Shown: positions 1 to 52,067 of the stretch, piece by piece
How the letters are laid out: each line of letters opens with the position of its first letter
Numbering within the stretch: the first letter of the stretch is position 1
Virus record (IMG/VR): IMGVR_UViG_3300037245_001762
Coordinates: 1 to 52,067 of that record
Length of the DNA stretch: 52,067 bases
From: a virus
Taxonomy: Duplodnaviria; Caudoviricetes
Strand: one strand, 5' to 3'
Program-made: the position numbers and the translations under genes
The notes under the pieces: model-generated
Database searches by the model: none
Told to the model about the DNA's origin: nothing
What the model saw: only the letters and a program-made list of their open reading frames with translations

Positions 1-180
1 TACCCAACCAAACCCATTAGCCTTATTAGATTCTTTTTTACTCTGTAATTCTATACTGGAGAGTGCTCTTATTAGATGTGATAATGTCTTAGTTTTAACA
101 TGATATTCCACTAGTATTATATTAAGTTCCCGTTTGGTTGACTCCACAACAGTTTCATCCACACCATCATTTTCTGTCAT
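1..180 (-). CDS. Hypothetical protein, runs off the left edge
   Basis: ATG at 180 reads MTENDGVDETVVESTKRELNII... with no stop to position 1; TTAAATA-like TATA box ~25 nt upstream. Confidence 0.55.
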   Translation of the reverse strand, partial: MTENDGVDETVVESTKRELNIILVEYHVKTKTLSHLIRALSSIELQSKKESNKANGFGWV

Positions 181-335
181 AGGATATTACTTGTTAGATA
201 CTACTATTTAAGATTTAAAGAACTGAATTAATCTAAAATGACACTTTTACCTCTCCACATGTAAAAAATTAACAGACCAAAAACAAGATGATGAAATTCA
301 AGAGTTAAAAAAATGATTAAAATCGAAATAAAACT

Positions 336-2612
336 TTATGTGGAATAAAACTTTACAAGTCTGGTAACACCATTGATTTTTATTTGAGCAGCACCTATTG
401 CACTTCCTATAGGCACAGATGCAGAAGTGCCAAAATCAATGGTATTGGCTCCATCCATATCAAAATCATTAAAAACTCTAATGTCTCCGGTAGGGTTCAT
501 AACTATATCCCCACCAGGTGTTAAATCAACATCTGTACCTGGGGATAATTGCACATCATTAACAGGATTAAAAATCCAATTATTGTTGTTTCCATCGTAT
601 CGTGCAACTTCTGTTCCTGCCTCTGCAAATATGAGTTCTTCATTACTTGGAACATCGAGAGTAGTTATCGATGCACTTGTGTTTTGAATTTGAAAACCGT
701 TTGCAAGTATAATATTAGCTGGATTTAGAATATCGTTAGAATCAATGTCAAGATCTACTCCAAACAACCATTCAGATAAATCAACAGTAGATACAGTTAA
801 CCCATCTAATACAAAACTAAATGCCCCCGTACCCGTATCAACTACAGATATGGAACTATCACCAGCCACAATTTGACTAGGTATACTAGTTGCTGCCTCT
901 AAATCTGAAATTATCCATGCTGTATCCCCATCATTTCTTCTTTGGAAACTTAACCGATTAGTTGCTGTATTGAAAAACACTTGTCCTTGTGTAATTAATC
1001 CTGGAACTGTTGGAGTAACTATATGCTGATATTGAACATAAAGATCATTTAGGAAAAAGCCATCAATGTCTAATGATGCAAAAATATTAGTTCCGTCCCT
1101 CCATCTAAAACTATCATTTGGTGGAGTATCAAATATCATACCTGTTACATCGTCTTGTATAATATTACCAAGTATGCTAAACCCAATTTGGGGAGTTCGA
1201 ATAAAATTAAGACCTTGCATAACAATACCATCACTGGTGATACGTACAATAGGTTCAACACCTACAAGAAATTCATGTTGGGTTGCAGTTGTTGTATATT
1301 GTAAAGTTGCTGTGCCTTGAAAAATACTACCACCACTACCACTTGTTGTTTCAGATAAATTAATTCCAGAAGATAAAACACCTACAAGATCCAACATTGT
1401 GTTATTAGATGATTCTGATAATTTCATCAGTAATGTGTTTTCTTCTGTCCATTGAAATTCCCCATCATTTAGAATGTTTGCCCTAAATCCTCCAGAACCT
1501 AATGCACCAAACCCAACGTTAACACTGTCGAGAGTTCCAATAGTTGACTGGAATGCTAGTTGGTCTACATTGTAAACATCAAATGTATTCACATTAAGAT
1601 CTACACCTAATATTAAATCAGTTGCATCTAATGCAAATGCAAATGATGTTACTCCTGCATCGATTATTAATCTAGTTGGTGTAACTAGGATTGAATCACC
1701 TCCAATTCCTTTGCCTTGAGATAATGAAAATGTTTGGTCTGGATCTATAGAGTCTTGAGCTCGAAGTAAAAGTCCAACACTTCCTCCTTGACCTGAATCT
1801 GTAATGTCAATTCTGCTTAGAACACTATCTGTTTTTATTTCAACATTTCCTGTATTAAATGGATTTCTTGCACTAAGCATTATCTGGTCACTAGCAAATC
1901 TGATAAACCCATCATCTGCAAACGGTCCTGTAGAACCAAATTCTAAATTGACTTTAGCTTCCCATTCACTGGTAATATTATTCCATTCTATGTGTTGGTT
2001 CTCTATTGTACCATCTGGAATGTTTGAACCACCACCTCCACCAACACTACCTGTTGTTATAACTCTCCAAGTTCCTCCAGTGTTACCAAATATTACAAGT
2101 TTAGCATCAAACATTAATGTCATTATTTTTAAATTACCTACTGTAAAATCATTCTCGTCTAATGTTTGTATGTTTCCACCATTAGCTAATGTGGCTTGTC
2201 TTATGTTAAATGTTCCAGGTCCAAATGTCTTTAAATACATTAATTGTCCGTCAAAGGCTGCACCTGCAATTATATCCAGGTTGGAAGAACCTACTGGAAA
2301 CACCAATATGTTACTGGAGAACGTTTCTGTGTCACTACCTATATTTATTGTATTAAAGGCATCTATCTCCACATCCGCTTCTGGTGAGTTGAATCCTTGT
2401 GGACCATTCATAGCATCACCAGCACGTTTAAGATAATCTGGTGAATTTTCCTTAGCTTGACTTCCTTTATTTATACCAGATAATGAAGCGTTTGCTGAAC
2501 TTATTCCGGAGAAGTTCTCACGATTTACACCGTAAAATCTTTTACGATCTTGCCGTGTGTTCTTTACTATGTCTAATGATGTCTCTCTTAGTTCTGCTTT
2601 ACTTCCAGTCAC
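336..2612 (-). CDS. Putative tail fibre / virion adhesin
   Basis: 758 aa, rich in G/T/D/N beta-strand segments, GGGGGS linker, C-terminal IKINGVTRLVKFY tip typical of fibre proteins. Confidence 0.55.
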   Translation of the reverse strand: MTGSKAELRETSLDIVKNTRQDRKRFYGVNRENFSGISSANASLSGINKGSQAKENSPDYLKRAGDAMNGPQGFNSPEADVEIDAFNTINIGSDTETFSSNILVFPVGSSNLDIIAGAAFDGQLMYLKTFGPGTFNIRQATLANGGNIQTLDENDFTVGNLKIMTLMFDAKLVIFGNTGGTWRVITTGSVGGGGGSNIPDGTIENQHIEWNNITSEWEAKVNLEFGSTGPFADDGFIRFASDQIMLSARNPFNTGNVEIKTDSVLSRIDITDSGQGGSVGLLLRAQDSIDPDQTFSLSQGKGIGGDSILVTPTRLIIDAGVTSFAFALDATDLILGVDLNVNTFDVYNVDQLAFQSTIGTLDSVNVGFGALGSGGFRANILNDGEFQWTEENTLLMKLSESSNNTMLDLVGVLSSGINLSETTSGSGGSIFQGTATLQYTTTATQHEFLVGVEPIVRITSDGIVMQGLNFIRTPQIGFSILGNIIQDDVTGMIFDTPPNDSFRWRDGTNIFASLDIDGFFLNDLYVQYQHIVTPTVPGLITQGQVFFNTATNRLSFQRRNDGDTAWIISDLEAATSIPSQIVAGDSSISVVDTGTGAFSFVLDGLTVSTVDLSEWLFGVDLDIDSNDILNPANIILANGFQIQNTSASITTLDVPSNEELIFAEAGTEVARYDGNNNNWIFNPVNDVQLSPGTDVDLTPGGDIVMNPTGDIRVFNDFDMDGANTIDFGTSASVPIGSAIGAAQIKINGVTRLVKFYST

Positions 2613-2637
2613 AAACTATTTATATGTGTGGTGGTAC

Positions 2638-2952
2638 TTAAATATTATATGCACCACGATTATAGGTTGTCTCATATCTACCACATATCCCTATGCATTC
2701 TCTTGATGTCTTTACCTGTAGCTTCTTTGATAATATCTGCAAGAACAGCAGTAACAAAAATTCACGAAAAGCTTGATATTTTTTGAATTCAGATATAATT
2801 CCATCTACTATCTCTTGATTCTCTAATATTTGTTTTCGTATCTCTTCCATGTCTTGTTCGGAATCTGCTTTTTCACTATTAATTTCAAAACACCAAACTT
2901 TATCGTGCCAAATACCCATATCGTCTTTTGTTAGTTTGATTTGTTCAGTCAT
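2638..2952 (-). CDS. Hypothetical protein, probable frameshift near 2756-2760
   Basis: ORF track; the -1 frame gives ...ADIIKEATGKDI, matching the C-terminus of 5417..5968. Confidence 0.5.
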   Translation of the reverse strand: MTEQIKLTKDDMGIWHDKVWCFEINSEKADSEQDMEEIRKQILENQEIVDGIISEFKKYQAFREFLLLLFLQILSKKLQVKTSRECIGICGRYETTYNRGAYNI

Positions 2953-3277
2953 TTCTTTCCTTTAAAAGTTTAACGAAATCTTTATGGAATTTATTTTTAG
3001 AGTCATTCAACACTGCATATGCTATTTTCTGTTCATCATAGACAATCCTCTCAAAGTCTGGATGTTTACAATATACTATACTATCAAATATTCTATTACT
3101 ATTCTCCTCAATGTTCTTCTCATATGTCTTTATGTCATATCTAGAGAAGGCTAGAAAGTAACCATCACACCATAATAATGGTGAGGAACCTGCCATATAT
3201 ATTAAAAAATTCTCAAGATCATACTCTACCAAATTATTACAGGTTATTATTTTTGTGTCTTTTACTATAAATTCCAA
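2945..3277 (-). CDS. Hypothetical protein
   Basis: 110-aa ORF with TTTATATT box ~25 nt upstream. Confidence 0.55.
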   Translation of the reverse strand: MEFIVKDTKIITCNNLVEYDLENFLIYMAGSSPLLWCDGYFLAFSRYDIKTYEKNIEENSNRIFDSIVYCKHPDFERIVYDEQKIAYAVLNDSKNKFHKDFVKLLKERND

Positions 3278-3309
3278 TGATTTTCTAAAAAAAGAATTAT
3301 AATATAAAC

Positions 3310-3480
3310 CTATTCTTTAGGTGCTTTGTGACCACAAGCTCTGCATCTTATTTCATCCTCTTGTATAGGTCTAGCATCTACCGATAATGTATCAAAGGTT
3401 ATTACATCTACTTGATCAGAACTACATGATGCACATAGTGGTTTTGTTTCTTTTTTCTTTTTTGCTGGTTTTCTAGCCAA
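3310..3480 (-). CDS. Small Zn-ribbon protein (TFS/TFIIS C-terminal-like spacing)
   Basis: Manual translation: MARKPAKKKKETKPLCASCSSDQVDVITFDTLSVDARPIQEDEIRCRACGHKAPKE; two CxxC pairs. Confidence 0.6.
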   Translation of the reverse strand: MARKPAKKKKETKPLCASCSSDQVDVITFDTLSVDARPIQEDEIRCRACGHKAPKE

Positions 3481-3518
3481 TATTGTTTTAGTAACATTGT
3501 TATATTTATAGTTTTAAA

Positions 3519-3596
3519 GTACGGAATACAAGTGCAACACTTGTATCTCATTACTGGTGTGTAATGTATTTTCTCATTTTTAAACTAATTCCGTAC
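3519..3596 (-). ncRNA. Candidate structured small RNA (three-way junction)
   Basis: 9-bp closing inverted repeat GTACGGAAT/ATTCCGTAC enclosing hairpins ACAAGTG-CAA-CACTTGT and CATTAC-N6-GTAATG. Confidence 0.4.
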
Positions 3597-3800
3597 CATA
3601 CACACATATATCAGTTATATTAATGTTTGACTTATACTCTATGTTGCTCATCAATATGTCTTCGTTTATCTTTTTTATTCAGGCAAATCTTATTGCATAT
3701 TTGACACTTTGTTTTCCATCTATACACGTTAAAATAACTCATTATTGTTTTCCACCACACGTGTTCATAAACGTATAATTACTTCATAATATAAACCTAA

Positions 3801-4445
3801 TTATGGATATGGTAATACCTTCCATTTTAACTTGCCTATATAGTGTTTTCTTTTACGTGCTGAACAGTTAAAATAAATATATCTGTGTTTTCTGCTTGAT
3901 CTAGTACATTTTAACCTATCACCATACATGTTTCTTAATTCTTCCATAGAATGGTGATCTGTGAGATGTCTTGCGTGTTTTGAAACACCATCTATACTCC
4001 ACTCCTTTGTTTCTGCAGACAATCCTGTGTATAAGAAGTTAGTCGCTTGATATATAGTACCTGTGTGGCTTTCAGCCTGATCCGCGTAACTTACTATTAT
4101 AGAGTAGGGTAGTTTTTTAATAGTATTACCTATAAAAAACGATTCAACGTTTGAGGGTGTATTATCCTCTATATATAATCTATTAAGTTCTATTACATCC
4201 TTAAAGTGTTCCTCTCCACATATTGTCTTGCACAGTGGTGGACTAGGTGGTATACCATATGTTATTACACCAATCATTCTATCCTGTGAAAACCCAAATG
4301 ATGTGTTGTCTTTTTGTTCTCTGTCAAAAAGTCCAAAGGAGTATGTAATTGATGGTATCCTATGTAGATAGTGGTTATTAATCAGTTTGTCATATGCTTG
4401 TTTATTCTTTATTATGACAATATAGAACCTATCTGATAATTTCAT
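3801..4445 (-). CDS. Mom-like GNAT-fold DNA modification protein
   Basis: Motifs NNHYLHR, VIELNRL, IVSYADQAESHTGTIYQATNF and KHRYIY of the phage Mom-like family. Confidence 0.75.
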   Translation of the reverse strand: MKLSDRFYIVIIKNKQAYDKLINNHYLHRIPSITYSFGLFDREQKDNTSFGFSQDRMIGVITYGIPPSPPLCKTICGEEHFKDVIELNRLYIEDNTPSNVESFFIGNTIKKLPYSIIVSYADQAESHTGTIYQATNFLYTGLSAETKEWSIDGVSKHARHLTDHHSMEELRNMYGDRLKCTRSSRKHRYIYFNCSARKRKHYIGKLKWKVLPYP

Positions 4446-4735
4446 GAGTATATATCTGTTTTTGTTGTATTGGTTGGTTTTTTGCCACGTTTTAGTTTTT
4501 CTATATACTCTGGATGTTTATCCATGAATTTATTAAACATATAGAACCCCACACCTTCTTGGTACCTCTTTACAAGATCAATTTGTGATAATAAAAGTGC
4601 TTGATCAAGACTAGTATATTTTAACACACCTGTCAAGTGTAAAGCCTCAAACATATCAGGTGGAAGACTCTCAATATAATCGACAGATTCTAGATACTCG
4701 TCACCAATATATCTAGTCATTGTGGGTCTCCGCAA
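4442..4735 (-). CDS. Hypothetical protein
   Basis: ORF coupled to both neighbours; probable start at the internal Met (MTRYIGDE). Confidence 0.5.
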   Translation of the reverse strand: MRRPTMTRYIGDEYLESVDYIESLPPDMFEALHLTGVLKYTSLDQALLLSQIDLVKRYQEGVGFYMFNKFMDKHPEYIEKLKRGKKPTNTTKTDIYS

Positions 4736-5075
4736 AACTAACTTCGTCTATAAATATAAAGTCTGCTTTATTTGCTTCCTCTCTGTCACCATTGTTTGAC
4801 ACATATATTTTAACACCATCTGTAGGGAAAGCTTTTAGTGCATCTGACAGGTTCTTATGTCTCATTGTATTTGAACCATACTCTGCAAATATGGGATAAA
4901 TACTTTTACCATCATCATACTTTGGATAATACGGGCTAGGACTAACTATTACTATCTGATAGTCTTTAGACAGTCTTTCAAGTGTTGAGAGTTTAACTGG
5001 GCCGTTAATATATTGTGAATTTTCTTCCTTACACTCCAATGTTCCATCCGTATCAAAGCAGATCAAACCTAACAT
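4713..5075 (-). CDS. HAD-superfamily phosphatase-like protein
   Basis: Motif I FDTDGTL; hydrophobic strand ending in S (motif II); C-terminal NNGDREEA...FI. Confidence 0.65.
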   Translation of the reverse strand: MLGLICFDTDGTLECKEENSQYINGPVKLSTLERLSKDYQIVIVSPSPYYPKYDDGKSIYPIFAEYGSNTMRHKNLSDALKAFPTDGVKIYVSNNGDREEANKADFIFIDEVSFAETHND

Positions 5076-5110
5076 AAATATAATAGAACAGTGTGATATA
5101 ATATAAACGT

Positions 5111-5380
5111 TTATGTTAGTTGTCTTTTAATAAAGGCTTCGTTATCGGCACGCATGTCTGCCGTAATTTCACGTATATTTGATATTATACGTTCCAATCT
5201 AGACAATCTAACAGATTCACCATCAAATAGAACTGTATTAAGTAATGAGTCTTTAGTACATTCTTCTATAATCTCTTCTTTGGTAACTCGTTCCGCTTTC
5301 ATAACAGCAGTAAGTCCATTAACTGTCATGCGATATAACTCTTCATTACCTTTGAGTGCTCTAAATGTTTCTATATTCAT
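5111..5380 (-). CDS. Hypothetical protein
   Basis: 89-aa ORF with own TATA-like box. Confidence 0.5.
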   Translation of the reverse strand: MNIETFRALKGNEELYRMTVNGLTAVMKAERVTKEEIIEECTKDSLLNTVLFDGESVRLSRLERIISNIREITADMRADNEAFIKRQLT

Positions 5381-5416
5381 TAATAGTTTTAATGTAGTTG
5401 TGTAATATAAATGATT

Positions 5417-5968
5417 CTAAATGTCTTTACCTGTTAGTTTTTTAAATTCAGATGCTACTAATTCTGCTACTTTTAGTCTGTAATGATAACTTACTGCATA
5501 TTCATCGTCAGGTGTTGCGGTTAAATTATGAGGAATATGAAGATTCGATTCAATTATTTGTTTAAGTGCTCCGTATAATCTTGCATCTTCTTGGTTCTGC
5601 TCTATCTCTTCTAGACTACAAGGTAATTCATATTTCATACGTACACCATCTATTGACTCAATCATTATTAATCTTTTTATTTCTGTGTCTGTAATTGCTG
5701 GATACAACTTTTCTTCTAAGGCTAAACTGGCATTTACATTATCTGTTATATTCATTGTTTTGTATCCATCTTTCATGTAAACTTCATCTTCATGTAATTG
5801 ATGGGGATTCTTAGAGTCTTGTATCTGTTTGTTTAGTATCTTTCCTTGTGTCTTTTTTACTGCTTGGAGTATTTGTTCCAAGTCTTTTAATGATGGAATT
5901 GACCTCTCATCTAAATTGTATTTAATTATTTGTCCATCTGGATATATCTCGAATTTCATGAATACCAC
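5417..5968 (-). CDS. Hypothetical protein (NQE...TGKDI motif)
   Basis: ORF track; shares short motifs with 2638..2952. Confidence 0.5.
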   Translation of the reverse strand: MVFMKFEIYPDGQIIKYNLDERSIPSLKDLEQILQAVKKTQGKILNKQIQDSKNPHQLHEDEVYMKDGYKTMNITDNVNASLALEEKLYPAITDTEIKRLIMIESIDGVRMKYELPCSLEEIEQNQEDARLYGALKQIIESNLHIPHNLTATPDDEYAVSYHYRLKVAELVASEFKKLTGKDI

Positions 5969-6162
5969 TTACCAATTTTTCTAAAAGTTTCAGTTATTTC
6001 AGGGTCATTAATGTATTCAAGTAATAAATTGTCTGCAATTTTATGACCATTCTCAAAGTCGGCCTCATGATCAACGTTATACTCATGGTTTAATCTACTA
6101 CTATGTGCATGAGATTCATTTGGTAACTCTTTTAGTATTTTAATTAGTTCTTCTTTTTTCAT
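5956..6162 (-). CDS. Hypothetical phage protein
   Basis: DFENGHKIADNLLLEYI...KWYS pattern resembles small phage proteins. Confidence 0.55.
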   Translation of the reverse strand: MKKEELIKILKELPNESHAHSSRLNHEYNVDHEADFENGHKIADNLLLEYINDPEITETFRKIGKWYS

Positions 6163-6364
6163 TTTCCTCAGACGATTCTATCGTAGATATTGTTTATATA
6201 TTTGTTTCGAACACACCATAAGTTAATTAATAAAAACGATGATGTTCATAGATGCAAATCCCATCATCATTGATTCAAACAAAGTTTCGTGAAAAACAAT
6301 GTTCTAATAATATATACAATACACTCTAATTTAAACTTTTTAAAAAAAGAAAAAAGGGGTGGTA

Positions 6365-7294
6365 TTATCTACCTTGTTTGTTAATTCTGTCTATTACGTG
6401 TTCTAGTCTTTCTATGGTTTTACTCTTATGATCTATGATTCTTTCGAGTTTTTCTATTTCAGACGCATGCCATTCGGTTGTGACATTGCAGATGAAATTA
6501 CCGTGCTCGTCAATGATTTCTGATGTGTGTCCTACTGGACAACTGCCTTCTGGAATGATATACTTGTAGTCTATTACAGCTCCTCCACCACGATATTCTA
6601 CACCAAACTCATCTGTGTATATACCATGATAGAATACATCACCAGTAGTATCCCAAGTCATTGGCAAATTCACTGGTATATCTACACTCCAAGTACCATC
6701 TTCGTTTACGGTTGTAGTATCCATCACTAGATATTTACCATCAAGGAAGAATTCTACACCTGCCAGTTCACCACCAAACGGTAAACCATCTCTGAGTAGT
6801 GTACCAGAAAATATTAGTATTTGGTTTGTATATACAACACTACCAAATTCTTGTAAGGCTGTACCATTCACATAGGTTACTATATCAGTATTGATTGTAT
6901 ATGATGCTGATGCCGGAATTGTTGACACTGTATCAGATAATACAGAATTACCATCTGCGTTTGTCATAAACATTCTGAAAGAATATTCATGTCCTGCCTC
7001 TAGATCTGTAATGGTGATCTTACTAAATGATCTCTCACTATCAGGTAAACCCGGATCAGTTAAGATGGTCTCTGAAACTGTGTCGGTGAATGTCCCATCA
7101 TAGGAATATTCCACAGTATGAGATAACACAGGTAAAGAATCACTTGCATTTTGATATGCCCAAACAAGCACTGCATGATCTTGTGGCATTGCGAGAATAA
7201 GTGGATTCTGTGGCACATCTGCATATACAGCTGTTGTCGTTATCGAAGTCATTACTATTAGCATTGCTAATATTATTTTGTTATTTTTTGTCAT
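6365..7294 (-). CDS. Secreted protein with fibronectin type III domain
   Basis: Signal peptide MTKNNKIILAMLIV...VYA; FN3 signature ITDLEAGHEYSFRMFMTNADGNSVLS. Confidence 0.7.
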   Translation of the reverse strand: MTKNNKIILAMLIVMTSITTTAVYADVPQNPLILAMPQDHAVLVWAYQNASDSLPVLSHTVEYSYDGTFTDTVSETILTDPGLPDSERSFSKITITDLEAGHEYSFRMFMTNADGNSVLSDTVSTIPASASYTINTDIVTYVNGTALQEFGSVVYTNQILIFSGTLLRDGLPFGGELAGVEFFLDGKYLVMDTTTVNEDGTWSVDIPVNLPMTWDTTGDVFYHGIYTDEFGVEYRGGGAVIDYKYIIPEGSCPVGHTSEIIDEHGNFICNVTTEWHASEIEKLERIIDHKSKTIERLEHVIDRINKQGR

Positions 7295-7361
7295 TCATGA
7301 ACATAAATAATATAGGTATATAAATCTTTATTGCTATAATATGATATTCACACTATACTAA

Positions 7362-7838
7362 CTAAGGTAATATACTAGATTCATGTGTTCTATGAGTATC
7401 AACTATTATAATTATTAATCCATTCCAACTATTAGGAAAGGTATCCCAACTTGTAGTTTGGGCAACATTTCTCTGTGCTGTAAGTACATAAGTGTGTGAC
7501 CCTGCTGATAGATTTTTATCAAATCCTTCTATCTCAATGGGCATACCACCACCAGTGGCACTATCACTAGCTCCCTCTAAAAGTTCACCAGCTAAGTTAT
7601 CTTTTCTTATACGTCCTGTTGTATTAACGCTAAAAATACCATTTTGTACTGTTTCAACAAACAAAAATATATTACTATTAGGGGCAGTAGTATTAACCAC
7701 TATTGTATCAATAATTATTTCTGTCCCAAATCCAACACCTGTAATACCATCAGATAGTGCAGATACACTAACTTCTCTTGTTACATCATCTAAATTCCCT
7801 AAAAGTTTAGGTCTAGAATTGGGTGAAAATGCACTCAT
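7362..7838 (-). CDS. Putative virion structural protein (beta-rich)
   Basis: DKNLSAGSHTYVLTA pattern seen in fibre-tip domains. Confidence 0.4.
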   Translation of the reverse strand: MSAFSPNSRPKLLGNLDDVTREVSVSALSDGITGVGFGTEIIIDTIVVNTTAPNSNIFLFVETVQNGIFSVNTTGRIRKDNLAGELLEGASDSATGGGMPIEIEGFDKNLSAGSHTYVLTAQRNVAQTTSWDTFPNSWNGLIIIIVDTHRTHESSILP

Positions 7839-7898
7839 GATATAATATAAATGTGTATGATAGTATATAATGTTTTTTTGGGTGTATGGAAAGTGGGT

Positions 7899-8774
7899 TT
7901 ACTTTGCTACCCAACCTAGAATAGTACAGATGTATAGATCAGTGGTTGTATTGTCTACTTTCATTCTACCAATTTCATCTATACCATCACAGTCTACTAA
8001 TGGTGGTGTGCCTGAACTTGTGTCAAGTTGAATGTAACCTGATACCTGTAATGCAGAGTTTGGGGTTGATATTCCAAAGCCTATATTTCCATTATTACCA
8101 TATATTGTTGCTTCAAACTCTGGATTTGATTCATTATTTGTATTTGGAGAGTTTGTAAACCGAATTGATGTGGGATCATCTTTATCATATAATATTAGAC
8201 TTGCTCCATGGTCAATATATCCAGTTGATATCCTACCATAATCACCACCATGTCCAACACTGAATCCATCATTAATTGGTACATTAACATGTAGTGTATA
8301 TTCTGGAGTTGTAATTCCGATACCAACATTACCGTTTTTGAGTACAGTTAATGCGTTATGACGACTGTTGTAATTATCACCGTTACCAATTACAAACAGT
8401 GTGTCTGTATCAATCCAATTATTATTATTATAATCATCAGATATTTCATTATATTGCCCTAACACAACTGAGGAGTATGATTGTGCTACCGTACCATGAC
8501 CAAAGACAACTGATCCATCACCACTGGCAACAGTTGAATGACCAAAAGATGCGGAGTCTTTTCCATAGGCCGAAGTGCGGGAATTAAAACTTGTGGATGC
8601 ATAACCATCGGCTAGTGTGAGATAACCAAAAGCAGAAGCATCATGACCTGTTGCAATAGTGGTGGAATCATTATGTTTCTCTGAATCATCAGATGCAAAG
8701 GCAGAGGATGTTGTTAATATAATTGTAAATACTAAAGCTGTTACTATTAATGCTATTTTATTTTTTGTTGTCAT
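7899..8774 (-). CDS. Secreted adhesin-like protein with YadA-head-like repeats
   Basis: Likely start MTTKNKIALIV (signal peptide; TATA ~25 nt upstream); 14-aa A-x-G-x-x-S-x-x-F-G repeats; LFVIGNG..R.NALTVLKNGNVGIG. Confidence 0.65.
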   Translation of the reverse strand: MTTKNKIALIVTALVFTIILTTSSAFASDDSEKHNDSTTIATGHDASAFGYLTLADGYASTSFNSRTSAYGKDSASFGHSTVASGDGSVVFGHGTVAQSYSSVVLGQYNEISDDYNNNNWIDTDTLFVIGNGDNYNSRHNALTVLKNGNVGIGITTPEYTLHVNVPINDGFSVGHGGDYGRISTGYIDHGASLILYDKDDPTSIRFTNSPNTNNESNPEFEATIYGNNGNIGFGISTPNSALQVSGYIQLDTSSGTPPLVDCDGIDEIGRMKVDNTTTDLYICTILGWVAK

Positions 8775-9006
8775 TCGTGAATATGTGTTATACGTGTAAT
8801 ATAAACGTTTATACACATCATTGGTCATGTTATATATGATACCACATTACTGCAAGGTATTCCTATAGTCATTTTAGTTACAACCCTTACAAAATATAGT
8901 TAATGATTCACCTTCATCAGTATAGTAGAACTCATTTTCTTTAATTTCTCTACCACATACATGACATTCTAAAATCTCAGAAATCCACCCATTCATTTTA
9001 GAATCT

Positions 9007-9345
9007 CTAACCATGATTCATGAGACTCCTTAGATTCCTCAATCCTTTTGATGTTTTTTGTCTGAAATGAATACTCCTAATGTCACTCCACAGAAATTGA
9101 TTATCTAAAAACCATTCACCTGGACTGTCTAGGTATAATTTTATTTTTTCAATCTCATCTTGTTTAGTCTTACATTCTCTTTGTGCTAATTCAGGTATAT
9201 CTTTCCAACCATGTTTAACTACCATATGTTTTCTAATGGATTGAGAATTATTAAATACCTCACCCCTACATACATTTCCAGTATTAGACCAATCCAAATC
9301 TAAATGACATATTAGAATAGATTTTGGAGAAAGACGTTCTTTCAT
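9007..9345 (-). CDS. Hypothetical protein with C2H2-like Zn finger
   Basis: C...CRGEVF..SQSIRKHMVVKH. Confidence 0.45.
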   Translation of the reverse strand: MKERLSPKSILICHLDLDWSNTGNVCRGEVFNNSQSIRKHMVVKHGWKDIPELAQRECKTKQDEIEKIKLYLDSPGEWFLDNQFLWSDIRSIHFRQKTSKGLRNLRSLMNHG

Positions 9346-9482
9346 TTTTGAACCTCAAAAAAGTGAAGATATAAAAAAGTCATTATTAGATATTTTTTAT
9401 AAAGAGACAATATTTAAACCTTACTCAATATGGATAAAGTGTCTTTTATCGGTTAAGAAAAAAAAGAAAAGAGTGTTGCTCG

Positions 9483-9824
9483 CTAATCAAGCACTCTCTT
9501 AATTTGGTTTTCAAGTACATCCCATTCTCTTTCTTGAAGAATGGCATAAGTGCCTTTGGGAATAACTTGTGTTGCATGTTCTTGATGTACGAGTTTTGTA
9601 TCTTGTGGTACCTCAACGTATTTCTGTATTGAGACAAACTCGTCTCTCACAGGAATAGTATCGTTTTCTGTTGGTTCATACACTAGAACTTGTCCGTTAA
9701 ACGTATGATGATGTCCAGTTTGTTCACCATACATGACGGTTTTTGTATCTAAGAGTTTTGCAGATTTGGGAATTGATTTAATTTCCCTAGGATCCACATC
9801 TCCCTGTATTGTTAAGAAAGTCAT
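9483..9824 (-). CDS. Small His-rich protein, the usual partner of DUF6745 proteins
   Basis: QGDV, GEQTGHHH, HQEH, QEREW motifs. Confidence 0.7.
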   Translation of the reverse strand: MTFLTIQGDVDPREIKSIPKSAKLLDTKTVMYGEQTGHHHTFNGQVLVYEPTENDTIPVRDEFVSIQKYVEVPQDTKLVHQEHATQVIPKGTYAILQEREWDVLENQIKRVLD

Positions 9825-9861
9825 GATTGTAATAATTTCCTCATCTGAAATCTTTGAGTGA

Positions 9862-10962
9862 TCATATTTTTGCCTCTAAATGTTGTATAATTTCAAGGTT
9901 GTTATATTCTTCCTCACTCATATTATGCTTCCAAGCCATAGCATCACTAGCCGTCTTCAGGACTGGATTTACAAATGAAACACGTTTTTTCTTAGGATTA
10001 TCAATGTCTGGATATGTGAGAAATCTTAACTCTTCACCATCAAACTGTGTGGAGTATAATTCATTTCCAAATTTACCTTTATCAACAAGTGTTTTATCTA
10101 GTGTGTCTAGGATATTTTCAAAACCATAATGTTGTATTGCAACAAATCTCTGATCTACATTTTTTATAGTTAACAATTCTTTGGCACTTAGTTTTCTATT
10201 TACAACTTTACTCCATAATTCTTCTTCAAACACTACTCCACTAATTGCATAAAAACCATAACCTGATTTGAACTCTACGGCTTTCGACGTTATAGAGTGA
10301 AGTCTATTATTTTCATCTCTTTTTGTTTTAGGGCATTTTGATATTATACAAATATTTTCAAATACTATTAAATCCCATACTCCTTTTTTTAAAAATTCAA
10401 TTTGCTGGTTTGTTTTTTGTTTTAGTTTATCATCTACTTTTATCAATCCTGTTTTTAGATAAAAATCAATGTAAGCATAATACCAACTTCTCCACGATAG
10501 CCCACCTAATTGAGAAAAATGTGTTAACTGTTGGCTGTAAATCTGGCTGTCAATCTGGCTGCGAATCTGGCTGTCAATCTGGCTGCGAATCTGGCTGTAA
10601 ATCTGGCTGTCAATCTGGATGCGAATCTGGCTGTAAATCTGGCTGCGAATCTGGATGCCAATCTGGCTGTCAATCTGGCTGCCAATCTGGCTGCCAATCT
10701 GGCTGCCAATCTGGCTGCGAATCTGGCTGCCAATCTGGCTACCTTTTTTGTTTGATAAAATATTAGCAAGATATTGACATTGTAAAGGATCATCAAGAAT
10801 GACAATAGTTGGTTTTTTTCTATTATCTAATGTGTATAGTTGCTCCACACCTTTTTCTACATCTTTGATGGTGATGTCTCTTTGAGTTTGACATATTTGA
10901 AGCCACCCATCTCTCGTTTTTGTGATTTCAAGTTTTTGGGATTCTGTTAGGTATGTAATCAT
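9862..10962 (-). CDS. DUF6745-like protein with internal tetrapeptide repeat
   Basis: N-terminal MITYLTESQ; RDENNRLHS...AVEFKSGYGFYAISGV; NVDQR; AMAW. Confidence 0.7.
   Translation of the reverse strand: MITYLTESQKLEITKTRDGWLQICQTQRDITIKDVEKGVEQLYTLDNRKKPTIVILDDPLQCQYLANILSNKKGSQIGSQIRSQIGSQIGSQIGSQIDSQIGIQIRSQIYSQIRIQIDSQIYSQIRSQIDSQIRSQIDSQIYSQQLTHFSQLGGLSWRSWYYAYIDFYLKTGLIKVDDKLKQKTNQQIEFLKKGVWDLIVFENICIISKCPKTKRDENNRLHSITSKAVEFKSGYGFYAISGVVFEEELWSKVVNRKLSAKELLTIKNVDQRFVAIQHYGFENILDTLDKTLVDKGKFGNELYSTQFDGEELRFLTYPDIDNPKKKRVSFVNPVLKTASDAMAWKHNMSEEEYNNLEIIQHLEAKI
10533..10740. repeat. Tandem repeat, 17 x 12 nt (coding strand AGC CAG ATT NNC)
   Basis: Directly visible GG(C/A)TGNNAATCT units encoding SQI[G/R/D/Y]. 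Confidence 0.95.
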
Positions 10963-11081
10963 GATATAATAACCACCAGTTATATATATATGTGTATCTA
11001 TAGATGAACTGTATATAGTGTTTTCATATATATCACATTCCAGGTAATGATTGTGTTACCATAGTATGTTTAAGTCTTTTT

Positions 11082-11450
11082 TCATAATAAAACATAGTCG
11101 TTGTGTGTTAACCACACTCTTTCATCATGTGTTAGTGGTGGGTTTACAAATATATCATAATATCTCTCTGCATCCTTACGTCTTAGTGCAATTCTCATAA
11201 AATAAACACCATGACGACTTTGATTAAATATAATAATTTTAGTGTTCTCCACATGATAAATATAACTGGTTCGTTTGTTACGTCTAGATTCTTGTATTGA
11301 TACTAGCCTAACCCTGTTACCGTTAATTTTTTTAACCTGTCTATTATATGTATTCCTGTCAGCTAAGAACATCATTTTATTTGGATCTACTCTTGCCATG
11401 TTATACTCCACGTTCTGGAGGAAGATCACTGGGTACGTTTTCCCTGTCAA
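11082..11450 (-). CDS. Hypothetical protein
   Basis: ORF track; likely start at MARVDP overlapping the upstream stop. Confidence 0.45.
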   Translation of the reverse strand: MTGKTYPVIFLQNVEYNMARVDPNKMMFLADRNTYNRQVKKINGNRVRLVSIQESRRNKRTSYIYHVENTKIIIFNQSRHGVYFMRIALRRKDAERYYDIFVNPPLTHDERVWLTHNDYVLL

Positions 11451-11886
11451 TGTCTTCCAATTCTATGTCATCATTTGTTTTCTTGCTGTATGGTGCTAGT
11501 ATGATTTTGTGTATTGAAACTACTATTACAAAGTTAATTGATGCTTGTGCAAGAAATTCAGATACACTAGACACATGAATTACTGTGTTGTCATCCATAG
11601 CTACATACATGAATGCACCTACTCCTATGATAACACCCAATAGTGTGGTTTTTCCCACCTTAACCCAATCAACAGATACATCCTCACCAGATAATGATTT
11701 TGCTATTTTACTAATATAACCAGTTGTGGTATAATACATACCGGCTGCTATAAATGTGGAAAATCCCAAAATTTGACTCAATAATGTGTAATCTGTGGTG
11801 GACTCACCCTGAGCATAAACATGTGATACACCTACACTAGACAAAAATATAATAAACCCTATTAATATAGTTTTCTTAAGATTCAA
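11401..11886 (-). CDS. Membrane protein with signal peptide
   Basis: N-terminal signal and about 3 hydrophobic segments. Confidence 0.6.
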   Translation of the reverse strand: MNLKKTILIGFIIFLSSVGVSHVYAQGESTTDYTLLSQILGFSTFIAAGMYYTTTGYISKIAKSLSGEDVSVDWVKVGKTTLLGVIIGVGAFMYVAMDDNTVIHVSSVSEFLAQASINFVIVVSIHKIILAPYSKKTNDDIELEDIDRENVPSDLPPERGV

Positions 11887-12125
11887 TAATATTTGTATTA
11901 TCTCATATTATTTAAAGTTTTTTGATAGTTCCTGTCCAAGAATTGGTGCACATATAACTATGGAATGATATTAAAATATTGGCAATTAAGCTCTTCATGA
12001 GAGCACTACTATATTTTTAGTTATCTACAGAATCAAAGATATCACATAAATTATACCAGTGACAACGTGATTTTTTACCACTAGAATATTTGACATCCAT
12101 TTTCTGGAGTCTCTTTTTTATGGTA

Positions 12126-12338
12126 TTAAGAATTTCCATACTCATTTAGGATCTTCCCCATTTGTGGAAATGCAACAACCAATCCTGATAGTATTGGCCA
12201 AATAAACATTTCAATTAAACCAAAAATTAGTATCTCGGTAGAAATTACATGTACTGGAATTATTACAACCATACCCGAAGAATAACCTAAAATGAAACTG
12301 GCTAAAATTTTTGCTCCTCTTTTTTTCCAGTTTATCAT
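12126..12338 (-). CDS. Small two-TM membrane protein (holin-like)
   Basis: Basic N-terminus followed by two hydrophobic helices. Confidence 0.45.
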   Translation of the reverse strand: MINWKKRGAKILASFILGYSSGMVVIIPVHVISTEILIFGLIEMFIWPILSGLVVAFPQMGKILNEYGNS

Positions 12339-12370
12339 TTAGATTCTCCATATATTTGATCTAGTCATTA

Positions 12371-13873
12371 TCACAGACTAACCTTTAGACTTACTTGTGA
12401 TATGAGAATAGTTGCAGCCGTACTATCATAGTTCTTCACTGCTATTTGTAATGTATCAGTTGTAGTTAGTTCTATACCATTAGTTCTTGATATTTGAACC
12501 TTTCCAGCGTTTACTGTATGTGGTGGATTAAAGCCAATCTCAGTACCATTTTTTAATAATACTATTCCTATATCTAGAGAACCACCACCACTTTTTTCTA
12601 TTGTTGCACCATACTCTATAGAATATCGTCTTGTTTTAACAGCATTACAAATTACTTGCCCTTCATTTGATACACCCTCAATAAATCTCTCTAAGCCACT
12701 AAATGCCCAACTAGCACTAGTAATCACCTCAAAGGCATCCTGAGCTAGAGATGAACTGCTAACTTCAGCACCAAAAATCTCTAGTCCTGTTTCTGCTGTC
12801 CACATACTATCATCTACTCCTTCGTTGTTTTCTGCCAATACTTGTGGGTCAGTTTGGTCTCTACTAGATGCATTAAAGAAACCACTTTGATCACCATCAA
12901 ATACTGCTGCTATCAGAAATTGGGCAGATGCACCTGTTGTTGTTATAACAAAGTTACCATTATAATTAGATGAGGCAAACCCAAGTAATTCGACACATTG
13001 ACCATCAATTAGATTATGTGGCCCTGTAGATGTGACCTCAACTATTCCTGGACTAAAATCTATCATAGAATTAGTTGCTTGGTCAGGTAATACTTTGAAG
13101 AGATCTCCTGGTTGTGCATCTGAATCTCTTACTGTAAATATACTTCCATCAGGAGAACATTTTCCAAAATCTAATAATGAATCACCTGCGGAATATCCAA
13201 ATGTTCTAAGTGTATTTATAGTGATATTTGGAGGAAAATTACCTGTAATAACAGTAAGTAATGTTAGACCTGTTGCGGTAGATTGGTTACCAGCACTATT
13301 AATTATTGCACCACCTAAAGTATTTCGTGTTATAAGACCATTATTGAGAAAAGCAAAAGCACAATCTCTAAAACGATAAAATGGTATATCTATTGTTCCC
13401 AGTGAATCAAAAGCAGCAAAGATGGTATAATCTACTTCAATAATATTAGTACCTAATATATCAAATACAGAATTTGTTCCATTACCTGCGAGGGTAATTC
13501 TACTTGATACAATATTGAAAATTGCATTTATTGGATTTAGGTTTTGAAATAGTGCTCCTGCCCCTGTATATGTTAATACAGTATTTGGAACTGGTGAAAA
13601 GATTTGTAAAGTTGAACCTAAACCAATCTTGAAGGGTTTTGTGAGAGTGAAGGATTTACCAATAACTACTCCTATGTTATCTCCATCTAGAATTTCTATA
13701 TTTGAACCTAGTTCTAATTCTAGTTGTGCTTGGTCTAGTGCATAAATAAGATCTGGTGGCTGAAGTGGAATTGAGCCTTTGAATGTAACACCATCTTGAT
13801 TAAATGGTGCAACTGCTGTTCTTTTTCTTAAAAGTTCCCCGTTAAGTAGTTGATCTATTGTAATTTCTGCCAT
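12371..13873 (-). CDS. Putative virion fibre/spike protein
   Basis: Beta-helix-like middle; VTSTGPHNLIDGQCVEL..YNGNFVIT module; coupled to the upstream LamG gene. Confidence 0.5.
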   Translation of the reverse strand: MAEITIDQLLNGELLRKRTAVAPFNQDGVTFKGSIPLQPPDLIYALDQAQLELELGSNIEILDGDNIGVVIGKSFTLTKPFKIGLGSTLQIFSPVPNTVLTYTGAGALFQNLNPINAIFNIVSSRITLAGNGTNSVFDILGTNIIEVDYTIFAAFDSLGTIDIPFYRFRDCAFAFLNNGLITRNTLGGAIINSAGNQSTATGLTLLTVITGNFPPNITINTLRTFGYSAGDSLLDFGKCSPDGSIFTVRDSDAQPGDLFKVLPDQATNSMIDFSPGIVEVTSTGPHNLIDGQCVELLGFASSNYNGNFVITTTGASAQFLIAAVFDGDQSGFFNASSRDQTDPQVLAENNEGVDDSMWTAETGLEIFGAEVSSSSLAQDAFEVITSASWAFSGLERFIEGVSNEGQVICNAVKTRRYSIEYGATIEKSGGGSLDIGIVLLKNGTEIGFNPPHTVNAGKVQISRTNGIELTTTDTLQIAVKNYDSTAATILISQVSLKVSL

Positions 13874-16053
13874 TAGTTTCCCACCGCCACAAGCCTATTT
13901 CCTAAATTATCTACAAGGAAATTTTTCTCACCGTTTTCTAGTAATGGAGTCTTAAACCAATATGCATCATTATCATTTTGATTGTTAAATGTTGTAGCAA
14001 CATAATCTGCACTTCTAAATTTATTTGAGAACTTAACCTCATCTAGTATTCCATCAAGTGACATAATACTCTGAAACCCACCAGCTAAACTATCTTGGTC
14101 TTGAGCATAAACCAATGCACCGCCATCTGTAAAAGATACTCCCTGTTGATGTATTGTCTCAAATACATTAACACCATCAAGATATACAATTAATTTACCA
14201 TCTGATGAACGCCATGTAATTACAAGATGATGAAGAATATTATCATCAAGTGCAAGACCAGTATCTACAGATACACCAGTGATATACACAAGTAGTGATG
14301 ATGGTTGAATTACAAGAAAATGATTAAATCCAGCACCACCCATACCTGGAACACCATATGAGATTAATCCTGATGCACCCTTACTAGTTTTAAACCAAAA
14401 CTCACAGGTTAATTCAGTTGTTGGGAATCCTGTATATGGATTTCTTATTGAATAATCATCAACTGTTCCATCGTACTGTTGAGCATTTCCTATTACACCT
14501 GGCACTGGTATTAGTGCAGAGCCAAAGTTGGTCATGTTTTGTGCGTTACCTGTAGAATCGTCTGCGTTATTTTGTAAGTTATAAACTGACTTGTAGTTTA
14601 CATCATATACTGCTGGTGGGTTTTGACCATCTGTATCTGTTGATTTTCCAAATGTTAATTGTACAATCTGACCATCTTTAACCACACCCATCTTAAACAC
14701 AAGTATAATATCTGCTGATGTATCTAGGTTTATTGTAACATCTACACTTTCATAAGGTAATGGATTTCCTGCAAAGTCAAATACTCTAATATCAAAACCA
14801 GATGCTTGTTGTAATATTCCAATTCCTAGAGTATCTGTAATTACTAGAGGTATGTTTGTTTGTATTGGGACTTGTTCTTCTAATCCTATAGAAAAAAATG
14901 CATCATCATCATTTTGATTGTTATATACTGTCTTCATCCAGTCAGGCGATACAGCACCATTTATCATATTAAATTCATCAAGGCTACCATCAAGTTGTAT
15001 TGGTGCATTTCTATCATCACCTATTTGTAGTCTTGACCCAGCAGATGTTGGTTTTGGGTTGATTGTTGTTGTAAAGGATAATTCACCATCCATATACATT
15101 TCTAAGGTGGTAATATCTCGAACGACAAAACCAACTAGATGGTCTTCATTTATTGAAAGAGTCATTCCTGAGGCTATATTTGGGTCATCAGGAAAGAAAA
15201 GATCTAATTCACCATCTAATACTGAAAAATGCCAGTCCTCATTTCCCGCACCACCAGGATTGAACCATTTTGATGCAATTAAATGAAAAGCATTGCTAGT
15301 TTGTATGTTTATCCAACAGTAAACAGCAATATTAGTAGTGTCTAGTGATGGGTTGGCAGGTGTGAAATAAACATCTGTTAGCCCAAAAAATTTAGCGGCT
15401 CCAATTTTTCCTGCTGTATTTTCGGGACCACCGCCAACAATACCATCATTACCATTTGATGTGCTGTCTATGATGTTTCCTGACTGTTGATTCATGTGTT
15501 GGTTTACAACAAAATTATTACTCCAAACAGCGTTTTTATCTTGTTCATCTACTGCCAAAGGATTATCATAGTATATGAAAATATCATCGGCATCGCTAAT
15601 AGTTGGCATTTTTACCGTAGCAATTATCTTACCAGTTAAAGTATCAAATTCTTCAATTTCGTACTTTAGCTGTATATTATCTAATTTTGTGAATCTTAAT
15701 TCTTCTTCTGTGAATCCAATTAAACTAGGGATTGTTCTATTTATCTTTGTAGGAAAATCGTTTTGTGTTGATGGTACCTTCCCTACATTAATGGTTAATT
15801 GGACTCTTTTTTGCCACAAAAGATTAAACCAATCTACATTTTGTGATGTAGATGGGACTTGACCTCTTCTTATTTGATAAAATTTATAAAATTGATATGT
15901 ATCATCTGCTATTGGTGGGAATAGTGCTAGAAGTTGTTTGCCTGTTATAGGTGTTATACCTACTCCAAGCCCCTGTGGAGGCCAGTAGTTAGGTCTTAAT
16001 CTGTGTCTTAAAACTTGTAATTGTGATGTGCCTTGTGATGGAAAAAACACCAT
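13873..16053 (-). CDS. DUF2341 + LamG-like (concanavalin) adhesin with two nested modules
   Basis: Two copies of YEIE/YESV..., YYDNP/TFGK, DSTSNGNDG/DSTGNAQN, DGSLDE/DGILDE, YNNQND/FNNQND; start at ATG overlapping the TAA of 16053..16439. Confidence 0.75.
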   Translation of the reverse strand: MVFFPSQGTSQLQVLRHRLRPNYWPPQGLGVGITPITGKQLLALFPPIADDTYQFYKFYQIRRGQVPSTSQNVDWFNLLWQKRVQLTINVGKVPSTQNDFPTKINRTIPSLIGFTEEELRFTKLDNIQLKYEIEEFDTLTGKIIATVKMPTISDADDIFIYYDNPLAVDEQDKNAVWSNNFVVNQHMNQQSGNIIDSTSNGNDGIVGGGPENTAGKIGAAKFFGLTDVYFTPANPSLDTTNIAVYCWINIQTSNAFHLIASKWFNPGGAGNEDWHFSVLDGELDLFFPDDPNIASGMTLSINEDHLVGFVVRDITTLEMYMDGELSFTTTINPKPTSAGSRLQIGDDRNAPIQLDGSLDEFNMINGAVSPDWMKTVYNNQNDDDAFFSIGLEEQVPIQTNIPLVITDTLGIGILQQASGFDIRVFDFAGNPLPYESVDVTINLDTSADIILVFKMGVVKDGQIVQLTFGKSTDTDGQNPPAVYDVNYKSVYNLQNNADDSTGNAQNMTNFGSALIPVPGVIGNAQQYDGTVDDYSIRNPYTGFPTTELTCEFWFKTSKGASGLISYGVPGMGGAGFNHFLVIQPSSLLVYITGVSVDTGLALDDNILHHLVITWRSSDGKLIVYLDGVNVFETIHQQGVSFTDGGALVYAQDQDSLAGGFQSIMSLDGILDEVKFSNKFRSADYVATTFNNQNDNDAYWFKTPLLENGEKNFLVDNLGNRLVAVGN

Positions 16054-16439
16054 TACTCTCTGTTCACCTGATCTATAAAGCACTCTGCATTAGCTGTCAC
16101 GGTGGAAAACTTTATGTTGAAAGTGGATGTGTTAATCACTCTGACATCAAAGGCAAATTCGGCATTAGCCGTTATAGCCACACCATTATTAACAGCCTTG
16201 AAAAATGTACCGTCAGTTGTGTATAAAATTATATCATCGGTAGCAACAGTTAACCATATTCTAATTCTTCCTACCTCACCATCATCTAACTCAACTGGAA
16301 TTACATCAGATGCAAACCAATTGGTTGTACTTTTTGATGTATTGGTAAAATTATCTAAAGGCTTTGAATCTGCCTGTAAATTAACCTGTTTAGCTTGATA
16401 ACCTGGCTGTTTACTAGGTACTGTAGGAGTAAGTGTCAT
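16053..16439 (-). CDS. Putative structural protein
   Basis: Beta-rich; first gene of the adhesin operon; TATATATG start context. Confidence 0.45.
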   Translation of the reverse strand: MTLTPTVPSKQPGYQAKQVNLQADSKPLDNFTNTSKSTTNWFASDVIPVELDDGEVGRIRIWLTVATDDIILYTTDGTFFKAVNNGVAITANAEFAFDVRVINTSTFNIKFSTVTANAECFIDQVNRE

Positions 16440-16501
16440 ATATATGTTACTATTGAAAAAACATAGTATTTAAATACTATATACGTCAATATTACACAGA
16501 T

Positions 16502-17434
16502 TTAAATATCTGTAAAATAGTCTATTTCACTATCTTTGTTCATTTTTATCTCACCCTCATGGAATTCTTGGTTGCCGGAGGTTGAGAAACTGCAGCAAAA
16601 TTCTTGCTCAAATAGATAACCATACTCTTTTTTTAGACTCTCAATGTCTTCCTTAAATAGCATTTTTCCCAAAGAGACTTGGTATGGTTGAAGTAATGGG
16701 TAAAAGTCTATTGTTGGTGGTTCTTCATTAGCCTTATCAAATATCTCAAAGAAAAAGTTACTCCTACCGTTAGGGGTAGATTCTAATATGAAATCCGCGT
16801 CTATAATATTAGCAAGATTTGGTCTTACAGCCTTATAAACCACACTATCATCATGCCTGTTCACAAAAGCAGCCTCAGACATAAACACACAAATTACATT
16901 TTCCTCACCTCTAACAGATTCATTTGCTGGGTAGGCTGTAATTGTTATACCGTTGAATAAATCAACTACATTTTTAGCGTCATTTAATACTATATCACCC
17001 TCTTCCCAGAAATTTCCGTTAATGTCTGTAAAACCATTCATAAAAAGTGCCTTAAATCGTTTTATAAATTCGTTGGCTATACTCTGTGTGTTTCCAGCTA
17101 CGATCATAACCTTATGTTCTACGTATCTACCCTTAACAACCCTCCCTTTTATAATGTGATCAAAGCAGTTATACGCTATTGTTCTTAAAGCTGTCTCTGT
17201 TGCACCTATCTTTCTAGACTTGTTTAATATGACCTTGTGTTTTTTTTGTACGGCGTTAAAATACTCTAACTGATAATCAAATATATCAGTTCGCACACCG
17301 TTGTTTGGGTGTTTTGGGTTTCCAATCATTCTGTTAAATTCTATAAAATCATACGGCATAACTATAGAGTGGTTTTTTTTAGATATGTTTTTTGTCCAGA
17401 TCTCCAGTTGTTTGGAACTATTCTTTACACCCAT
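16502..17434 (-). CDS. terL: Terminase large subunit, ATPase domain only
   Basis: DYQ adenine-binding motif, Walker A KSRKIGAT, Walker B VFMSEAAF, coupling motif STPNG; ends just after FEQEFCCSF with no nuclease domain. Confidence 0.85.
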   Translation of the reverse strand: MGVKNSSKQLEIWTKNISKKNHSIVMPYDFIEFNRMIGNPKHPNNGVRTDIFDYQLEYFNAVQKKHKVILNKSRKIGATETALRTIAYNCFDHIIKGRVVKGRYVEHKVMIVAGNTQSIANEFIKRFKALFMNGFTDINGNFWEEGDIVLNDAKNVVDLFNGITITAYPANESVRGEENVICVFMSEAAFVNRHDDSVVYKAVRPNLANIIDADFILESTPNGRSNFFFEIFDKANEEPPTIDFYPLLQPYQVSLGKMLFKEDIESLKKEYGYLFEQEFCCSFSTSGNQEFHEGEIKMNKDSEIDYFTDI

Positions 17435-17472
17435 ATATAAGTGTTATTGCTGTAATATTATTTAAGTATTTA
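17432..17472 (-). promoter_or_regulatory. Shared packaging-gene promoter, copy 1
   Basis: + strand CATATATAAGTGTTATTGCTGTAATA identical at 17432, 49736 and 51253, including the start codon; TTAAATA TATA box adjacent. Confidence 0.85.
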
Positions 17473-17736
17473 TTAATCCTCCTCCTCTTCATCATAAGAT
17501 AATTCTAATAGTAACTGTGTTTTCCACTTTAGCCTCTCATCCTCTGTCTCATTCTTTATCATTAATTCATCATTAGGTATTTCAGGTATTGGTATACCTA
17601 TCTTGGAAAAGTCCTCTATTAATCGTTCATATTTTATCTGGTACATTGAATCACTCATTGTTTTTTGACTGTTCTCTATATGCCACATAATTCTTGACAG
17701 ATCTTTAGAGTCAAATTCCAGCCTAGCCATTAACAT
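17473..17736 (-). CDS. Hypothetical protein (positional candidate for small terminase)
   Basis: Immediately upstream of the TerL ATPase gene; no diagnostic motif. Confidence 0.35.
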   Translation of the reverse strand: MLMARLEFDSKDLSRIMWHIENSQKTMSDSMYQIKYERLIEDFSKIGIPIPEIPNDELMIKNETEDERLKWKTQLLLELSYDEEEED

Positions 17737-17769
17737 TACATTTATATATAACCTAATATAAATGTGTAA

Positions 17770-18045
17770 TTAAACTGTTCTTGTAGTTAATTTAGTGTGG
17801 TTATGTTTTTTATTGTTTTCATACCGTTCTTTAGCATAGGCTAACTTATACTCCCTGTTATTTTCATACCATTCTTTATGTCTGGCTAAGTCATACTCCT
17901 TATTATTTTCACGCCATTCTTTATTTTTGGCTAACCTATATTCCCTGTTATTTTCATGCCATTCCTTTTTATAAGATGCATGATATTCACTGTTATTTTC
18001 ACGCCATTCTTTATTTTTGGCTTTTTTATGTTCGTCACTTACCAT
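17770..18045 (-). CDS. Charged helical repeat protein (15-aa KEWxENNxEY repeats)
   Basis: ~45-nt tandem repeats; resembles HNH N-terminal repeats but has no nuclease domain. Confidence 0.55.
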   Translation of the reverse strand: MVSDEHKKAKNKEWRENNSEYHASYKKEWHENNREYRLAKNKEWRENNKEYDLARHKEWYENNREYKLAYAKERYENNKKHNHTKLTTRTV

Positions 18046-18218
18046 ATTTTTTTAACAACCTCTTATATTTTTTAGATGTTTTATCAATTCTGTAATTTCT
18101 TGGTTTATATTTTTTTAACCATTCATTATATACATTAATACCTTCATTGAATGTTTTGTTAATTTCCTTATCTGATAAGGTGAGTGTTCTAGTTTTAATA
18201 ATGTTTCACCATATAACC

Positions 18219-18344
18219 TTACTTTTTCTTATCCTTTTTTCGTTGTGGTATTACAACATCATTTATACATGATGTACAAAATGTCTGTATAAAATATACA
18301 GACTCACCACAATAAGCACATTTCCGAACAGTTGTGTTACTCAA
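18219..18344 (-). CDS. Small Zn-finger peptide
   Basis: Manual: MSNTTVRKCAYCGESVYFIQTFCTSCINDVVIPQRKKDKKK; start overlaps the upstream stop. Confidence 0.45.
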   Translation of the reverse strand: MSNTTVRKCAYCGESVYFIQTFCTSCINDVVIPQRKKDKKK

Positions 18345-19156
18345 TAGTGCCTCACTAGTGGCTTTATATCCATCTCTGCTATATGTTTTTTTACTAGTAT
18401 TTCACCATTAGATTCTACAATAACTTCTACCATTCCTATATCTGGTGTTGTTCCTGCAACACCACCTCTAAATAAATGTCCATCAGGGTACTTCCAAGCA
18501 GGAGTAATTATCCCGTGTGTATGTACAAATTCTACGTGGACAAAATAATGAACGTGTGATCTTGCTAGAACATCAAAACGACCCATCTTACCCTTTTCAA
18601 ACACCATACCTGCCATTTCTCTGGATAGAGCCGTCGTCCTATATGATGCCCATTTATTAAATCCCACGTGGTGAGAACAATTAAATATCTTTCCGTTTAA
18701 ATCAAATATTGCATAATAATCAGTAAACCCACTACCTCCAAATGCCTTATATCTACCTGCATCCATCTGTCGTGCAAATATTTCCTCAAAGTTTGTACCT
18801 TGCAAGTCTACGTGATAACCTGAACCTCTGGTAATTAAAAGATTTTTGTAGGGTATTTTTTTAACTAACTTACCTGCATCAATTAATTGATCTTGGATGT
18901 TTGTTGACCATGATTGTTTTCCTAATCCTTTAGGATTTCCACCATCACAGGGCTCACCGTTAATTACCAATACATCTGGTTTTTGGTGTAACTCGTCTAT
19001 ACACTCATTCCAAACACTGTATAATTCTTTTTGTAATTTGGTCGGATTATGTACAGTTCCTAAATCTGCAATTTCTGGTTCCTGTGTACATATAGACGTG
19101 GAACTTCCCACGTGCATGTCTGAAACAAGTAATACAGATTTAGAACTCTTTGCCAT
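18341..19156 (-). CDS. Calcineurin-like metallophosphoesterase
   Basis: SDMHVG, VINGE..DG, GSGYH, SHH, RSHVH motifs. Confidence 0.8.
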   Translation of the reverse strand: MAKSSKSVLLVSDMHVGSSTSICTQEPEIADLGTVHNPTKLQKELYSVWNECIDELHQKPDVLVINGEPCDGGNPKGLGKQSWSTNIQDQLIDAGKLVKKIPYKNLLITRGSGYHVDLQGTNFEEIFARQMDAGRYKAFGGSGFTDYYAIFDLNGKIFNCSHHVGFNKWASYRTTALSREMAGMVFEKGKMGRFDVLARSHVHYFVHVEFVHTHGIITPAWKYPDGHLFRGGVAGTTPDIGMVEVIVESNGEILVKKHIAEMDIKPLVRHY

Positions 19157-19193
19157 TAAAACTTATTTCTCATATAACACTATATTAACCTTA

Positions 19194-19385
19194 CTATACA
19201 GTACGATGTATAGGTTCACGACCTAATCTAACATAAATTCTATGTAGTTCATCCTCCAACTCTCTAATACCATAATCAAACACAGCACTACATTTTTTTA
19301 TTTTACATTCTAATAATATATAATTTAGACGTGACAGTAATTCACGTACATTCCCACCACACATAGTGCATACTATCTCATCCAT
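19194..19385 (-). CDS. Small Zn-binding protein
   Basis: CTMC...CKIKKC. Confidence 0.4.
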   Translation of the reverse strand: MDEIVCTMCGGNVRELLSRLNYILLECKIKKCSAVFDYGIRELEDELHRIYVRLGREPIHRTV

Positions 19386-19515
19386 TTATCTAAAACCTCT
19401 CCAACATATCTACACTCTCCACATAGACACCACCCACCAAAATTGGTTAATATGTTCCCTTCCGAATTACCACATTTCTTACAAATCATAAACATATATT
19501 ATGTTGTGGTACTAT

Positions 19516-19734
19516 TTATCTATTTCTGCCACCAACAGGTTTAAGAAAATATGTCACCTTTTGATCTCCTGGGTTGTTTGGTGGGCTTATAAGCACAACT
19601 TGCCATAGTTTTTTGGATTTTTCTAATCTCATCTGTGTACCCAATGAAGGTCTTAACCCTTCGTCAAGTTTGCTAGTCTGAATAAATCTGTTTGGTTTAC
19701 CATATAAACCTAACTCAAAAAAGTCATAATTCAT
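19516..19734 (-). CDS. Possible head-closure/adaptor protein
   Basis: Coupled to 19731..20072; WQVV...TYFLK beta pattern. Confidence 0.3.
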   Translation of the reverse strand: MNYDFFELGLYGKPNRFIQTSKLDEGLRPSLGTQMRLEKSKKLWQVVLISPPNNPGDQKVTYFLKPVGGRNR

Positions 19735-20072
19735 AGTGGATTGCTAGCCTTAAACTTTGGACGTCCAAACCTACCTCGTATATACCTCTGTAATTTATCC
19801 TCATAGTCCTTATTCATTTCTTCTGTACCATTTTCTAAATAGTAGAAATATGCAACTGCTCCAAAATTAACCAGTTCAAACTCTATTTCAGTAGGGTTTA
19901 TTATTGGATTTGTAGCATCATCTTGTGTGCCTATGTTAAACATTGCTTGTGTGAACAACCCCTGGGAATATTCACCGGCCTCCCTTAATCTACGATTTGT
20001 GGTCTCATCATTTGCATCAACCTCACCTATGGTACTTCGTAACTTGTCCAAATTGTAAAGTCTTGTACCCAT
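19731..20072 (-). CDS. Possible head-tail connector protein
   Basis: Size and helical pattern (Y..LDKLRS..G, AVAYFY) resemble gp15-like connectors. Confidence 0.4.
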   Translation of the reverse strand: MGTRLYNLDKLRSTIGEVDANDETTNRRLREAGEYSQGLFTQAMFNIGTQDDATNPIINPTEIEFELVNFGAVAYFYYLENGTEEMNKDYEDKLQRYIRGRFGRPKFKASNPL

Positions 20073-20109
20073 AACATTTATATATAACCACTGTTATTTA
20101 AGTTATTAG

Positions 20110-20193
20110 ATGAGTCCACAAGATGAGCAAATCACTGATGAACTTATTGAGAAATACTCTAAACTTTTAGATGATCTCGCTACTGACGATTAA
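20110..20193 (+). CDS. 27-aa acidic peptide
   Basis: Manual: MSPQDEQITDELIEKYSKLLDDLATDD, with TTTATATA box upstream. Confidence 0.3.
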   Translation: MSPQDEQITDELIEKYSKLLDDLATDD

Positions 20194-20501
20194 TTTAAAT
20201 GCCATACCATTATAGATTTCCTAGATTGTTTTGACACTAGTGATACTTTTATCTTGCCTTCCATGTCTAAAGCATATTGAATTAATTTAGTGAACTCATC
20301 TGTTGATATTACTGGACACTTGATTCTACTATACTTTAATTGTTCTTCATGTACAATACCTTTCTGGTCTACATACCATAAATCGCATATACCTCTAGAG
20401 GCATAATTACGATCACCACGTATGGCTATTTTCTTGTCTAAAAGATCTCTAATTCTTCTTCTCTCAAAGCCTGCACCTGCCAAATAATTTTTATTTGCCA
20501 T
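20190..20501 (-). CDS. hjc: Archaeal-type Holliday junction resolvase
   Basis: Y..GAGFER, R..ASRG..DL, EQLK PD-(D/E)xK motifs. Confidence 0.7.
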   Translation of the reverse strand: MANKNYLAGAGFERRRIRDLLDKKIAIRGDRNYASRGICDLWYVDQKGIVHEEQLKYSRIKCPVISTDEFTKLIQYALDMEGKIKVSLVSKQSRKSIMVWHLN

Positions 20502-20964
20502 TACATTCTTTACATTTGTTTGTTTCGGTCACCACCTCATCACATATAGAACATGGCTTATATCCAATATAGTTTAGTTGGTTGGTGACCTCTAGGAGTC
20601 TTATTTCCTGTGATCGTGGTTCTTGTTTTTTCCGTTGTAACTTGTTAATACTAATTTTTAGTTCCACGTATTCTTGTTCAAGTGTCAACATGGATTCTAT
20701 CACCTTATTACAACCCACACACATACTCTCCTCAAACTTATATTCAGTCTTACACCTGTTACATACACGTACTGGAATACTATAGTGGTTTTTATTACAT
20801 TTCTTATGTATTATGTCGTTCCATGTGATCTGATGTTTTCCGTGTGATTTTTCACCTTTAAGTGCTATACCATATATTTCTGTTTTATCTCCACATGTGT
20901 CACACGACCAATCAACCTTTAGATGGTAGTTTTGCCTTGCAACAATTTCCTCTAATTGAATCAT
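20491..20964 (-). CDS. Cys-rich multi Zn-finger protein
   Basis: Five CxxC motifs plus a coiled coil. Confidence 0.55.
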   Translation of the reverse strand: MIQLEEIVARQNYHLKVDWSCDTCGDKTEIYGIALKGEKSHGKHQITWNDIIHKKCNKNHYSIPVRVCNRCKTEYKFEESMCVGCNKVIESMLTLEQEYVELKISINKLQRKKQEPRSQEIRLLEVTNQLNYIGYKPCSICDEVVTETNKCKECNGK

Positions 20965-21041
20965 ATATAAATCTTACTAATAGGTGGTTTATAAATGTTA
21001 CTATTATATAAGATTTTATAAAAAAGGATTAAATATAGAAA

Positions 21042-21422
21042 TTATCTATTATCTCTACATTTTAAACATTTTTCTTGATCTGTGTTGAGTAAACACTCTA
21101 CATCACACTGTTCACAGTTCTTTGTGCACATATACAAGTCCTCACCACCCACACGATATTCCTTAAAGTGGATAAATTGCCCATCTCTTTGGAACTCACA
21201 AAATCCTAACTCTGTAAGATATTCCGTAATGTATGATATATCATATTTTGTGGATCTTTCTAGCATGGATTGTGGATATTCGGGTGATTGTGATGCACGT
21301 TCTATCTGTTGTGCTGTTTTTGTCACTGTACTCACTCTCCATAAATCTAGTTTTTTGTCATCGTTTATGTAACTAACATATATTACATCATCATGTATCT
21401 TAGCCATTAATTTCACCACCAC
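21042..21422 (-). CDS. Hypothetical protein with Cys-rich C-terminus
   Basis: ORF track. Confidence 0.45.
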   Translation of the reverse strand: MVVKLMAKIHDDVIYVSYINDDKKLDLWRVSTVTKTAQQIERASQSPEYPQSMLERSTKYDISYITEYLTELGFCEFQRDGQFIHFKEYRVGGEDLYMCTKNCEQCDVECLLNTDQEKCLKCRDNR

Positions 21423-21539
21423 TTATAGTAATCCCGGAAAGCATATTGGCTTCTTCTACCTCTAGATCCATTCTGTTTTCACAGTCACTATGTGCTTTGT
21501 TTATGTTACCCAAGTGACACCATGGACATATTTTCCTAT

Positions 21540-21710
21540 TCATAAATTATACACCTCAGATAAAAAATCTCTGGTTTCTTGTATAACTGTTCTCATACGT
21601 TGAGTCTGTTGTGGTGGTATCACCATACATGCTCTGGTAATGTCTGTTAACCGGAGTTGTATTTTTTTCAACTCTAAATCGGCTTCTTTTGTACTGATTT
21701 CTTTATTCAT
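21540..21710 (-). CDS. Hypothetical protein
   Basis: Likely start MNKEIST with a TATA-like box upstream. Confidence 0.4.
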   Translation of the reverse strand: MNKEISTKEADLELKKIQLRLTDITRACMVIPPQQTQRMRTVIQETRDFLSEVYNL

Positions 21711-21794
21711 GATATAGTGTAAAACGAAAGAGTATATATTCAATACGTAATGTTTATATATACAAATCCAAAGACTTTATATAACTACAATAAT

Positions 21795-21850
21795 TGTCCC
21801 TTGAGTCATTTTTACAGAGGGGACTCAATATCAGGAAACCTGACGGGATA
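21795..21850. ncRNA. Structured intergenic element (RNA or cruciform) downstream of MCM
   Basis: TGTCCC/GGGATA closing stem with TTGAGTC/GACTCAA and TCAGG-AAA-CCTGA hairpins. Confidence 0.35.
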
Positions 21851-21929
21851 TATAAGGTATAACACACTCCTTAATAAAGATTAATCCAGTGTTGACACAT
21901 ATCCTAAATAATACACCTCACATGTTTTG

Positions 21930-24350
21930 TTATAGTCGATAGGTGTCATCTGAATTCTTGGAAATTCTTCCACTATTGACACATTTTTGAAATACCATTT
22001 TGGCTTGATCTCTGTTAAAGTATAACCCATTTGCTATCTCAACCATAAAGTCTTCTTCTGTAAATGTCTCTTCATCTATACCTAATCTCTGTAAACAATC
22101 AGAGATAAAGTCCTCCTTGTTCATTTGCTTTTGTGTCTTAAATGTCTCCATCACATTTCCATCACTTGGGTCAATTCCAAAACTTTTTAATGACTCCTCA
22201 AATATATCACAAATGGCTTTTGCATCATTCTTGTCTGCTTTATCTCTCATGTGTATTCTTGCATGTGCCATTGTTAGTTTGGCTAAATCTTCTATCTTTC
22301 TAGGGTCTATAGGTATCTTATTTTGTTTTTTTGAAAAGCCTCTTATTCTCACATAGTATTCTGCTATGTGTTTTTTAGCCTCATCTGTAAGTTCTGGGAC
22401 ATATGTCATCTTTACATAATTTATAAATTTCTTAATCTTCTCAGCATCAACAGTTATCTCCGTGTTTACACTCATTTCTTTTAATATGTGTTTGGCAATG
22501 TCTGCATCTCTATACTCATCTACCTCATCACGTATAAGCCATATTATTGCAAACCTTGACAGTAACGGTTCAGTTAAATTAATTTGATCAAGTATTGGGA
22601 GATCTTTCCATCTACCTGACTTTGGGTTAGCCGCTGCTAGTATTGTCGTGTTTGTAGGTAATGTGCCATGCATGCCTACTTTATTAATAGGCACGAACCC
22701 CTCGGCCATTGCTGTCAATAATGCTTCTCTATCATGTGGATTCATCTTATCGATTTCATCTATTATAGCAGTTCCCTCATTCGCTATTGTTAGAGCACCT
22801 GGTAGGAAAACAAGTGGTGAGTTTGATGTGACTCTGTCCATACCTCCTGTAAGACCAGCTGCTGTATTACCTTTACCTGTTGTGAATATACATTTTTGTG
22901 TTATGTTCATTGTTTCTTTCATGATTGTGGATTTAGAAGTTCCTGGATCACCTAACAGAAACACTGCTATGTTGTTAATCTTTTTACTTGTTTCTGGTGC
23001 ACTCACTGATGATAGTAACACGGTTTTTTTAGCTTCGGTGTTCCCTAGTGTGGTATATGCCGACTTTGTTAGTTCTGTAAGAAAATCTTTCTCTTTGACA
23101 AGTTCTTTCCATTTCTCTATCTCGTCCTCTGTAGGTAAAAGTGTTTCCTCTTCATCTAAAGATATAATGCAAACTATATCTATAAACGGCTCGTTGTATT
23201 TTGTCTTTGCTTTTTTCTCCTGTCTGAACTGTCCCACTATAATCTTTTTTTGTCCTACAAATGCCTCACCTACAAAATCACCATATAATTTGGCTTTGAA
23301 AACATTGGGTTTACCGTGTCTTGATTCTGTTATGAACTCTGACAACCATAATATTTGTACATATTCAGATTCTAGAATTCTATACTCTCGCATTTTAGTG
23401 TCACACGTGTTACATAATACACTATCTAGTCTTCTATGTTCGTCACATGTTACTGTTTTTGAAGCTTGGCATTTGTCACACATAAAATCTGCCTTGGTTG
23501 TCACTGTCATTCTATCCTCCACAGCTATAACGTCACAATGAAAACTTATTATTTTGTCATAAAGGTTAGGCTCTATATCCTTGATATTGATGTTTGTGTC
23601 AGATATAAATTCTAACTTAGGTTCCAAGCCATATAATTTTAGAATGTCCATAATATATTTGGTAAAACTTCTTGTGTATGCCTGTATCATTACATGTATA
23701 TATTCATCATTCAGATCAAAGTAGAACGTGTTACTTAGTTGGTTATAGTTGTAATTGCACCTTACATATATAATCAGATAGTCATGCCATTCTTGAAATG
23801 ATCTAGGTAGTTTTTTTGGTTTTTCTGATTTCACAACACCACTCTCTTTTAATGCTAATTCAAACATCTTACTAAGTAATGGTATATCCATCGGGTGTTC
23901 ATATACTTTCTCACGTCTAAACAAATCTACCCATACCTGGTTTGTGTTTTTTCCTTCCTTTAGTAGTTTAACAGCATATATAAATGCGGAATCCTTTCTA
24001 ACTGAATCGTTACCATATTCAAAATCATCCACATTAAATCCTTGTGTCTTTAAATGATTTAATATACCTGACAATCTCACCTCTGTTATATTTTCATTAT
24101 TAGATACGTTAGACCATTCATGATCGTCCAGTGTCTCACCATCACCATGTATTATGATTTTTGTGCCGTCCTTTTTCTCCAACGTTCTGGATCTTGTCTC
24201 ATCAAACTCATATGGTTTTAGACACACATAAAACACACCGACCGAGTCTGTTAAGATTTTAGTTTTTGCTTTGACAGCCTCAACATCATCAAATATCACA
24301 CTAAGTTTTTCAACTTCAAAAACAACCACATCCTTACCACACTGTATCAT
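21930..24350 (-). CDS. mcm: MCM replicative helicase with N-terminal extension
   Basis: Zn finger CDKC..CNTC, Walker A GDPGTSKS, TAAGLTG, IDEIDKM, AAANP, LLSRF, PR..E sensor. Confidence 0.95.
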   Translation of the reverse strand: MIQCGKDVVVFEVEKLSVIFDDVEAVKAKTKILTDSVGVFYVCLKPYEFDETRSRTLEKKDGTKIIIHGDGETLDDHEWSNVSNNENITEVRLSGILNHLKTQGFNVDDFEYGNDSVRKDSAFIYAVKLLKEGKNTNQVWVDLFRREKVYEHPMDIPLLSKMFELALKESGVVKSEKPKKLPRSFQEWHDYLIIYVRCNYNYNQLSNTFYFDLNDEYIHVMIQAYTRSFTKYIMDILKLYGLEPKLEFISDTNINIKDIEPNLYDKIISFHCDVIAVEDRMTVTTKADFMCDKCQASKTVTCDEHRRLDSVLCNTCDTKMREYRILESEYVQILWLSEFITESRHGKPNVFKAKLYGDFVGEAFVGQKKIIVGQFRQEKKAKTKYNEPFIDIVCIISLDEEETLLPTEDEIEKWKELVKEKDFLTELTKSAYTTLGNTEAKKTVLLSSVSAPETSKKINNIAVFLLGDPGTSKSTIMKETMNITQKCIFTTGKGNTAAGLTGGMDRVTSNSPLVFLPGALTIANEGTAIIDEIDKMNPHDREALLTAMAEGFVPINKVGMHGTLPTNTTILAAANPKSGRWKDLPILDQINLTEPLLSRFAIIWLIRDEVDEYRDADIAKHILKEMSVNTEITVDAEKIKKFINYVKMTYVPELTDEAKKHIAEYYVRIRGFSKKQNKIPIDPRKIEDLAKLTMAHARIHMRDKADKNDAKAICDIFEESLKSFGIDPSDGNVMETFKTQKQMNKEDFISDCLQRLGIDEETFTEEDFMVEIANGLYFNRDQAKMVFQKCVNSGRISKNSDDTYRL

Positions 24351-24661
24351 ATTGTTTGTTCCTTTTTATATAACAAATCATTTAATTTATTAAAAAAAGC
24401 AAGTGATTTCTTGAGTGTTTTTTTGTCAGTTATATATTTGTCCCAACACCTTATATTAAAAACATCATCTGGGTCTGCTTTATCTATATCCATAAACTCT
24501 GTAATTTGCCCAGCCTTTGTGTGACTTTTGGATTTTTGATATTTTATGGCAGCATCCCATAAGAATTTCTGCATGGTAATATGGGATCTTAAAGCGGTGA
24601 TCTTTATTTCATCATATTGTTCTTGATTATATATAGTAAATGTAGTGTGTACCATAAACAT
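24347..24661 (-). CDS. Ribbon-helix-helix-like DNA-binding protein
   Basis: TTFTIY strand followed by two helices (YDEIKITA, TMQKFLWDAA); coupled to mcm. Confidence 0.45.
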   Translation of the reverse strand: MFMVHTTFTIYNQEQYDEIKITALRSHITMQKFLWDAAIKYQKSKSHTKAGQITEFMDIDKADPDDVFNIRCWDKYITDKKTLKKSLAFFNKLNDLLYKKEQTI

Positions 24662-24782
24662 CTATTATTACTAGTTATAATATATACCTTACTAGATATC
24701 TAATTTACTTACGTATGTACTTACTTAGGGTTTACTCCCTTACTTGGCTTTCTACGTTGCCATTCTGTTGATTTTGACATTT

Positions 24783-25175
24783 TTATTTCCATAGATCTTC
24801 ACGGTCTTCAAAGGACACGTCAATAACATCATAACCATTACCTTCAAATACAAGCTTTTGGTCAAAATCCTTTATTCTGGCTCTCTTTGTCTCATGTATT
24901 AACCCATTAACTCTAATGATTAATCTTAAGGGCTTTATCATAATGTCTGGTTTTGGTGCTGGTTTGGTTGGATAGATTATTTCTGTACCTTCCATGACTG
25001 GTTGTAAGTTGTTTAGTCTTTTTTGTAGTATCATGATTTCACTTATCTCTTTCTGTGTCATGTCATCAGGAAAACAGTTTTCTATTAGTTCATTAACTAG
25101 TTTCTTTTCTGACTTCGTGAATTCTATGTTACCGTTTCTCCGCATTTTATAGAGGATCCACGATCTGTCATTCAT
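24783..25175 (-). CDS. DUF559/Vsr-like endonuclease
   Basis: KPDI, IIRVNGLIH, D..Q...GYDVIDV. Confidence 0.65.
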   Translation of the reverse strand: MNDRSWILYKMRRNGNIEFTKSEKKLVNELIENCFPDDMTQKEISEIMILQKRLNNLQPVMEGTEIIYPTKPAPKPDIMIKPLRLIIRVNGLIHETKRARIKDFDQKLVFEGNGYDVIDVSFEDREDLWK

Positions 25176-25180
25176 GGCAC

Positions 25181-25390
25181 TTATTCAAAACACTTTTCTA
25201 GGATTTCCAATACTTTACTTTTGGTGTATACCGTGTCTTCCATACCTGCAGACTTTATATCTTTTAACACATCTATTAAATTATCACTAATCTTGAGTGG
25301 CTCTACAAATGCCATCTTATAGTCATTTGGTATATTTGACATTCTTAATACACCTTTCAGATATTCTACACTGTAATGTGTTTTACCCAA
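25181..25390 (-). CDS. Hypothetical protein
   Basis: ORF track; overlaps the radA stop. Confidence 0.4.
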   Translation of the reverse strand: MGKTHYSVEYLKGVLRMSNIPNDYKMAFVEPLKISDNLIDVLKDIKSAGMEDTVYTKSKVLEILEKCFE

Positions 25391-26660
25391 TAGTTATCTC
25401 CTCATCATCTGATAGTAAACTCTTATCTATAAGCCCTTCCTCACTAGGTAAATCTAGTTCAACTGTTGGACCCTCATTGGCCTTATAGTCTTTTGGTGAC
25501 ACTTCTTTTTTAAAGGCTTTAACCTCCTTCTCAAGTATATTATAGTTTATGTTATATGATATAATTTTACTGTCACTGTTGATCTTTTCTACCAGTTTTA
25601 TCTCTGACATATCTAAGTTGTTTGAGACTAGGGTTTTTGCAATTATATTACAAAGTATTTTTTTTGCCTTCCTTAGTTCTTCTGGAATGTCCTCCACACC
25701 TCTATTTGACAGTTTGAATGGCATGGTTAACTTTGCAAAATGTGGTGAGTCTACCATCTTAGCTCTCCATTTAGTATCAGAATCATTCATTACATACATT
25801 CTATGTGTTGGTTCATGTCCTACAATGTTTCCACCTATTGGTTTTGTAGGGTCACCGAAAAATTGTCCTGGATCATGTTGTACTTGGTTGGTCATCATAA
25901 CCCAACACTTAAAGTATAATGGCATTGCACCCAATTTACTCATTAGTGGTTTAAGATAATTCTGTCTGTCTGATAGTTCACCTCTGCCTAGAAATTCCTT
26001 TCTTATTTGTCCTATAGCACCATCAATCACTACAAGTTTAACCTCACCTTTAATCATTTCTTCGGTTATATTATTAATAATGTTAAACGTCTCTGTGGAG
26101 TTTGTGGCTGTTCTTATTATTAATCTGTCCAAGAAATTTATCATGTCATCTTCCTCATCACTGAGATATCCTCTTGCACGTGCTATTTCTAATAGTCTTT
26201 CCACGTCAAAGGTATCCTCACAGTCTATTACAAATGCTTTATCACCATTATTAAGAACCTCCACTATACATGACATTAAATACTGAGTTTTACCAGAACC
26301 AAATGCACCATATACTTCGGTAAGGCTTTCCTGTTTGGGTCCCTTACCACCAAATAATATATCTATTGCTTCACTACCTGAGGAGAGTGTAGGTAAATCC
26401 CTCTTATACTTGTAGATCTCCAGTGCTGACATTACACGTGGGCGTATTACGTTTGCCTTTTCTAGAGCATCTCTTGAGTCGTTCCATAGTCGTGTTGCCT
26501 TATCCATGTCTAGACCTGTAATTCTTTTAATTTCTTCAGCACTAGACATACAGATATCATGTAAATACCGTAAACCAGATTCTTCCATCCTTTTCATTTT
26601 GGTTGGTCCTACACCATCAATACTGTCAAGTTTAAAATCAACCCGTTCCTTTTTTACCAC
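25383..26660 (-). CDS. radA: RadA recombinase with C-terminal extension
   Basis: HhH IDGVGP, Walker A GAFGSGKTQ, EFLGRGELSDRQ, TNQV, PIGGNIVGH, VDSP. Confidence 0.93.
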   Translation of the reverse strand: MVKKERVDFKLDSIDGVGPTKMKRMEESGLRYLHDICMSSAEEIKRITGLDMDKATRLWNDSRDALEKANVIRPRVMSALEIYKYKRDLPTLSSGSEAIDILFGGKGPKQESLTEVYGAFGSGKTQYLMSCIVEVLNNGDKAFVIDCEDTFDVERLLEIARARGYLSDEEDDMINFLDRLIIRTATNSTETFNIINNITEEMIKGEVKLVVIDGAIGQIRKEFLGRGELSDRQNYLKPLMSKLGAMPLYFKCWVMMTNQVQHDPGQFFGDPTKPIGGNIVGHEPTHRMYVMNDSDTKWRAKMVDSPHFAKLTMPFKLSNRGVEDIPEELRKAKKILCNIIAKTLVSNNLDMSEIKLVEKINSDSKIISYNINYNILEKEVKAFKKEVSPKDYKANEGPTVELDLPSEEGLIDKSLLSDDEEITIG

Positions 26661-26716
26661 AATATATTTAATTCAAAAAAACACTATATAAATCTATACA
26701 TAAAGTCATCATTATT

Positions 26717-26793
26717 CTCAAATTATTTCATAGATAGAAAACAGGTCTGCACAGTTGCGGGGGGTTGTTTTCCTGAAATCACACAATTATGAG
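26717..26793 (-). ncRNA. Long imperfect hairpin, candidate small RNA
   Basis: Nested pairs CTCA/TGAG, AATT/AATT, ATTTCA/TGAAAT, GAAAACA/TGTTTTC; TTTATATA box ~25 nt upstream on the minus strand; no ORF. Confidence 0.35.
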
Positions 26794-27001
26794 ATCACCC
26801 TATAATGGTGTTACTGTATATATAAAGTTATTGTTAGTTAGGTTCTGTGTAAAAAACTGTCAACCATGACGTTATCTCCTTCCTGAGTTATAATATTTAA
26901 TATGGTTTTTAGATCATCTTGTGTTATATCTTTGTTTGAATCGATTAAAAAATCAATATAAATTTTTATTGCATTTATTTTAGGTATCTCTTTAGGAAAA
27001 T

Positions 27002-27304
27002 TCATTTATTATCCACCATCTGTCTCCAGTTATTTAGAAGCATGCCTATCACTGCTGGTTCTATGATGTCAACCTCTATACATTTAGTTAAACATGTGAC
27101 ATACATACCTATAACCTTATCCAGTTTCTTTAATTCTTCATCTGTAGGTTCATAGTTAACCTTCCCTGCCAATGCTTTGGCTTGTTGTATTGTTTTCAGT
27201 TTGGTTATCTCCTTTGAGGCATCTGCCTTACTAAATGGTGGTTTACCTTTAAACCCTAAATCATGTAAAAACTTTAATTGTGCATCACTTGCTATTTCTG
27301 TCAT
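27002..27304 (-). CDS. Hypothetical protein with ASDAQLKFL...SKADASKEI module
   Basis: Module common in phage recombination-associated proteins. Confidence 0.5.
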   Translation of the reverse strand: MTEIASDAQLKFLHDLGFKGKPPFSKADASKEITKLKTIQQAKALAGKVNYEPTDEELKKLDKVIGMYVTCLTKCIEVDIIEPAVIGMLLNNWRQMVDNK

Positions 27305-27537
27305 TTTTTCTCCTCTAACACTTCTTCAAAAGCATTATCTAGTTTCCATTCTTTCTCTTGCATGCTTAAGTTGAGTAACTTATTATATTTTTCTGCTTTC
27401 TGGGAAATATTTGTTAACCAATCAGGTTCGAAAAATTCTTTTTGTGTAGGTTTACTCTGATCTCCATAAATAATTCGTAACATTTTTCCTCCATCTGTTC
27501 TAGTAAACCTTTCAATATACCCAAATTTTGTATTCAT
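27301..27537 (-). CDS. Hypothetical protein
   Basis: ORF track. Confidence 0.45.
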   Translation of the reverse strand: MNTKFGYIERFTRTDGGKMLRIIYGDQSKPTQKEFFEPDWLTNISQKAEKYNKLLNLSMQEKEWKLDNAFEEVLEEKK

Positions 27538-27579
27538 AGTGTTTCTCTATTACTTCCTTTCCCTATAATAAGGTTTCTT

Positions 27580-27795
27580 TTAATAGAAATCTACTCCCAT
27601 CACTTCCCACCCATTACACCAATAACAGACTCTTATGTGTTTTCCAGTAAATATATGATGTGACCCACAAGTATATGTGCCACATCTAACACAAGTAAAT
27701 AAATTAACATGATTTTTACAATCAGGAACACTACAAATTCCACTATATGTTCTATATTCTTGTTTTGGGTAAGACATTATTTCATAATCACTCAT
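27580..27795 (-). CDS. Zn-finger protein (AN1-like)
   Basis: CSVPDC...FTCVRCGTYTCGSHH...CYWC. Confidence 0.55.
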   Translation of the reverse strand: MSDYEIMSYPKQEYRTYSGICSVPDCKNHVNLFTCVRCGTYTCGSHHIFTGKHIRVCYWCNGWEVMGVDFY

Positions 27796-27835
27796 AACTT
27801 TTCGCGAATGTGTTATAATATAAATGAATCGTTTT

Positions 27836-27952
27836 TAGGACCTTGGTGATTCAACCCAAGTTATAAAACCATCTATCTAGCAGGCACATCCCGTTTTATC
27901 TTGGTATTTTTCCAAGGGATTTTTTATACTGACGAAGCTTCCACACGCCCTA
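27836..27952 (-). ncRNA. tRNA-like structured RNA candidate
   Basis: UAGGGC/GUCCUA closing stem, UAUAAAA/UUUUAUA helix, CUUGG-GUUGAAUCA-CCAAG T-arm-like hairpin, TATA-like box upstream. Confidence 0.4.
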
Positions 27953-28004
27953 TTATAACATATAATAGGTTAAATATATGTGTTTATAGGGCCGTAATTC
28001 ATCA

Positions 28005-28319
28005 TTACACTGTTATATCTTCAATATTTTTACATGTCATAACTTCTAAAAACCGTTTAATGTTTTCTTGGTCATATTTAGGTGGATTCACTATTCCTCT
28101 AGTGAGACTGGTATCTCCGGTTTTAGCGATTTCTATTAATGTTTCTACTATTAATTTGCTCATGTTATATTGTTCAGTATTAAATGTTCTACTGGCATAT
28201 TTCTTGTGAGTAGGATATTTTTTTAGATGTTCTTCTGCCCAATTTTCTTTATGAATACCTATAACTACCTGACAGTCTTCACAATATACTAGATCATTTA
28301 ATGTGTCATTATTAACCAT
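28005..28319 (-). CDS. Hypothetical Zn-binding protein
   Basis: CEDC...EEHLKKYPTH; likely start MVNND downstream of the (TA)n tract. Confidence 0.45.
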   Translation of the reverse strand: MVNNDTLNDLVYCEDCQVVIGIHKENWAEEHLKKYPTHKKYASRTFNTEQYNMSKLIVETLIEIAKTGDTSLTRGIVNPPKYDQENIKRFLEVMTCKNIEDITV

Positions 28320-28363
28320 TATTATACTTGAGTGAAGCAATATATATATATATATATCTTTCG

Positions 28364-29107
28364 TTATGTTTGGTTTTGTTGTTTATATAATTCTATGGTC
28401 TCTTTTAATTTTTCAATATGATCATCTATGTTAATTTTAAACACCTTACTTTGTCCATCGGCTGACGACATTATAATTATTCCTAATTTAATATTTGTTT
28501 TTTGTAACTCATTCCACATTAATGCATATGCGGTTAACTGTAATGTGTAACTTGAAATATCGTCTTTCATTTTAGAACTCGTTTTAAAGTCAATCACCGC
28601 ATACTCACCTTTATAGTCAGCTATGCAGTCCACTCTTCCGGCTATTCCAAGTTTCTCACTGTATAGGTTTGCTTCTAAAACCCTTATTCTGTCAATTTTA
28701 TCTACCTCAGTTTGTATATTCCTAAAGTGTGACATGGGGTATAGTTCTGCAAATGGATCGAGTTTTTTATTATTAAGATAATCTTCTATGAGTTTGTGGG
28801 CTTTTGTGCCTATACTTGCTGATCTTCCAGATATTACACCAGATGTTTTTGTTCCAGAGTGTTTTACTATACTATTATATATACTATCATCTATGTTTAT
28901 TTCCTTTTTTACCTTTGTAGCAACTTCACCACCCAATCTGTCTTTCCAGTCCTTTAACCATCCTTGATCAAGTATGGATAAAACAGTTGTGACAGATGGA
29001 AACACCTGACCTTTATGGTTTTCCCAGTGACGTTTGCCTTTTATTCTACGTTCTTTAAGAAGTTTTAGGCGTTTCGTTGTTACTTTCAGGAATCTTTTTT
29101 GGCTCAT
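28364..29107 (-). CDS. PD-(D/E)xK exonuclease (Cas4-like/lambda exonuclease superfamily)
   Basis: FPSVTTVL, GTKAH, E..L, AGRVD, IDFKTS, LQLTAY. Confidence 0.85.
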   Translation of the reverse strand: MSQKRFLKVTTKRLKLLKERRIKGKRHWENHKGQVFPSVTTVLSILDQGWLKDWKDRLGGEVATKVKKEINIDDSIYNSIVKHSGTKTSGVISGRSASIGTKAHKLIEDYLNNKKLDPFAELYPMSHFRNIQTEVDKIDRIRVLEANLYSEKLGIAGRVDCIADYKGEYAVIDFKTSSKMKDDISSYTLQLTAYALMWNELQKTNIKLGIIIMSSADGQSKVFKINIDDHIEKLKETIELYKQQNQT

Positions 29108-29270
29108 ATTTTTTCTTTAATTCATCACGTTCTTTTATTAGGGTTTTTATAGTGTCCTCACGTTGTATAATTTCAGCAAGTAATGATTTAAATAAACTTG
29201 CTACTTCACCTGTGTAATTTGTGGTTAATGCAAATATTTTATTTATTTCTTGTTCTAATGTTCTTGGCAT
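29055..29270 (-). CDS. Coiled-coil hypothetical protein
   Basis: ORF track. Confidence 0.45.
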   Translation of the reverse strand: MPRTLEQEINKIFALTTNYTGEVASLFKSLLAEIIQREDTIKTLIKERDELKKKYEPKKIPESNNETPKTS

Positions 29271-29303
29271 ATTATTGTTAGTTACATATACTATATATAA
29301 ATG

Positions 29304-29576
29304 TTACTCGGACGACAACTCAACCGATGTCTTTTTTACTACATCCAACAGATTGGTAATTTTACCCTCCTTTGTCTCTACTTGAAGCCCGTGAAACATA
29401 TAATCATCCTCGTCTACTTTTTGGTGACTTGTCAGTGCTGATAATTCCTTGTACACTAGTTTTTTTATGGTGTTTATAAGAACTACCTCATACTCATTTA
29501 TATCAGAACCTCTTAAATTAACTAAAAGTTTCCTAATTCCCACTTCAAATTTACTAATTGTTGGACTTATATTCAA
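29304..29576 (-). CDS. Hypothetical protein
   Basis: ORF track. Confidence 0.45.
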   Translation of the reverse strand: MNISPTISKFEVGIRKLLVNLRGSDINEYEVVLINTIKKLVYKELSALTSHQKVDEDDYMFHGLQVETKEGKITNLLDVVKKTSVELSSE

Positions 29577-29628
29577 AATTTACTACCGTAATAATATATT
29601 ATAATATACTATATAAATGTTACGTTTT

Positions 29629-29986
29629 TTGGGTTCTGTGTAGTTGTCGAGACCTAAAACCTATTAATAGGCTGTTAATAGATTAGAATAAGTGAAGTAC
29701 AAAACTCAAGTAAAATGTAATGATTGTGGATTAATCTATTTTATTGAAGATGCTGATTGGTGTATTCATTATAATACTTGTGAAATTGGAACTAAATCAT
29801 GTCCACAATGTCATAATTGTATATGTCATGGTGAGACAAAAGACCAAATCCAAGCACGATTTACTAGGAATATAAAAATTGGGAAATTTGTAAAATCTCC
29901 TGTTGATTCAGGTAGACAATGGCAATGCAAAACTTTGAAAAAAATCAGAGTTGGTTCTTAGGTCTCTATAACTTCACAAAACCTAA
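29629..29986. mobile_element. Non-autonomous one-gene cassette bounded by 28-bp imperfect inverted repeats
   Basis: Reverse complement of 29629-29656 (TAGGTCTCGACAACTACACAGAACCCAA) matches 29959-29986 (TAGGTCTCTATAACTTCACAAAACCTAA) at 23 of 28 positions. Confidence 0.65.
29692..29961 (+). CDS. Cys-rich cargo protein of the inverted-repeat cassette
   Basis: CNDC, WCIH, CPQCHNCICH; opposite strand to neighbours; stop codon lies inside the right repeat. Confidence 0.65.
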   Translation: MKYKTQVKCNDCGLIYFIEDADWCIHYNTCEIGTKSCPQCHNCICHGETKDQIQARFTRNIKIGKFVKSPVDSGRQWQCKTLKKIRVGS

Positions 29987-30000
29987 TTTTGTCTACCGTC

Positions 30001-32688
30001 CTAGACAAATCTACGGACTCCAGTGATCGTTCTTAGAAATCCACCCTTACCACCTTCCGTATTTGTTATACTATACTCTATTTTTTTAGCTACCAACTTA
30101 ATAGTGTTCGTATTATTAAAGTCTGGAGAATCATCACTTTCAAACTCTACAGGAACAAGCCTTGGATTTCTGAACCAAAACGAGTCACCGAAATTAATAT
30201 CGAATCTACCTTGTGTGACTATATTATATTCAACCCTTGGGAATGTGGATTTTTCCAGTTCAGCAAATGCATCACTCTGTAATTGGAAATAGTCATTAAT
30301 ATCTGGTTTCTGCAAAAAGTCTCTCTCTATGACTCTATCGGTAGGCACTCCAGTATTTACTAGTAGTGGTTTCGTGAATCTGAATGCGTCTATGTATAGC
30401 TCTATTCTTCTGGCTGCCGCAGTATCACCACCTGCCAATATAAGACTTGCAAATTTACCAACATTCACATTGTTAATAGGGTCAGGACTATATCTTCCTT
30501 GATTATCATAACTGTCTTGTGTTTGGATTATTATATTCTTTATGTTTCTCCATTGGAATATATTTAATGCTTCTAGTTCTTTGATTGGTATAAATGACTG
30601 TAGTGGATTATTCAGTGGCCTCCTCGCTCTGTATGTCTCAAACGAATTAACAGGTAGGTGTATTGGTTCCCAGTGATTATTTATATTAAGTGCAAAGTCT
30701 TGGAAAACTTGATTATCACTCGTGTCTTGTATTATACATCTCATATTAAAGTTTGCTTCACTTGATGATCTATATTCATTAATAACAAATATTTGTGCAT
30801 TAATTTTCATCCAGAAATCCAGTGACGATATTTGTCCATAATCCTCAGAGCTTTCACCATTACTAAACCCTCGGAAACCATCATGTGTTAAATGCATGTT
30901 TTGTTGGTCTAATGTGGCAGGCTCTCTTTCAGCATCTGGTACACCATTTACAATATTTGCACCCCCATACAACTTACCTACACCCTCAGATATCCCCCCT
31001 TTTGTGGTTATTGGGAATGGAAATCTAAAATTTAACCATGCACCTACTTTGTAGAATGATTCAGGAAATAAAATATTTGATTGTGGAATAATATAATCAT
31101 ATCTTGCACGTATAGCAGAATTCTCATTTAATTCCGTATTAGTTTCCTGAGAACTCCCGGGTTGATTGGTTATACCATCATGTGGATGGAACGCATAAAA
31201 TGTGTTAAATGTTAAGAATTGTTCTGGTGTTTGAATCCACAATGTACCATTAAATGTGTATGGTCTACCTTCATCTATAACATTACACTCTAAATCATTA
31301 ACTGCCTCATATAACACCTGCCATTCGTTTCCAGTATATGTTGTTATGGAATTAGTATATGGCTTACTGTTACGATCATTACCGTTTCCAGTACCAAATT
31401 GATTTGTTGAAAGTATTCCCTCGGCTGTACCATCCACAAGAATTCTAAATCCTCTATATATTTCTGTACCACCGTACAAAAATGATGAATCAATTAATAC
31501 TGGGTTTGTTTCCCTAATATCCACCCATGTTGCTGAATAGTTGTCCTCATTATCAAAAATTACTATGTTTGAATCAAAACACCCTTCTCCAAAAGGACCG
31601 GTACTATCACGATCTGATCCTGCATTTCTCCATAAAAAGTCCTTATCAACAGTCCATGGTGAGTATTGTATTGTGTTACCATAGAAATCTAATCTGGTAA
31701 CCACATCCCAGAAAGCCAAATTTAGTGATGGTTTTAAGTTTAGATTGTTATTGATTAATGATTCATAGTGTATGCCTTCATCCTGTACGAATGAACCCAA
31801 CCCGTATGTTTCGGTGTCTACCCATTGTGGTTGTAATGGAAATCTTTGTTGTTTTGATTTATATTGTGAGTGCTGTATAGGTAAAGTACCTTGATCTACT
31901 GCACCCCAGGCATTTATCAGTGTGGCAACTTCTGCATCTATACCTCCCTCTGTCTCACCAGTATTTACGTTCTCTGTATCCTCTAATATCACATCACCGT
32001 TTTCACCTGATGGAAAAACATTTATTGTGATTTTATCATATAATGTGTCATCTGTGTCAAACTTTATCTCGTAAAAATCAAGTGCACCACCAACATCTAC
32101 TGATGAACCTAGCTTGTCCACAGTCTCCTGCATCCTATTATAAATTTGATCTTCGTTTATACCATATGCGTATATGCTTGTTTGGAAGCTGGCACCAGGT
32201 ACCTGATTGGTTGCATCTGTTGTCTTATGACCTGATAGTGTAGGTTGAAAACCTGTAATGTTTACATTATAACCATCTCCTAGATCTTGTATGACTTCTG
32301 CAGATCCCTCAAAGTAATGTGTTTTGGAATAATTTATTTTTTGTACATTATGTTCCTGACCTAACAATACAAGTTCGACTCTTGTTCCATCTGTGGAACC
32401 TTCACTAGGTATAATTCTTATTACCTCATAGACGTGATTGTATGTACCACCACCTACATTGGAACTAAATGCAGTTATCCTTATATTGTCATATCTGTGT
32501 ATGAGTGGATCTTTAACTAAGAATTTCCCTAGAGAAGCATCCAATATGAGTTTAGCATTATTAACCTCACTTGTGCCCTGATCTGTAAATAACGGTATGC
32601 CTATAACAGATTCCGATATGTCTGTTTCTACCTGTGTATTAACATCAAAATGTTTTACAACATAACCCCATACAAATTGTGAACTCAT
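30001..32688 (-). CDS. Baseplate hub / tail tip protein
   Basis: 895 aa at the end of the tail cluster; hub-like C-terminus (INFGDSF...KKIEYSI); internal carbohydrate-binding-like W...TY..G..V...G..Y. Confidence 0.55.
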   Translation of the reverse strand: MSSQFVWGYVVKHFDVNTQVETDISESVIGIPLFTDQGTSEVNNAKLILDASLGKFLVKDPLIHRYDNIRITAFSSNVGGGTYNHVYEVIRIIPSEGSTDGTRVELVLLGQEHNVQKINYSKTHYFEGSAEVIQDLGDGYNVNITGFQPTLSGHKTTDATNQVPGASFQTSIYAYGINEDQIYNRMQETVDKLGSSVDVGGALDFYEIKFDTDDTLYDKITINVFPSGENGDVILEDTENVNTGETEGGIDAEVATLINAWGAVDQGTLPIQHSQYKSKQQRFPLQPQWVDTETYGLGSFVQDEGIHYESLINNNLNLKPSLNLAFWDVVTRLDFYGNTIQYSPWTVDKDFLWRNAGSDRDSTGPFGEGCFDSNIVIFDNEDNYSATWVDIRETNPVLIDSSFLYGGTEIYRGFRILVDGTAEGILSTNQFGTGNGNDRNSKPYTNSITTYTGNEWQVLYEAVNDLECNVIDEGRPYTFNGTLWIQTPEQFLTFNTFYAFHPHDGITNQPGSSQETNTELNENSAIRARYDYIIPQSNILFPESFYKVGAWLNFRFPFPITTKGGISEGVGKLYGGANIVNGVPDAEREPATLDQQNMHLTHDGFRGFSNGESSEDYGQISSLDFWMKINAQIFVINEYRSSSEANFNMRCIIQDTSDNQVFQDFALNINNHWEPIHLPVNSFETYRARRPLNNPLQSFIPIKELEALNIFQWRNIKNIIIQTQDSYDNQGRYSPDPINNVNVGKFASLILAGGDTAAARRIELYIDAFRFTKPLLVNTGVPTDRVIERDFLQKPDINDYFQLQSDAFAELEKSTFPRVEYNIVTQGRFDINFGDSFWFRNPRLVPVEFESDDSPDFNNTNTIKLVAKKIEYSITNTEGGKGGFLRTITGVRRFV

Positions 32689-33242
32689 TAGAATCTCAAC
32701 ACTGTCCAGTCATATGACGGTGAAGTTGATGTGCTTCCGGGATCACCAACAAATTTAAACTCTGCCTCAAAATCAGCCTTGCTAGGCCATTCACCTGTTT
32801 GTATCCATGTCCAGCCAACCAATAACAACCCCCTTGACTGTTCAGGTCTTGTAGGAGATGTAGTCCCTGTACTAGCAGGTACAACATTATGAGATGTTAT
32901 GTTATCTAATTCTAATCCAAAATTACCTTTGGTAAATACATCATCTTGTTTTGCTTCTATTAGCCACTCTTTTACAAGTTGGAATATATCATTATTTTTT
33001 GGGTTCTCTATATGCCCTGTTATTGTAAATGTTAGTGAATCTATACCAGTGTCCTGAAATTCATTAAAAGCTTGTTTAGGTCTAGGATTCTCTGAAAAAC
33101 CCACAATCCACCCCAATGTGGTGTCCCTCATGTGTTTTCCGTCTGCTGTGTTGGTAGGTGTAAATTCTATGACTTCACTGGAATCTGACCTTTCACCTAA
33201 TCCGGCTATTGCAATACTTGATCTCCAAATAAAGCTAGACAT
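32688..33242 (-). CDS. Distal tail (Dit-like) protein
   Basis: Position between the tape-measure candidate and hub; QDTG...FTITG. Confidence 0.4.
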   Translation of the reverse strand: MSSFIWRSSIAIAGLGERSDSSEVIEFTPTNTADGKHMRDTTLGWIVGFSENPRPKQAFNEFQDTGIDSLTFTITGHIENPKNNDIFQLVKEWLIEAKQDDVFTKGNFGLELDNITSHNVVPASTGTTSPTRPEQSRGLLLVGWTWIQTGEWPSKADFEAEFKFVGDPGSTSTSPSYDWTVLRF

Positions 33243-33274
33243 ATTCTATATAAATGTATCGTTTTATATAAACA

Positions 33275-33964
33275 TTAAAAAATGTTTTTGGATAGTATTT
33301 CTTGGTCTTCACTAAGGAAAGGTGTACCTCTTTTTGCCAACTGTTGTGGGTTAAATAACTGTGTGGTTGGACCTCTCAATCCTGCTCTGGTTGTAACTAT
33401 GAGAGTACCATATCCTTCTGAGAGTTGTTTTGCCTCTTTTCTGTTTGTGAGTTTTAAGAACTGTCTTGATATTCTTAAATTAAGTCGTCTGTCAAATATA
33501 CCACCATCTCTAAACAACTCCTTCATGATCAAATCCATTATCCCTTTAGCAATTAGAATTGGCCCTATAAACGGTACAAGTTTTAACGCAAATCTGGCTA
33601 TACCTGCTTGGCCACCTGTAACAAAACCTAACAAACCCCGTAGTTGTTTCATTTGCTCATCCGCTGTTTTTTGTGCTTTTTGGAGAGATGTCAGTTCTTT
33701 TTTCATCTTTTTAAATTGGTTCTCCTTTATTACAGCCTGTCTTGATGTTTTATCCTTTGGTTTTAGTTTTCCTTCTGGTTGACCACCAAATATACCACCC
33801 CTACGTTCTCCTTGGTCAGCTAGTGTAGGTATAGCTTGTTTGGATGTCTTGTCTTTGGCTTTTTTGTTTTCCTTATTTAATAATTTTAGTTCTTTTATGG
33901 ATTTTTGGACATCCTTACTCATTACGGTGTCCACCTCGATCGGAATTATTATTGGATCTGCCAT
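33275..33964 (-). CDS. Short tape-measure-like protein
   Basis: MAD..IIPIEVD N-terminus, coiled coil, G/A-rich amphipathic segment; position in tail cluster. Confidence 0.35.
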   Translation of the reverse strand: MADPIIIPIEVDTVMSKDVQKSIKELKLLNKENKKAKDKTSKQAIPTLADQGERRGGIFGGQPEGKLKPKDKTSRQAVIKENQFKKMKKELTSLQKAQKTADEQMKQLRGLLGFVTGGQAGIARFALKLVPFIGPILIAKGIMDLIMKELFRDGGIFDRRLNLRISRQFLKLTNRKEAKQLSEGYGTLIVTTRAGLRGPTTQLFNPQQLAKRGTPFLSEDQEILSKNIF

Positions 33965-33977
33965 TATTTATCACCCA

Positions 33978-34457
33978 CTATAATTTTTCTATCTGCAACC
34001 AATTATTTGTCTCCTCCACTATACGTCTTTGTAACTGTTCTCTATTCTGTTCCCAACCTCTCTCCATAATTCTGTATCCATCTGTGCCTGGATGGTTTAC
34101 TTTCTTTCTATAAATAAACTCTCCTGAGATGTCTTTCCACTGTAGATAGTCCGAACCACCATTTATTTTTCCTTTTGCTTCTATTATGTGTGGGTCTGTA
34201 CCGTTCTCTAAAAACTCATGTAGTGGCTCACCATCGGCTCCCTCATAGTCCCACATTAGTTGTGTTTTCAAAAAATCAACCTTTTCTATGGTTATAGCAT
34301 TTTGTGCATTTTGACTAAGACCTACCTCTCTAGCTAACCTTCTTGTTGGTTCCAAAATAACTTGTTCAGACCAGTCTAAAAGATTTTCGTCTATGAATTG
34401 ATCAACACGTTTTTCCGCATTTTCCATACGGTTAATTGCATGTAAGAGATCTGTCAA
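33978..34457 (-). CDS. HK97 gp10-like tail completion protein
   Basis: FLENGTDPHII...KKVNHPGT...MERG. Confidence 0.6.
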   Translation of the reverse strand: MTDLLHAINRMENAEKRVDQFIDENLLDWSEQVILEPTRRLAREVGLSQNAQNAITIEKVDFLKTQLMWDYEGADGEPLHEFLENGTDPHIIEAKGKINGGSDYLQWKDISGEFIYRKKVNHPGTDGYRIMERGWEQNREQLQRRIVEETNNWLQIEKL

Positions 34458-34903
34458 CTAATATCGGAAGCAGCATTAAAACTAGTTAGCCTAATCAATA
34501 AGTCATATTTTAAAGCACCTTCCGCCTCCCCTATTAATTCAAAGTTTTCCAACATTCCTAGCATCGTCCATGTCTGTGTTATACCTGCAAAGTCAACAGT
34601 TTTAATCTTCCATGTAATTATAGGTAATTGTAATGTGTTAGGATCTACAGTTGCAATTAATTGATATCCACCTGTGTCGGTTATCATATCCTCTGAGAAT
34701 AACAAAGTACCACTCAAAGTACCGTTAAGTGCACCTGTATAAGCAACAACACCTGCTGATGTGGTAGGTTCTATCAATACATTCTGTGAGGGATTTAAAT
34801 TCTTTGTCTGTAATTCTATATACTCTAAATCTGTTCCAGATGGTCTTATAAAGATCTTTGTTGCTCTAGTATTTACTAGTGTAGTAGCTGAACCGACACT
34901 CAT
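34454..34903 (-). CDS. Tail tube protein
   Basis: 149 aa; IEPTT, GTLSGTL, WKI, G.L..FE beta pattern. Confidence 0.5.
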   Translation of the reverse strand: MSVGSATTLVNTRATKIFIRPSGTDLEYIELQTKNLNPSQNVLIEPTTSAGVVAYTGALNGTLSGTLLFSEDMITDTGGYQLIATVDPNTLQLPIITWKIKTVDFAGITQTWTMLGMLENFELIGEAEGALKYDLLIRLTSFNAASDIS

Positions 34904-35187
34904 ATATATGTGTTGTTATTCTATTATTTAACTATTTAAATACGGTGTGCATTCAAACTATCTATAGAATCATATAATTTACACATATAAATCTAGTTTT
35001 TTAATGGTCTTAGTTCTGTTGCAAAGTCAGTAATACTCTCATACACTTTTGCAGGTTTTATTGTACCATTTTTCATTTTTTGTGCAGTTTCAAAAATGTT
35101 TCTCATTTTTTCTTCTTTATTGGTTATCCAGTTTTTTGATGATTTACTTCCCATAAAACAATAATGATTTACTAGTTTATAAACATT

Positions 35188-36069
35188 TTAGGAAGTAGTC
35201 AATGTTTTTGGTTCTAGTAGTTTACCCATAACTCTGAATATTGTATTACCGTTGGCTCTGTATATCTCCTTTACATTATCTACTGTGATTTTTAATGAAT
35301 TTTTGATGGTTATGGTGGTCGGTGTCTCGTCAGTTTTATCCGTATATATGAATGTTATAGTTGCCTTTTCACCATTGTCGTTAAGCAGGTTTAATTGATT
35401 TAGTTTGTCACCTGTAGTTCCTAGATCACTATCATCGACTCTTACATTTGTAATAAATGAACCCTCAAATCCACCGGAATATCTGTTTGGGTTAGGACTA
35501 ACTGTCGTGAATTCATCGAAGTCTCTATACCCTGACGTTATATCTGTATTAAATACCTTTGAATATTGGTAATCAAGTATTGGTGGACTGTCCACGTTTG
35601 ATTGACTAACATCAAAAACCAATATACCATCTGGTGTGGATGTTACACCAGTTATTTGTCTGGCTTTTATAGTTAACGTACTAATCACATATGGTCTTAA
35701 TTCATTATTTTGGTAATCTCTTGACCACTCTCTTTCGTTTATTGTAAGTTTATGTTCAAGTATAGGTGTATTTTCCAGAACCTCTAATATTTCCTTCTCT
35801 AAATTTTCCAATGTGGATATAGTATTTGTCTGACCTGTAGTGCTGCCACCACGAAGTCCTAAATATATCTTCACATCAAAACTTCGTACGAAATTAGTAT
35901 CCTCTTGTGTTGCTGTATTACCGGTTGGTGTTTCCAGTAATAACACACACGGGTATCTTATTCTGGATTGTGGTAGTTGAGTTTTGAAAAACCGTGTTGG
36001 TATAAGTGTAGATAAGGAATAAGTTCCAGCCTTCAGTGCATCAAGGATGGAATCCGTAGATATAGTCAT
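35188..36069 (-). CDS. Tail terminator-like protein with second domain
   Basis: N-terminal ILDALKA..RYPCVLL..FDVKIY pattern of terminators. Confidence 0.4.
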   Translation of the reverse strand: MTISTDSILDALKAGTYSLSTLIPTRFFKTQLPQSRIRYPCVLLLETPTGNTATQEDTNFVRSFDVKIYLGLRGGSTTGQTNTISTLENLEKEILEVLENTPILEHKLTINEREWSRDYQNNELRPYVISTLTIKARQITGVTSTPDGILVFDVSQSNVDSPPILDYQYSKVFNTDITSGYRDFDEFTTVSPNPNRYSGGFEGSFITNVRVDDSDLGTTGDKLNQLNLLNDNGEKATITFIYTDKTDETPTTITIKNSLKITVDNVKEIYRANGNTIFRVMGKLLEPKTLTTS

Positions 36070-36095
36070 ATATATACCTTATGTGGAGGGTTTAT

Positions 36096-36449
36096 TTAAC
36101 TTTTAAATACACTGTGTATAATTGAATAATCTAGTAATGGTTTCATTACGATAACACACTCATCTATGATAGATTTATTATCTTTGTCACTAAATTGAAG
36201 GGATTTATCCAGAGGAATTAATTTCTTATGCCATATAAGTGGTTTTATTACTTTGTAAGATTCTTTATCCTCTTGTAATATTCCATCATTTAATGCTTTA
36301 ACTATAGAGGGACTTTTGGTTTCCCACACGGTGACCGTCCAGTAATAATATATTTGAGATAATTCTGTGTATTTTCTATTCCATCTTTTCAAGATGGGAG
36401 ACATTGATGGAGGAGGAGCTGCTTCTATCACGTTGTTTGTTATTTGCAT
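36096..36449 (-). CDS. Hypothetical protein
   Basis: ORF track. Confidence 0.45.
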   Translation of the reverse strand: MQITNNVIEAAPPPSMSPILKRWNRKYTELSQIYYYWTVTVWETKSPSIVKALNDGILQEDKESYKVIKPLIWHKKLIPLDKSLQFSDKDNKSIIDECVIVMKPLLDYSIIHSVFKS

Positions 36450-36527
36450 TACTTCAGTGTTATATAGTGTCTAATATATATTTTATTATAACATATACTA
36501 GACCGAAAGATGTGTATAATAAAAAAA

Positions 36528-36686
36528 TTAATTTGGGATCTTAGGAATGAATTTTTTAAGAGTGTCACCTATTATACTACTACGGGACGTATTCTTTTTA
36601 ACTGTTTTTTGTAATATTACATAGTCATCCAGATCGTCCAATATGTCACCAGGTAGTGTAATTGATATCCTTTTAATCCTTGTCAA
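36528..36686 (-). CDS. CopG/RHH transcription regulator
   Basis: Manual: MTRIKRISITLPGDILDDLDDY...SRSSIIGDTLKKF. Confidence 0.7.
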   Translation of the reverse strand: MTRIKRISITLPGDILDDLDDYVILQKTVKKNTSRSSIIGDTLKKFIPKIPN

Positions 36687-37185
36687 CGGATATGCTCCTC
36701 TGTTTTAGGATGTGTGTCTGTACTTGTTCTAAGGTTTTTGCCCAAAAGTCCTTGTCATAGGGACACGTATATGGTTTTCTACCAACCAACCATAATAATT
36801 CTGTAGTCCCTTGTATGGTTGTATCATATAGTTTTTTGAACTTGTCTATGTTGATTTTTGTGGCTTCATATATGTATTGGTATTTATGGCCTTTTATAAC
36901 CTTTGTTTTTTCAACATGCCCATCCGCATAATTGGTTTTATACTCTAATGGTACACGTTCACCATATGTTGATGATTCCTCATCATTATCTACCTCCATT
37001 CTATATATAGGTTGTTCTACTAGACCCACCCATGTACCTTCACCGTCCATGTTTATGTCATCATATGAGTGTTTTCTTCTTACATATGCAAACAAATATT
37101 CTTTCTCTCCATGTCTGGTTCTTGTTATGGATTGTGCCCAATGGTCTTCCCATATAAAATTTTTGTCATTCTTTTTGACTGCCAT
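36673..37185 (-). CDS. Hypothetical protein
   Basis: 170-aa ORF with own promoter. Confidence 0.55.
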   Translation of the reverse strand: MAVKKNDKNFIWEDHWAQSITRTRHGEKEYLFAYVRRKHSYDDINMDGEGTWVGLVEQPIYRMEVDNDEESSTYGERVPLEYKTNYADGHVEKTKVIKGHKYQYIYEATKINIDKFKKLYDTTIQGTTELLWLVGRKPYTCPYDKDFWAKTLEQVQTHILKQRSISVDKD

Positions 37186-37313
37186 ATAAATGTTACTATA
37201 ATAGTAATACTATATAAGTATTTAATAGGTATTATCATAGTGTTATCCGTGTATATATTTTTACAACTATCTAACACAGTAAGTTTATATTACAAACTAT
37301 ATGTGAAACAAAT

Positions 37314-37418
37314 ATGTTCCTTGAGATACTTATAGGCATGTTCGGTGCAGTGATTATATCTTCAATCATATGGCATGTGTTTCTCACCACACATTATTCA
37401 ACTAGTCCTAAAATCTAG
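37314..37418 (+). CDS. 34-aa single-TM peptide
   Basis: Manual: MFLEILIGMFGAVIISSIIWHVFLTTHYSTSPKI; TTTATATTA box upstream. Confidence 0.5.
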   Translation: MFLEILIGMFGAVIISSIIWHVFLTTHYSTSPKI

Positions 37419-37487
37419 AGAAATCCAGAATCTAAAACACATTATCAATAATAACATTTATATTATATTGTATCACCCAAGTCTATT

Positions 37488-37778
37488 ATGGTAAATACCA
37501 ATGATGCGAAACAGCTTCGTAAGAATATCAATATTCGGGGAAAACTAGAGAATTTTTCTGAGATTAGATCAGTGAATCTAAAAGATGGTAGAACTATCAA
37601 TGTTAGGGATGTGAATCTTACAGACGAGGCTGGTTTTGTAAAACTAACTTTATGGGGTGACGACTGTGAGAAATTTAATGCCGGTGACGAAGTAGAATTG
37701 GCTAATGGTTATTCTAACGAGTTTAAAGGTACAATTTCACTAGCAAAGGGAAAGTTCGGCACTTTAGAAAAGGTATAA
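37488..37778 (+). CDS. ssb: Single-stranded DNA-binding protein (single OB fold)
   Basis: RSVNLKDG, LTDEAG.VKLTLWGDD, GDEVELANGY.NEFKG..SL..GKFG. Confidence 0.88.
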   Translation: MVNTNDAKQLRKNINIRGKLENFSEIRSVNLKDGRTINVRDVNLTDEAGFVKLTLWGDDCEKFNAGDEVELANGYSNEFKGTISLAKGKFGTLEKV

Positions 37779-37869
37779 CCGACAACCTATTTTTTATATA
37801 TAAACATTGTTATTTTGTATATATAAACATTACGTATATAATATATAGTGATGTGATGTATAGTATAAT

Positions 37870-38064
37870 ATGAAAATAGAAATACAAGTAACTTTAGAAA
37901 AAGATGACGGGTATAGATTAACAGATGTTGAAGAGATGGTTTTTGATTTCTTAAACAAGGAATTTTACCTAACCAGTGAAAGAAATAATGAAAAAAGCTA
38001 TAAACAAATTTATCATAATCGTAAACGAAAAACTAAACAACGTGAGCCATGGGAATATATGTGA
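37870..38064 (+). CDS. Hypothetical protein
   Basis: ORF track. Confidence 0.35.
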   Translation: MKIEIQVTLEKDDGYRLTDVEEMVFDFLNKEFYLTSERNNEKSYKQIYHNRKRKTKQREPWEYM

Positions 38065-38312
38065 TAAATAATATGAACCAAAACTTTCCTAGAATAGAAG
38101 AGGGGATTGCATTAGTTGAAGCTGGTAATGTCATTCTTATGAGACATCCTACATCTGTAGTACATTCCTTAGATGAGAAAAGAATATACCGTGTCAATTT
38201 CATTGATAAAACATGTGATTGCCAAGATATGCAATATAACCATGTTAAATACTGTAAACATCTATATGCCTCTATGATGAAGGCGGGAGTGTATTACATT
38301 AAAAGTAATTAG
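38049..38312 (+). CDS. SWIM zinc-finger protein
   Basis: YRVN....CDCQD......CKHLYA. Confidence 0.75.
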   Translation: MGIYVINNMNQNFPRIEEGIALVEAGNVILMRHPTSVVHSLDEKRIYRVNFIDKTCDCQDMQYNHVKYCKHLYASMMKAGVYYIKSN

Positions 38313-38367
38313 AACCACACCAGAAATTACATAAAGGTTTATATTATACTATGTCACATCTTGCATT

Positions 38368-38661
38368 ATGCAAGACGACTGGGTGGATAAATCATACAAG
38401 TCAAGGACACCAATTACCATTAATGATGGTGAAATACAAACACCGTTAAATAACTACACAGCACGTATAAATGAAGTATTTCCGGAATTAGTTGATATGC
38501 CAATAAAGAAGTTAAAATTTGCTGGAACTGACAAAGAATTATTAGAGCACCGCATTGAGAATTTTGATAAGGATACTCGTAAATTAAATGTGTTAGTAAA
38601 AGTACCAACTATTAGTGATGGTGATATTATATATATGTACTTTAATAAAAAATATTTCTGA
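38368..38661 (+). CDS. Stand-alone DUF2341-like domain
   Basis: Aligns by eye to the inner module of 13873..16053 (ITIN, IENFD/IEEFD, VKVPTISDGD/VKMPTISDAD). Confidence 0.65.
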   Translation: MQDDWVDKSYKSRTPITINDGEIQTPLNNYTARINEVFPELVDMPIKKLKFAGTDKELLEHRIENFDKDTRKLNVLVKVPTISDGDIIYMYFNKKYF

Positions 38662-38755
38662 TTATAGAAACCTGATCTAACCACTCTTGTGGTATAAACA
38701 CATTATACCCGTGTATGAATTTGTTACTATTTAAATCAAAAAAAATAAAAAAAGG

Positions 38756-39934
38756 TTAGTTTGTTGCGAAATTCACTGGTGTTGATACACCGGTTAATTG
38801 GAATCCTGTTGAATAACTTTGTCCGAATCCACCTGTGTTGGCTTTTAATAGTGTTGCCAAGTGGTAGTCTATGATAAAGTATTCATCACTTCCTGTAATT
38901 TCGTTGTGTTTAGAACCTACCCTTTGAGGTCCTTGAAAGTAAACAATTGCTGGTTCGATTGCGACTGAGGTAACTACTGCGTTACCTTGTCCGAAACCAT
39001 TGTCCAAAACTTGACCAACTCCCGGAACACCTAACATATCTTTTGTACCAGGCTCATATTGGAATCCCGTTGCGGGTCCAGAACTTGCTACACCTCTTAT
39101 GTTGGTATTGCTTACGAATTTGGAATTTGTGAACAGTGTCATACCTATTCTATCTGCCTTTCCACCTGCACCTGCACCCTCTATCTGACTTACTGCTGTG
39201 AGTATATCGTCAAGCGGGTTGGTTGAAGAGTGGTCGGTATTTGCGTCAAAGGCTCCCCAATTACTAGCTGCTATACTTGGCAACAGTTTGGTTTGTTCAA
39301 TGACATCATAGGATGCTTGTTGTTCAATTTTGTTTCCTGCAACTTGAATGGAGTCTTGTAAAACGTTATGAACGTTTTTAAGTTGAGATTCTTCTGAAAT
39401 CTCGAACTGGAGTCCGTACTTGTTGGCAGTGAAACCTTCCCTTTTATATGGAAGTTGTTTCTGAGCTGGGAGTTGCAATTCACCGATACGTGTCATACCT
39501 GTGTATTTTGTAACGGAGTCTATCTCAATAACCAGATTTGGTACTGGGATCTCTCTTGCTACATTTTTACCAGCATATAGTCTGTCCAACTTGCCGAATA
39601 CTTCGCCAAATACATTGACAATGTCTACTGCGGCGTTAGTTGCACTGAATAATGCGGCTTGCTTTTGTGCCCCACCTTGTTGAATAGCGTGTATGTAGTC
39701 ATCGACCATTCCTGCAAAGTGTGAATCTAAATACACATCTTTTTGCTTTTCAGGTTTATCATCTCTAGCGAATCTCACATTTTGCATCTTTTGGTTAAGA
39801 TCCAAAATTGGTTGTGATTCTTCAAAGGTGTTTAAACCCGGTCGGCCGTATGTTTCATATACGATATTGTTGGCAGGGTTTCTCCAATACTGCATTTTTT
39901 CCCTAGTCTTGTCGTCTTTATATTCAATGTTCAT
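38756..39934 (-). CDS. Major capsid protein (HK97-like fold, inferred)
   Basis: 392 aa; KYGLQFEISEE pattern; follows protease-scaffold-cement order; distinct codon usage. Confidence 0.75.
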   Translation of the reverse strand: MNIEYKDDKTREKMQYWRNPANNIVYETYGRPGLNTFEESQPILDLNQKMQNVRFARDDKPEKQKDVYLDSHFAGMVDDYIHAIQQGGAQKQAALFSATNAAVDIVNVFGEVFGKLDRLYAGKNVAREIPVPNLVIEIDSVTKYTGMTRIGELQLPAQKQLPYKREGFTANKYGLQFEISEESQLKNVHNVLQDSIQVAGNKIEQQASYDVIEQTKLLPSIAASNWGAFDANTDHSSTNPLDDILTAVSQIEGAGAGGKADRIGMTLFTNSKFVSNTNIRGVASSGPATGFQYEPGTKDMLGVPGVGQVLDNGFGQGNAVVTSVAIEPAIVYFQGPQRVGSKHNEITGSDEYFIIDYHLATLLKANTGGFGQSYSTGFQLTGVSTPVNFATN

Positions 39935-40452
39935 TATGAGCTACCTACCCTGATTTCTATGATCTCTGTTGTAACTGCATCATTCACATTAAAGTCTCCT
40001 TCATCTGTGTATGTTTCATTGAACGGATCAGATGTTGCACGTGTTACATTACCACTTGGTTTTGCAAAGTATCTGCCTAAGATCAAAGATTCGTCATCAC
40101 CTGCTACCCATGGGGTAACTGTAGTGATTAGTAAATTTGTTCCAGCAGTTAATATTTTCACATATGAACCCTGTACAATGGTTGCACCGGCTACGACTGT
40201 GACAAATTCCCCTGCACCTACACAACCTACTCTAATATCACCTTGTGCACCTAGAGTATTATCAATAGGTTCGATAGCGACATATTTGGCATCATCTTCT
40301 GCGGTTACAGAGTTGATAAACCCTGAACCATCATTATTAATGACACTTCCTTGCAGAATTGCGGTTGCGGCTGCAACGTCAAAGAACTGTACATGTGGAT
40401 TTGATCTGGTTGTGACACCAGCTGGAATTGTTTCAAATAAATCTAATGACAA
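39934..40452 (-). CDS. Capsid cement/decoration protein
   Basis: Between scaffold and MCP; VVAGATIVQGSYV pattern. Confidence 0.55.
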   Translation of the reverse strand: MSLDLFETIPAGVTTRSNPHVQFFDVAAATAILQGSVINNDGSGFINSVTAEDDAKYVAIEPIDNTLGAQGDIRVGCVGAGEFVTVVAGATIVQGSYVKILTAGTNLLITTVTPWVAGDDESLILGRYFAKPSGNVTRATSDPFNETYTDEGDFNVNDAVTTEIIEIRVGSS

Positions 40453-40455
40453 TTC

Positions 40456-41142
40456 CTATGTCCTCCAAGCCGGAACAATTACTTGTTTGGCTTTTCTTGT
40501 AAGGTATCCACCTTGACTTTCTGTAACTTTACGGTATGCGGTTTTCTGAACGTTTTGTTTTTCGACTACATCTTTAGCAAATTTAATTTTTGCTTCTAAT
40601 GCTCTATTAGAACCTTTAGAATTTGTTAGCTTTTCAACTTCTGCATTTCTTATACTTTCTGGGTATAATTCTGCGGCTGATTCTGCAATAGCAATTCTCT
40701 TTCTTGATTCTAATTCCTGTTCTAGGAATGCTAGTCTTGTTCTGTCTTTTCTTGCTTCTTTCTTAAAGTCTACTTCTTCATCATCATCATCTTGTTGGTC
40801 ACCTTGAGTTTCAGCTATTTTTGTTTTAGCATCTTTCTCTTTGTCATCATCATCGTCATCATCCTTTTTGTCATCGTCATCATCACCATCTATGGCTTGT
40901 TTGACTTTGGCAATTAAGGAGTCGACCTCTGGTATACGATCTCCCGCCATTTCGTGGGATTCCTCTGCCGGAGTGATTTCTTTAACCTCTTCAAGAAGTT
41001 CGACTGCTTCCTCTACTAATTCCATAACATCCTCTGGAGATCCATTGGATTCGTTATTGGGCATAATATCACCGGATTCTAGTCCTCTTGCGATTTTTTG
41101 AAGTTCTTCTATTTTTGCATTTAAAGTTTGCGTTTTTTTCAT
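40456..41142 (-). CDS. Scaffolding protein
   Basis: Acidic (poly-D), coiled coil, upstream of cement and MCP. Confidence 0.6.
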   Translation of the reverse strand: MKKTQTLNAKIEELQKIARGLESGDIMPNNESNGSPEDVMELVEEAVELLEEVKEITPAEESHEMAGDRIPEVDSLIAKVKQAIDGDDDDDKKDDDDDDDKEKDAKTKIAETQGDQQDDDDEEVDFKKEARKDRTRLAFLEQELESRKRIAIAESAAELYPESIRNAEVEKLTNSKGSNRALEAKIKFAKDVVEKQNVQKTAYRKVTESQGGYLTRKAKQVIVPAWRT

Positions 41143-41247
41143 GTTATTATATAAACGTTTCGATTAATAGTATTTAAAGTGTGAAGTGTGTAGTAATACT
41201 ATAATATTCAGTTATATCTAAGTAATTATTTTAACTGGTGTTTTTAA

Positions 41248-41871
41248 TCAGTAAGGGTTATTCTTCTTTTTAGTTTTTTTGTCATCAGGACTGTGTTTGG
41301 TGGCCTTTTTAATATGTTTACGTAAGGCTTTCTTGATATTGGCTTTTCTGATTTTGCCGTCCTTCTCGAACACATATCTCTCGTCATTATCCTTTGACAT
41401 TTCTTTTATGATTTCGGTGGTGGCAGTGTCATCTTTCTGTTTACTGGAATCAACTTTCATTTTATTTTGTAGTGTTTTATCCATGTAAGCTTGTGGGTCA
41501 TCCACACCTGCTTTCCTAAGTTTTGACAATAATACTAATTTGGTAAATTCTTCCTTCTGTCTAATGGTGTCTTCTACATTGAATTTTAATGTGTCTTTTT
41601 GTCGATCTATCATTTCATCAATTACCTCCAACTCTGGTTCTTCCACCTTTAATTCTTCCAAACCCTCCAATATGTCATTATTGACTATTAACCTCTCTTT
41701 GGATTCTTCCATGCTTAGTTGTAAGGTATTTAGTTGTAATTCTTGCAATGAATCTTCAGATATATTAGCTTTTCTCATTATTTGTTTTCTTTTTAGTGAA
41801 AATTTTTGTCTGGTATTAAGTTTTGCCTCTAATTTAATGGTGTCCATTAGAAGATTCTTTAGTTTATTCAA
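41248..41871 (-). CDS. Coiled-coil head-associated protein
   Basis: Repeated RKA motifs; located in the head cluster. Confidence 0.45.
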   Translation of the reverse strand: MNKLKNLLMDTIKLEAKLNTRQKFSLKRKQIMRKANISEDSLQELQLNTLQLSMEESKERLIVNNDILEGLEELKVEEPELEVIDEMIDRQKDTLKFNVEDTIRQKEEFTKLVLLSKLRKAGVDDPQAYMDKTLQNKMKVDSSKQKDDTATTEIIKEMSKDNDERYVFEKDGKIRKANIKKALRKHIKKATKHSPDDKKTKKKNNPY

Positions 41872-42098
41872 TGTTATATATACAATACTACTAGTTTATA
41901 AAGGATTATTTTACTATATTTTAAAAGTAAACAGTTAAACATGTAAGTTAGAGTTTTTTTATATTTTCATTCTTTTCAACGTCAAACATCTCCTCAGTTA
42001 TTCCGCTCCATTTCTCTAAATTATATTTGGCATCCTCCAACGAGATATTTTTTTCTTTCATTTGAAATTCAATCATTTTTTTAATTTCTTCCTGAAAT

Positions 42099-42870
42099 TT
42101 AGTCAAATTTTATATCCTCACTTAATTCAGAGTATTTAGAGATAAATGATTCTTGTTCATCTTTAGGCACATCAGATATAATGATCTTCATTTTTACATC
42201 ACTGAAAGGTACACCTCTTTTAATTCTGTGTTCCATATCACCAATTTCTATGGATTTATTAGGTGTGTTAATTTGTGATGGGTTTCTGTCTTGTTGTACT
42301 GCATATCCTGGACTTTTGATATTTTTACCTAGTGATTCTTTATCATACTCAATTAGTGTTTTATGTGATTCTTCACCCGTTTTTTTATCATGAGCTAGTG
42401 AGTAGACATTTGCTACATTAGAATCCGTTGTAACGGAATGGAAATTAAACTCACCAACAGCCCTGCCTATAACACCACTTTCCAACATATCATCTAATTC
42501 TGAAACATTTGTACCTCTAAAAACAGAATTACTATTCTCAAAATTATTTTTATAGTTCTTATTTAATTTTTTATTTGCGTTATCAATTAGAGGTTTAATT
42601 TTATTATTGTATATATCTGGAAAAGCTTTTTTTATACGATTAAGGTCTTTATTTCCTAAAGGAGAGTCCACTCTAATTGGCAGTGGTTGTATAATCTCAC
42701 GTACTTTGTTTTTTATATCTCTAGAGATTTCTAATGCCCTGTCAGACTCCTTCTTTCCACCAGAACTAGACGATGGTTTTGATTCACCAGACACACTTCC
42801 CTTTGTGGTAAATTTACCACCATCTCTAGGGTGCTCACTCTCTTTAAAATCACTTGCTATTTTTAGTTTT
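42099..42870 (-). CDS. ADP-ribosyltransferase-like domain, probably reached by -1 frameshift from the protease
   Basis: Frame is open upstream of the listed GTG: KLKIASDFKESEHPRDGGKFT; VFRGT / SVTT / E motifs fit an R-S-E ART fold. Confidence 0.5.
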
Positions 42871-43825
42871 TTTTTACACTTGCTAGTCTAGAATGTAAAT
42901 TACTTATTTTTTGTTTTTTCTTATCCTTTTCACAGTCACATAAACCCTCAGTAATACCACTCTGCCCTTGTTGTTTTACAGGTGTTATAACATCTTGTGC
43001 TATCTTTTCTTGTTTGGCCATTCTGAACTGGTGTACACACTGACCAGGCTGACCCTTACATGCACCCCTTAACAATGCCACACGTGCTCCATATGCTGGC
43101 TCACCATCTAGTCCGGCTAAATGTAGTCCTGTCCATTCTGTTATAGAACCTTCGGCCTCATGTGGATTCATCTGATATATTGCAGGTGAACAAAACTGTG
43201 GTAGTGTCATATGTGCAAACTTTGGATTAATCTTAATCATAGCGTACCATCTACCATCATCCTCGTTCTTTGCAACCTTTACAATGTCACCTACCCTGAA
43301 CTTTTCTTGGTGAGCAAGTATAGCTTGCATATTATCTGTTGGTATAAATGGGTGATCATATTGCTCCTCATATTCGGAATCCACTATCCATTCATTTGAG
43401 GTTACTACGAAAGGTTTACCAATAAATGATGCTATGTGTTGTGATATAGAACTGTCAGCCACACCCCAACCATTTCCATTTGTATCTTTACCGTCTATAA
43501 GATAGTATTTTGCATAGTTACCATCCATTCCTGCATATTTTGCTCCTTGTGAAAATCCTTCCGGATAACCCGTCCTCTTAAGTTTTGTGAGTGTCCACAT
43601 AGGTCCGTCTGGACTTTGACTGTCTTGACTGGTAGGTATATTACCTTCATTGGCTCTCTTTACACTGTTTATCTTTTTACGAAGGTTTGATATTTTAACA
43701 CCGAGTTTTGCTTTCTTATTTTCTGCAGAACTCACAATTTTTTTTGCTGATTCCTCAGATACGTCAGAATCTTTCATTACTCTCTTTACAGCTGATTCAA
43801 AATCTGGCTCTCCAAGGATAGGCAT
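42863..43825 (-). CDS. Prohead maturation protease
   Basis: NGNGW.V, FIGKP, H, CSPAI (catalytic Ser candidate), HLA....PAYG. Confidence 0.7.
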   Translation of the reverse strand: MPILGEPDFESAVKRVMKDSDVSEESAKKIVSSAENKKAKLGVKISNLRKKINSVKRANEGNIPTSQDSQSPDGPMWTLTKLKRTGYPEGFSQGAKYAGMDGNYAKYYLIDGKDTNGNGWGVADSSISQHIASFIGKPFVVTSNEWIVDSEYEEQYDHPFIPTDNMQAILAHQEKFRVGDIVKVAKNEDDGRWYAMIKINPKFAHMTLPQFCSPAIYQMNPHEAEGSITEWTGLHLAGLDGEPAYGARVALLRGACKGQPGQCVHQFRMAKQEKIAQDVITPVKQQGQSGITEGLCDCEKDKKKQKISNLHSRLASVKKN

Positions 43826-43827
43826 GT

Positions 43828-44163
43828 CTACTGTTGTGATCCCAAAACTTCAAAGGCGGCGTCGTTGGATGCAAAAACGTTTGCTCCATCTGTAACCTTT
43901 ACCCTATTAAACCAATAACTATCATCATTAAAAAATGTCGTATCTATATTAGTAAACGTTATAACCCCATTTACTGGATCACCAGAAACAGTTGCTGGGA
44001 ATGATGTTTCCACACCTGACGGATCGGTAAAAATCATCTCCACGGTTGTACCAGTCAAGTCTACCGGTTGTGTTACATTACCTGCCCCTGTCTCCAAAAC
44101 CTGTAACTGGAATTCTGTTCCAGCATCTCCAGTGTGTACTTTACCAAGTGTTACGATTGACAT
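43828..44163 (-). CDS. BppU N-terminal-like structural protein
   Basis: GDAG..FQ, PVDLTGTTV, D...G.I pattern. Confidence 0.55.
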   Translation of the reverse strand: MSIVTLGKVHTGDAGTEFQLQVLETGAGNVTQPVDLTGTTVEMIFTDPSGVETSFPATVSGDPVNGVITFTNIDTTFFNDDSYWFNRVKVTDGANVFASNDAAFEVLGSQQ

Positions 44164-44289
44164 TATATATATGTATATATCCTCAAAATATATAAAGATT
44201 TATATATTATATGTGTACACATGACATTCATCATATAACATAGTTACCCAAACATAAAATCTTTTTAGGTTGTATGTGAATTTAACACT

Positions 44290-44946
44290 TTATTGTATGA
44301 AAACAGTATTATCAAGATTTGTCCTTATAAGTACGGTGCTGAATATTATATTTGATGCTGTGATAAAAGCATCTGACTCTACGGTGGATGTGTTAATACC
44401 AAGAATTATAGCATCGGAACCCAATGTTGTGGTGTTCGTAACTACAATTACGGCATCAGAGTCAAGTGTGTTGGTTACACGTTCAACTATTAGAGCATCA
44501 GAGTCTAGTGATTCAACTACACGATCAATTATTAATGCATCACTCTCTAGAGAAGAGAACATAGTAGCTAAAATTAAAGTGTCACTATTTACAGATACTT
44601 GTTCATCTATCAATATGAAAGCATCCGTATCTAATGATATGGTAACAGTGGATGCTATTATAGCATCACTTAGTATGGTAGTGGTAATCATCTCTGATAT
44701 TAAAGCATCAGAGGGTATAGTGGATAATCCTGGCACTAATATTAAGGCGTCAGAATCCTCAGTAGATAGTACACTACCAGATATTACAGCATCAGAGAAG
44801 ATAACACTGAGACCTAGACCTAGTATTATAGCATCTGTAGTACAGGATGTGGTTACAACATCAAATATGAGTGCATCTGAGTCTAGGTCGGATGAATTAG
44901 ATACTGATAATTGTGTGATGTCGTGTATGTGTGCTAATGATGGCAT
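44290..44946 (-). CDS. Fibre-like protein with ~13-aa SDAxI repeats
   Basis: About 14 degenerate repeats with GCATC recurring at ~39-nt spacing. Confidence 0.55.
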   Translation of the reverse strand: MPSLAHIHDITQLSVSNSSDLDSDALIFDVVTTSCTTDAIILGLGLSVIFSDAVISGSVLSTEDSDALILVPGLSTIPSDALISEMITTTILSDAIIASTVTISLDTDAFILIDEQVSVNSDTLILATMFSSLESDALIIDRVVESLDSDALIVERVTNTLDSDAVIVVTNTTTLGSDAIILGINTSTVESDAFITASNIIFSTVLIRTNLDNTVFIQ

Positions 44947-45269
44947 TATGCACTATACAACGCCCATGATATAGTTTTAAAAGTGGTGTTTGTTTGTTGT
45001 ACGGTTACACGATATGACGTGGATGGGATCCAGTTTATTAAAAGTTCTGGGGTAACTTGTACTCCTACCACGGTAGTAATTCTGTATATTCGCTCAACCG
45101 AATTCTGTTCATCGAAATCATACACCCTTACTATAACCTCGTCATTTGCTGCCAATGCATTAAAGAATATTTTTGTAGAGTAATGTGCTAATGTGGTTTG
45201 TGATACAAATAGATCTTGTTCAGTACCATCTAATACTAGCTGAGCAAATGCCTCCACTGTTAATGCCAT
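44946..45269 (-). CDS. Putative structural protein
   Basis: Beta-rich, translationally coupled. Confidence 0.45.
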   Translation of the reverse strand: MALTVEAFAQLVLDGTEQDLFVSQTTLAHYSTKIFFNALAANDEVIVRVYDFDEQNSVERIYRITTVVGVQVTPELLINWIPSTSYRVTVQQTNTTFKTISWALYSA

Positions 45270-45622
45270 TATAATCTGATCTCCGTTCTACTATTGGTTC
45301 CTATAGTGGTTAATACGGCAGTTGTACTATTTAATGTCACTTTCATATCTTCACCTGCACCGTTCAAGATATACACTATACCAGTGACACCAGAATCATA
45401 ATCGGTAGGAAATATCTTTGTGGATAATATTAAATCTATAGTTCCATTTATAGTTCCTTTTACCTTAATTGTGGTGGGATCTGCCATGTTGGTGGTGTCA
45501 ATGTGTAAGATCACTTTGTCTTGTAGATTTGTAAATGTTATAAAATTTACATCTGAACCTGTGGCAGTATAATCAACTGCCTCAGTTTTAAATGTTGTAG
45601 TTACCTCTCCAGCGTCTACCAT
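45269..45622 (-). CDS. Putative structural protein
   Basis: Beta-rich, translationally coupled. Confidence 0.45.
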   Translation of the reverse strand: MVDAGEVTTTFKTEAVDYTATGSDVNFITFTNLQDKVILHIDTTNMADPTTIKVKGTINGTIDLILSTKIFPTDYDSGVTGIVYILNGAGEDMKVTLNSTTAVLTTIGTNSRTEIRL

Positions 45623-45628
45623 ATCACA

Positions 45629-45985
45629 TCACTCAAAATCATAATACTCCGGTTCCCCGCCTATATACTTGTCATATTGTTCAATAATTACACGTTCATA
45701 AATATGATTTACAACTTGTTTATTTACACCATTTACATTCTCCTGATATCCTACTAAATATACAACCTGTTTGTGTCCACTCGGCCCTCTCTGTGAGACT
45801 CGCCGTCTATATATCAGTCTTTTCTTACCACTTAGATCAACACGTAACACTGTTATACCATCATGTAAAATATCAAAAGCTTGTAACTTTGTTCTATCTA
45901 TATCACTATATTTATTCTCTATACCATTCTCTGCAAACTGGTTTAGATGTGTGTTATCTGAATAAACTGATCTCCACTCTATCAT
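45629..45985 (-). CDS. Hypothetical phage protein
   Basis: W...Y.D...L.QF, KRLIYRRRV, YLVGYQ. Confidence 0.55.
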   Translation of the reverse strand: MIEWRSVYSDNTHLNQFAENGIENKYSDIDRTKLQAFDILHDGITVLRVDLSGKKRLIYRRRVSQRGPSGHKQVVYLVGYQENVNGVNKQVVNHIYERVIIEQYDKYIGGEPEYYDFE

Positions 45986-46066
45986 TGTATTGTATCATCC
46001 ATAACATTGTATTGTCAAATATGATTAATAGAAACATATATATAAGTAATTTAGAGGTGTGTGTTA

Positions 46067-46269
46067 TGAGTGATTTAAATCTGAAAAACCAAAATTTGGT
46101 TTATTTTTATCTTTTAATTTCAGTGATGTTTACATTGACATGTATGGTTATGTTATTTATTGTGTTTGAAGGTTCGGTATTTTTTCCAATAACGGTACTT
46201 CTTTCTGTATTAGTATTACCTATCACTATGGTAATTTTGTTAGAATGTCATGTAAGAAAAATGGTGTAG
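46067..46269 (+). CDS. Small membrane protein
   Basis: Likely start MSDLNLK after GAGGTG; two hydrophobic segments. Confidence 0.35.
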
Positions 46270-46402
46270 AAATTAGACTTGTCACCGTTAAAATCATATA
46301 TTAATAAAAATTCCAAAGGGTATGAGATAACTTTAGAACAATTAGAAGATATGAAACTGTCTCAATTCACGGAAAATCTTTATTTGGTAGGACATCTAAA
46401 GA

Positions 46403-46666
46403 ATGGAGAAAAGCACTAAAGAGATGAAACTATCCACACTAATCAAACAGGGTTATTTAGAAGATACAAAAGAAGGATATATTGTCAGGAAAAACTTTTC
46501 ACTCAATGATTTAATGGTAGATGACATACTTGACAAATCATTAATAATTCCAGAGGGTGCAGTGGTGGATTTGACAGGTGGTTATTATGATATGTTAGAA
46601 GAATGGACTTACCACGGACAAGGTCCATTTATAAAATCTGGTAAGAAAGAGGCAACACAAAAATAG
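46403..46666 (+). CDS. Hypothetical protein
   Basis: ORF track. Confidence 0.45.
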   Translation: MEKSTKEMKLSTLIKQGYLEDTKEGYIVRKNFSLNDLMVDDILDKSLIIPEGAVVDLTGGYYDMLEEWTYHGQGPFIKSGKKEATQK

Positions 46667-46669
46667 TGG

Positions 46670-47500
46670 CTACAAAATACTTTCAAACTTTACCCTTTTT
46701 CTGTATATGATAGGATTCACTGTGTAATAGAATTTACGTATGTATTCTTTTTTGTAGAAATAAGCCTTGAAAATCTCATATGAATACATATTCTGTCTAA
46801 TCTTTGGTCTAAAACCACATAACTCATTGACCAGATCTGCATACACATCACATAATTCCTTTGTTTTGTGTGTGAAACTTACACCGTTCACACTACCAGA
46901 ACTGTAAACACTACCTTCAGAATCCCATAAACCACGAAGAAATAACACTTTTTGGTCACGGTTAAGCTTATCTATAAACTCGAAAGTTTGAATCTTTGTG
47001 AGAAAGTCACGTAAATTAACAGATAACATACGTACTACATATGTGTTATTTCGTTGATAGATCTTACCATTCCTCCAATCCTTTAATGGTTTTTTCTTAT
47101 TATAATACTTGTTAAGACTTAATCCAAATTGTACCTTAAGACACCTGCCAAACTCCTCTGCAAATTCCTCATCCACGGTTTCCAGTCCCACACCACCTGC
47201 CTTGATAATATATCCGTCACCGTACAACACCCCTACAATATAGGCTAATTCATTAGTTATTCTATCATGACCGTCATTTAATTGTCTTGTGTGCCATCCG
47301 GTATATTTTCCCTGTAAACCTTTCCTAATACTATCTTTATGCTCTTGTGATAAGACTCTTCCCTGTGCAGATTCTTTATTGGTTCTAGTAATATCCAACC
47401 CATGTAAGATTTTATAGAACTGTGTTTTATTAATACCACATTCCTTTAATATTTGTTTTATTGGTGTCCTATTAAGATATAGTTCTACAAGTTTTTCCAT
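46670..47500 (-). CDS. Free-standing LAGLIDADG homing endonuclease with HTH/NUMOD3-like N-terminus
   Basis: YIVGVLYGDG and FLRGLWDSEG motifs; LSQEHKDSIRKG. Confidence 0.85.
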   Translation of the reverse strand: MEKLVELYLNRTPIKQILKECGINKTQFYKILHGLDITRTNKESAQGRVLSQEHKDSIRKGLQGKYTGWHTRQLNDGHDRITNELAYIVGVLYGDGYIIKAGGVGLETVDEEFAEEFGRCLKVQFGLSLNKYYNKKKPLKDWRNGKIYQRNNTYVVRMLSVNLRDFLTKIQTFEFIDKLNRDQKVLFLRGLWDSEGSVYSSGSVNGVSFTHKTKELCDVYADLVNELCGFRPKIRQNMYSYEIFKAYFYKKEYIRKFYYTVNPIIYRKRVKFESIL

Positions 47501-47553
47501 ATATTATAGTGTTGACACTATAATATAAATGTTTATAACGTTCTATTGTATAG

Positions 47554-48138
47554 TCAGGATTCATCATACTGAAATGTAAGTGTCTCTACACCTGTTGCAC
47601 CCGGAACTGCATTCTCCGTAACATCCATCTGTAAAACTATATAATCTGTAGTTTCACCTACTGAGGTGATTGTTCCACTCCCATCTGTTATGGTTACAGT
47701 TTTTGGTACACCAGATGTAAATGTGAATGCGTTTACTTTACCGGTTATCTGTGCATTGTTTGTTACGAGTTCGTTACCACTTAGACCTGGGGTCCCTGTG
47801 GCTGCCACATATCCAGCACTACTACCACTTGATTTTTCAGGTGTTTCATCTCCAATACTCAAATTAACATCAGTGCCATAATTATTTACACCATCAGTGA
47901 ACCACTGTACGTTGTTGAGACTTGTGGTAGGTGCTATAATACATTCTAAATATACGTTTCTCCAAAATGAGTGATTTGTAGCTGCTGCTCCAGGTCTTGG
48001 TATGGGGTTGGCTGAATCTAATGCGAATCCATCCTCGGTTTTAAATCTTAATTTTGTCAAGATTGTTAGGTTTGTACTAGTGCCAGGTGACGTGTCAGAT
48101 CCACCGGTATCTAAAAACCAATCCATTTGAGCTGGCAT
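47554..48138 (-). CDS. Virion structural protein
   Basis: ANPIP, SFW, TDYIVLQM, ETLTFQYDE; directly after portal. Confidence 0.55.
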   Translation of the reverse strand: MPAQMDWFLDTGGSDTSPGTSTNLTILTKLRFKTEDGFALDSANPIPRPGAAATNHSFWRNVYLECIIAPTTSLNNVQWFTDGVNNYGTDVNLSIGDETPEKSSGSSAGYVAATGTPGLSGNELVTNNAQITGKVNAFTFTSGVPKTVTITDGSGTITSVGETTDYIVLQMDVTENAVPGATGVETLTFQYDES

Positions 48139-48169
48139 ATATATATGTTACTATGTCTACTATATAAAG

Positions 48170-49738
48170 TTAAACTGTTGCTGGTTCACCACCGACTGGC
48201 CATTTAGATTTCTGTACTCGTACAGGACTGGTTGTGGAATTCCAATTATTTGGATTCCATGATACTGTTAGTGATTGATCAAGTGGCCCTTTATCTACCC
48301 ATGTGTTTTTTTGTGGACTAGCATCTCCACCTAGTGTTGTCGTGTCCTTTGTTGTAAACTCTTCAAATCCTACAAATTCTGGCAGTCTTGACTTCTCCAT
48401 TAATCCGTTTTCAACCATATCCTTACCTATTTCATAAAGATCAGGTCTAAACATTGATGTTATCTTTGGTTTGTTATAGGTGTGTATAATTTTTATTGGT
48501 AAATCATCAGCATCATCCAATCTAAACAATACACGAAGTATTTTATCATAATATTGTGATTGTAACATTTTCTCTAATTTTAGTTTTTCTGGTAAAATCT
48601 CACTGTTAATAAACATGTCAATCTCTTCGGAGTTTGAATTTCCACCAAGTGCACCTTTATCACCTTCTGACAACATGAATGCTGGTATGTTATAGTATGC
48701 TAGTATGGCCTTTATACATCGTATTACTATTCTTTCTAGGCCTGCAATGTCACCAGAGTTTGTACTTGAACTTAATAGTTCTACACCACCTTCACCATCT
48801 GGGTCTTGAACTACTGCGATATCTTGTCCTTTTGATTGTGAGTTAGCAGTTAGAAAGGTGTCTAATACATTTTGTTCATTTCCAAAATCCTGTGGTTGTA
48901 TAGGTACACCAAACACCTTTGGTTGGTGCCATGTGGATTCTGCGGCATGTAAAAAGTCATCAGTAAATATAAGGTTAAGTACATTAGCAACGTTTGTCAC
49001 TCTGTCAACCTGGGAGTCACCATAGTGGTCTGCAAATAACTCCTGATTGAAGCCATTCTCTATATATATCATTCTTTCTGTAGGTAATATAAATTGTTGT
49101 GCACTAGTAAGTCCAACTATTTGTACACCGACCAGTTCTGACGTATTCTGATCAAGATAAGGTCTGAGTGTAAATTCTGGTCTTATTAGTCGTATGGATG
49201 TAGGCATATCAAACACACCATCATCATTTTCGTCTATAGGTGTCATGGCTAGTACACATCTGCCCTGTTCTCTCGCTGTTATGTATCCGTTAAATATATT
49301 TTCAGATAAATCCATATCGTTACTAATTTTGTCAATGTAATTCTTAATCTGTAATGGTGACATTTCCTTGTTAAAATATGGTACAAATAATGGTTGTTCA
49401 GATTTCCATATTTTTATACGCTCGTCATCTATGTCCTCATCAGATCTTGGCACAACATCTGTAATATAACCTTGACCACACACTAATTTTGTGATTATCC
49501 AATTTGCCTTATAGACATATGAATTTTGCATGGCAGCTCTGAATTCATCACGTTGTCCTTGTATGTAGGGATCAACTGGAGCCCATACCTGTAAACCATT
49601 AAAACTTAGCTCAGTTAGGCCCTTCTTTCTCCATAAGCTACTTTTCGATATTGTACGCTTAGATGTGGCACTTCTAAGTCTAGATGTAGGTTTTTCTGAT
49701 TTTGCCTTTCTAACTCTAGATTTCTTTTTAGAGACCAT
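48170..49738 (-). CDS. Portal protein
   Basis: 522 aa; G...L, HYGDS, ILAYYNIPAFML, F....ILP pattern. Confidence 0.8.
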   Translation of the reverse strand: MVSKKKSRVRKAKSEKPTSRLRSATSKRTISKSSLWRKKGLTELSFNGLQVWAPVDPYIQGQRDEFRAAMQNSYVYKANWIITKLVCGQGYITDVVPRSDEDIDDERIKIWKSEQPLFVPYFNKEMSPLQIKNYIDKISNDMDLSENIFNGYITAREQGRCVLAMTPIDENDDGVFDMPTSIRLIRPEFTLRPYLDQNTSELVGVQIVGLTSAQQFILPTERMIYIENGFNQELFADHYGDSQVDRVTNVANVLNLIFTDDFLHAAESTWHQPKVFGVPIQPQDFGNEQNVLDTFLTANSQSKGQDIAVVQDPDGEGGVELLSSSTNSGDIAGLERIVIRCIKAILAYYNIPAFMLSEGDKGALGGNSNSEEIDMFINSEILPEKLKLEKMLQSQYYDKILRVLFRLDDADDLPIKIIHTYNKPKITSMFRPDLYEIGKDMVENGLMEKSRLPEFVGFEEFTTKDTTTLGGDASPQKNTWVDKGPLDQSLTVSWNPNNWNSTTSPVRVQKSKWPVGGEPATV

Positions 49739-49777
49739 ATATAAGTGTTATTGCTGTAATACTATTTAAAGTATTTA
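49736..49777 (-). promoter_or_regulatory. Shared packaging-gene promoter, copy 2 (portal)
   Basis: CATATATAAGTGTTATTGCTGTAATACTATTTAAAGTATTTA. Confidence 0.85.
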
Positions 49778-49862
49778 TTATGCGGAGATCTAATATGTTA
49801 TTTAAACTAAAGTAACTTACTTTAAAGTAACAAATATATACTACGTTAACGTAAGATATGAT

Positions 49863-50048
49863 ATGAAACAACTAACACAAACAGATAGAAAAACAGTTGA
49901 TATGATTCAATTTTTAGAAAAAAAATATCAAATACAACTACTAGAGGGATATGGTATTCATACACAAGACATGAAAGAATATCAAAAAGTCAGACTTGAA
50001 TACCTACAAGTGATAGCACAAATACAAGATGAAGGTGTAAAAATATGA
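49863..50048 (+). CDS. Hypothetical protein
   Basis: ORF track; ends with a GGTG Shine-Dalgarno for the next small ORF. Confidence 0.45.
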   Translation: MKQLTQTDRKTVDMIQFLEKKYQIQLLEGYGIHTQDMKEYQKVRLEYLQVIAQIQDEGVKI

Positions 50049-50197
50049 TTAGACCCACTGACGAATGTTTTGTGTTATGTTCTGATAGTAATTGCTTTGC
50101 AGAACACCAGATTGTATTAAGAGCAGAAAAAGTCAATGTTTGTGTATTTGTAAGAAATTTGGGGTTAGTGAATTGGGATTAAAGGAGTTGAAATCTA

Positions 50198-50377
50198 ATG
50201 ATACCTAACTGGATAAAATTTGTGCCTGCTATTAATTTGTACGTAACAAAACTACAACCTTGTAAATGTGAGAGATGTGATTATATATGGTTTCCAAGAA
50301 TAAATTCTATTGGTGATATGAACATAAACACCTGTCCAAAATGCAAATCAAAGTTATGGAATATTCCAAAGTGTTAA
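50198..50377 (+). CDS. Archaeal-type Zn-ribbon protein
   Basis: Manual: CERCDYIWFPR...TCPKCKSKLWN. Confidence 0.65.
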   Translation: MIPNWIKFVPAINLYVTKLQPCKCERCDYIWFPRINSIGDMNINTCPKCKSKLWNIPKC

Positions 50378-50407
50378 TAAGTGTTGTGTGATGAATCTAT
50401 CTAACTT

Positions 50408-51007
50408 TTAAAAACCCTCAAATACGTTCCATGAATCATCAAAGTCAGGGTCTAAACCTTTTCTCATTCTGGTGTCTCTTGCAATACGTGACATTTTATA
50501 GGTGGGTACTCCATGGAAATGGTTTCTGGCAGCATAGCAAGCATATCCTAGAGCCCAAAATATATCATCATGACTTCTTGCTGGATGTCTATATAGGAGA
50601 TTTCCAGCATCCGATTTATAGGATTCCTGTTCTAGAATCTGTTTGAATAGATCTTTGTCACCTATCTCTAATTTGTCATTATGTGCTAGTGTGTGGATGA
50701 GGTTTATAATTTCCTGCTTTTTAGACATTGTTGAGACAACCTCCTCCATTGGAACTTCTTTTGGTAGAAATTCTGCTGCGGCGTCACCTACACCACTCCT
50801 GTCATAACATAGTTTGGTCATTCTGTATTTTTTATTTATTTTGTAAATACCCATCGCTTGTTCTTTATAATCTATATGATCCCATACCTTTTGTCCACAT
50901 TGTCGAAGAGTTCCGTCAAGATATTCCAATAAAACGAAAGCAGCTTGGTCAATTCATTACCGTTTGGCGGGATCGTAACCACCAAAGAAAACTGGAATCC
51001 CTACCAA
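50408..51007 (-). pseudogene. terL: Terminase large subunit nuclease domain interrupted by in-frame TAA TGA (pseudogene or recoded)
   Basis: TTG at 51007 after AGGTGGT: MVGIPVFFGGYDPAKR**IDQAAFVLLEY..., then YDRSGVG and HDDIFWAL. Confidence 0.75.
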
Positions 51008-51255
51008 AAAATACCACCTTTCCTACCATAATGTAATTCCTTATGACATGGTATACATAAAGAGACACCGTTATTCAGATTTAAAGATAATTTAGGATTA
51101 TTTTTTGTTATTTGCCATTCATGTTTACTATTACACCCACAACATATCCACCCATCTTTTATTTTTCTCCAGAGTGCTCTACCATTAGGTCTAATGTATG
51201 TGATATTAGAACCACAATCAACACAAATTCTATCCTTAGGAATTAAAACATTCAT
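51001..51255 (-). CDS. Zn-finger/HNH hybrid protein
   Basis: CVDCGS..TY...W...CCGC joined to the HNH C-terminal half NNGVSLCIPCHKELH. Confidence 0.65.
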   Translation of the reverse strand: MNVLIPKDRICVDCGSNITYIRPNGRALWRKIKDGWICCGCNSKHEWQITKNNPKLSLNLNNGVSLCIPCHKELHYGRKGGIFW

Positions 51256-51294
51256 ATATAAGTGTTATTGCTGTAATACTATTTAAGGTATTTA
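51253..51294 (-). promoter_or_regulatory. Shared packaging-gene promoter, copy 3 (HNH plus TerL nuclease)
   Basis: CATATATAAGTGTTATTGCTGTAATACTATTTAAGGTATTTA. Confidence 0.85.
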
Positions 51295-51315
51295 AATCGT
51301 GTAATTGTCTTTAGA

Positions 51316-51678
51316 TCAATTACTGTTTATAGGGTTGTTTGTGTATAAAAGATCTTTATATTGTTCATCAATTCTAGTATTGTCATTATATTGCACACCA
51401 CGTAGTTTGGTACCCTCTAGGTTAGCACCTGTCAGATCTACATTTGATAGGTTAGTGTATGCTAGATCTGCACCATACAAGTTGGCATTATGTAGATTAA
51501 CACCGTGTAGATTTGCACCAGATAAGTTAGCATTAGACAGATCACTACCATGCATATCTGTATTAGACAGATCAATATTGGATAGGTCTATACCAGTTAA
51601 ATCAGCATCATATAGTTTGGTATGACGTAGGTCCGTATTAGACAGACCTGATAAATCAGAACTCACATATGTTTTCAT
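51316..51678 (-). CDS. Pentapeptide repeat protein
   Basis: A(D/N)Lxx repeats. Confidence 0.85.
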   Translation of the reverse strand: MKTYVSSDLSGLSNTDLRHTKLYDADLTGIDLSNIDLSNTDMHGSDLSNANLSGANLHGVNLHNANLYGADLAYTNLSNVDLTGANLEGTKLRGVQYNDNTRIDEQYKDLLYTNNPINSN

Positions 51679-51875
51679 GTTGTGTTTATGTTATACATCC
51701 TATTTAAGTATTAATTATCTGGGACAGTTACAGCATGACCACTCTTTACAAGCATAATAAACATCTCCGAGATCATCTTCATCCCAACATGGTGCTTTCC
51801 AAGTAGAGCAAACAATCTCACATATATTACACTGTTGTTTTTCCCTAAATCTTTTTGAAATTCTGCCTGGTAACT

Positions 51876-52067
51876 TCAAGATGTCTCTACCCTTGGAGCT
51901 AAATAAAAATGTATTCTACCTATATTAGATACTTTAAACTCTACTTTAAGAGGTTTATGATCAGAGAATTCACACGTGATTAAACCGGATGTGTTTCCCA
52001 CTGCCTTTACTATGGGATTAAGGTATTCTAAACTGTAAGTACCTTCACTACCATCACCGGGGATTAT
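51876..52067 (-). CDS. pcn: PCNA sliding clamp, C-terminal part (gene starts beyond the window)
   Basis: Manual: ...GTYSLEYLNPIVKAVGNTSGLITCEFSDHKPLKVEFKVSNIGRIHFYLAPRVETS*. Confidence 0.9.
   Translation of the reverse strand: MIPGDGSEGTYSLEYLNPIVKAVGNTSGLITCEFSDHKPLKVEFKVSNIGRIHFYLAPRVETS

Follow-up and report, generated by a model that had tools for sequence, protein, structure and literature searches.

We favor, with moderate confidence, the reading that the large terminase (TerL) of this virus is coded in separately translated pieces, with an old split between the ATPase and nuclease genes, a second cut within the nuclease gene and three recent copies of one putative promoter. The window, that is, the whole stretch of DNA analyzed, comprises all 52,067 nt of record IMGVR_UViG_3300037245_001762 (Duplodnaviria; Caudoviricetes) and is best read as an almost entire genome, that of a tailed virus infecting marine Nitrosopumilaceae (ammonia-oxidising archaea). 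Homologues of its ATPase occur in two archaeal genomes, one of a Marine Group I thaumarchaeote and the other a Nitrosopumilaceae MAG, and the window carries MCM, RadA and PCNA genes. The record is not closed, since its right end cuts the PCNA-like gene (Table 1).

Table 1. Positions in the window of the features discussed in the text
Feature	Position	Strand	Basis or remark
Genes between the ATPase gene and the left end of the record	336..16439	-	Part of the ATPase-to-nuclease gap once rotated
TerL ATPase-only gene, 310 aa	16502..17434	-	ORF; own start and stop codons
Repeat copy at ATPase gene	17432..17473	-	TATA-like TTAAATA ~25-32 nt before ATG; ends in ATG
Portal gene, 522 aa	48170..49738	-	AF2 model, Foldseek; follows nuclease gene
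Repeat copy at portal gene	49736..49777	-	Repeat search and alignment
Three small ORFs, 61, 45 and 59 aa	49863..50377	+	In 670-nt nuclease-portal spacer
Nuclease remainder, 181 codons from ATT	50408..50953	-	First listed start TTG at 50929; Terminase_6C
TAATGA, 6-nt in-frame insertion, two stops	50954..50959	-	Relative to all intact relatives
Nuclease mini-ORF, 16 codons	50960..51007	-	TTG start, ...VFFGGYDPAKR; aligns with N termini of intact relatives
HNH-like gene, 84 aa	51001..51255	-	Stop TAG overlaps TTG start of nuclease mini-ORF
Repeat copy at HNH-like gene	51253..51294	-	Repeat search and alignment
PCNA-like gene, C-terminal piece	51876..52067	-	ORF open at end; PCNA_C E 4.2e-7

RESULTS

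Gene order

After one rotation, 16 of 17 coding-strand ORF pairs were colinear between the window and a 41.7-kb relative (G001). On the map rotated to the order of this relative, the ATPase gene lies upstream of the nuclease and portal genes, at least 17.6 kb from the former. Thus, the distance of 33 kb between the terminase halves given in a preliminary description of this DNA was set by where the linear record had been opened, and since the gene order is kept, no relocation of the ATPase gene needs explaining. The genes that fall into the gap from the left end of the record code for a Laminin_G_3/pentaxin protein of 736 aa, fn3, a YadA-head repeat, DUF6745 and a Mom-like protein. The window yielded no counterpart of the putative small terminase gene, so named only from its place upstream of the ATPase gene in relatives.

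Separate genes for ATPase and nuclease

The ATPase gene matched TerL of PHROG_2 (1.5e-17), and its family profile matched residues 114 to 356 of T4 gp17 (E 2.2e-13); Pfam Terminase_6N gave 20.6 bits, below the cut-off of 22. For its part, the nuclease half matched Terminase_6C (40.6 bits over positions 50537 to 50983) and the nuclease domains of P74-26/G20c TerL (E 5.5e-10).

Homologues of both were short. The best 120 ATPase homologues listed were all 259 to 329 aa long, in a search covering lengths up to 543 aa, and all 43 nuclease homologues had 156 to 237 aa. Fused 6N+6C forms were limited to two (P0216 and P0218) among 51 cluster representatives at E<=1e-30. Sixteen distinct loci contained the ATPase gene followed by the nuclease gene on the same strand, with gaps of 86 to 6,035 nt. 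Each half has a start codon and a stop codon of its own. Even where the nuclease ATG lies a few nucleotides from the ATPase stop (L073), the frames differ. Of 56 distinct related loci, 37 had the portal gene next after the nuclease gene, 29 to 866 nt away.

The split between ATPase and nuclease is therefore old and lineage-wide, and the earlier claim that TerL is coded in two genes, one for the ATPase only and one for the nuclease only, was borne out by the ORFs, the PHROG_2 and Terminase_6C matches and the short homologues. No second TerL was found in the record by Pfam (one match each for PF03237 and PF17289; none for PF03354, PF04466 and PF20441). The proposal of a two-subunit terminase holds as far as the two genes are separate, but the nuclease gene itself is cut again.

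A second break in the nuclease gene

The nuclease half had been placed at positions 50408 to 51007, behind an HNH-like gene. The domain and its position were confirmed, but the frame is not open, being interrupted by TAA and TGA at 50959 to 50954. The insertion falls in the β1-β2 loop of the AF2 model of an intact relative (P0140), and the mini-ORF ahead of it corresponds to the first β-strand of the TerL nuclease and holds the first catalytic Asp. The closest relative (L069) carries a 4-nt insertion, TTGA, at the same codon boundary, and in both genomes the pieces comprise a mini-ORF of 16 to 28 codons and a remainder of ~180 aa. At the DNA level the second break was found in these two genomes only, with a hint only in P0138. 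When the likely source run was assembled anew, the result agreed with the record over positions 50300 to 51282; this is not independent evidence.

Over ten codons of the mini-ORF, comparison with L069 gave 6 synonymous and 0 non-synonymous changes (chance of all being synonymous, P 2e-5). The first 14 codons past the break gave a pN of 0.08 and a pS of 0.89, and the remainder gave values of 0.23 and 0.79, respectively, with no frameshift; the motifs DRSGVGD and HDD are kept. By this substitution pattern, both pieces are under strong purifying selection, and hence both are probably translated. The values for the first 14 codons suggest that translation of the remainder begins at or near the ATT; no canonical start codon was found after the stops in the window, and L069 has GTG. 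Translation of the pieces as coupled cistrons, downstream of the HNH-like gene, is the most likely mode. We know of no checkable precedent, for TerL, of a 16-residue peptide giving a core strand in trans.

The HNH-like gene and its surroundings

The 84-aa gene ahead of the nuclease pieces may tentatively be called HNH-like, given a weak match to PHROG_119 (E 0.004) and a value of 0.91 against Atlas HNH clusters, which is a lead only; the Pfam HNH search gave no match. Its homologue in L069 (positions 4783 to 5064) showed 43% identity by alignment and 37% by tblastn, and the C-terminal block LCIPCHKELHYGRK is invariant between the two proteins. The gene was confined to the two genomes with the nuclease break (the window and 1 of 56 distinct related loci).

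Such a gene could be a selfish, free-standing homing endonuclease, in which case the insertion ~50 nt downstream would shield the carrier genome from cleavage at a target conserved within the nuclease gene, and the nuclease split would be collateral. This proposal concerns origin and is compatible with working pieces; we consider it possible, though doubtful. It would account for the absence of the gene from 55 of the 56 related loci and for an insertion whose codon boundary is identical in both carriers while its length and sequence differ. Other homing-type genes occur in the window, near the break, and in L069, and homing endonucleases of T4-type phages have divided nrdA, gene 39/60 and gene 43, whose pieces reassemble, according to the available part of a published account (PMC2988022). 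However, a protein of 84 to 93 aa is, in our judgment, too small to contain a separate DNA-recognition domain. Moreover, the gene has been kept in two distant genomes although diverged (37 to 43% identity), and it overlaps or abuts the nuclease start, so that it looks like a settled operon member.

The portal gene is separated from the nuclease gene by a spacer that L069 lacks, its nuclease-portal gap being 40 nt. Two of the three small spacer ORFs were searched for family matches, and none was found. Pfam evidence for the portal is weak (E 0.099); a Foldseek search with an AF2 model of mean pLDDT 60 gave the HFTV1 portal as the best match (E 3.9e-9), and the matches listed were all portal, neck or connector proteins. 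A LAGLIDADG gene lies at positions 46670 to 47500 of the window, and an RNR intein is present in L069.

A promoter-like repeat at three packaging genes

The preliminary description had noted a 26-nt exact, ~40-nt near-exact repeat at three packaging genes, and this observation stands, as a family spanning 42 nt. With 3 mismatches or fewer allowed over the whole record, a 25-mer ending in ATG had its matches at 17432, 49736 and 51253 and nowhere else, always on the minus strand; 100 shuffled sequences yielded zero matches. By eye, on an alignment of the three copies, 26 nt including the ATG are shared without a difference. Identity is 98% between the portal and HNH copies; the ungapped value for the ATPase copy, 83%, reflects a 1-nt indel. 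Past ~42 nt, no likeness of the flanks was found on either side. The copies end in the ATG of the 310-, 522- and 84-aa ORFs; thus, the repeat heads the ATPase, the portal and the HNH-nuclease genes, and nothing else in the record. With up to 8 substitutions, a 34-mer matched only the three sites of the window and was absent from 62 related loci (L006 to L067).

The repeat is a putative leaderless-type archaeal promoter; many other window genes show the same TATA-ATG spacing and ATATAT-ATG context. Most likely, the three copies would synchronize the scattered packaging genes; a search of RNA runs found none that contained the sequence. In L069, the sequences upstream of the HNH-like and portal genes resemble neither one another nor the repeat, from which we infer that the three copies are recent; the window portal copy matches the upstream sequence of the L069 portal gene at ~22 of 32 positions, by eye, with the same spacing. 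A second promoter-like repeat family occurs at positions 5094, 7838, 41142 and 47519.

The earlier suggestion that the repeats are scars of the split was refuted, since relatives down to ~30% ATPase identity are split and lack the repeat. A weakened form of it, in which the repeats act as mobile cassettes carrying promoters, or as sites of recombination, and have moved genes in this genome without primarily serving co-regulation, seems unlikely to us. The promoter-stem-loop cassettes of T4-type phages would be the parallel. Each copy does mark a difference from relatives: that of the ATPase gene stands where they have an overlapping upstream gene, that of the portal gene lies at the edge of the 670-nt insertion, and the third precedes the HNH-like gene; the existence of a second repeat family points the same way. 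Nevertheless, the overall gene order is that of G001, the split is older than the repeats, and the similarity ends at ~42 nt on both sides.

Is the nuclease inactive, recoded or misassembled?

A dead nuclease gene is an explanation that we rate as quite unlikely. The stops would inactivate the TerL nuclease, the HNH-like protein would cut the DNA, and the remainder would be decaying or would serve for portal docking only. The position of the two in-frame stops, directly past the strand with the catalytic Asp, and the lack of a canonical start codon downstream fit this proposal, as does an HNH-like gene found only in genomes with the break; HNH proteins that partner terminases are reportedly known. 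Against it, both pieces have been kept relative to L069 though synonymous sites are saturated, and the DRSGVGD and HDD motifs are retained.

It is very unlikely that recoding (readthrough, a shift or a hop over the insertion) yields one full-length nuclease subunit. In T4, gene 60, likewise divided close to a homing endonuclease, is read by means of a translational hop. Both flanks of the tiny insertion are conserved in frame for a joined product, and gene 60 is named among split genes in the available text of PMC2988022. However, different events would be needed in the two genomes (passage of two in-frame stops in the window and a +1 shift in L069), a matching pair of take-off and landing codons is absent from the sequence as read, and no known Rfam element was found.

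Finally, an assembly artefact, by which segments between the three direct repeats were swapped and the true order differs, is extremely improbable: the repeats permit an alternative path, and contigs from the probable source run are interrupted at a 34-nt repeat whose node has about double depth, but the swap would break both the nuclease-portal order shared with 37 related loci and the order of replication genes before the ATPase gene shared with G001, the 42-nt repeat is shorter than ordinary reads, and the depth is even (~8 to 10).

DISCUSSION

Under the favored reading of a terminase in separately translated pieces, the lineage would long have coded its large terminase as two genes, an ATPase-only gene upstream and a nuclease-only gene directly before the portal gene. 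Other genes would have gathered between them: the interval ranges from 0.09 to 6 kb among relatives and is no shorter than 17.6 kb in the window. Presumably, the ATPase and nuclease products come together non-covalently at the portal. In the window and in L069, the nuclease gene would then have been recut in the loop past the first strand, by TAATGA and TTGA, respectively, and the mini-ORF with the catalytic Asp and the ~180-aa remainder would both be translated, as coupled cistrons with the HNH-like gene ahead. One copied promoter would stand before the ATPase gene, before the HNH-nuclease operon and before the portal gene, and their timing may be shared.

Both domains of the window are recognizably of the T4 type (gp17; Terminase_6N plus Terminase_6C), and P0216 and P0218, the fused forms most closely related, have the two together. 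Unlike T4-type TerL, this lineage has its domains in separate genes, 0.09 to at least 17.6 kb apart, and in the window virus the nuclease domain is divided again past its first strand.

Locus L015, from a Marine Group I thaumarchaeote genome, contains a 150-aa ORF together with an ATPase-only TerL homologue of 52% identity; neither the locus nor that genome gave a match to the nuclease or the portal. By description, the pair resembles NitKor-E1 of "Ca. Nitrosopumilus koreensis," a lone TerS-TerL pair in a cellular genome that has been called enigmatic; the available part of that paper is silent on a TerL lacking the nuclease domain (PMC6563490).

The HNH-like protein of the window is very small and coded next to terminase and portal genes, as in the HK97 gp74 type. 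HK97 gp74 is the type of packaging-module HNH protein, and such proteins of phages were reportedly found by Kala et al. in 2014 to work with terminases. Unlike that type, the window gene accompanies a TerL nuclease gene that is broken, and few members of its lineage have it (the window and 1 of 56 loci); its HNH identity is weakly supported by sequence.

In the Jug jumbo phages, likewise, the TerL coding sequence is in fragments; these are made by group I introns, co-transcribed and rejoined by RNA splicing, as far as the available part of that paper goes (PMC12880540). In contrast, the window pieces have conserved start and stop codons, with kilobases of ordinary genes between them, and an Rfam search found no intron.

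A likeness in form exists with the genes in pieces made by homing endonucleases (Aeh1 nrdA/mobE, T4 39/60 with mobA and phage 25 43A/43B), in which an essential enzyme is likewise divided, separately translated pieces reassemble, and a small HNH-type gene lies beside the break; in T4, nrdA and mobE are joined by a UAAUGA overlap, a tight stop-start, in the available text of PMC2988022. Here, however, the gene is that of TerL, the break between ATPase and nuclease occurs without an endonuclease gene in the relatives examined, and the HNH-like gene of the window lies upstream of both nuclease pieces and not between them, one of these pieces having only 16 codons.

Identification of the terminase and portal genes

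The TerL ATPase was identified by its match to PHROG_2 (1.5e-17) and by comparison of its family profile with T4 gp17 (2.2e-13); by Pfam alone it fell just below the cut-off. Two blocks conserved in the ATPase alignment A1, KSRKIGATE and ESTPNG, were interpreted as the putative Walker A and coupling motif. The nuclease matched Terminase_6C with 40.6 bits over model positions 1 to 152 and retains the GGYD, DRSGVGD and HDD blocks, its catalytic residues being those that we take to be equivalent to those of solved TerL nucleases. The ATPase domain and the RNase H-like nuclease domain with acidic catalytic residues of T4 gp17-type enzymes (Terminase_6) are thus both present; they do not form one polypeptide, being encoded by two distinct genes both here and at 16 related loci. 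Family searches yielded no other terminase match anywhere in the record, and so no sign there of the full-length TerL that the preliminary description had named as a counter-argument.

The portal was recognized by its fold, the predicted model, of no more than moderate confidence (pLDDT 60), giving 115 Foldseek matches at E <= 0.001, of which the best was the HFTV1 portal (3.9e-9; TM by target, 0.52) and all those listed were portals or connectors. No close TerL relative was found among GenBank phages, the best being the TerL of jumbo myoviruses at about 25% identity. A conserved ORF upstream of the ATPase gene in relatives is a putative small terminase by position only, PHROGs giving no support, and a 10-sequence profile of it had no match among the window ORFs at E <= 10.

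Two homologues of the ATPase come from archaeal genomes, one of a Marine Group I thaumarchaeote (L015; 52%) and one a metagenome-assembled genome of Nitrosopumilaceae (L016; 38%). Because of these homologues and of the window's gene content (MCM, RadA/Rad51, Cas4-like nuclease and PCNA-like genes), the host is likely thaumarchaeal, as had been assumed.

Positions of the features discussed in the text
Locus	Feature	Position	Strand
Window	Mom-family DNA-modification gene	3801-4445	-
Window	Second repeat family, four copies	5094-5120, 7838-7864, 41142-41168, 47519-47536	
Window	Tandem 12-nt repeats	10496-10783	
Window	TerL ATPase gene	16502-17434	-
Window	Promoter-like repeat, ATPase copy	17432	-
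Window	91-aa repeat ORF	17770-18045	-
Window	Free-standing LAGLIDADG gene	46670-47500	-
Window	Portal gene	48170-49738	-
Window	Promoter-like repeat, portal copy	49736	-
Window	Nuclease remainder	50408-50953	-
Window	Terminase_6C match	50537-50983	
Window	TAATGA	50954-50959	
Window	Nuclease mini-ORF	50960-51007	-
Window	HNH-like gene	51001-51255	-
Window	T6 run	51011-51006	
Window	Promoter-like repeat, HNH copy	51253	-
Window	Pentapeptide-repeat gene	51316-51678	-
L015	150-aa ORF and ATPase-only TerL gene	9513-10864	
L069	Ribonucleotide reductase with intein	1783-4572	
L072	Adjacent ATPase and nuclease genes	420-720	
L073	Adjacent ATPase and nuclease genes	1250-1560	

The ATPase and the nuclease are separate genes across the lineage

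In a homologue search for which proteins of up to 543 aa were eligible, the best 120 ATPase homologues listed (the window's own protein, P0001, left out) were all 259 to 329 aa long, with 46 to 67% identity, and no fused ATPase-nuclease form was among them. A search of 1.84 billion cluster representatives returned 51 at E <= 1e-30. Three of these exceeded 400 aa: one was an ATPase with a LAGLIDADG insertion, and the other two, P0216 and P0218, were true fused TerLs. Since the latter are among the 51, the ATPase-only group appears by sequence to adjoin the ordinary fused enzymes. Homologue P0183 (637 aa) is an ATPase-only TerL with a LAGLIDADG-type insertion, probably an intein, and has no nuclease domain.

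The nuclease homologues were 156 to 237 aa long. Single-sequence searches found few related loci, and alignment queries were needed. The loci compared numbered 56 distinct ones, deduplication being by an exact 200-nt key alone. Both halves lay on one strand with the ATPase first in 16 of the 56, separated by gaps of 86 to 6035 nt, and the nuclease was followed by the portal within 29 to 866 nt in 37. At two loci, L072 and L073, only a few nucleotides separated the stop codon of the ATPase gene from the ATG of the nuclease gene, which is in a different frame. This arrangement may be the simplest form of the split and perhaps the original one; the adjacent genes of L073 were not followed by a portal match. 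The L015 contig, which belongs to a cellular genome, carries a 150-aa ORF and an ATPase-only TerL homologue (303 aa, 52% identity), but the 20-kb locus gave no match to the nuclease or the portal, and Terminase_6C had none in the whole of that genome. The suggestion that the direct repeats were scars of the recombination that had parted the halves was not borne out, the split being lineage-wide.

A second break lies inside the nuclease gene

The preliminary description had missed a further interruption, in the nuclease frame itself. The frame reads VFFGGYDPAKR, then TAA TGA, and resumes with IDQAAFVLLEY. No interruption was found in nine IMG/VR relatives or in intact close homologues such as P0140, and TAATGA is a six-base insertion relative to all the intact relatives compared. 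In the AF2 model of P0140 (pLDDT 81) the site falls in the loop between strands 1 and 2. The closest relative for which DNA was available, L069 (portal, 71% identity; nuclease, 66%), carries a 4-nt TTGA at the same codon boundary, with a TTG-start mini-ORF of 28 codons, a remainder with a GTG start and a homologous HNH-like gene directly upstream of the pieces. In both genomes the stop codon of the HNH-like gene either overlaps this TTG start or adjoins it. The first codon of the window's remainder is ATT.

Comparison of the window with L069 revealed six synonymous and no nonsynonymous changes in the ten strand codons (simulated chance, 2e-5). The 14 codons after the break gave a pN of 0.08 and a pS of 0.89, and the nuclease remainder a pN of 0.23 and a pS of 0.79. 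Because of this substitution pattern, both pieces appear to be translated and constrained, and a recent pseudogene is unlikely. A -1 frameshift, or slippage during transcription, at the T6 run, which would fuse the HNH-like protein to the mini-ORF, was dropped because L069 keeps the equivalent TTG start and the intact relatives start there. The short N terminus of homologue P0152 was not counted as a break; it is probably a contig-end artefact, its locus (L089) starting inside the gene. A degenerate DNA pattern for the strand motif matched only L032 in the viral collection, and this gene was intact.

The HNH assignment is a weak one, based on low scores and a conserved C-terminal motif. The protein matched PHROG_119 at E 0.004, no Pfam HNH match was obtained even at E 10, and a similarity of 0.91 in Atlas features to HNH clusters serves as a lead only. 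HNH endonucleases are defined by a beta-beta-alpha-metal motif (His ... Asn ... His) with zinc-binding Cys pairs; inspection by eye of the HNH-like protein showed CxxC pairs and NG..LCIPCHKELH, both conserved in L069. The gene occurs in the window and, out of the 56 distinct related loci, in L069 only, and so shows the patchy presence at one locus among close relatives that is typical of free-standing homing endonucleases. In L069, the gene immediately before the HNH-like one encodes a ribonucleotide reductase with a LAGLIDADG intein. The window has a free-standing LAGLIDADG gene with an N-terminal HTH, located in a block of about 4 kb between the portal and a pair of genes for 111 and 320 aa; the homologues of this pair in L069 come directly after the portal.

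A promoter-like repeat precedes three genes

A 25-mer ending in ATG occurred at three sites in the window at up to 3 mismatches, and in none of 100 shuffles. The copies are identical over 26 nt and alike over about 42 nt, up to a TTAAATA box (alignment A2), and each ends in an ORF start codon, those of the ATPase, the portal and the HNH-like gene that precedes the nuclease. The preliminary description had reported these three sites, and they proved to be the only ones in the record: a 34-mer with up to 8 substitutions revealed no fourth copy, and none in 62 related loci.

The TTAAATA box lies about 25 to 32 nt before the ATG in all three copies. Archaeal leaderless promoters have the TATA box some 26 to 27 nt before a transcription start that is at or next to the start codon, and the spacing of this predicted promoter would fit leaderless transcripts. 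The 60 nt before each of the 65 minus-strand ORFs listed were compared, and many of them have an ATATAT-ATG context and, similarly spaced, a TATA-like box. Because so many genes share these features, the repeat would be a subset, conserved to an unusual degree, of the promoters that this virus ordinarily uses. In L069 the regions upstream of the HNH-like gene and the portal are dissimilar to each other, and by eye the latter shares with the window repeat about 22 of 32 positions and the spacing; the nuclease promoter is likewise unlike the portal promoter in two other relatives, L030 and L031. On the simplest reading, the copies are recent, the HNH and ATPase genes of this lineage having acquired theirs from the portal promoter.

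The HNH promoter copy is immediately preceded by the gene for a pentapeptide-repeat protein (120 aa; Pfam, 1.1e-26), whose own upstream region has the TATA part of the repeat without the rest. A second, looser promoter-like family, with copies 78 to 94% alike, lies just upstream of four unrelated minus-strand ORFs, including the LAGLIDADG gene.

Gene order and assembly

The record (52,067 bp, classed as linear, CheckV completeness 100) is a whole IMG/VR entry, with nearly all its ORFs on the minus strand. Its right end cuts the PCNA-like gene, of which about 0.5 kb or more is absent, so sequence is missing from it. In G001, a 41.7-kb relative, the ORFs with counterparts in the window run from the Cas4-like gene through MCM, ATPase, nuclease and portal to the structural genes, as far as an 895-aa protein, and 16 of 17 coding-strand ORF pairs are colinear after one rotation. 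By gene order, this colinearity indicates that the record was opened between the ATPase and nuclease genes. Followed in the conserved direction, the distance between them is made up of 16.5 kb at the left end of the record, 1.06 kb at its right end and the missing part, in place of the 33 kb previously proposed. The gap contains lectin-like, fn3 and YadA-repeat proteins and the Mom-like gene, and looks like a hot spot for the uptake of accessory genes. The Mom-family gene (E 1.9e-39) lies among fibre-like genes. About 17 tandem copies of a 12-nt unit occur inside a 366-aa DUF6745 ORF, and just upstream of the ATPase region a 91-aa ORF consists of four 45-nt repeats, each giving a 15-residue unit in which K, E, W, N and Y are frequent, and has no family match.

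Misassembly at the direct repeats had been raised as a concern. Over 50300-51282, contigs from the likely source run match the window, and they end at the 34-nt repeat; this run may be the source of the record, in which case the agreement is not independent. A search for RNA runs covering 50300-51400 listed none. On the alternative path through the three repeats, the nuclease would no longer adjoin the portal, and the ATPase would be parted from the replication genes. Because that path contradicts the 37 loci and G001, both of which fit the present order, misassembly is unlikely.

Comparison with known systems

The original observation stood, and its interpretation did in part: the split was upheld, the 33-kb distance and the scars were not. 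The finding is more interesting than first stated for the lineage-wide split and the second break with its HNH partner, and less so for the distance and the scars. Tentatively, and with more doubt than confidence, we propose that, across a large group (clade) of tailed viruses of marine thaumarchaea, ATPase and headful nuclease have long been independent subunits, and that in one sub-lineage the enzyme would comprise three translated pieces, one of them a 16-residue micropeptide supplying the nuclease with its central strand and catalytic Asp in trans, much as in RNase S. This arrangement would have evolved together with a minimal HNH protein.

TerL is the usual marker for finding and classifying tailed viruses and herpesviruses, and pipelines that expect a protein of about 500 aa will call such viruses incomplete or miss the nuclease half. 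If the proposal is true, the covalent joining of ATPase and nuclease, which is regarded as a hallmark of the realm Duplodnaviria, would be dispensable, and a widespread natural lineage with separate activities would provide a ready-made system for studying what the link adds to the coupling of translocation and cutting. PMC12451611 lists the fused enzyme among the hallmark genes that tailed viruses share with herpesviruses.

In the literature searched, a TerL encoded by two genes was not found described for archaeal viruses, nor were separately translated ATPase and nuclease subunits; the two primary papers on tailed viruses of marine thaumarchaea, Lopez-Perez 2019 and Ahlgren 2019, lie outside that scope and may note the split. 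The word "terminase" is absent from the main text of a bioRxiv survey (10.1101/2025.08.23.671958). The gene pair of L015 resembles the lone TerS-TerL pair of NitKor-E1, termed enigmatic in PMC6563490. In the Jug phages, according to PMC12880540, terL is split by group I introns and its fragments are joined by splicing; in contrast, no Rfam family reached the gathering score anywhere in the window, and every piece begins and ends with a start and a stop codon of its own, so that an intron-split terL was rejected. Genes in pieces beside homing endonucleases, namely those for phage ribonucleotide reductase, topoisomerase and DNA polymerase, are described in PMC2988022, and the second break beside the HNH-like gene offers a compact case of how essential genes survive being cut.

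What the first reader, a model, noticed from the sequence alone, without database searches (positions are those of the whole stretch)
50930..51015. In-frame TAA-TGA doublet inside the terminase nuclease catalytic motif
Seen: after a Shine-Dalgarno-like AGGTGGT and TTG (51007) the frame reads FFGGYDPAKR-TAA-TGA-IDQAAF (stops at 50959-50954), then continues intact for ~180 codons with the later acidic motifs. Removing 6 nt restores the usual D-x5-D spacing (GYDPAKRID). The mRNA here can fold: UUUGGUGG/CCGCCAAA just 5' of the stops, GGU/ACC around them, and CAGUUU/AAGCUG closing. Inference: programmed bypass, readthrough or RNA processing gating an essential nuclease; or a 16-aa peptide supplying the catalytic strand in trans; or a recent inactivating insertion or artefact.
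Basis: partly seen in the sequence, partly recalled or inferred. Interest (0 to 1): 0.8.

Follow-up and report, generated by a model that had tools for sequence, protein, structure and literature searches.

The report
Homing-endonuclease coding gap in terminase nuclease
Two in-frame stop codons sit inside the active site of an archaeal virus's DNA-packaging nuclease gene; they look like an inherited short untranslated gap brought in by a selfish endonuclease gene, which ribosomes may have to hop over.

Summary
On the minus strand, TTG (51007) opens MVGIPVFFGGYDPAKR. TAA-TGA follows (50959-50954), then IDQAAF and 181 intact codons of a terminase RNaseH-like nuclease.

- **An insertion.** All 21 aligned relatives, and 57 related loci, read G-x-D-x-A-x-R-[VIL]-D without the 6 nt.
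- **Not private, not an assembler artefact.** The closest relative, L085 (67% identity), has a 4-nt gap (TTGA) at the same codon boundary. It also has a homologous HNH-like gene directly upstream. A second assembly of the probable source run reproduces the window's sequence.
- **Both pieces still used.** Between the two genomes synonymous sites are saturated, yet the 10-codon upstream strand has 6 synonymous and 0 non-synonymous differences.
- **A third lineage.** L040/L041 carries another HNH gene inside the same gene, plus an 8-nt shift flanked by identical GTT codons. Its near-identical relative L030 has neither.

This resembles the T4 mobA/gene 60 cassette and the short bypassed inserts of the Streptomyces phage Hau3 terminase. 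My best reading (0.45) is a short ribosomal hop from CGG onto TGA. The rivals are a two-piece enzyme and a null allele.

The parts
51253..51294 (-). 42-nt promoter-like repeat ending in the ATG of the HNH-like ORF. It is one of exactly three copies; the other two precede the ATPase gene (17432-17473) and the portal gene (49736-49777).
   Evidence: Family D3 (98%, 100% and 83% identity to the reference copy). The sequences with their ATG are shown. The promoter role is inferred from position and the TTAAATA motif.
51001..51255 (-). HNH-like endonuclease ORF (84 aa, ...LCIPCHKELHYGRKGGIFW*). Its stop overlaps the TTG start of the nuclease.
   Evidence: Weak direct match to the phrog_119 HNH endonuclease family (E 0.0041). 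Its 48%-identical homologue P0155 passes Pfam HNH PF01844 (24.3 bits, cut-off 21.4) and phrog_119 (1.1e-8). Alignment.
50960..51007 (-). 5' piece of the nuclease gene: TTG plus 15 codons. It encodes beta-strand 1 with the first catalytic Asp (GGYD) and ends in the rare Arg codon CGG.
   Evidence: Strand E11-17 in the model. D17 is invariant. Against L085 there are 0 non-synonymous and 6 synonymous differences over 10 codons. CGG is 11 of 515 Arg codons in the window and is used by 0 of 38 ungapped relatives.
50963..50986 (-). Hairpin UUUGGUGG-(8 nt)-CCGCCAAA whose 3' arm abuts the CGG codon.
   Evidence: -9.5 kcal/mol for the 33 nt 5' of CGG; 2 of 39 homologous controls are as low. z against shuffles is not significant.
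50954..50959 (-). The 6-nt coding gap TAA TGA, absent from ungapped relatives. It aligns with the 4-nt TTGA of L085.
50408..50953 (-). 3' piece of the nuclease gene: 181 codons from ATT (IDQAAF...) plus the stop. It carries the remaining conserved acidic residues (D25, D74, H151-D152-D153).
   Evidence: PDB profile match to the 5m1q/5m1f terminase nuclease, E about 5e-20. pN 0.23 against pS 0.79 versus L085.
16502..17434 (-). Separate gene for the terminase large-subunit ATPase domain (310 aa).
   Evidence: phrog_2 terminase large subunit, E 1.5e-17. Terminase_6N at 20.7 bits, just under the 22-bit cut-off. 50-56% identical homologues lie 1.2-5.2 kb upstream of the nuclease gene in relatives.
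48170..49738 (-). 522-aa gene that follows the nuclease gene in all relatives. I call it the portal from its position only.
   Evidence: Synteny. No Pfam or PHROG match. The name is an inference.

Best explanation
The TAA-TGA doublet is a short untranslated gap that belongs to a homing-endonuclease cassette sitting on the virus's stand-alone terminase nuclease gene.

The cassette has three parts: an HNH-family endonuclease gene, the first 16 codons of the nuclease (the catalytic beta-strand), and the gap.

- **What the gap does for the cassette (inferred).** It probably breaks up the DNA site in the conserved catalytic-motif sequence that the endonuclease would otherwise cut. This would make the carrier genome immune.
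- **The gene is still in use (shown).** The gap is inherited, and both gene pieces have remained under purifying selection.
- **How the gene is still read (inferred).** Most likely the ribosome decodes the rare Arg codon CGG and meets the TAA stop in its A site. The peptidyl-tRNA-Arg lets go, and the mRNA slips forward by 6 nt. The tRNA then re-pairs on TGA, which is near-cognate for a UCG anticodon, and decoding resumes at ATT. So 9 nt would give one Arg and a normal AKR-ID junction, which is a 'stop-hop'.
- **A possible helper (inferred).** The hairpin whose 3' arm abuts CGG could zip up behind the ribosome and pull the mRNA.

The same scheme fits the 4-nt version in L085 (CGG T TGA GTG) and the 8-nt version in L040/L041 (GTT CAAGA GTT).
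For: - **It is an insertion.** 21 of 21 aligned relatives and 57 related loci lack it.
- **It is inherited.** L085 has the same layout: a homologous HNH-like ORF, TTG, AVQIFFGGYDPAKR, CGG, a 4-nt TTGA, then GTG GAT CAG. MAFFT aligns CGGTAATGA with CGGT--TGA. The 181-aa ORF that starts just after the break is also on record from a 38.5-kb contig (P0157).
- **Both pieces are under selection.** Window versus L085: the 3' piece has pS 0.79 and pN 0.23. The 10-codon 5' strand has 6 synonymous differences over 7 synonymous sites and 0 non-synonymous over 23 sites.
- **The flanks of the gap are constrained.** The Arg codon is CGG in both gapped genomes and in 0 of 38 distinct ungapped sequences. CGG is 2.1% of the window's Arg codons. 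TGA precedes the resume codon in both.
- **Cassette behaviour is visible in L040 versus L030.** Their flanks are 92-100% identical per 50-nt bin. L040 has an HNH gene (phrog_2255, E 2.2e-8) inserted inside the nuclease gene. It also carries an element-borne diverged copy of IVKFGGLDV and a 5-nt CAAGA between two GTT codons. A leftover resident N-terminus, MTILVKFGGLYVI*, lies upstream.
- **Interruption goes with HNH.** All 3 distinct gapped lineages have an HNH-family ORF directly upstream. Of the 44 other distinct upstream neighbours scanned (46 in all, including L040 and L085), none was identified as HNH. At most one unidentified member gave a weak HNH-family match (phrog_8446, E 0.013).
- **5' hairpins abut the proposed take-off codon.** Window -9.5 kcal/mol (2 of 39 controls as low) and L040 -9.8 (1 of 39). 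L085 and L040 give z -2.66 and -3.10.
- **The unit is wired for expression.** The same 42-nt upstream repeat precedes the ATPase gene, the portal gene and the HNH-nuclease unit.
- **Precedents in print.** The MobA element carries an HNH gene, an element-encoded homologous region and a bypassed gap that protects against MobA nicking (preprint 10.1101/2022.08.31.505936, passages read). Two 10-nt inserts in the Hau3 terminase gene showed a mass-spectrometry junction peptide in E. coli (PMC10732093, passages). Synthetic stop-hops and imperfectly matched codons in Magnusiomyces are described in a review (PMC5009743, passages).
Against: - No protein or RNA data exist for this virus.
- In the window and L085, the take-off and landing codons are not identical (CGG and TGA). 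The near-cognate pairing argument rests on my recollection of tRNA-Arg(UCG) behaviour, and the host's tRNA set is unknown.
- Only the window has a stop in the A site at take-off. L085 has UUG there and L040 has CAA.
- The window's hairpin is not significant against shuffles, and L085's short 5' segment is unremarkable (8 of 39 controls as low).
- The nascent chain at take-off is only 16 residues. The nascent-peptide signal of gene 60 therefore cannot operate here.
- L040's 5' piece has no ATG, GTG or TTG start.
- There are only three gapped lineages, and two of them share ancestry.
- Contigs drop rare variants, so a gap-free subpopulation in the sample cannot be excluded.
- Programmed bypass has never been shown in archaea (my recollection; searches found none).
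Confidence: 0.45

Rival explanations
1. The nuclease is made as two pieces. The 16-aa peptide (beta-strand 1 with the catalytic Asp) terminates at TAA. A separate 181-aa protein starts just after the gap. The two then assemble non-covalently, as other genes split by homing endonucleases do.
For: - The 5' piece is conserved at the protein level and has its own TTG coupled to the HNH stop.
- In L085 the codon after the gap is GTG, a normal start, and gene callers predict the 181-aa protein from it.
- MobA-split topoisomerase and MobE-split NrdA work as reassembled pieces (preprint passages).
- In the window, termination at TAA lies 3 nt from the next piece.
Against: - In the window the codon after the gap is ATT, and in L040 it is GTT. 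Neither is a usual start.
- In L040 the next ATG would delete VANRVDN, which includes the position that is invariant D25 in the family.
- The 5' peptide would carry different out-of-frame tails: none in the window, 15 aa in L085 and 6 aa in L040.
- Strand 1 is predicted as the first strand of the sheet, directly hairpinned to strand 2. Supplying a lone 16-mer strand to the fold has no natural precedent that I know of (recalled).
- This reading does not explain the conserved CGG and TGA.
Confidence: 0.18
2. The gaps are damage. The neighbouring HNH enzyme cuts its own genome at this site, and sloppy repair leaves small insertions. Each gapped genome would then carry a dead nuclease gene. It would persist through help from co-infecting intact viruses, or because the HNH enzyme now does the cutting during packaging.
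For: - All three interruptions lie within 12 nt of each other and beside an HNH gene, as expected if the position is set by where the enzyme cuts.
- The L040 insertion is recent, so it has not been tested by time, and it lacks a canonical start.
- Read depth is only about 8.
- HNH proteins that work with terminases in DNA cutting are known in cos phages such as HK97 (recalled, not checked here).
Against: - The window and L085 share T..TGA and the rare CGG at the boundary. This points to one inherited gap rather than two separate scars.
- Since their split, synonymous sites have saturated. Yet the 5' strand shows no amino-acid change, and the 3' piece keeps every conserved acidic residue.
- Neither insert is a tandem duplication of its flank, as a fill-in scar would be (read).
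- No other gene of the record looks decayed.
- The packaging-type upstream repeat is intact at 98%.
Confidence: 0.2
3. Another recoding route reads each gap with extra residues in the beta1-beta2 loop. The window would need double stop-codon readthrough, L085 a +1 frameshift after TTG, and L040 a -1 or +2 shift.
For: The gap lies in a loop between strands 1 and 2 (residues 18-26). The Pfam Terminase_6C family tolerates different loop lengths there in other terminases (recalled).
Against: - It needs a different mechanism in each lineage.
- Reading through two consecutive stops should be very inefficient.
- No slippery motifs are visible at the L085 or L040 sites (read).
- No suppressor tRNA is encoded.
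- The loop length is invariant in all 21 aligned relatives.
Confidence: 0.08
4. Sequencing or assembly artefact, or a private recent mutation of no consequence.
For: Low depth (about 8) and a single sample.
Against: - Two assemblers give the identical sequence.
- A homologous gap at the same site exists in a different project's contig, and that ORF is seen on two contigs.
Confidence: 0.03

Closest known systems
T4 mobA / gene 60 mobile cassette (HNH homing endonuclease plus 50-nt ribosomal bypass). Sources: preprint 10.1101/2022.08.31.505936, passages read, which cites Bonocora et al. 2011 PNAS (not read).
   Same: - An HNH-family gene lies directly upstream of the interrupted ORF.
- The element sits in the DNA that encodes a metal-binding catalytic motif of an essential enzyme.
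- The element carries its own copy of the displaced coding stretch, seen in L040 versus L030.
- An untranslated gap follows a short N-terminal piece.
- Near-identical genomes exist with and without the element.
- In the window, a stop codon follows the proposed take-off codon.
   Different: - The gap is 4-8 nt, not 50.
- The piece before the gap is 15-16 codons, not 46, so no nascent-peptide signal is possible.
- The flanking codons are identical only in L040.
- The target is a terminase nuclease, not topoisomerase.
- The host virus is archaeal-type.
- Homology of this HNH to MobA was not tested.
- Bypass is not demonstrated here.
Streptomyces phage Hau3 large terminase: two 10-nt frame-disrupting inserts proposed to be bypassed (PMC10732093, passages read).
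   Same: - Short non-coding blocks sit inside a terminase gene.
- The flanks match uninterrupted relatives exactly.
- A 5' stem-loop is proposed as a stimulator.
- A slow or unreadable codon is in the A site.
- The same argument applies: extra residues at a conserved junction are unlikely.
   Different: - Hau3's inserts start with the rare UUA and are read as a life-cycle sensor.
- No endonuclease is mentioned ('HNH' occurs 0 times in the text).
- The inserts lie in a full-length terminase of a bacterial phage.
- A junction peptide was seen by mass spectrometry in E. coli, and nothing comparable exists here.
Synthetic 'stop-hops' in E. coli, and byp elements of Magnusiomyces mitochondria (review PMC5009743, passages read).
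   Same: - CGG-TAA-TGA would be 9 nt specifying one amino acid, with a stop between take-off and landing. That is the stop-hop layout.
[quoted passage not shown]
   Different: - Stop-hops were shown with matched codons in engineered constructs at low efficiency. The review states that no natural in-frame case was known.
- Mitochondrial byps are 27-55 nt (recalled) and are not tied to an endonuclease.
Genes split by free-standing homing endonucleases, such as MobE in nrdA of phage Aeh1 (mentioned in the preprint).
   Same: An endonuclease gene is inserted in an essential gene, and function is kept without an intron or intein.
   Different: Those genes are cut into two sizeable proteins with added tails that reassemble. 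Here the first piece would be only a 16-aa strand.

Membership tests
Terminase large-subunit RNaseH-like nuclease domain (Pfam Terminase_6C) | Sequence match above the curated cut-off | tested here: met
   40.6 bits read through the stops (cut-off 22.6). 32 bits for the 3' piece alone. phrog_5909 E 1.3e-12. PDB 5m1q/5m1f terminase nuclease E about 5e-20 with the family profile.
Terminase large-subunit RNaseH-like nuclease domain (Pfam Terminase_6C) | Conserved acidic catalytic residues, including the Asp at the end of strand 1 | tested here: met
   D17, D25 and D74 are invariant, and H151-D152-D153 nearly invariant, in 22 sequences. D17 lies on the 5' piece, before the gap. That these are the metal ligands is taken from knowledge of the family, not tested.
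Terminase large-subunit RNaseH-like nuclease domain (Pfam Terminase_6C) | Fused to the ATPase domain in one polypeptide (the usual TerL) | tested here: not met
   The ATPase domain is a separate ORF at 16502-17434. The 20 best relatives are 105-245 aa, and most of them are stand-alone nuclease proteins of about 180-245 aa. In relatives the ATPase gene lies 1.2-5.2 kb upstream, or is adjacent but separate (L088 and L098).
HNH endonuclease (ORF 51001-51255) | Match to HNH profiles | tested here: inconclusive
   The window's ORF has no Pfam match at E 0.01 and matches phrog_119 at E 0.0041. Its homologue P0155 passes Pfam HNH (24.3 against 21.4 bits). The shared C-terminal block is ...LNLNNG.SLCIPCHKELH.
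HNH endonuclease (ORF 51001-51255) | Sequence-specific cutting of the gap-free target, and mobility | not testable with these tools
   Mobility is inferred only from the L040 versus L030 presence/absence pair, which involves a different HNH.
MobA/gene 60-type cassette (endonuclease plus bypassed coding gap) | Endonuclease gene directly upstream of an ORF with an internal untranslated gap at a conserved site | tested here: met
   Window, L085, L040/L041.
MobA/gene 60-type cassette (endonuclease plus bypassed coding gap) | Element-borne homologous region replacing resident sequence, and near-identical genomes lacking the element | tested here: inconclusive
   Met for L040 versus L030. Not testable for the window: no close relative without the endonuclease gene was found.
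MobA/gene 60-type cassette (endonuclease plus bypassed coding gap) | [quoted passage not shown] | tested here: inconclusive
   L040 has GTT and GTT. The window and L085 have CGG and TGA, which are not identical.
MobA/gene 60-type cassette (endonuclease plus bypassed coding gap) | Ribosomes actually bypass the gap; nascent-peptide and stem-loop signals | not testable with these tools
   Only predicted hairpins are available. A 16-residue nascent chain is too short for a gene 60-type peptide signal (inference).
Self-splicing intron or archaeal bulge-helix-bulge intron | Recognisable intron RNA around the endonuclease gene or the gap | tested here: not met
   No Rfam match at E up to 1 in 49500-52067. 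Only chance-level matches in L040 and L085. Gaps of 4-8 nt are shorter than any such intron can be (established knowledge).

The most novel reading that the evidence does not exclude
This would be a natural short-range ribosomal hop, and an in-frame 'stop-hop', in an archaeal virus. Nine nucleotides, CGG-TAA-TGA, would give a single Arg. The hop would be part of a mobile cassette in which an HNH homing endonuclease carries a 4-8-nt coding gap into the catalytic hairpin of the terminase nuclease gene. It would be the first programmed bypass in the archaeal domain. It would also be a second, independent case of an endonuclease paired with a bypass element.
Probability: 0.4. Interest if true: 0.9.

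Novelty: new variant of a known kind. Interest (0 to 1): 0.78.

Why it matters
Programmed bypassing is one of the rarest ways of reading a gene. It is known from T4 gene 60 and its relatives, from yeast mitochondria, and as a candidate in one Streptomyces phage terminase.

The Atkins review states that short natural counterparts were long expected, and that no natural in-frame stop-hop was known.

This case offers three things:
- A minimal gap of 6, 4 or 8 nt, which is easy to synthesise and tied to an endonuclease gene. It could show how selfish endonucleases invade active-site coding DNA without killing the host virus.
- A test of whether archaeal ribosomes can hop.
- A warning for annotation. 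Gene callers report this essential gene as a truncated 173- or 181-aa protein.

If the two-piece reading is right instead, a 16-residue peptide supplying a catalytic strand in trans would be unusual in its own right.

Tried and rejected
**Readings tested and rejected**
- Alternative genetic code. All three stops end long ORFs, and no tRNA genes were found.
- Intron. No Rfam match.
- Split intein. The ATPase ORF ends without room for an intein half, and the 5' piece has no intein motifs (read).
- HNH-nuclease fusion by frameshift. The frame offsets differ between the window and L085.
- Terminal repeats or circular closure of the record. None found.

**Searches that found nothing useful**
- Close DNA relatives, with or without the 6 nt, in IMG/VR by exact pattern: none.
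- A degenerate FGGYDPAKR pattern: only the ungapped L018.
- P0157 in GenBank phage records: no match. P0157 in GTDB genomes: none.
- HNH-like ORF relatives in IMG/VR: only distant HNH genes. In GTDB: one unrelated Flavobacteriales hit.
- The L040-type HNH: apart from L040 and L041 themselves, one 48% relative in an unrelated high-GC phage with no nuclease beside it.
- Pfam did not recognise any of the HNH-like neighbours at E 0.01, so I used PHROGs instead.
- No RNA holder was listed for the stretch.

**Limits of the read evidence**
Only Logan contigs, not raw reads, were available. A minority variant without the gap therefore cannot be excluded.

**Not done**
- Complex prediction was not used, because the 16-aa piece is below its 30-residue minimum.

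**Literature**
Searches returned no paper describing a coding gap with an endonuclease in a terminase nuclease gene, or a split TerL in archaeal viruses. I saw only listings and abstracts for those searches. I read passages of three papers. Supplements were not requested because they are closed. The supplementary tables of the 2022 preprint and of PMC10732093 may list further short-gap cases that I could not see.
Full report
**What is there.**
The window is a whole IMG/VR virus record: 52,067 nt, linear, with no terminal repeats. All long genes are on the minus strand, and G+C is about 34%.

The record carries archaeal-type replication genes:
- MCM at 21933-24350.
- RadA/Rad51 at 25386-26660.
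- A PCNA gene cut by the contig end at 51879-52067.

At the finding, the minus strand reads TTG (51007), then VGIPVFFGGYDPAKR ending in CGG (50962-50960). TAA (50959-50957) and TGA (50956-50954) follow. After them come ATT GAC and 181 uninterrupted codons to the stop at 50408.

A six-frame Pfam search matches the terminase RNaseH-like nuclease domain across the stops at 40.6 bits. The part after the stops alone gives 32 bits.

**The six bases are an insertion.**
A full HMMER search of 1.84 billion representatives found 184 relatives at E ≤ 0.001. I aligned 21 of them with the read-through translation. None has a residue at the two stop positions, and D17 and D25 are invariant.

At the DNA level, 39 of 41 related IMG/VR loci read G-x-D-x-[AG]-x-R directly into [VIL]D. 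A wider script over viral and metagenome loci counted 57 uninterrupted loci.

The family profile aligns to the solved Thermus phage terminase nuclease with the same spacing. An AlphaFold model (mean pLDDT 76) puts the gap in the loop between strand 1 (residues 11-17) and strand 2 (residues 27-35).

- This nuclease is a stand-alone gene. The 20 best relatives are 105-245 aa, and most of them are stand-alone nuclease proteins of about 180-245 aa that start two to four residues before FGG.
- The ATPase domain of the large terminase is a separate 310-aa gene at 16502-17434.
- In relatives, the ATPase gene lies 1.2-5.2 kb upstream of the nuclease gene with variable genes in between. In L088 and L098 it is adjacent but separate.
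- The ORF that ends on the nuclease's TTG start (51001-51255, 84 aa) is a divergent HNH-family protein. Its direct match to an HNH PHROG is weak (E 0.0041), but its 48%-identical homologue P0155 passes Pfam HNH.
- One 42-nt upstream repeat occurs exactly three times: before the ATPase gene, before the portal-position gene, and before the HNH-nuclease unit. I infer that the three units are switched on together.

**The gap is not private.**
The nearest protein relative, P0157 (67% identity), begins MDQAAF, exactly after the break. Its DNA is in L085, a contig from another project, and it has the same layout:
- a homologous HNH-like ORF ending ...LCIPCHKELHYGRKSDL;
- TTG, then AVQIFFGGYDPAKR with CGG;
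- four extra bases, TTGA;
- GTG GAT CAG (VDQAAF...), and then the portal-position gene.

MAFFT aligns CGGTAATGA with CGGT--TGA.

Between the two genomes, synonymous sites are saturated.
- The 3' piece has pS 0.79 and pN 0.23.
- The ten codons FFGGYDPAKR differ at 6 of 7 synonymous sites and at 0 of 23 non-synonymous sites.

The simplest reading is one inherited gap, with both pieces translated and selected ever since.

The Arg codon before the gap is CGG in both gapped genomes. CGG is 11 of 515 Arg codons in the window, and 0 of 38 distinct ungapped relatives use it at this position.

**A third lineage shows the mobile element.**
L040 and L041 come from two samples and are identical in this region. 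They differ from L030 and L033 by a 144-aa HNH gene (phrog_2255, E 2.2e-8) inserted inside the nuclease gene. The flanks are 92-100% identical per 50-nt bin.

- Upstream of the insert lies the resident start, MTILVKFGGLYVI*.
- Downstream of the HNH gene lies a diverged second copy, IVKFGGLDV.
- Then come five bases, CAAGA.
- Then comes GTT GCT AAC AGG GTA GAC, which reads VANRVD. Two identical GTT codons therefore flank the gap, giving a net shift of 8 nt.

This matches what the 2022 preprint describes for MobA elements. Those carry an HNH gene, an element-encoded homologous region that holds the nick site, and an untranslated gap that protects against the element's own endonuclease.

I scanned 46 distinct upstream-neighbour ORFs, including those of L040 and L085. 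HNH PHROG families were matched by single members only. None of the 44 other neighbours was identified as HNH, and one weak match (phrog_8446, E 0.013) could not be assigned to a member. Interruption and an HNH neighbour therefore go together: 3 of 3 distinct gapped lineages against at most 1 of 44 others.

**How it most likely works.**
Shown:
- The gap is real and is an insertion.
- It is shared with a diverged relative.
- It is linked to HNH genes.
- The two gene pieces are conserved.

Inferred:
- The gap destroys the endonuclease's target site.
- Translation restores the protein.

A hop is the only scheme that yields the family's invariant junction in all three lineages. The window would hop CGG→(TAA)→TGA and resume at ATT, a shift of +6. 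L085 would hop CGG→(T)→TGA and resume at GTG, a shift of +4. L040 would hop GTT→(CAAGA)→GTT and resume at GCT, a shift of +8.

A tRNA-Arg with anticodon UCG would pair with CGG and with UGA equally well: two Watson-Crick pairs and one G·U in each case. This is my recollection of near-cognate UGA decoding, not a tool result.

In each lineage a hairpin's 3' arm abuts the proposed take-off codon.
- For the window the 5' segment folds at -9.5 kcal/mol, and 2 of 39 homologous controls are as low.
- For L040 it is -9.8, with 1 of 39 as low.
- For L085 it is -6.4, with 8 of 39 as low.
- Against shuffles the z-scores are -0.77 (window), -2.66 (L085) and -3.10 (L040).

Completion of a 5' stem-loop as the 'motor' of gene 60 bypassing is described in the review. 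A 5' stem-loop is also proposed for the 10-nt inserts of the Hau3 terminase, where a junction peptide was found by mass spectrometry in E. coli.

**What weighs against the hop.**
- No expression data exist for this virus.
- The flanking codons are not identical in two of the three lineages.
- Only the window has a stop in the A site.
- The window's hairpin is not significant against shuffles.
- The nascent chain is too short for a gene 60-type peptide signal.
- L040's 5' piece lacks a canonical start.
- There are three lineages at most.

The two-piece model fits L085's GTG but not the window's ATT or L040's GTT. The damage model has to treat the shared T..TGA and CGG as coincidence, and it must ignore selection on the 5' strand.

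My estimates are:
- the gene is functional despite the gap, about 0.8;
- a hop, about 0.4-0.45;
- a two-piece enzyme, about 0.18;
- other recoding, about 0.08;
- a null allele, about 0.2;
- an artefact, about 0.03.

**Comparison and novelty.**
The locus works like the mobA/gene 60 cassette and like the Hau3 terminase inserts. I do not file it as a member of either, for three reasons:
- bypass is untested;
- the gap is far shorter than gene 60's;
- homology of the endonuclease to MobA was not examined.

I rate it a new variant of a known kind. If the hop is real, it would be the first in archaea and the first natural in-frame stop-hop. The review says none was known in 2016, and my searches found none since (listings and abstracts only).

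**An unexplained point.**
The last 47 nt or so of the HNH ORF are 45 of 47 identical between the window and L085, despite saturation elsewhere. This could be a ribosome-binding or stimulatory element for the nuclease piece, or a recent conversion tract.

Noticed in passing
window 16502-17434 (-) and 50408-51007 (-); loci L008, L017, L020, L022, L026, L027, L036-L038, L088, L098: The large terminase of this whole virus clade is split into a separate ATPase gene and a separate nuclease gene. Relatives have 1.2-5.2 kb of variable genes between them, or the two genes are adjacent but separate. In the window they lie 33 kb apart on the contig. My searches found no paper describing this (listings only).
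   Followed up: partly
window 17432-17473, 49736-49777, 51253-51294: A 42-nt repeat that ends in ATG occurs exactly three times: before the ATPase gene, before the portal-position gene and before the HNH-nuclease unit. It looks like a shared promoter with a TTAAATA box for leaderless packaging-gene transcripts.
   Followed up: partly
window about 51015-51061 versus L085 about 5010-5056: The 3' end of the HNH-like ORF is 45 of 47 nt identical between two genomes whose synonymous sites are otherwise saturated. This suggests a constraint at the nucleotide level or a recent conversion tract.
   Followed up: no
window 46670-47500 (-): A free-standing LAGLIDADG-type endonuclease ORF (276 aa, Pfam LAGLIDADG_3, E 2.3e-16) sits in the structural module. 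It is a second selfish endonuclease in the same genome.
   Followed up: no
window 51879-52067: The PCNA gene is cut by the end of the contig (only PCNA_C is present), and there are no terminal repeats. The record is therefore not complete, despite a CheckV estimate of 100%.
   Followed up: partly
window 10496-10783: About 20 tandem copies of a 12-nt unit lie inside ORF 9862-10962 (DUF6745). This encodes a 4-residue protein repeat.
   Followed up: no
window 17802-18022: Four 45-nt tandem repeats lie inside the 91-aa ORF 17770-18045, just upstream of the ATPase gene.
   Followed up: no
L040 about 700-745: The leftover resident start of the nuclease gene upstream of the inserted HNH gene reads MTILVKFGGLYVI*. 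It has Tyr where the catalytic Asp stood, so the orphaned copy shows one change at the key residue.
   Followed up: no
L085 1783-4572: The 929-aa ORF upstream of the cassette looks like a ribonucleotide reductase carrying an intein. I judged this by eye from the translation, and no profile search was run.
   Followed up: no
window 28364-29107 (-); L020, L022, L027: A PD-(D/E)XK / Cas4-like nuclease gene (Pfam PDDEXK_1, E 3.2e-9) has homologues in relatives. In L020 and L022 they lie between the ATPase and nuclease genes, and in L027 upstream of the ATPase gene.
   Followed up: no
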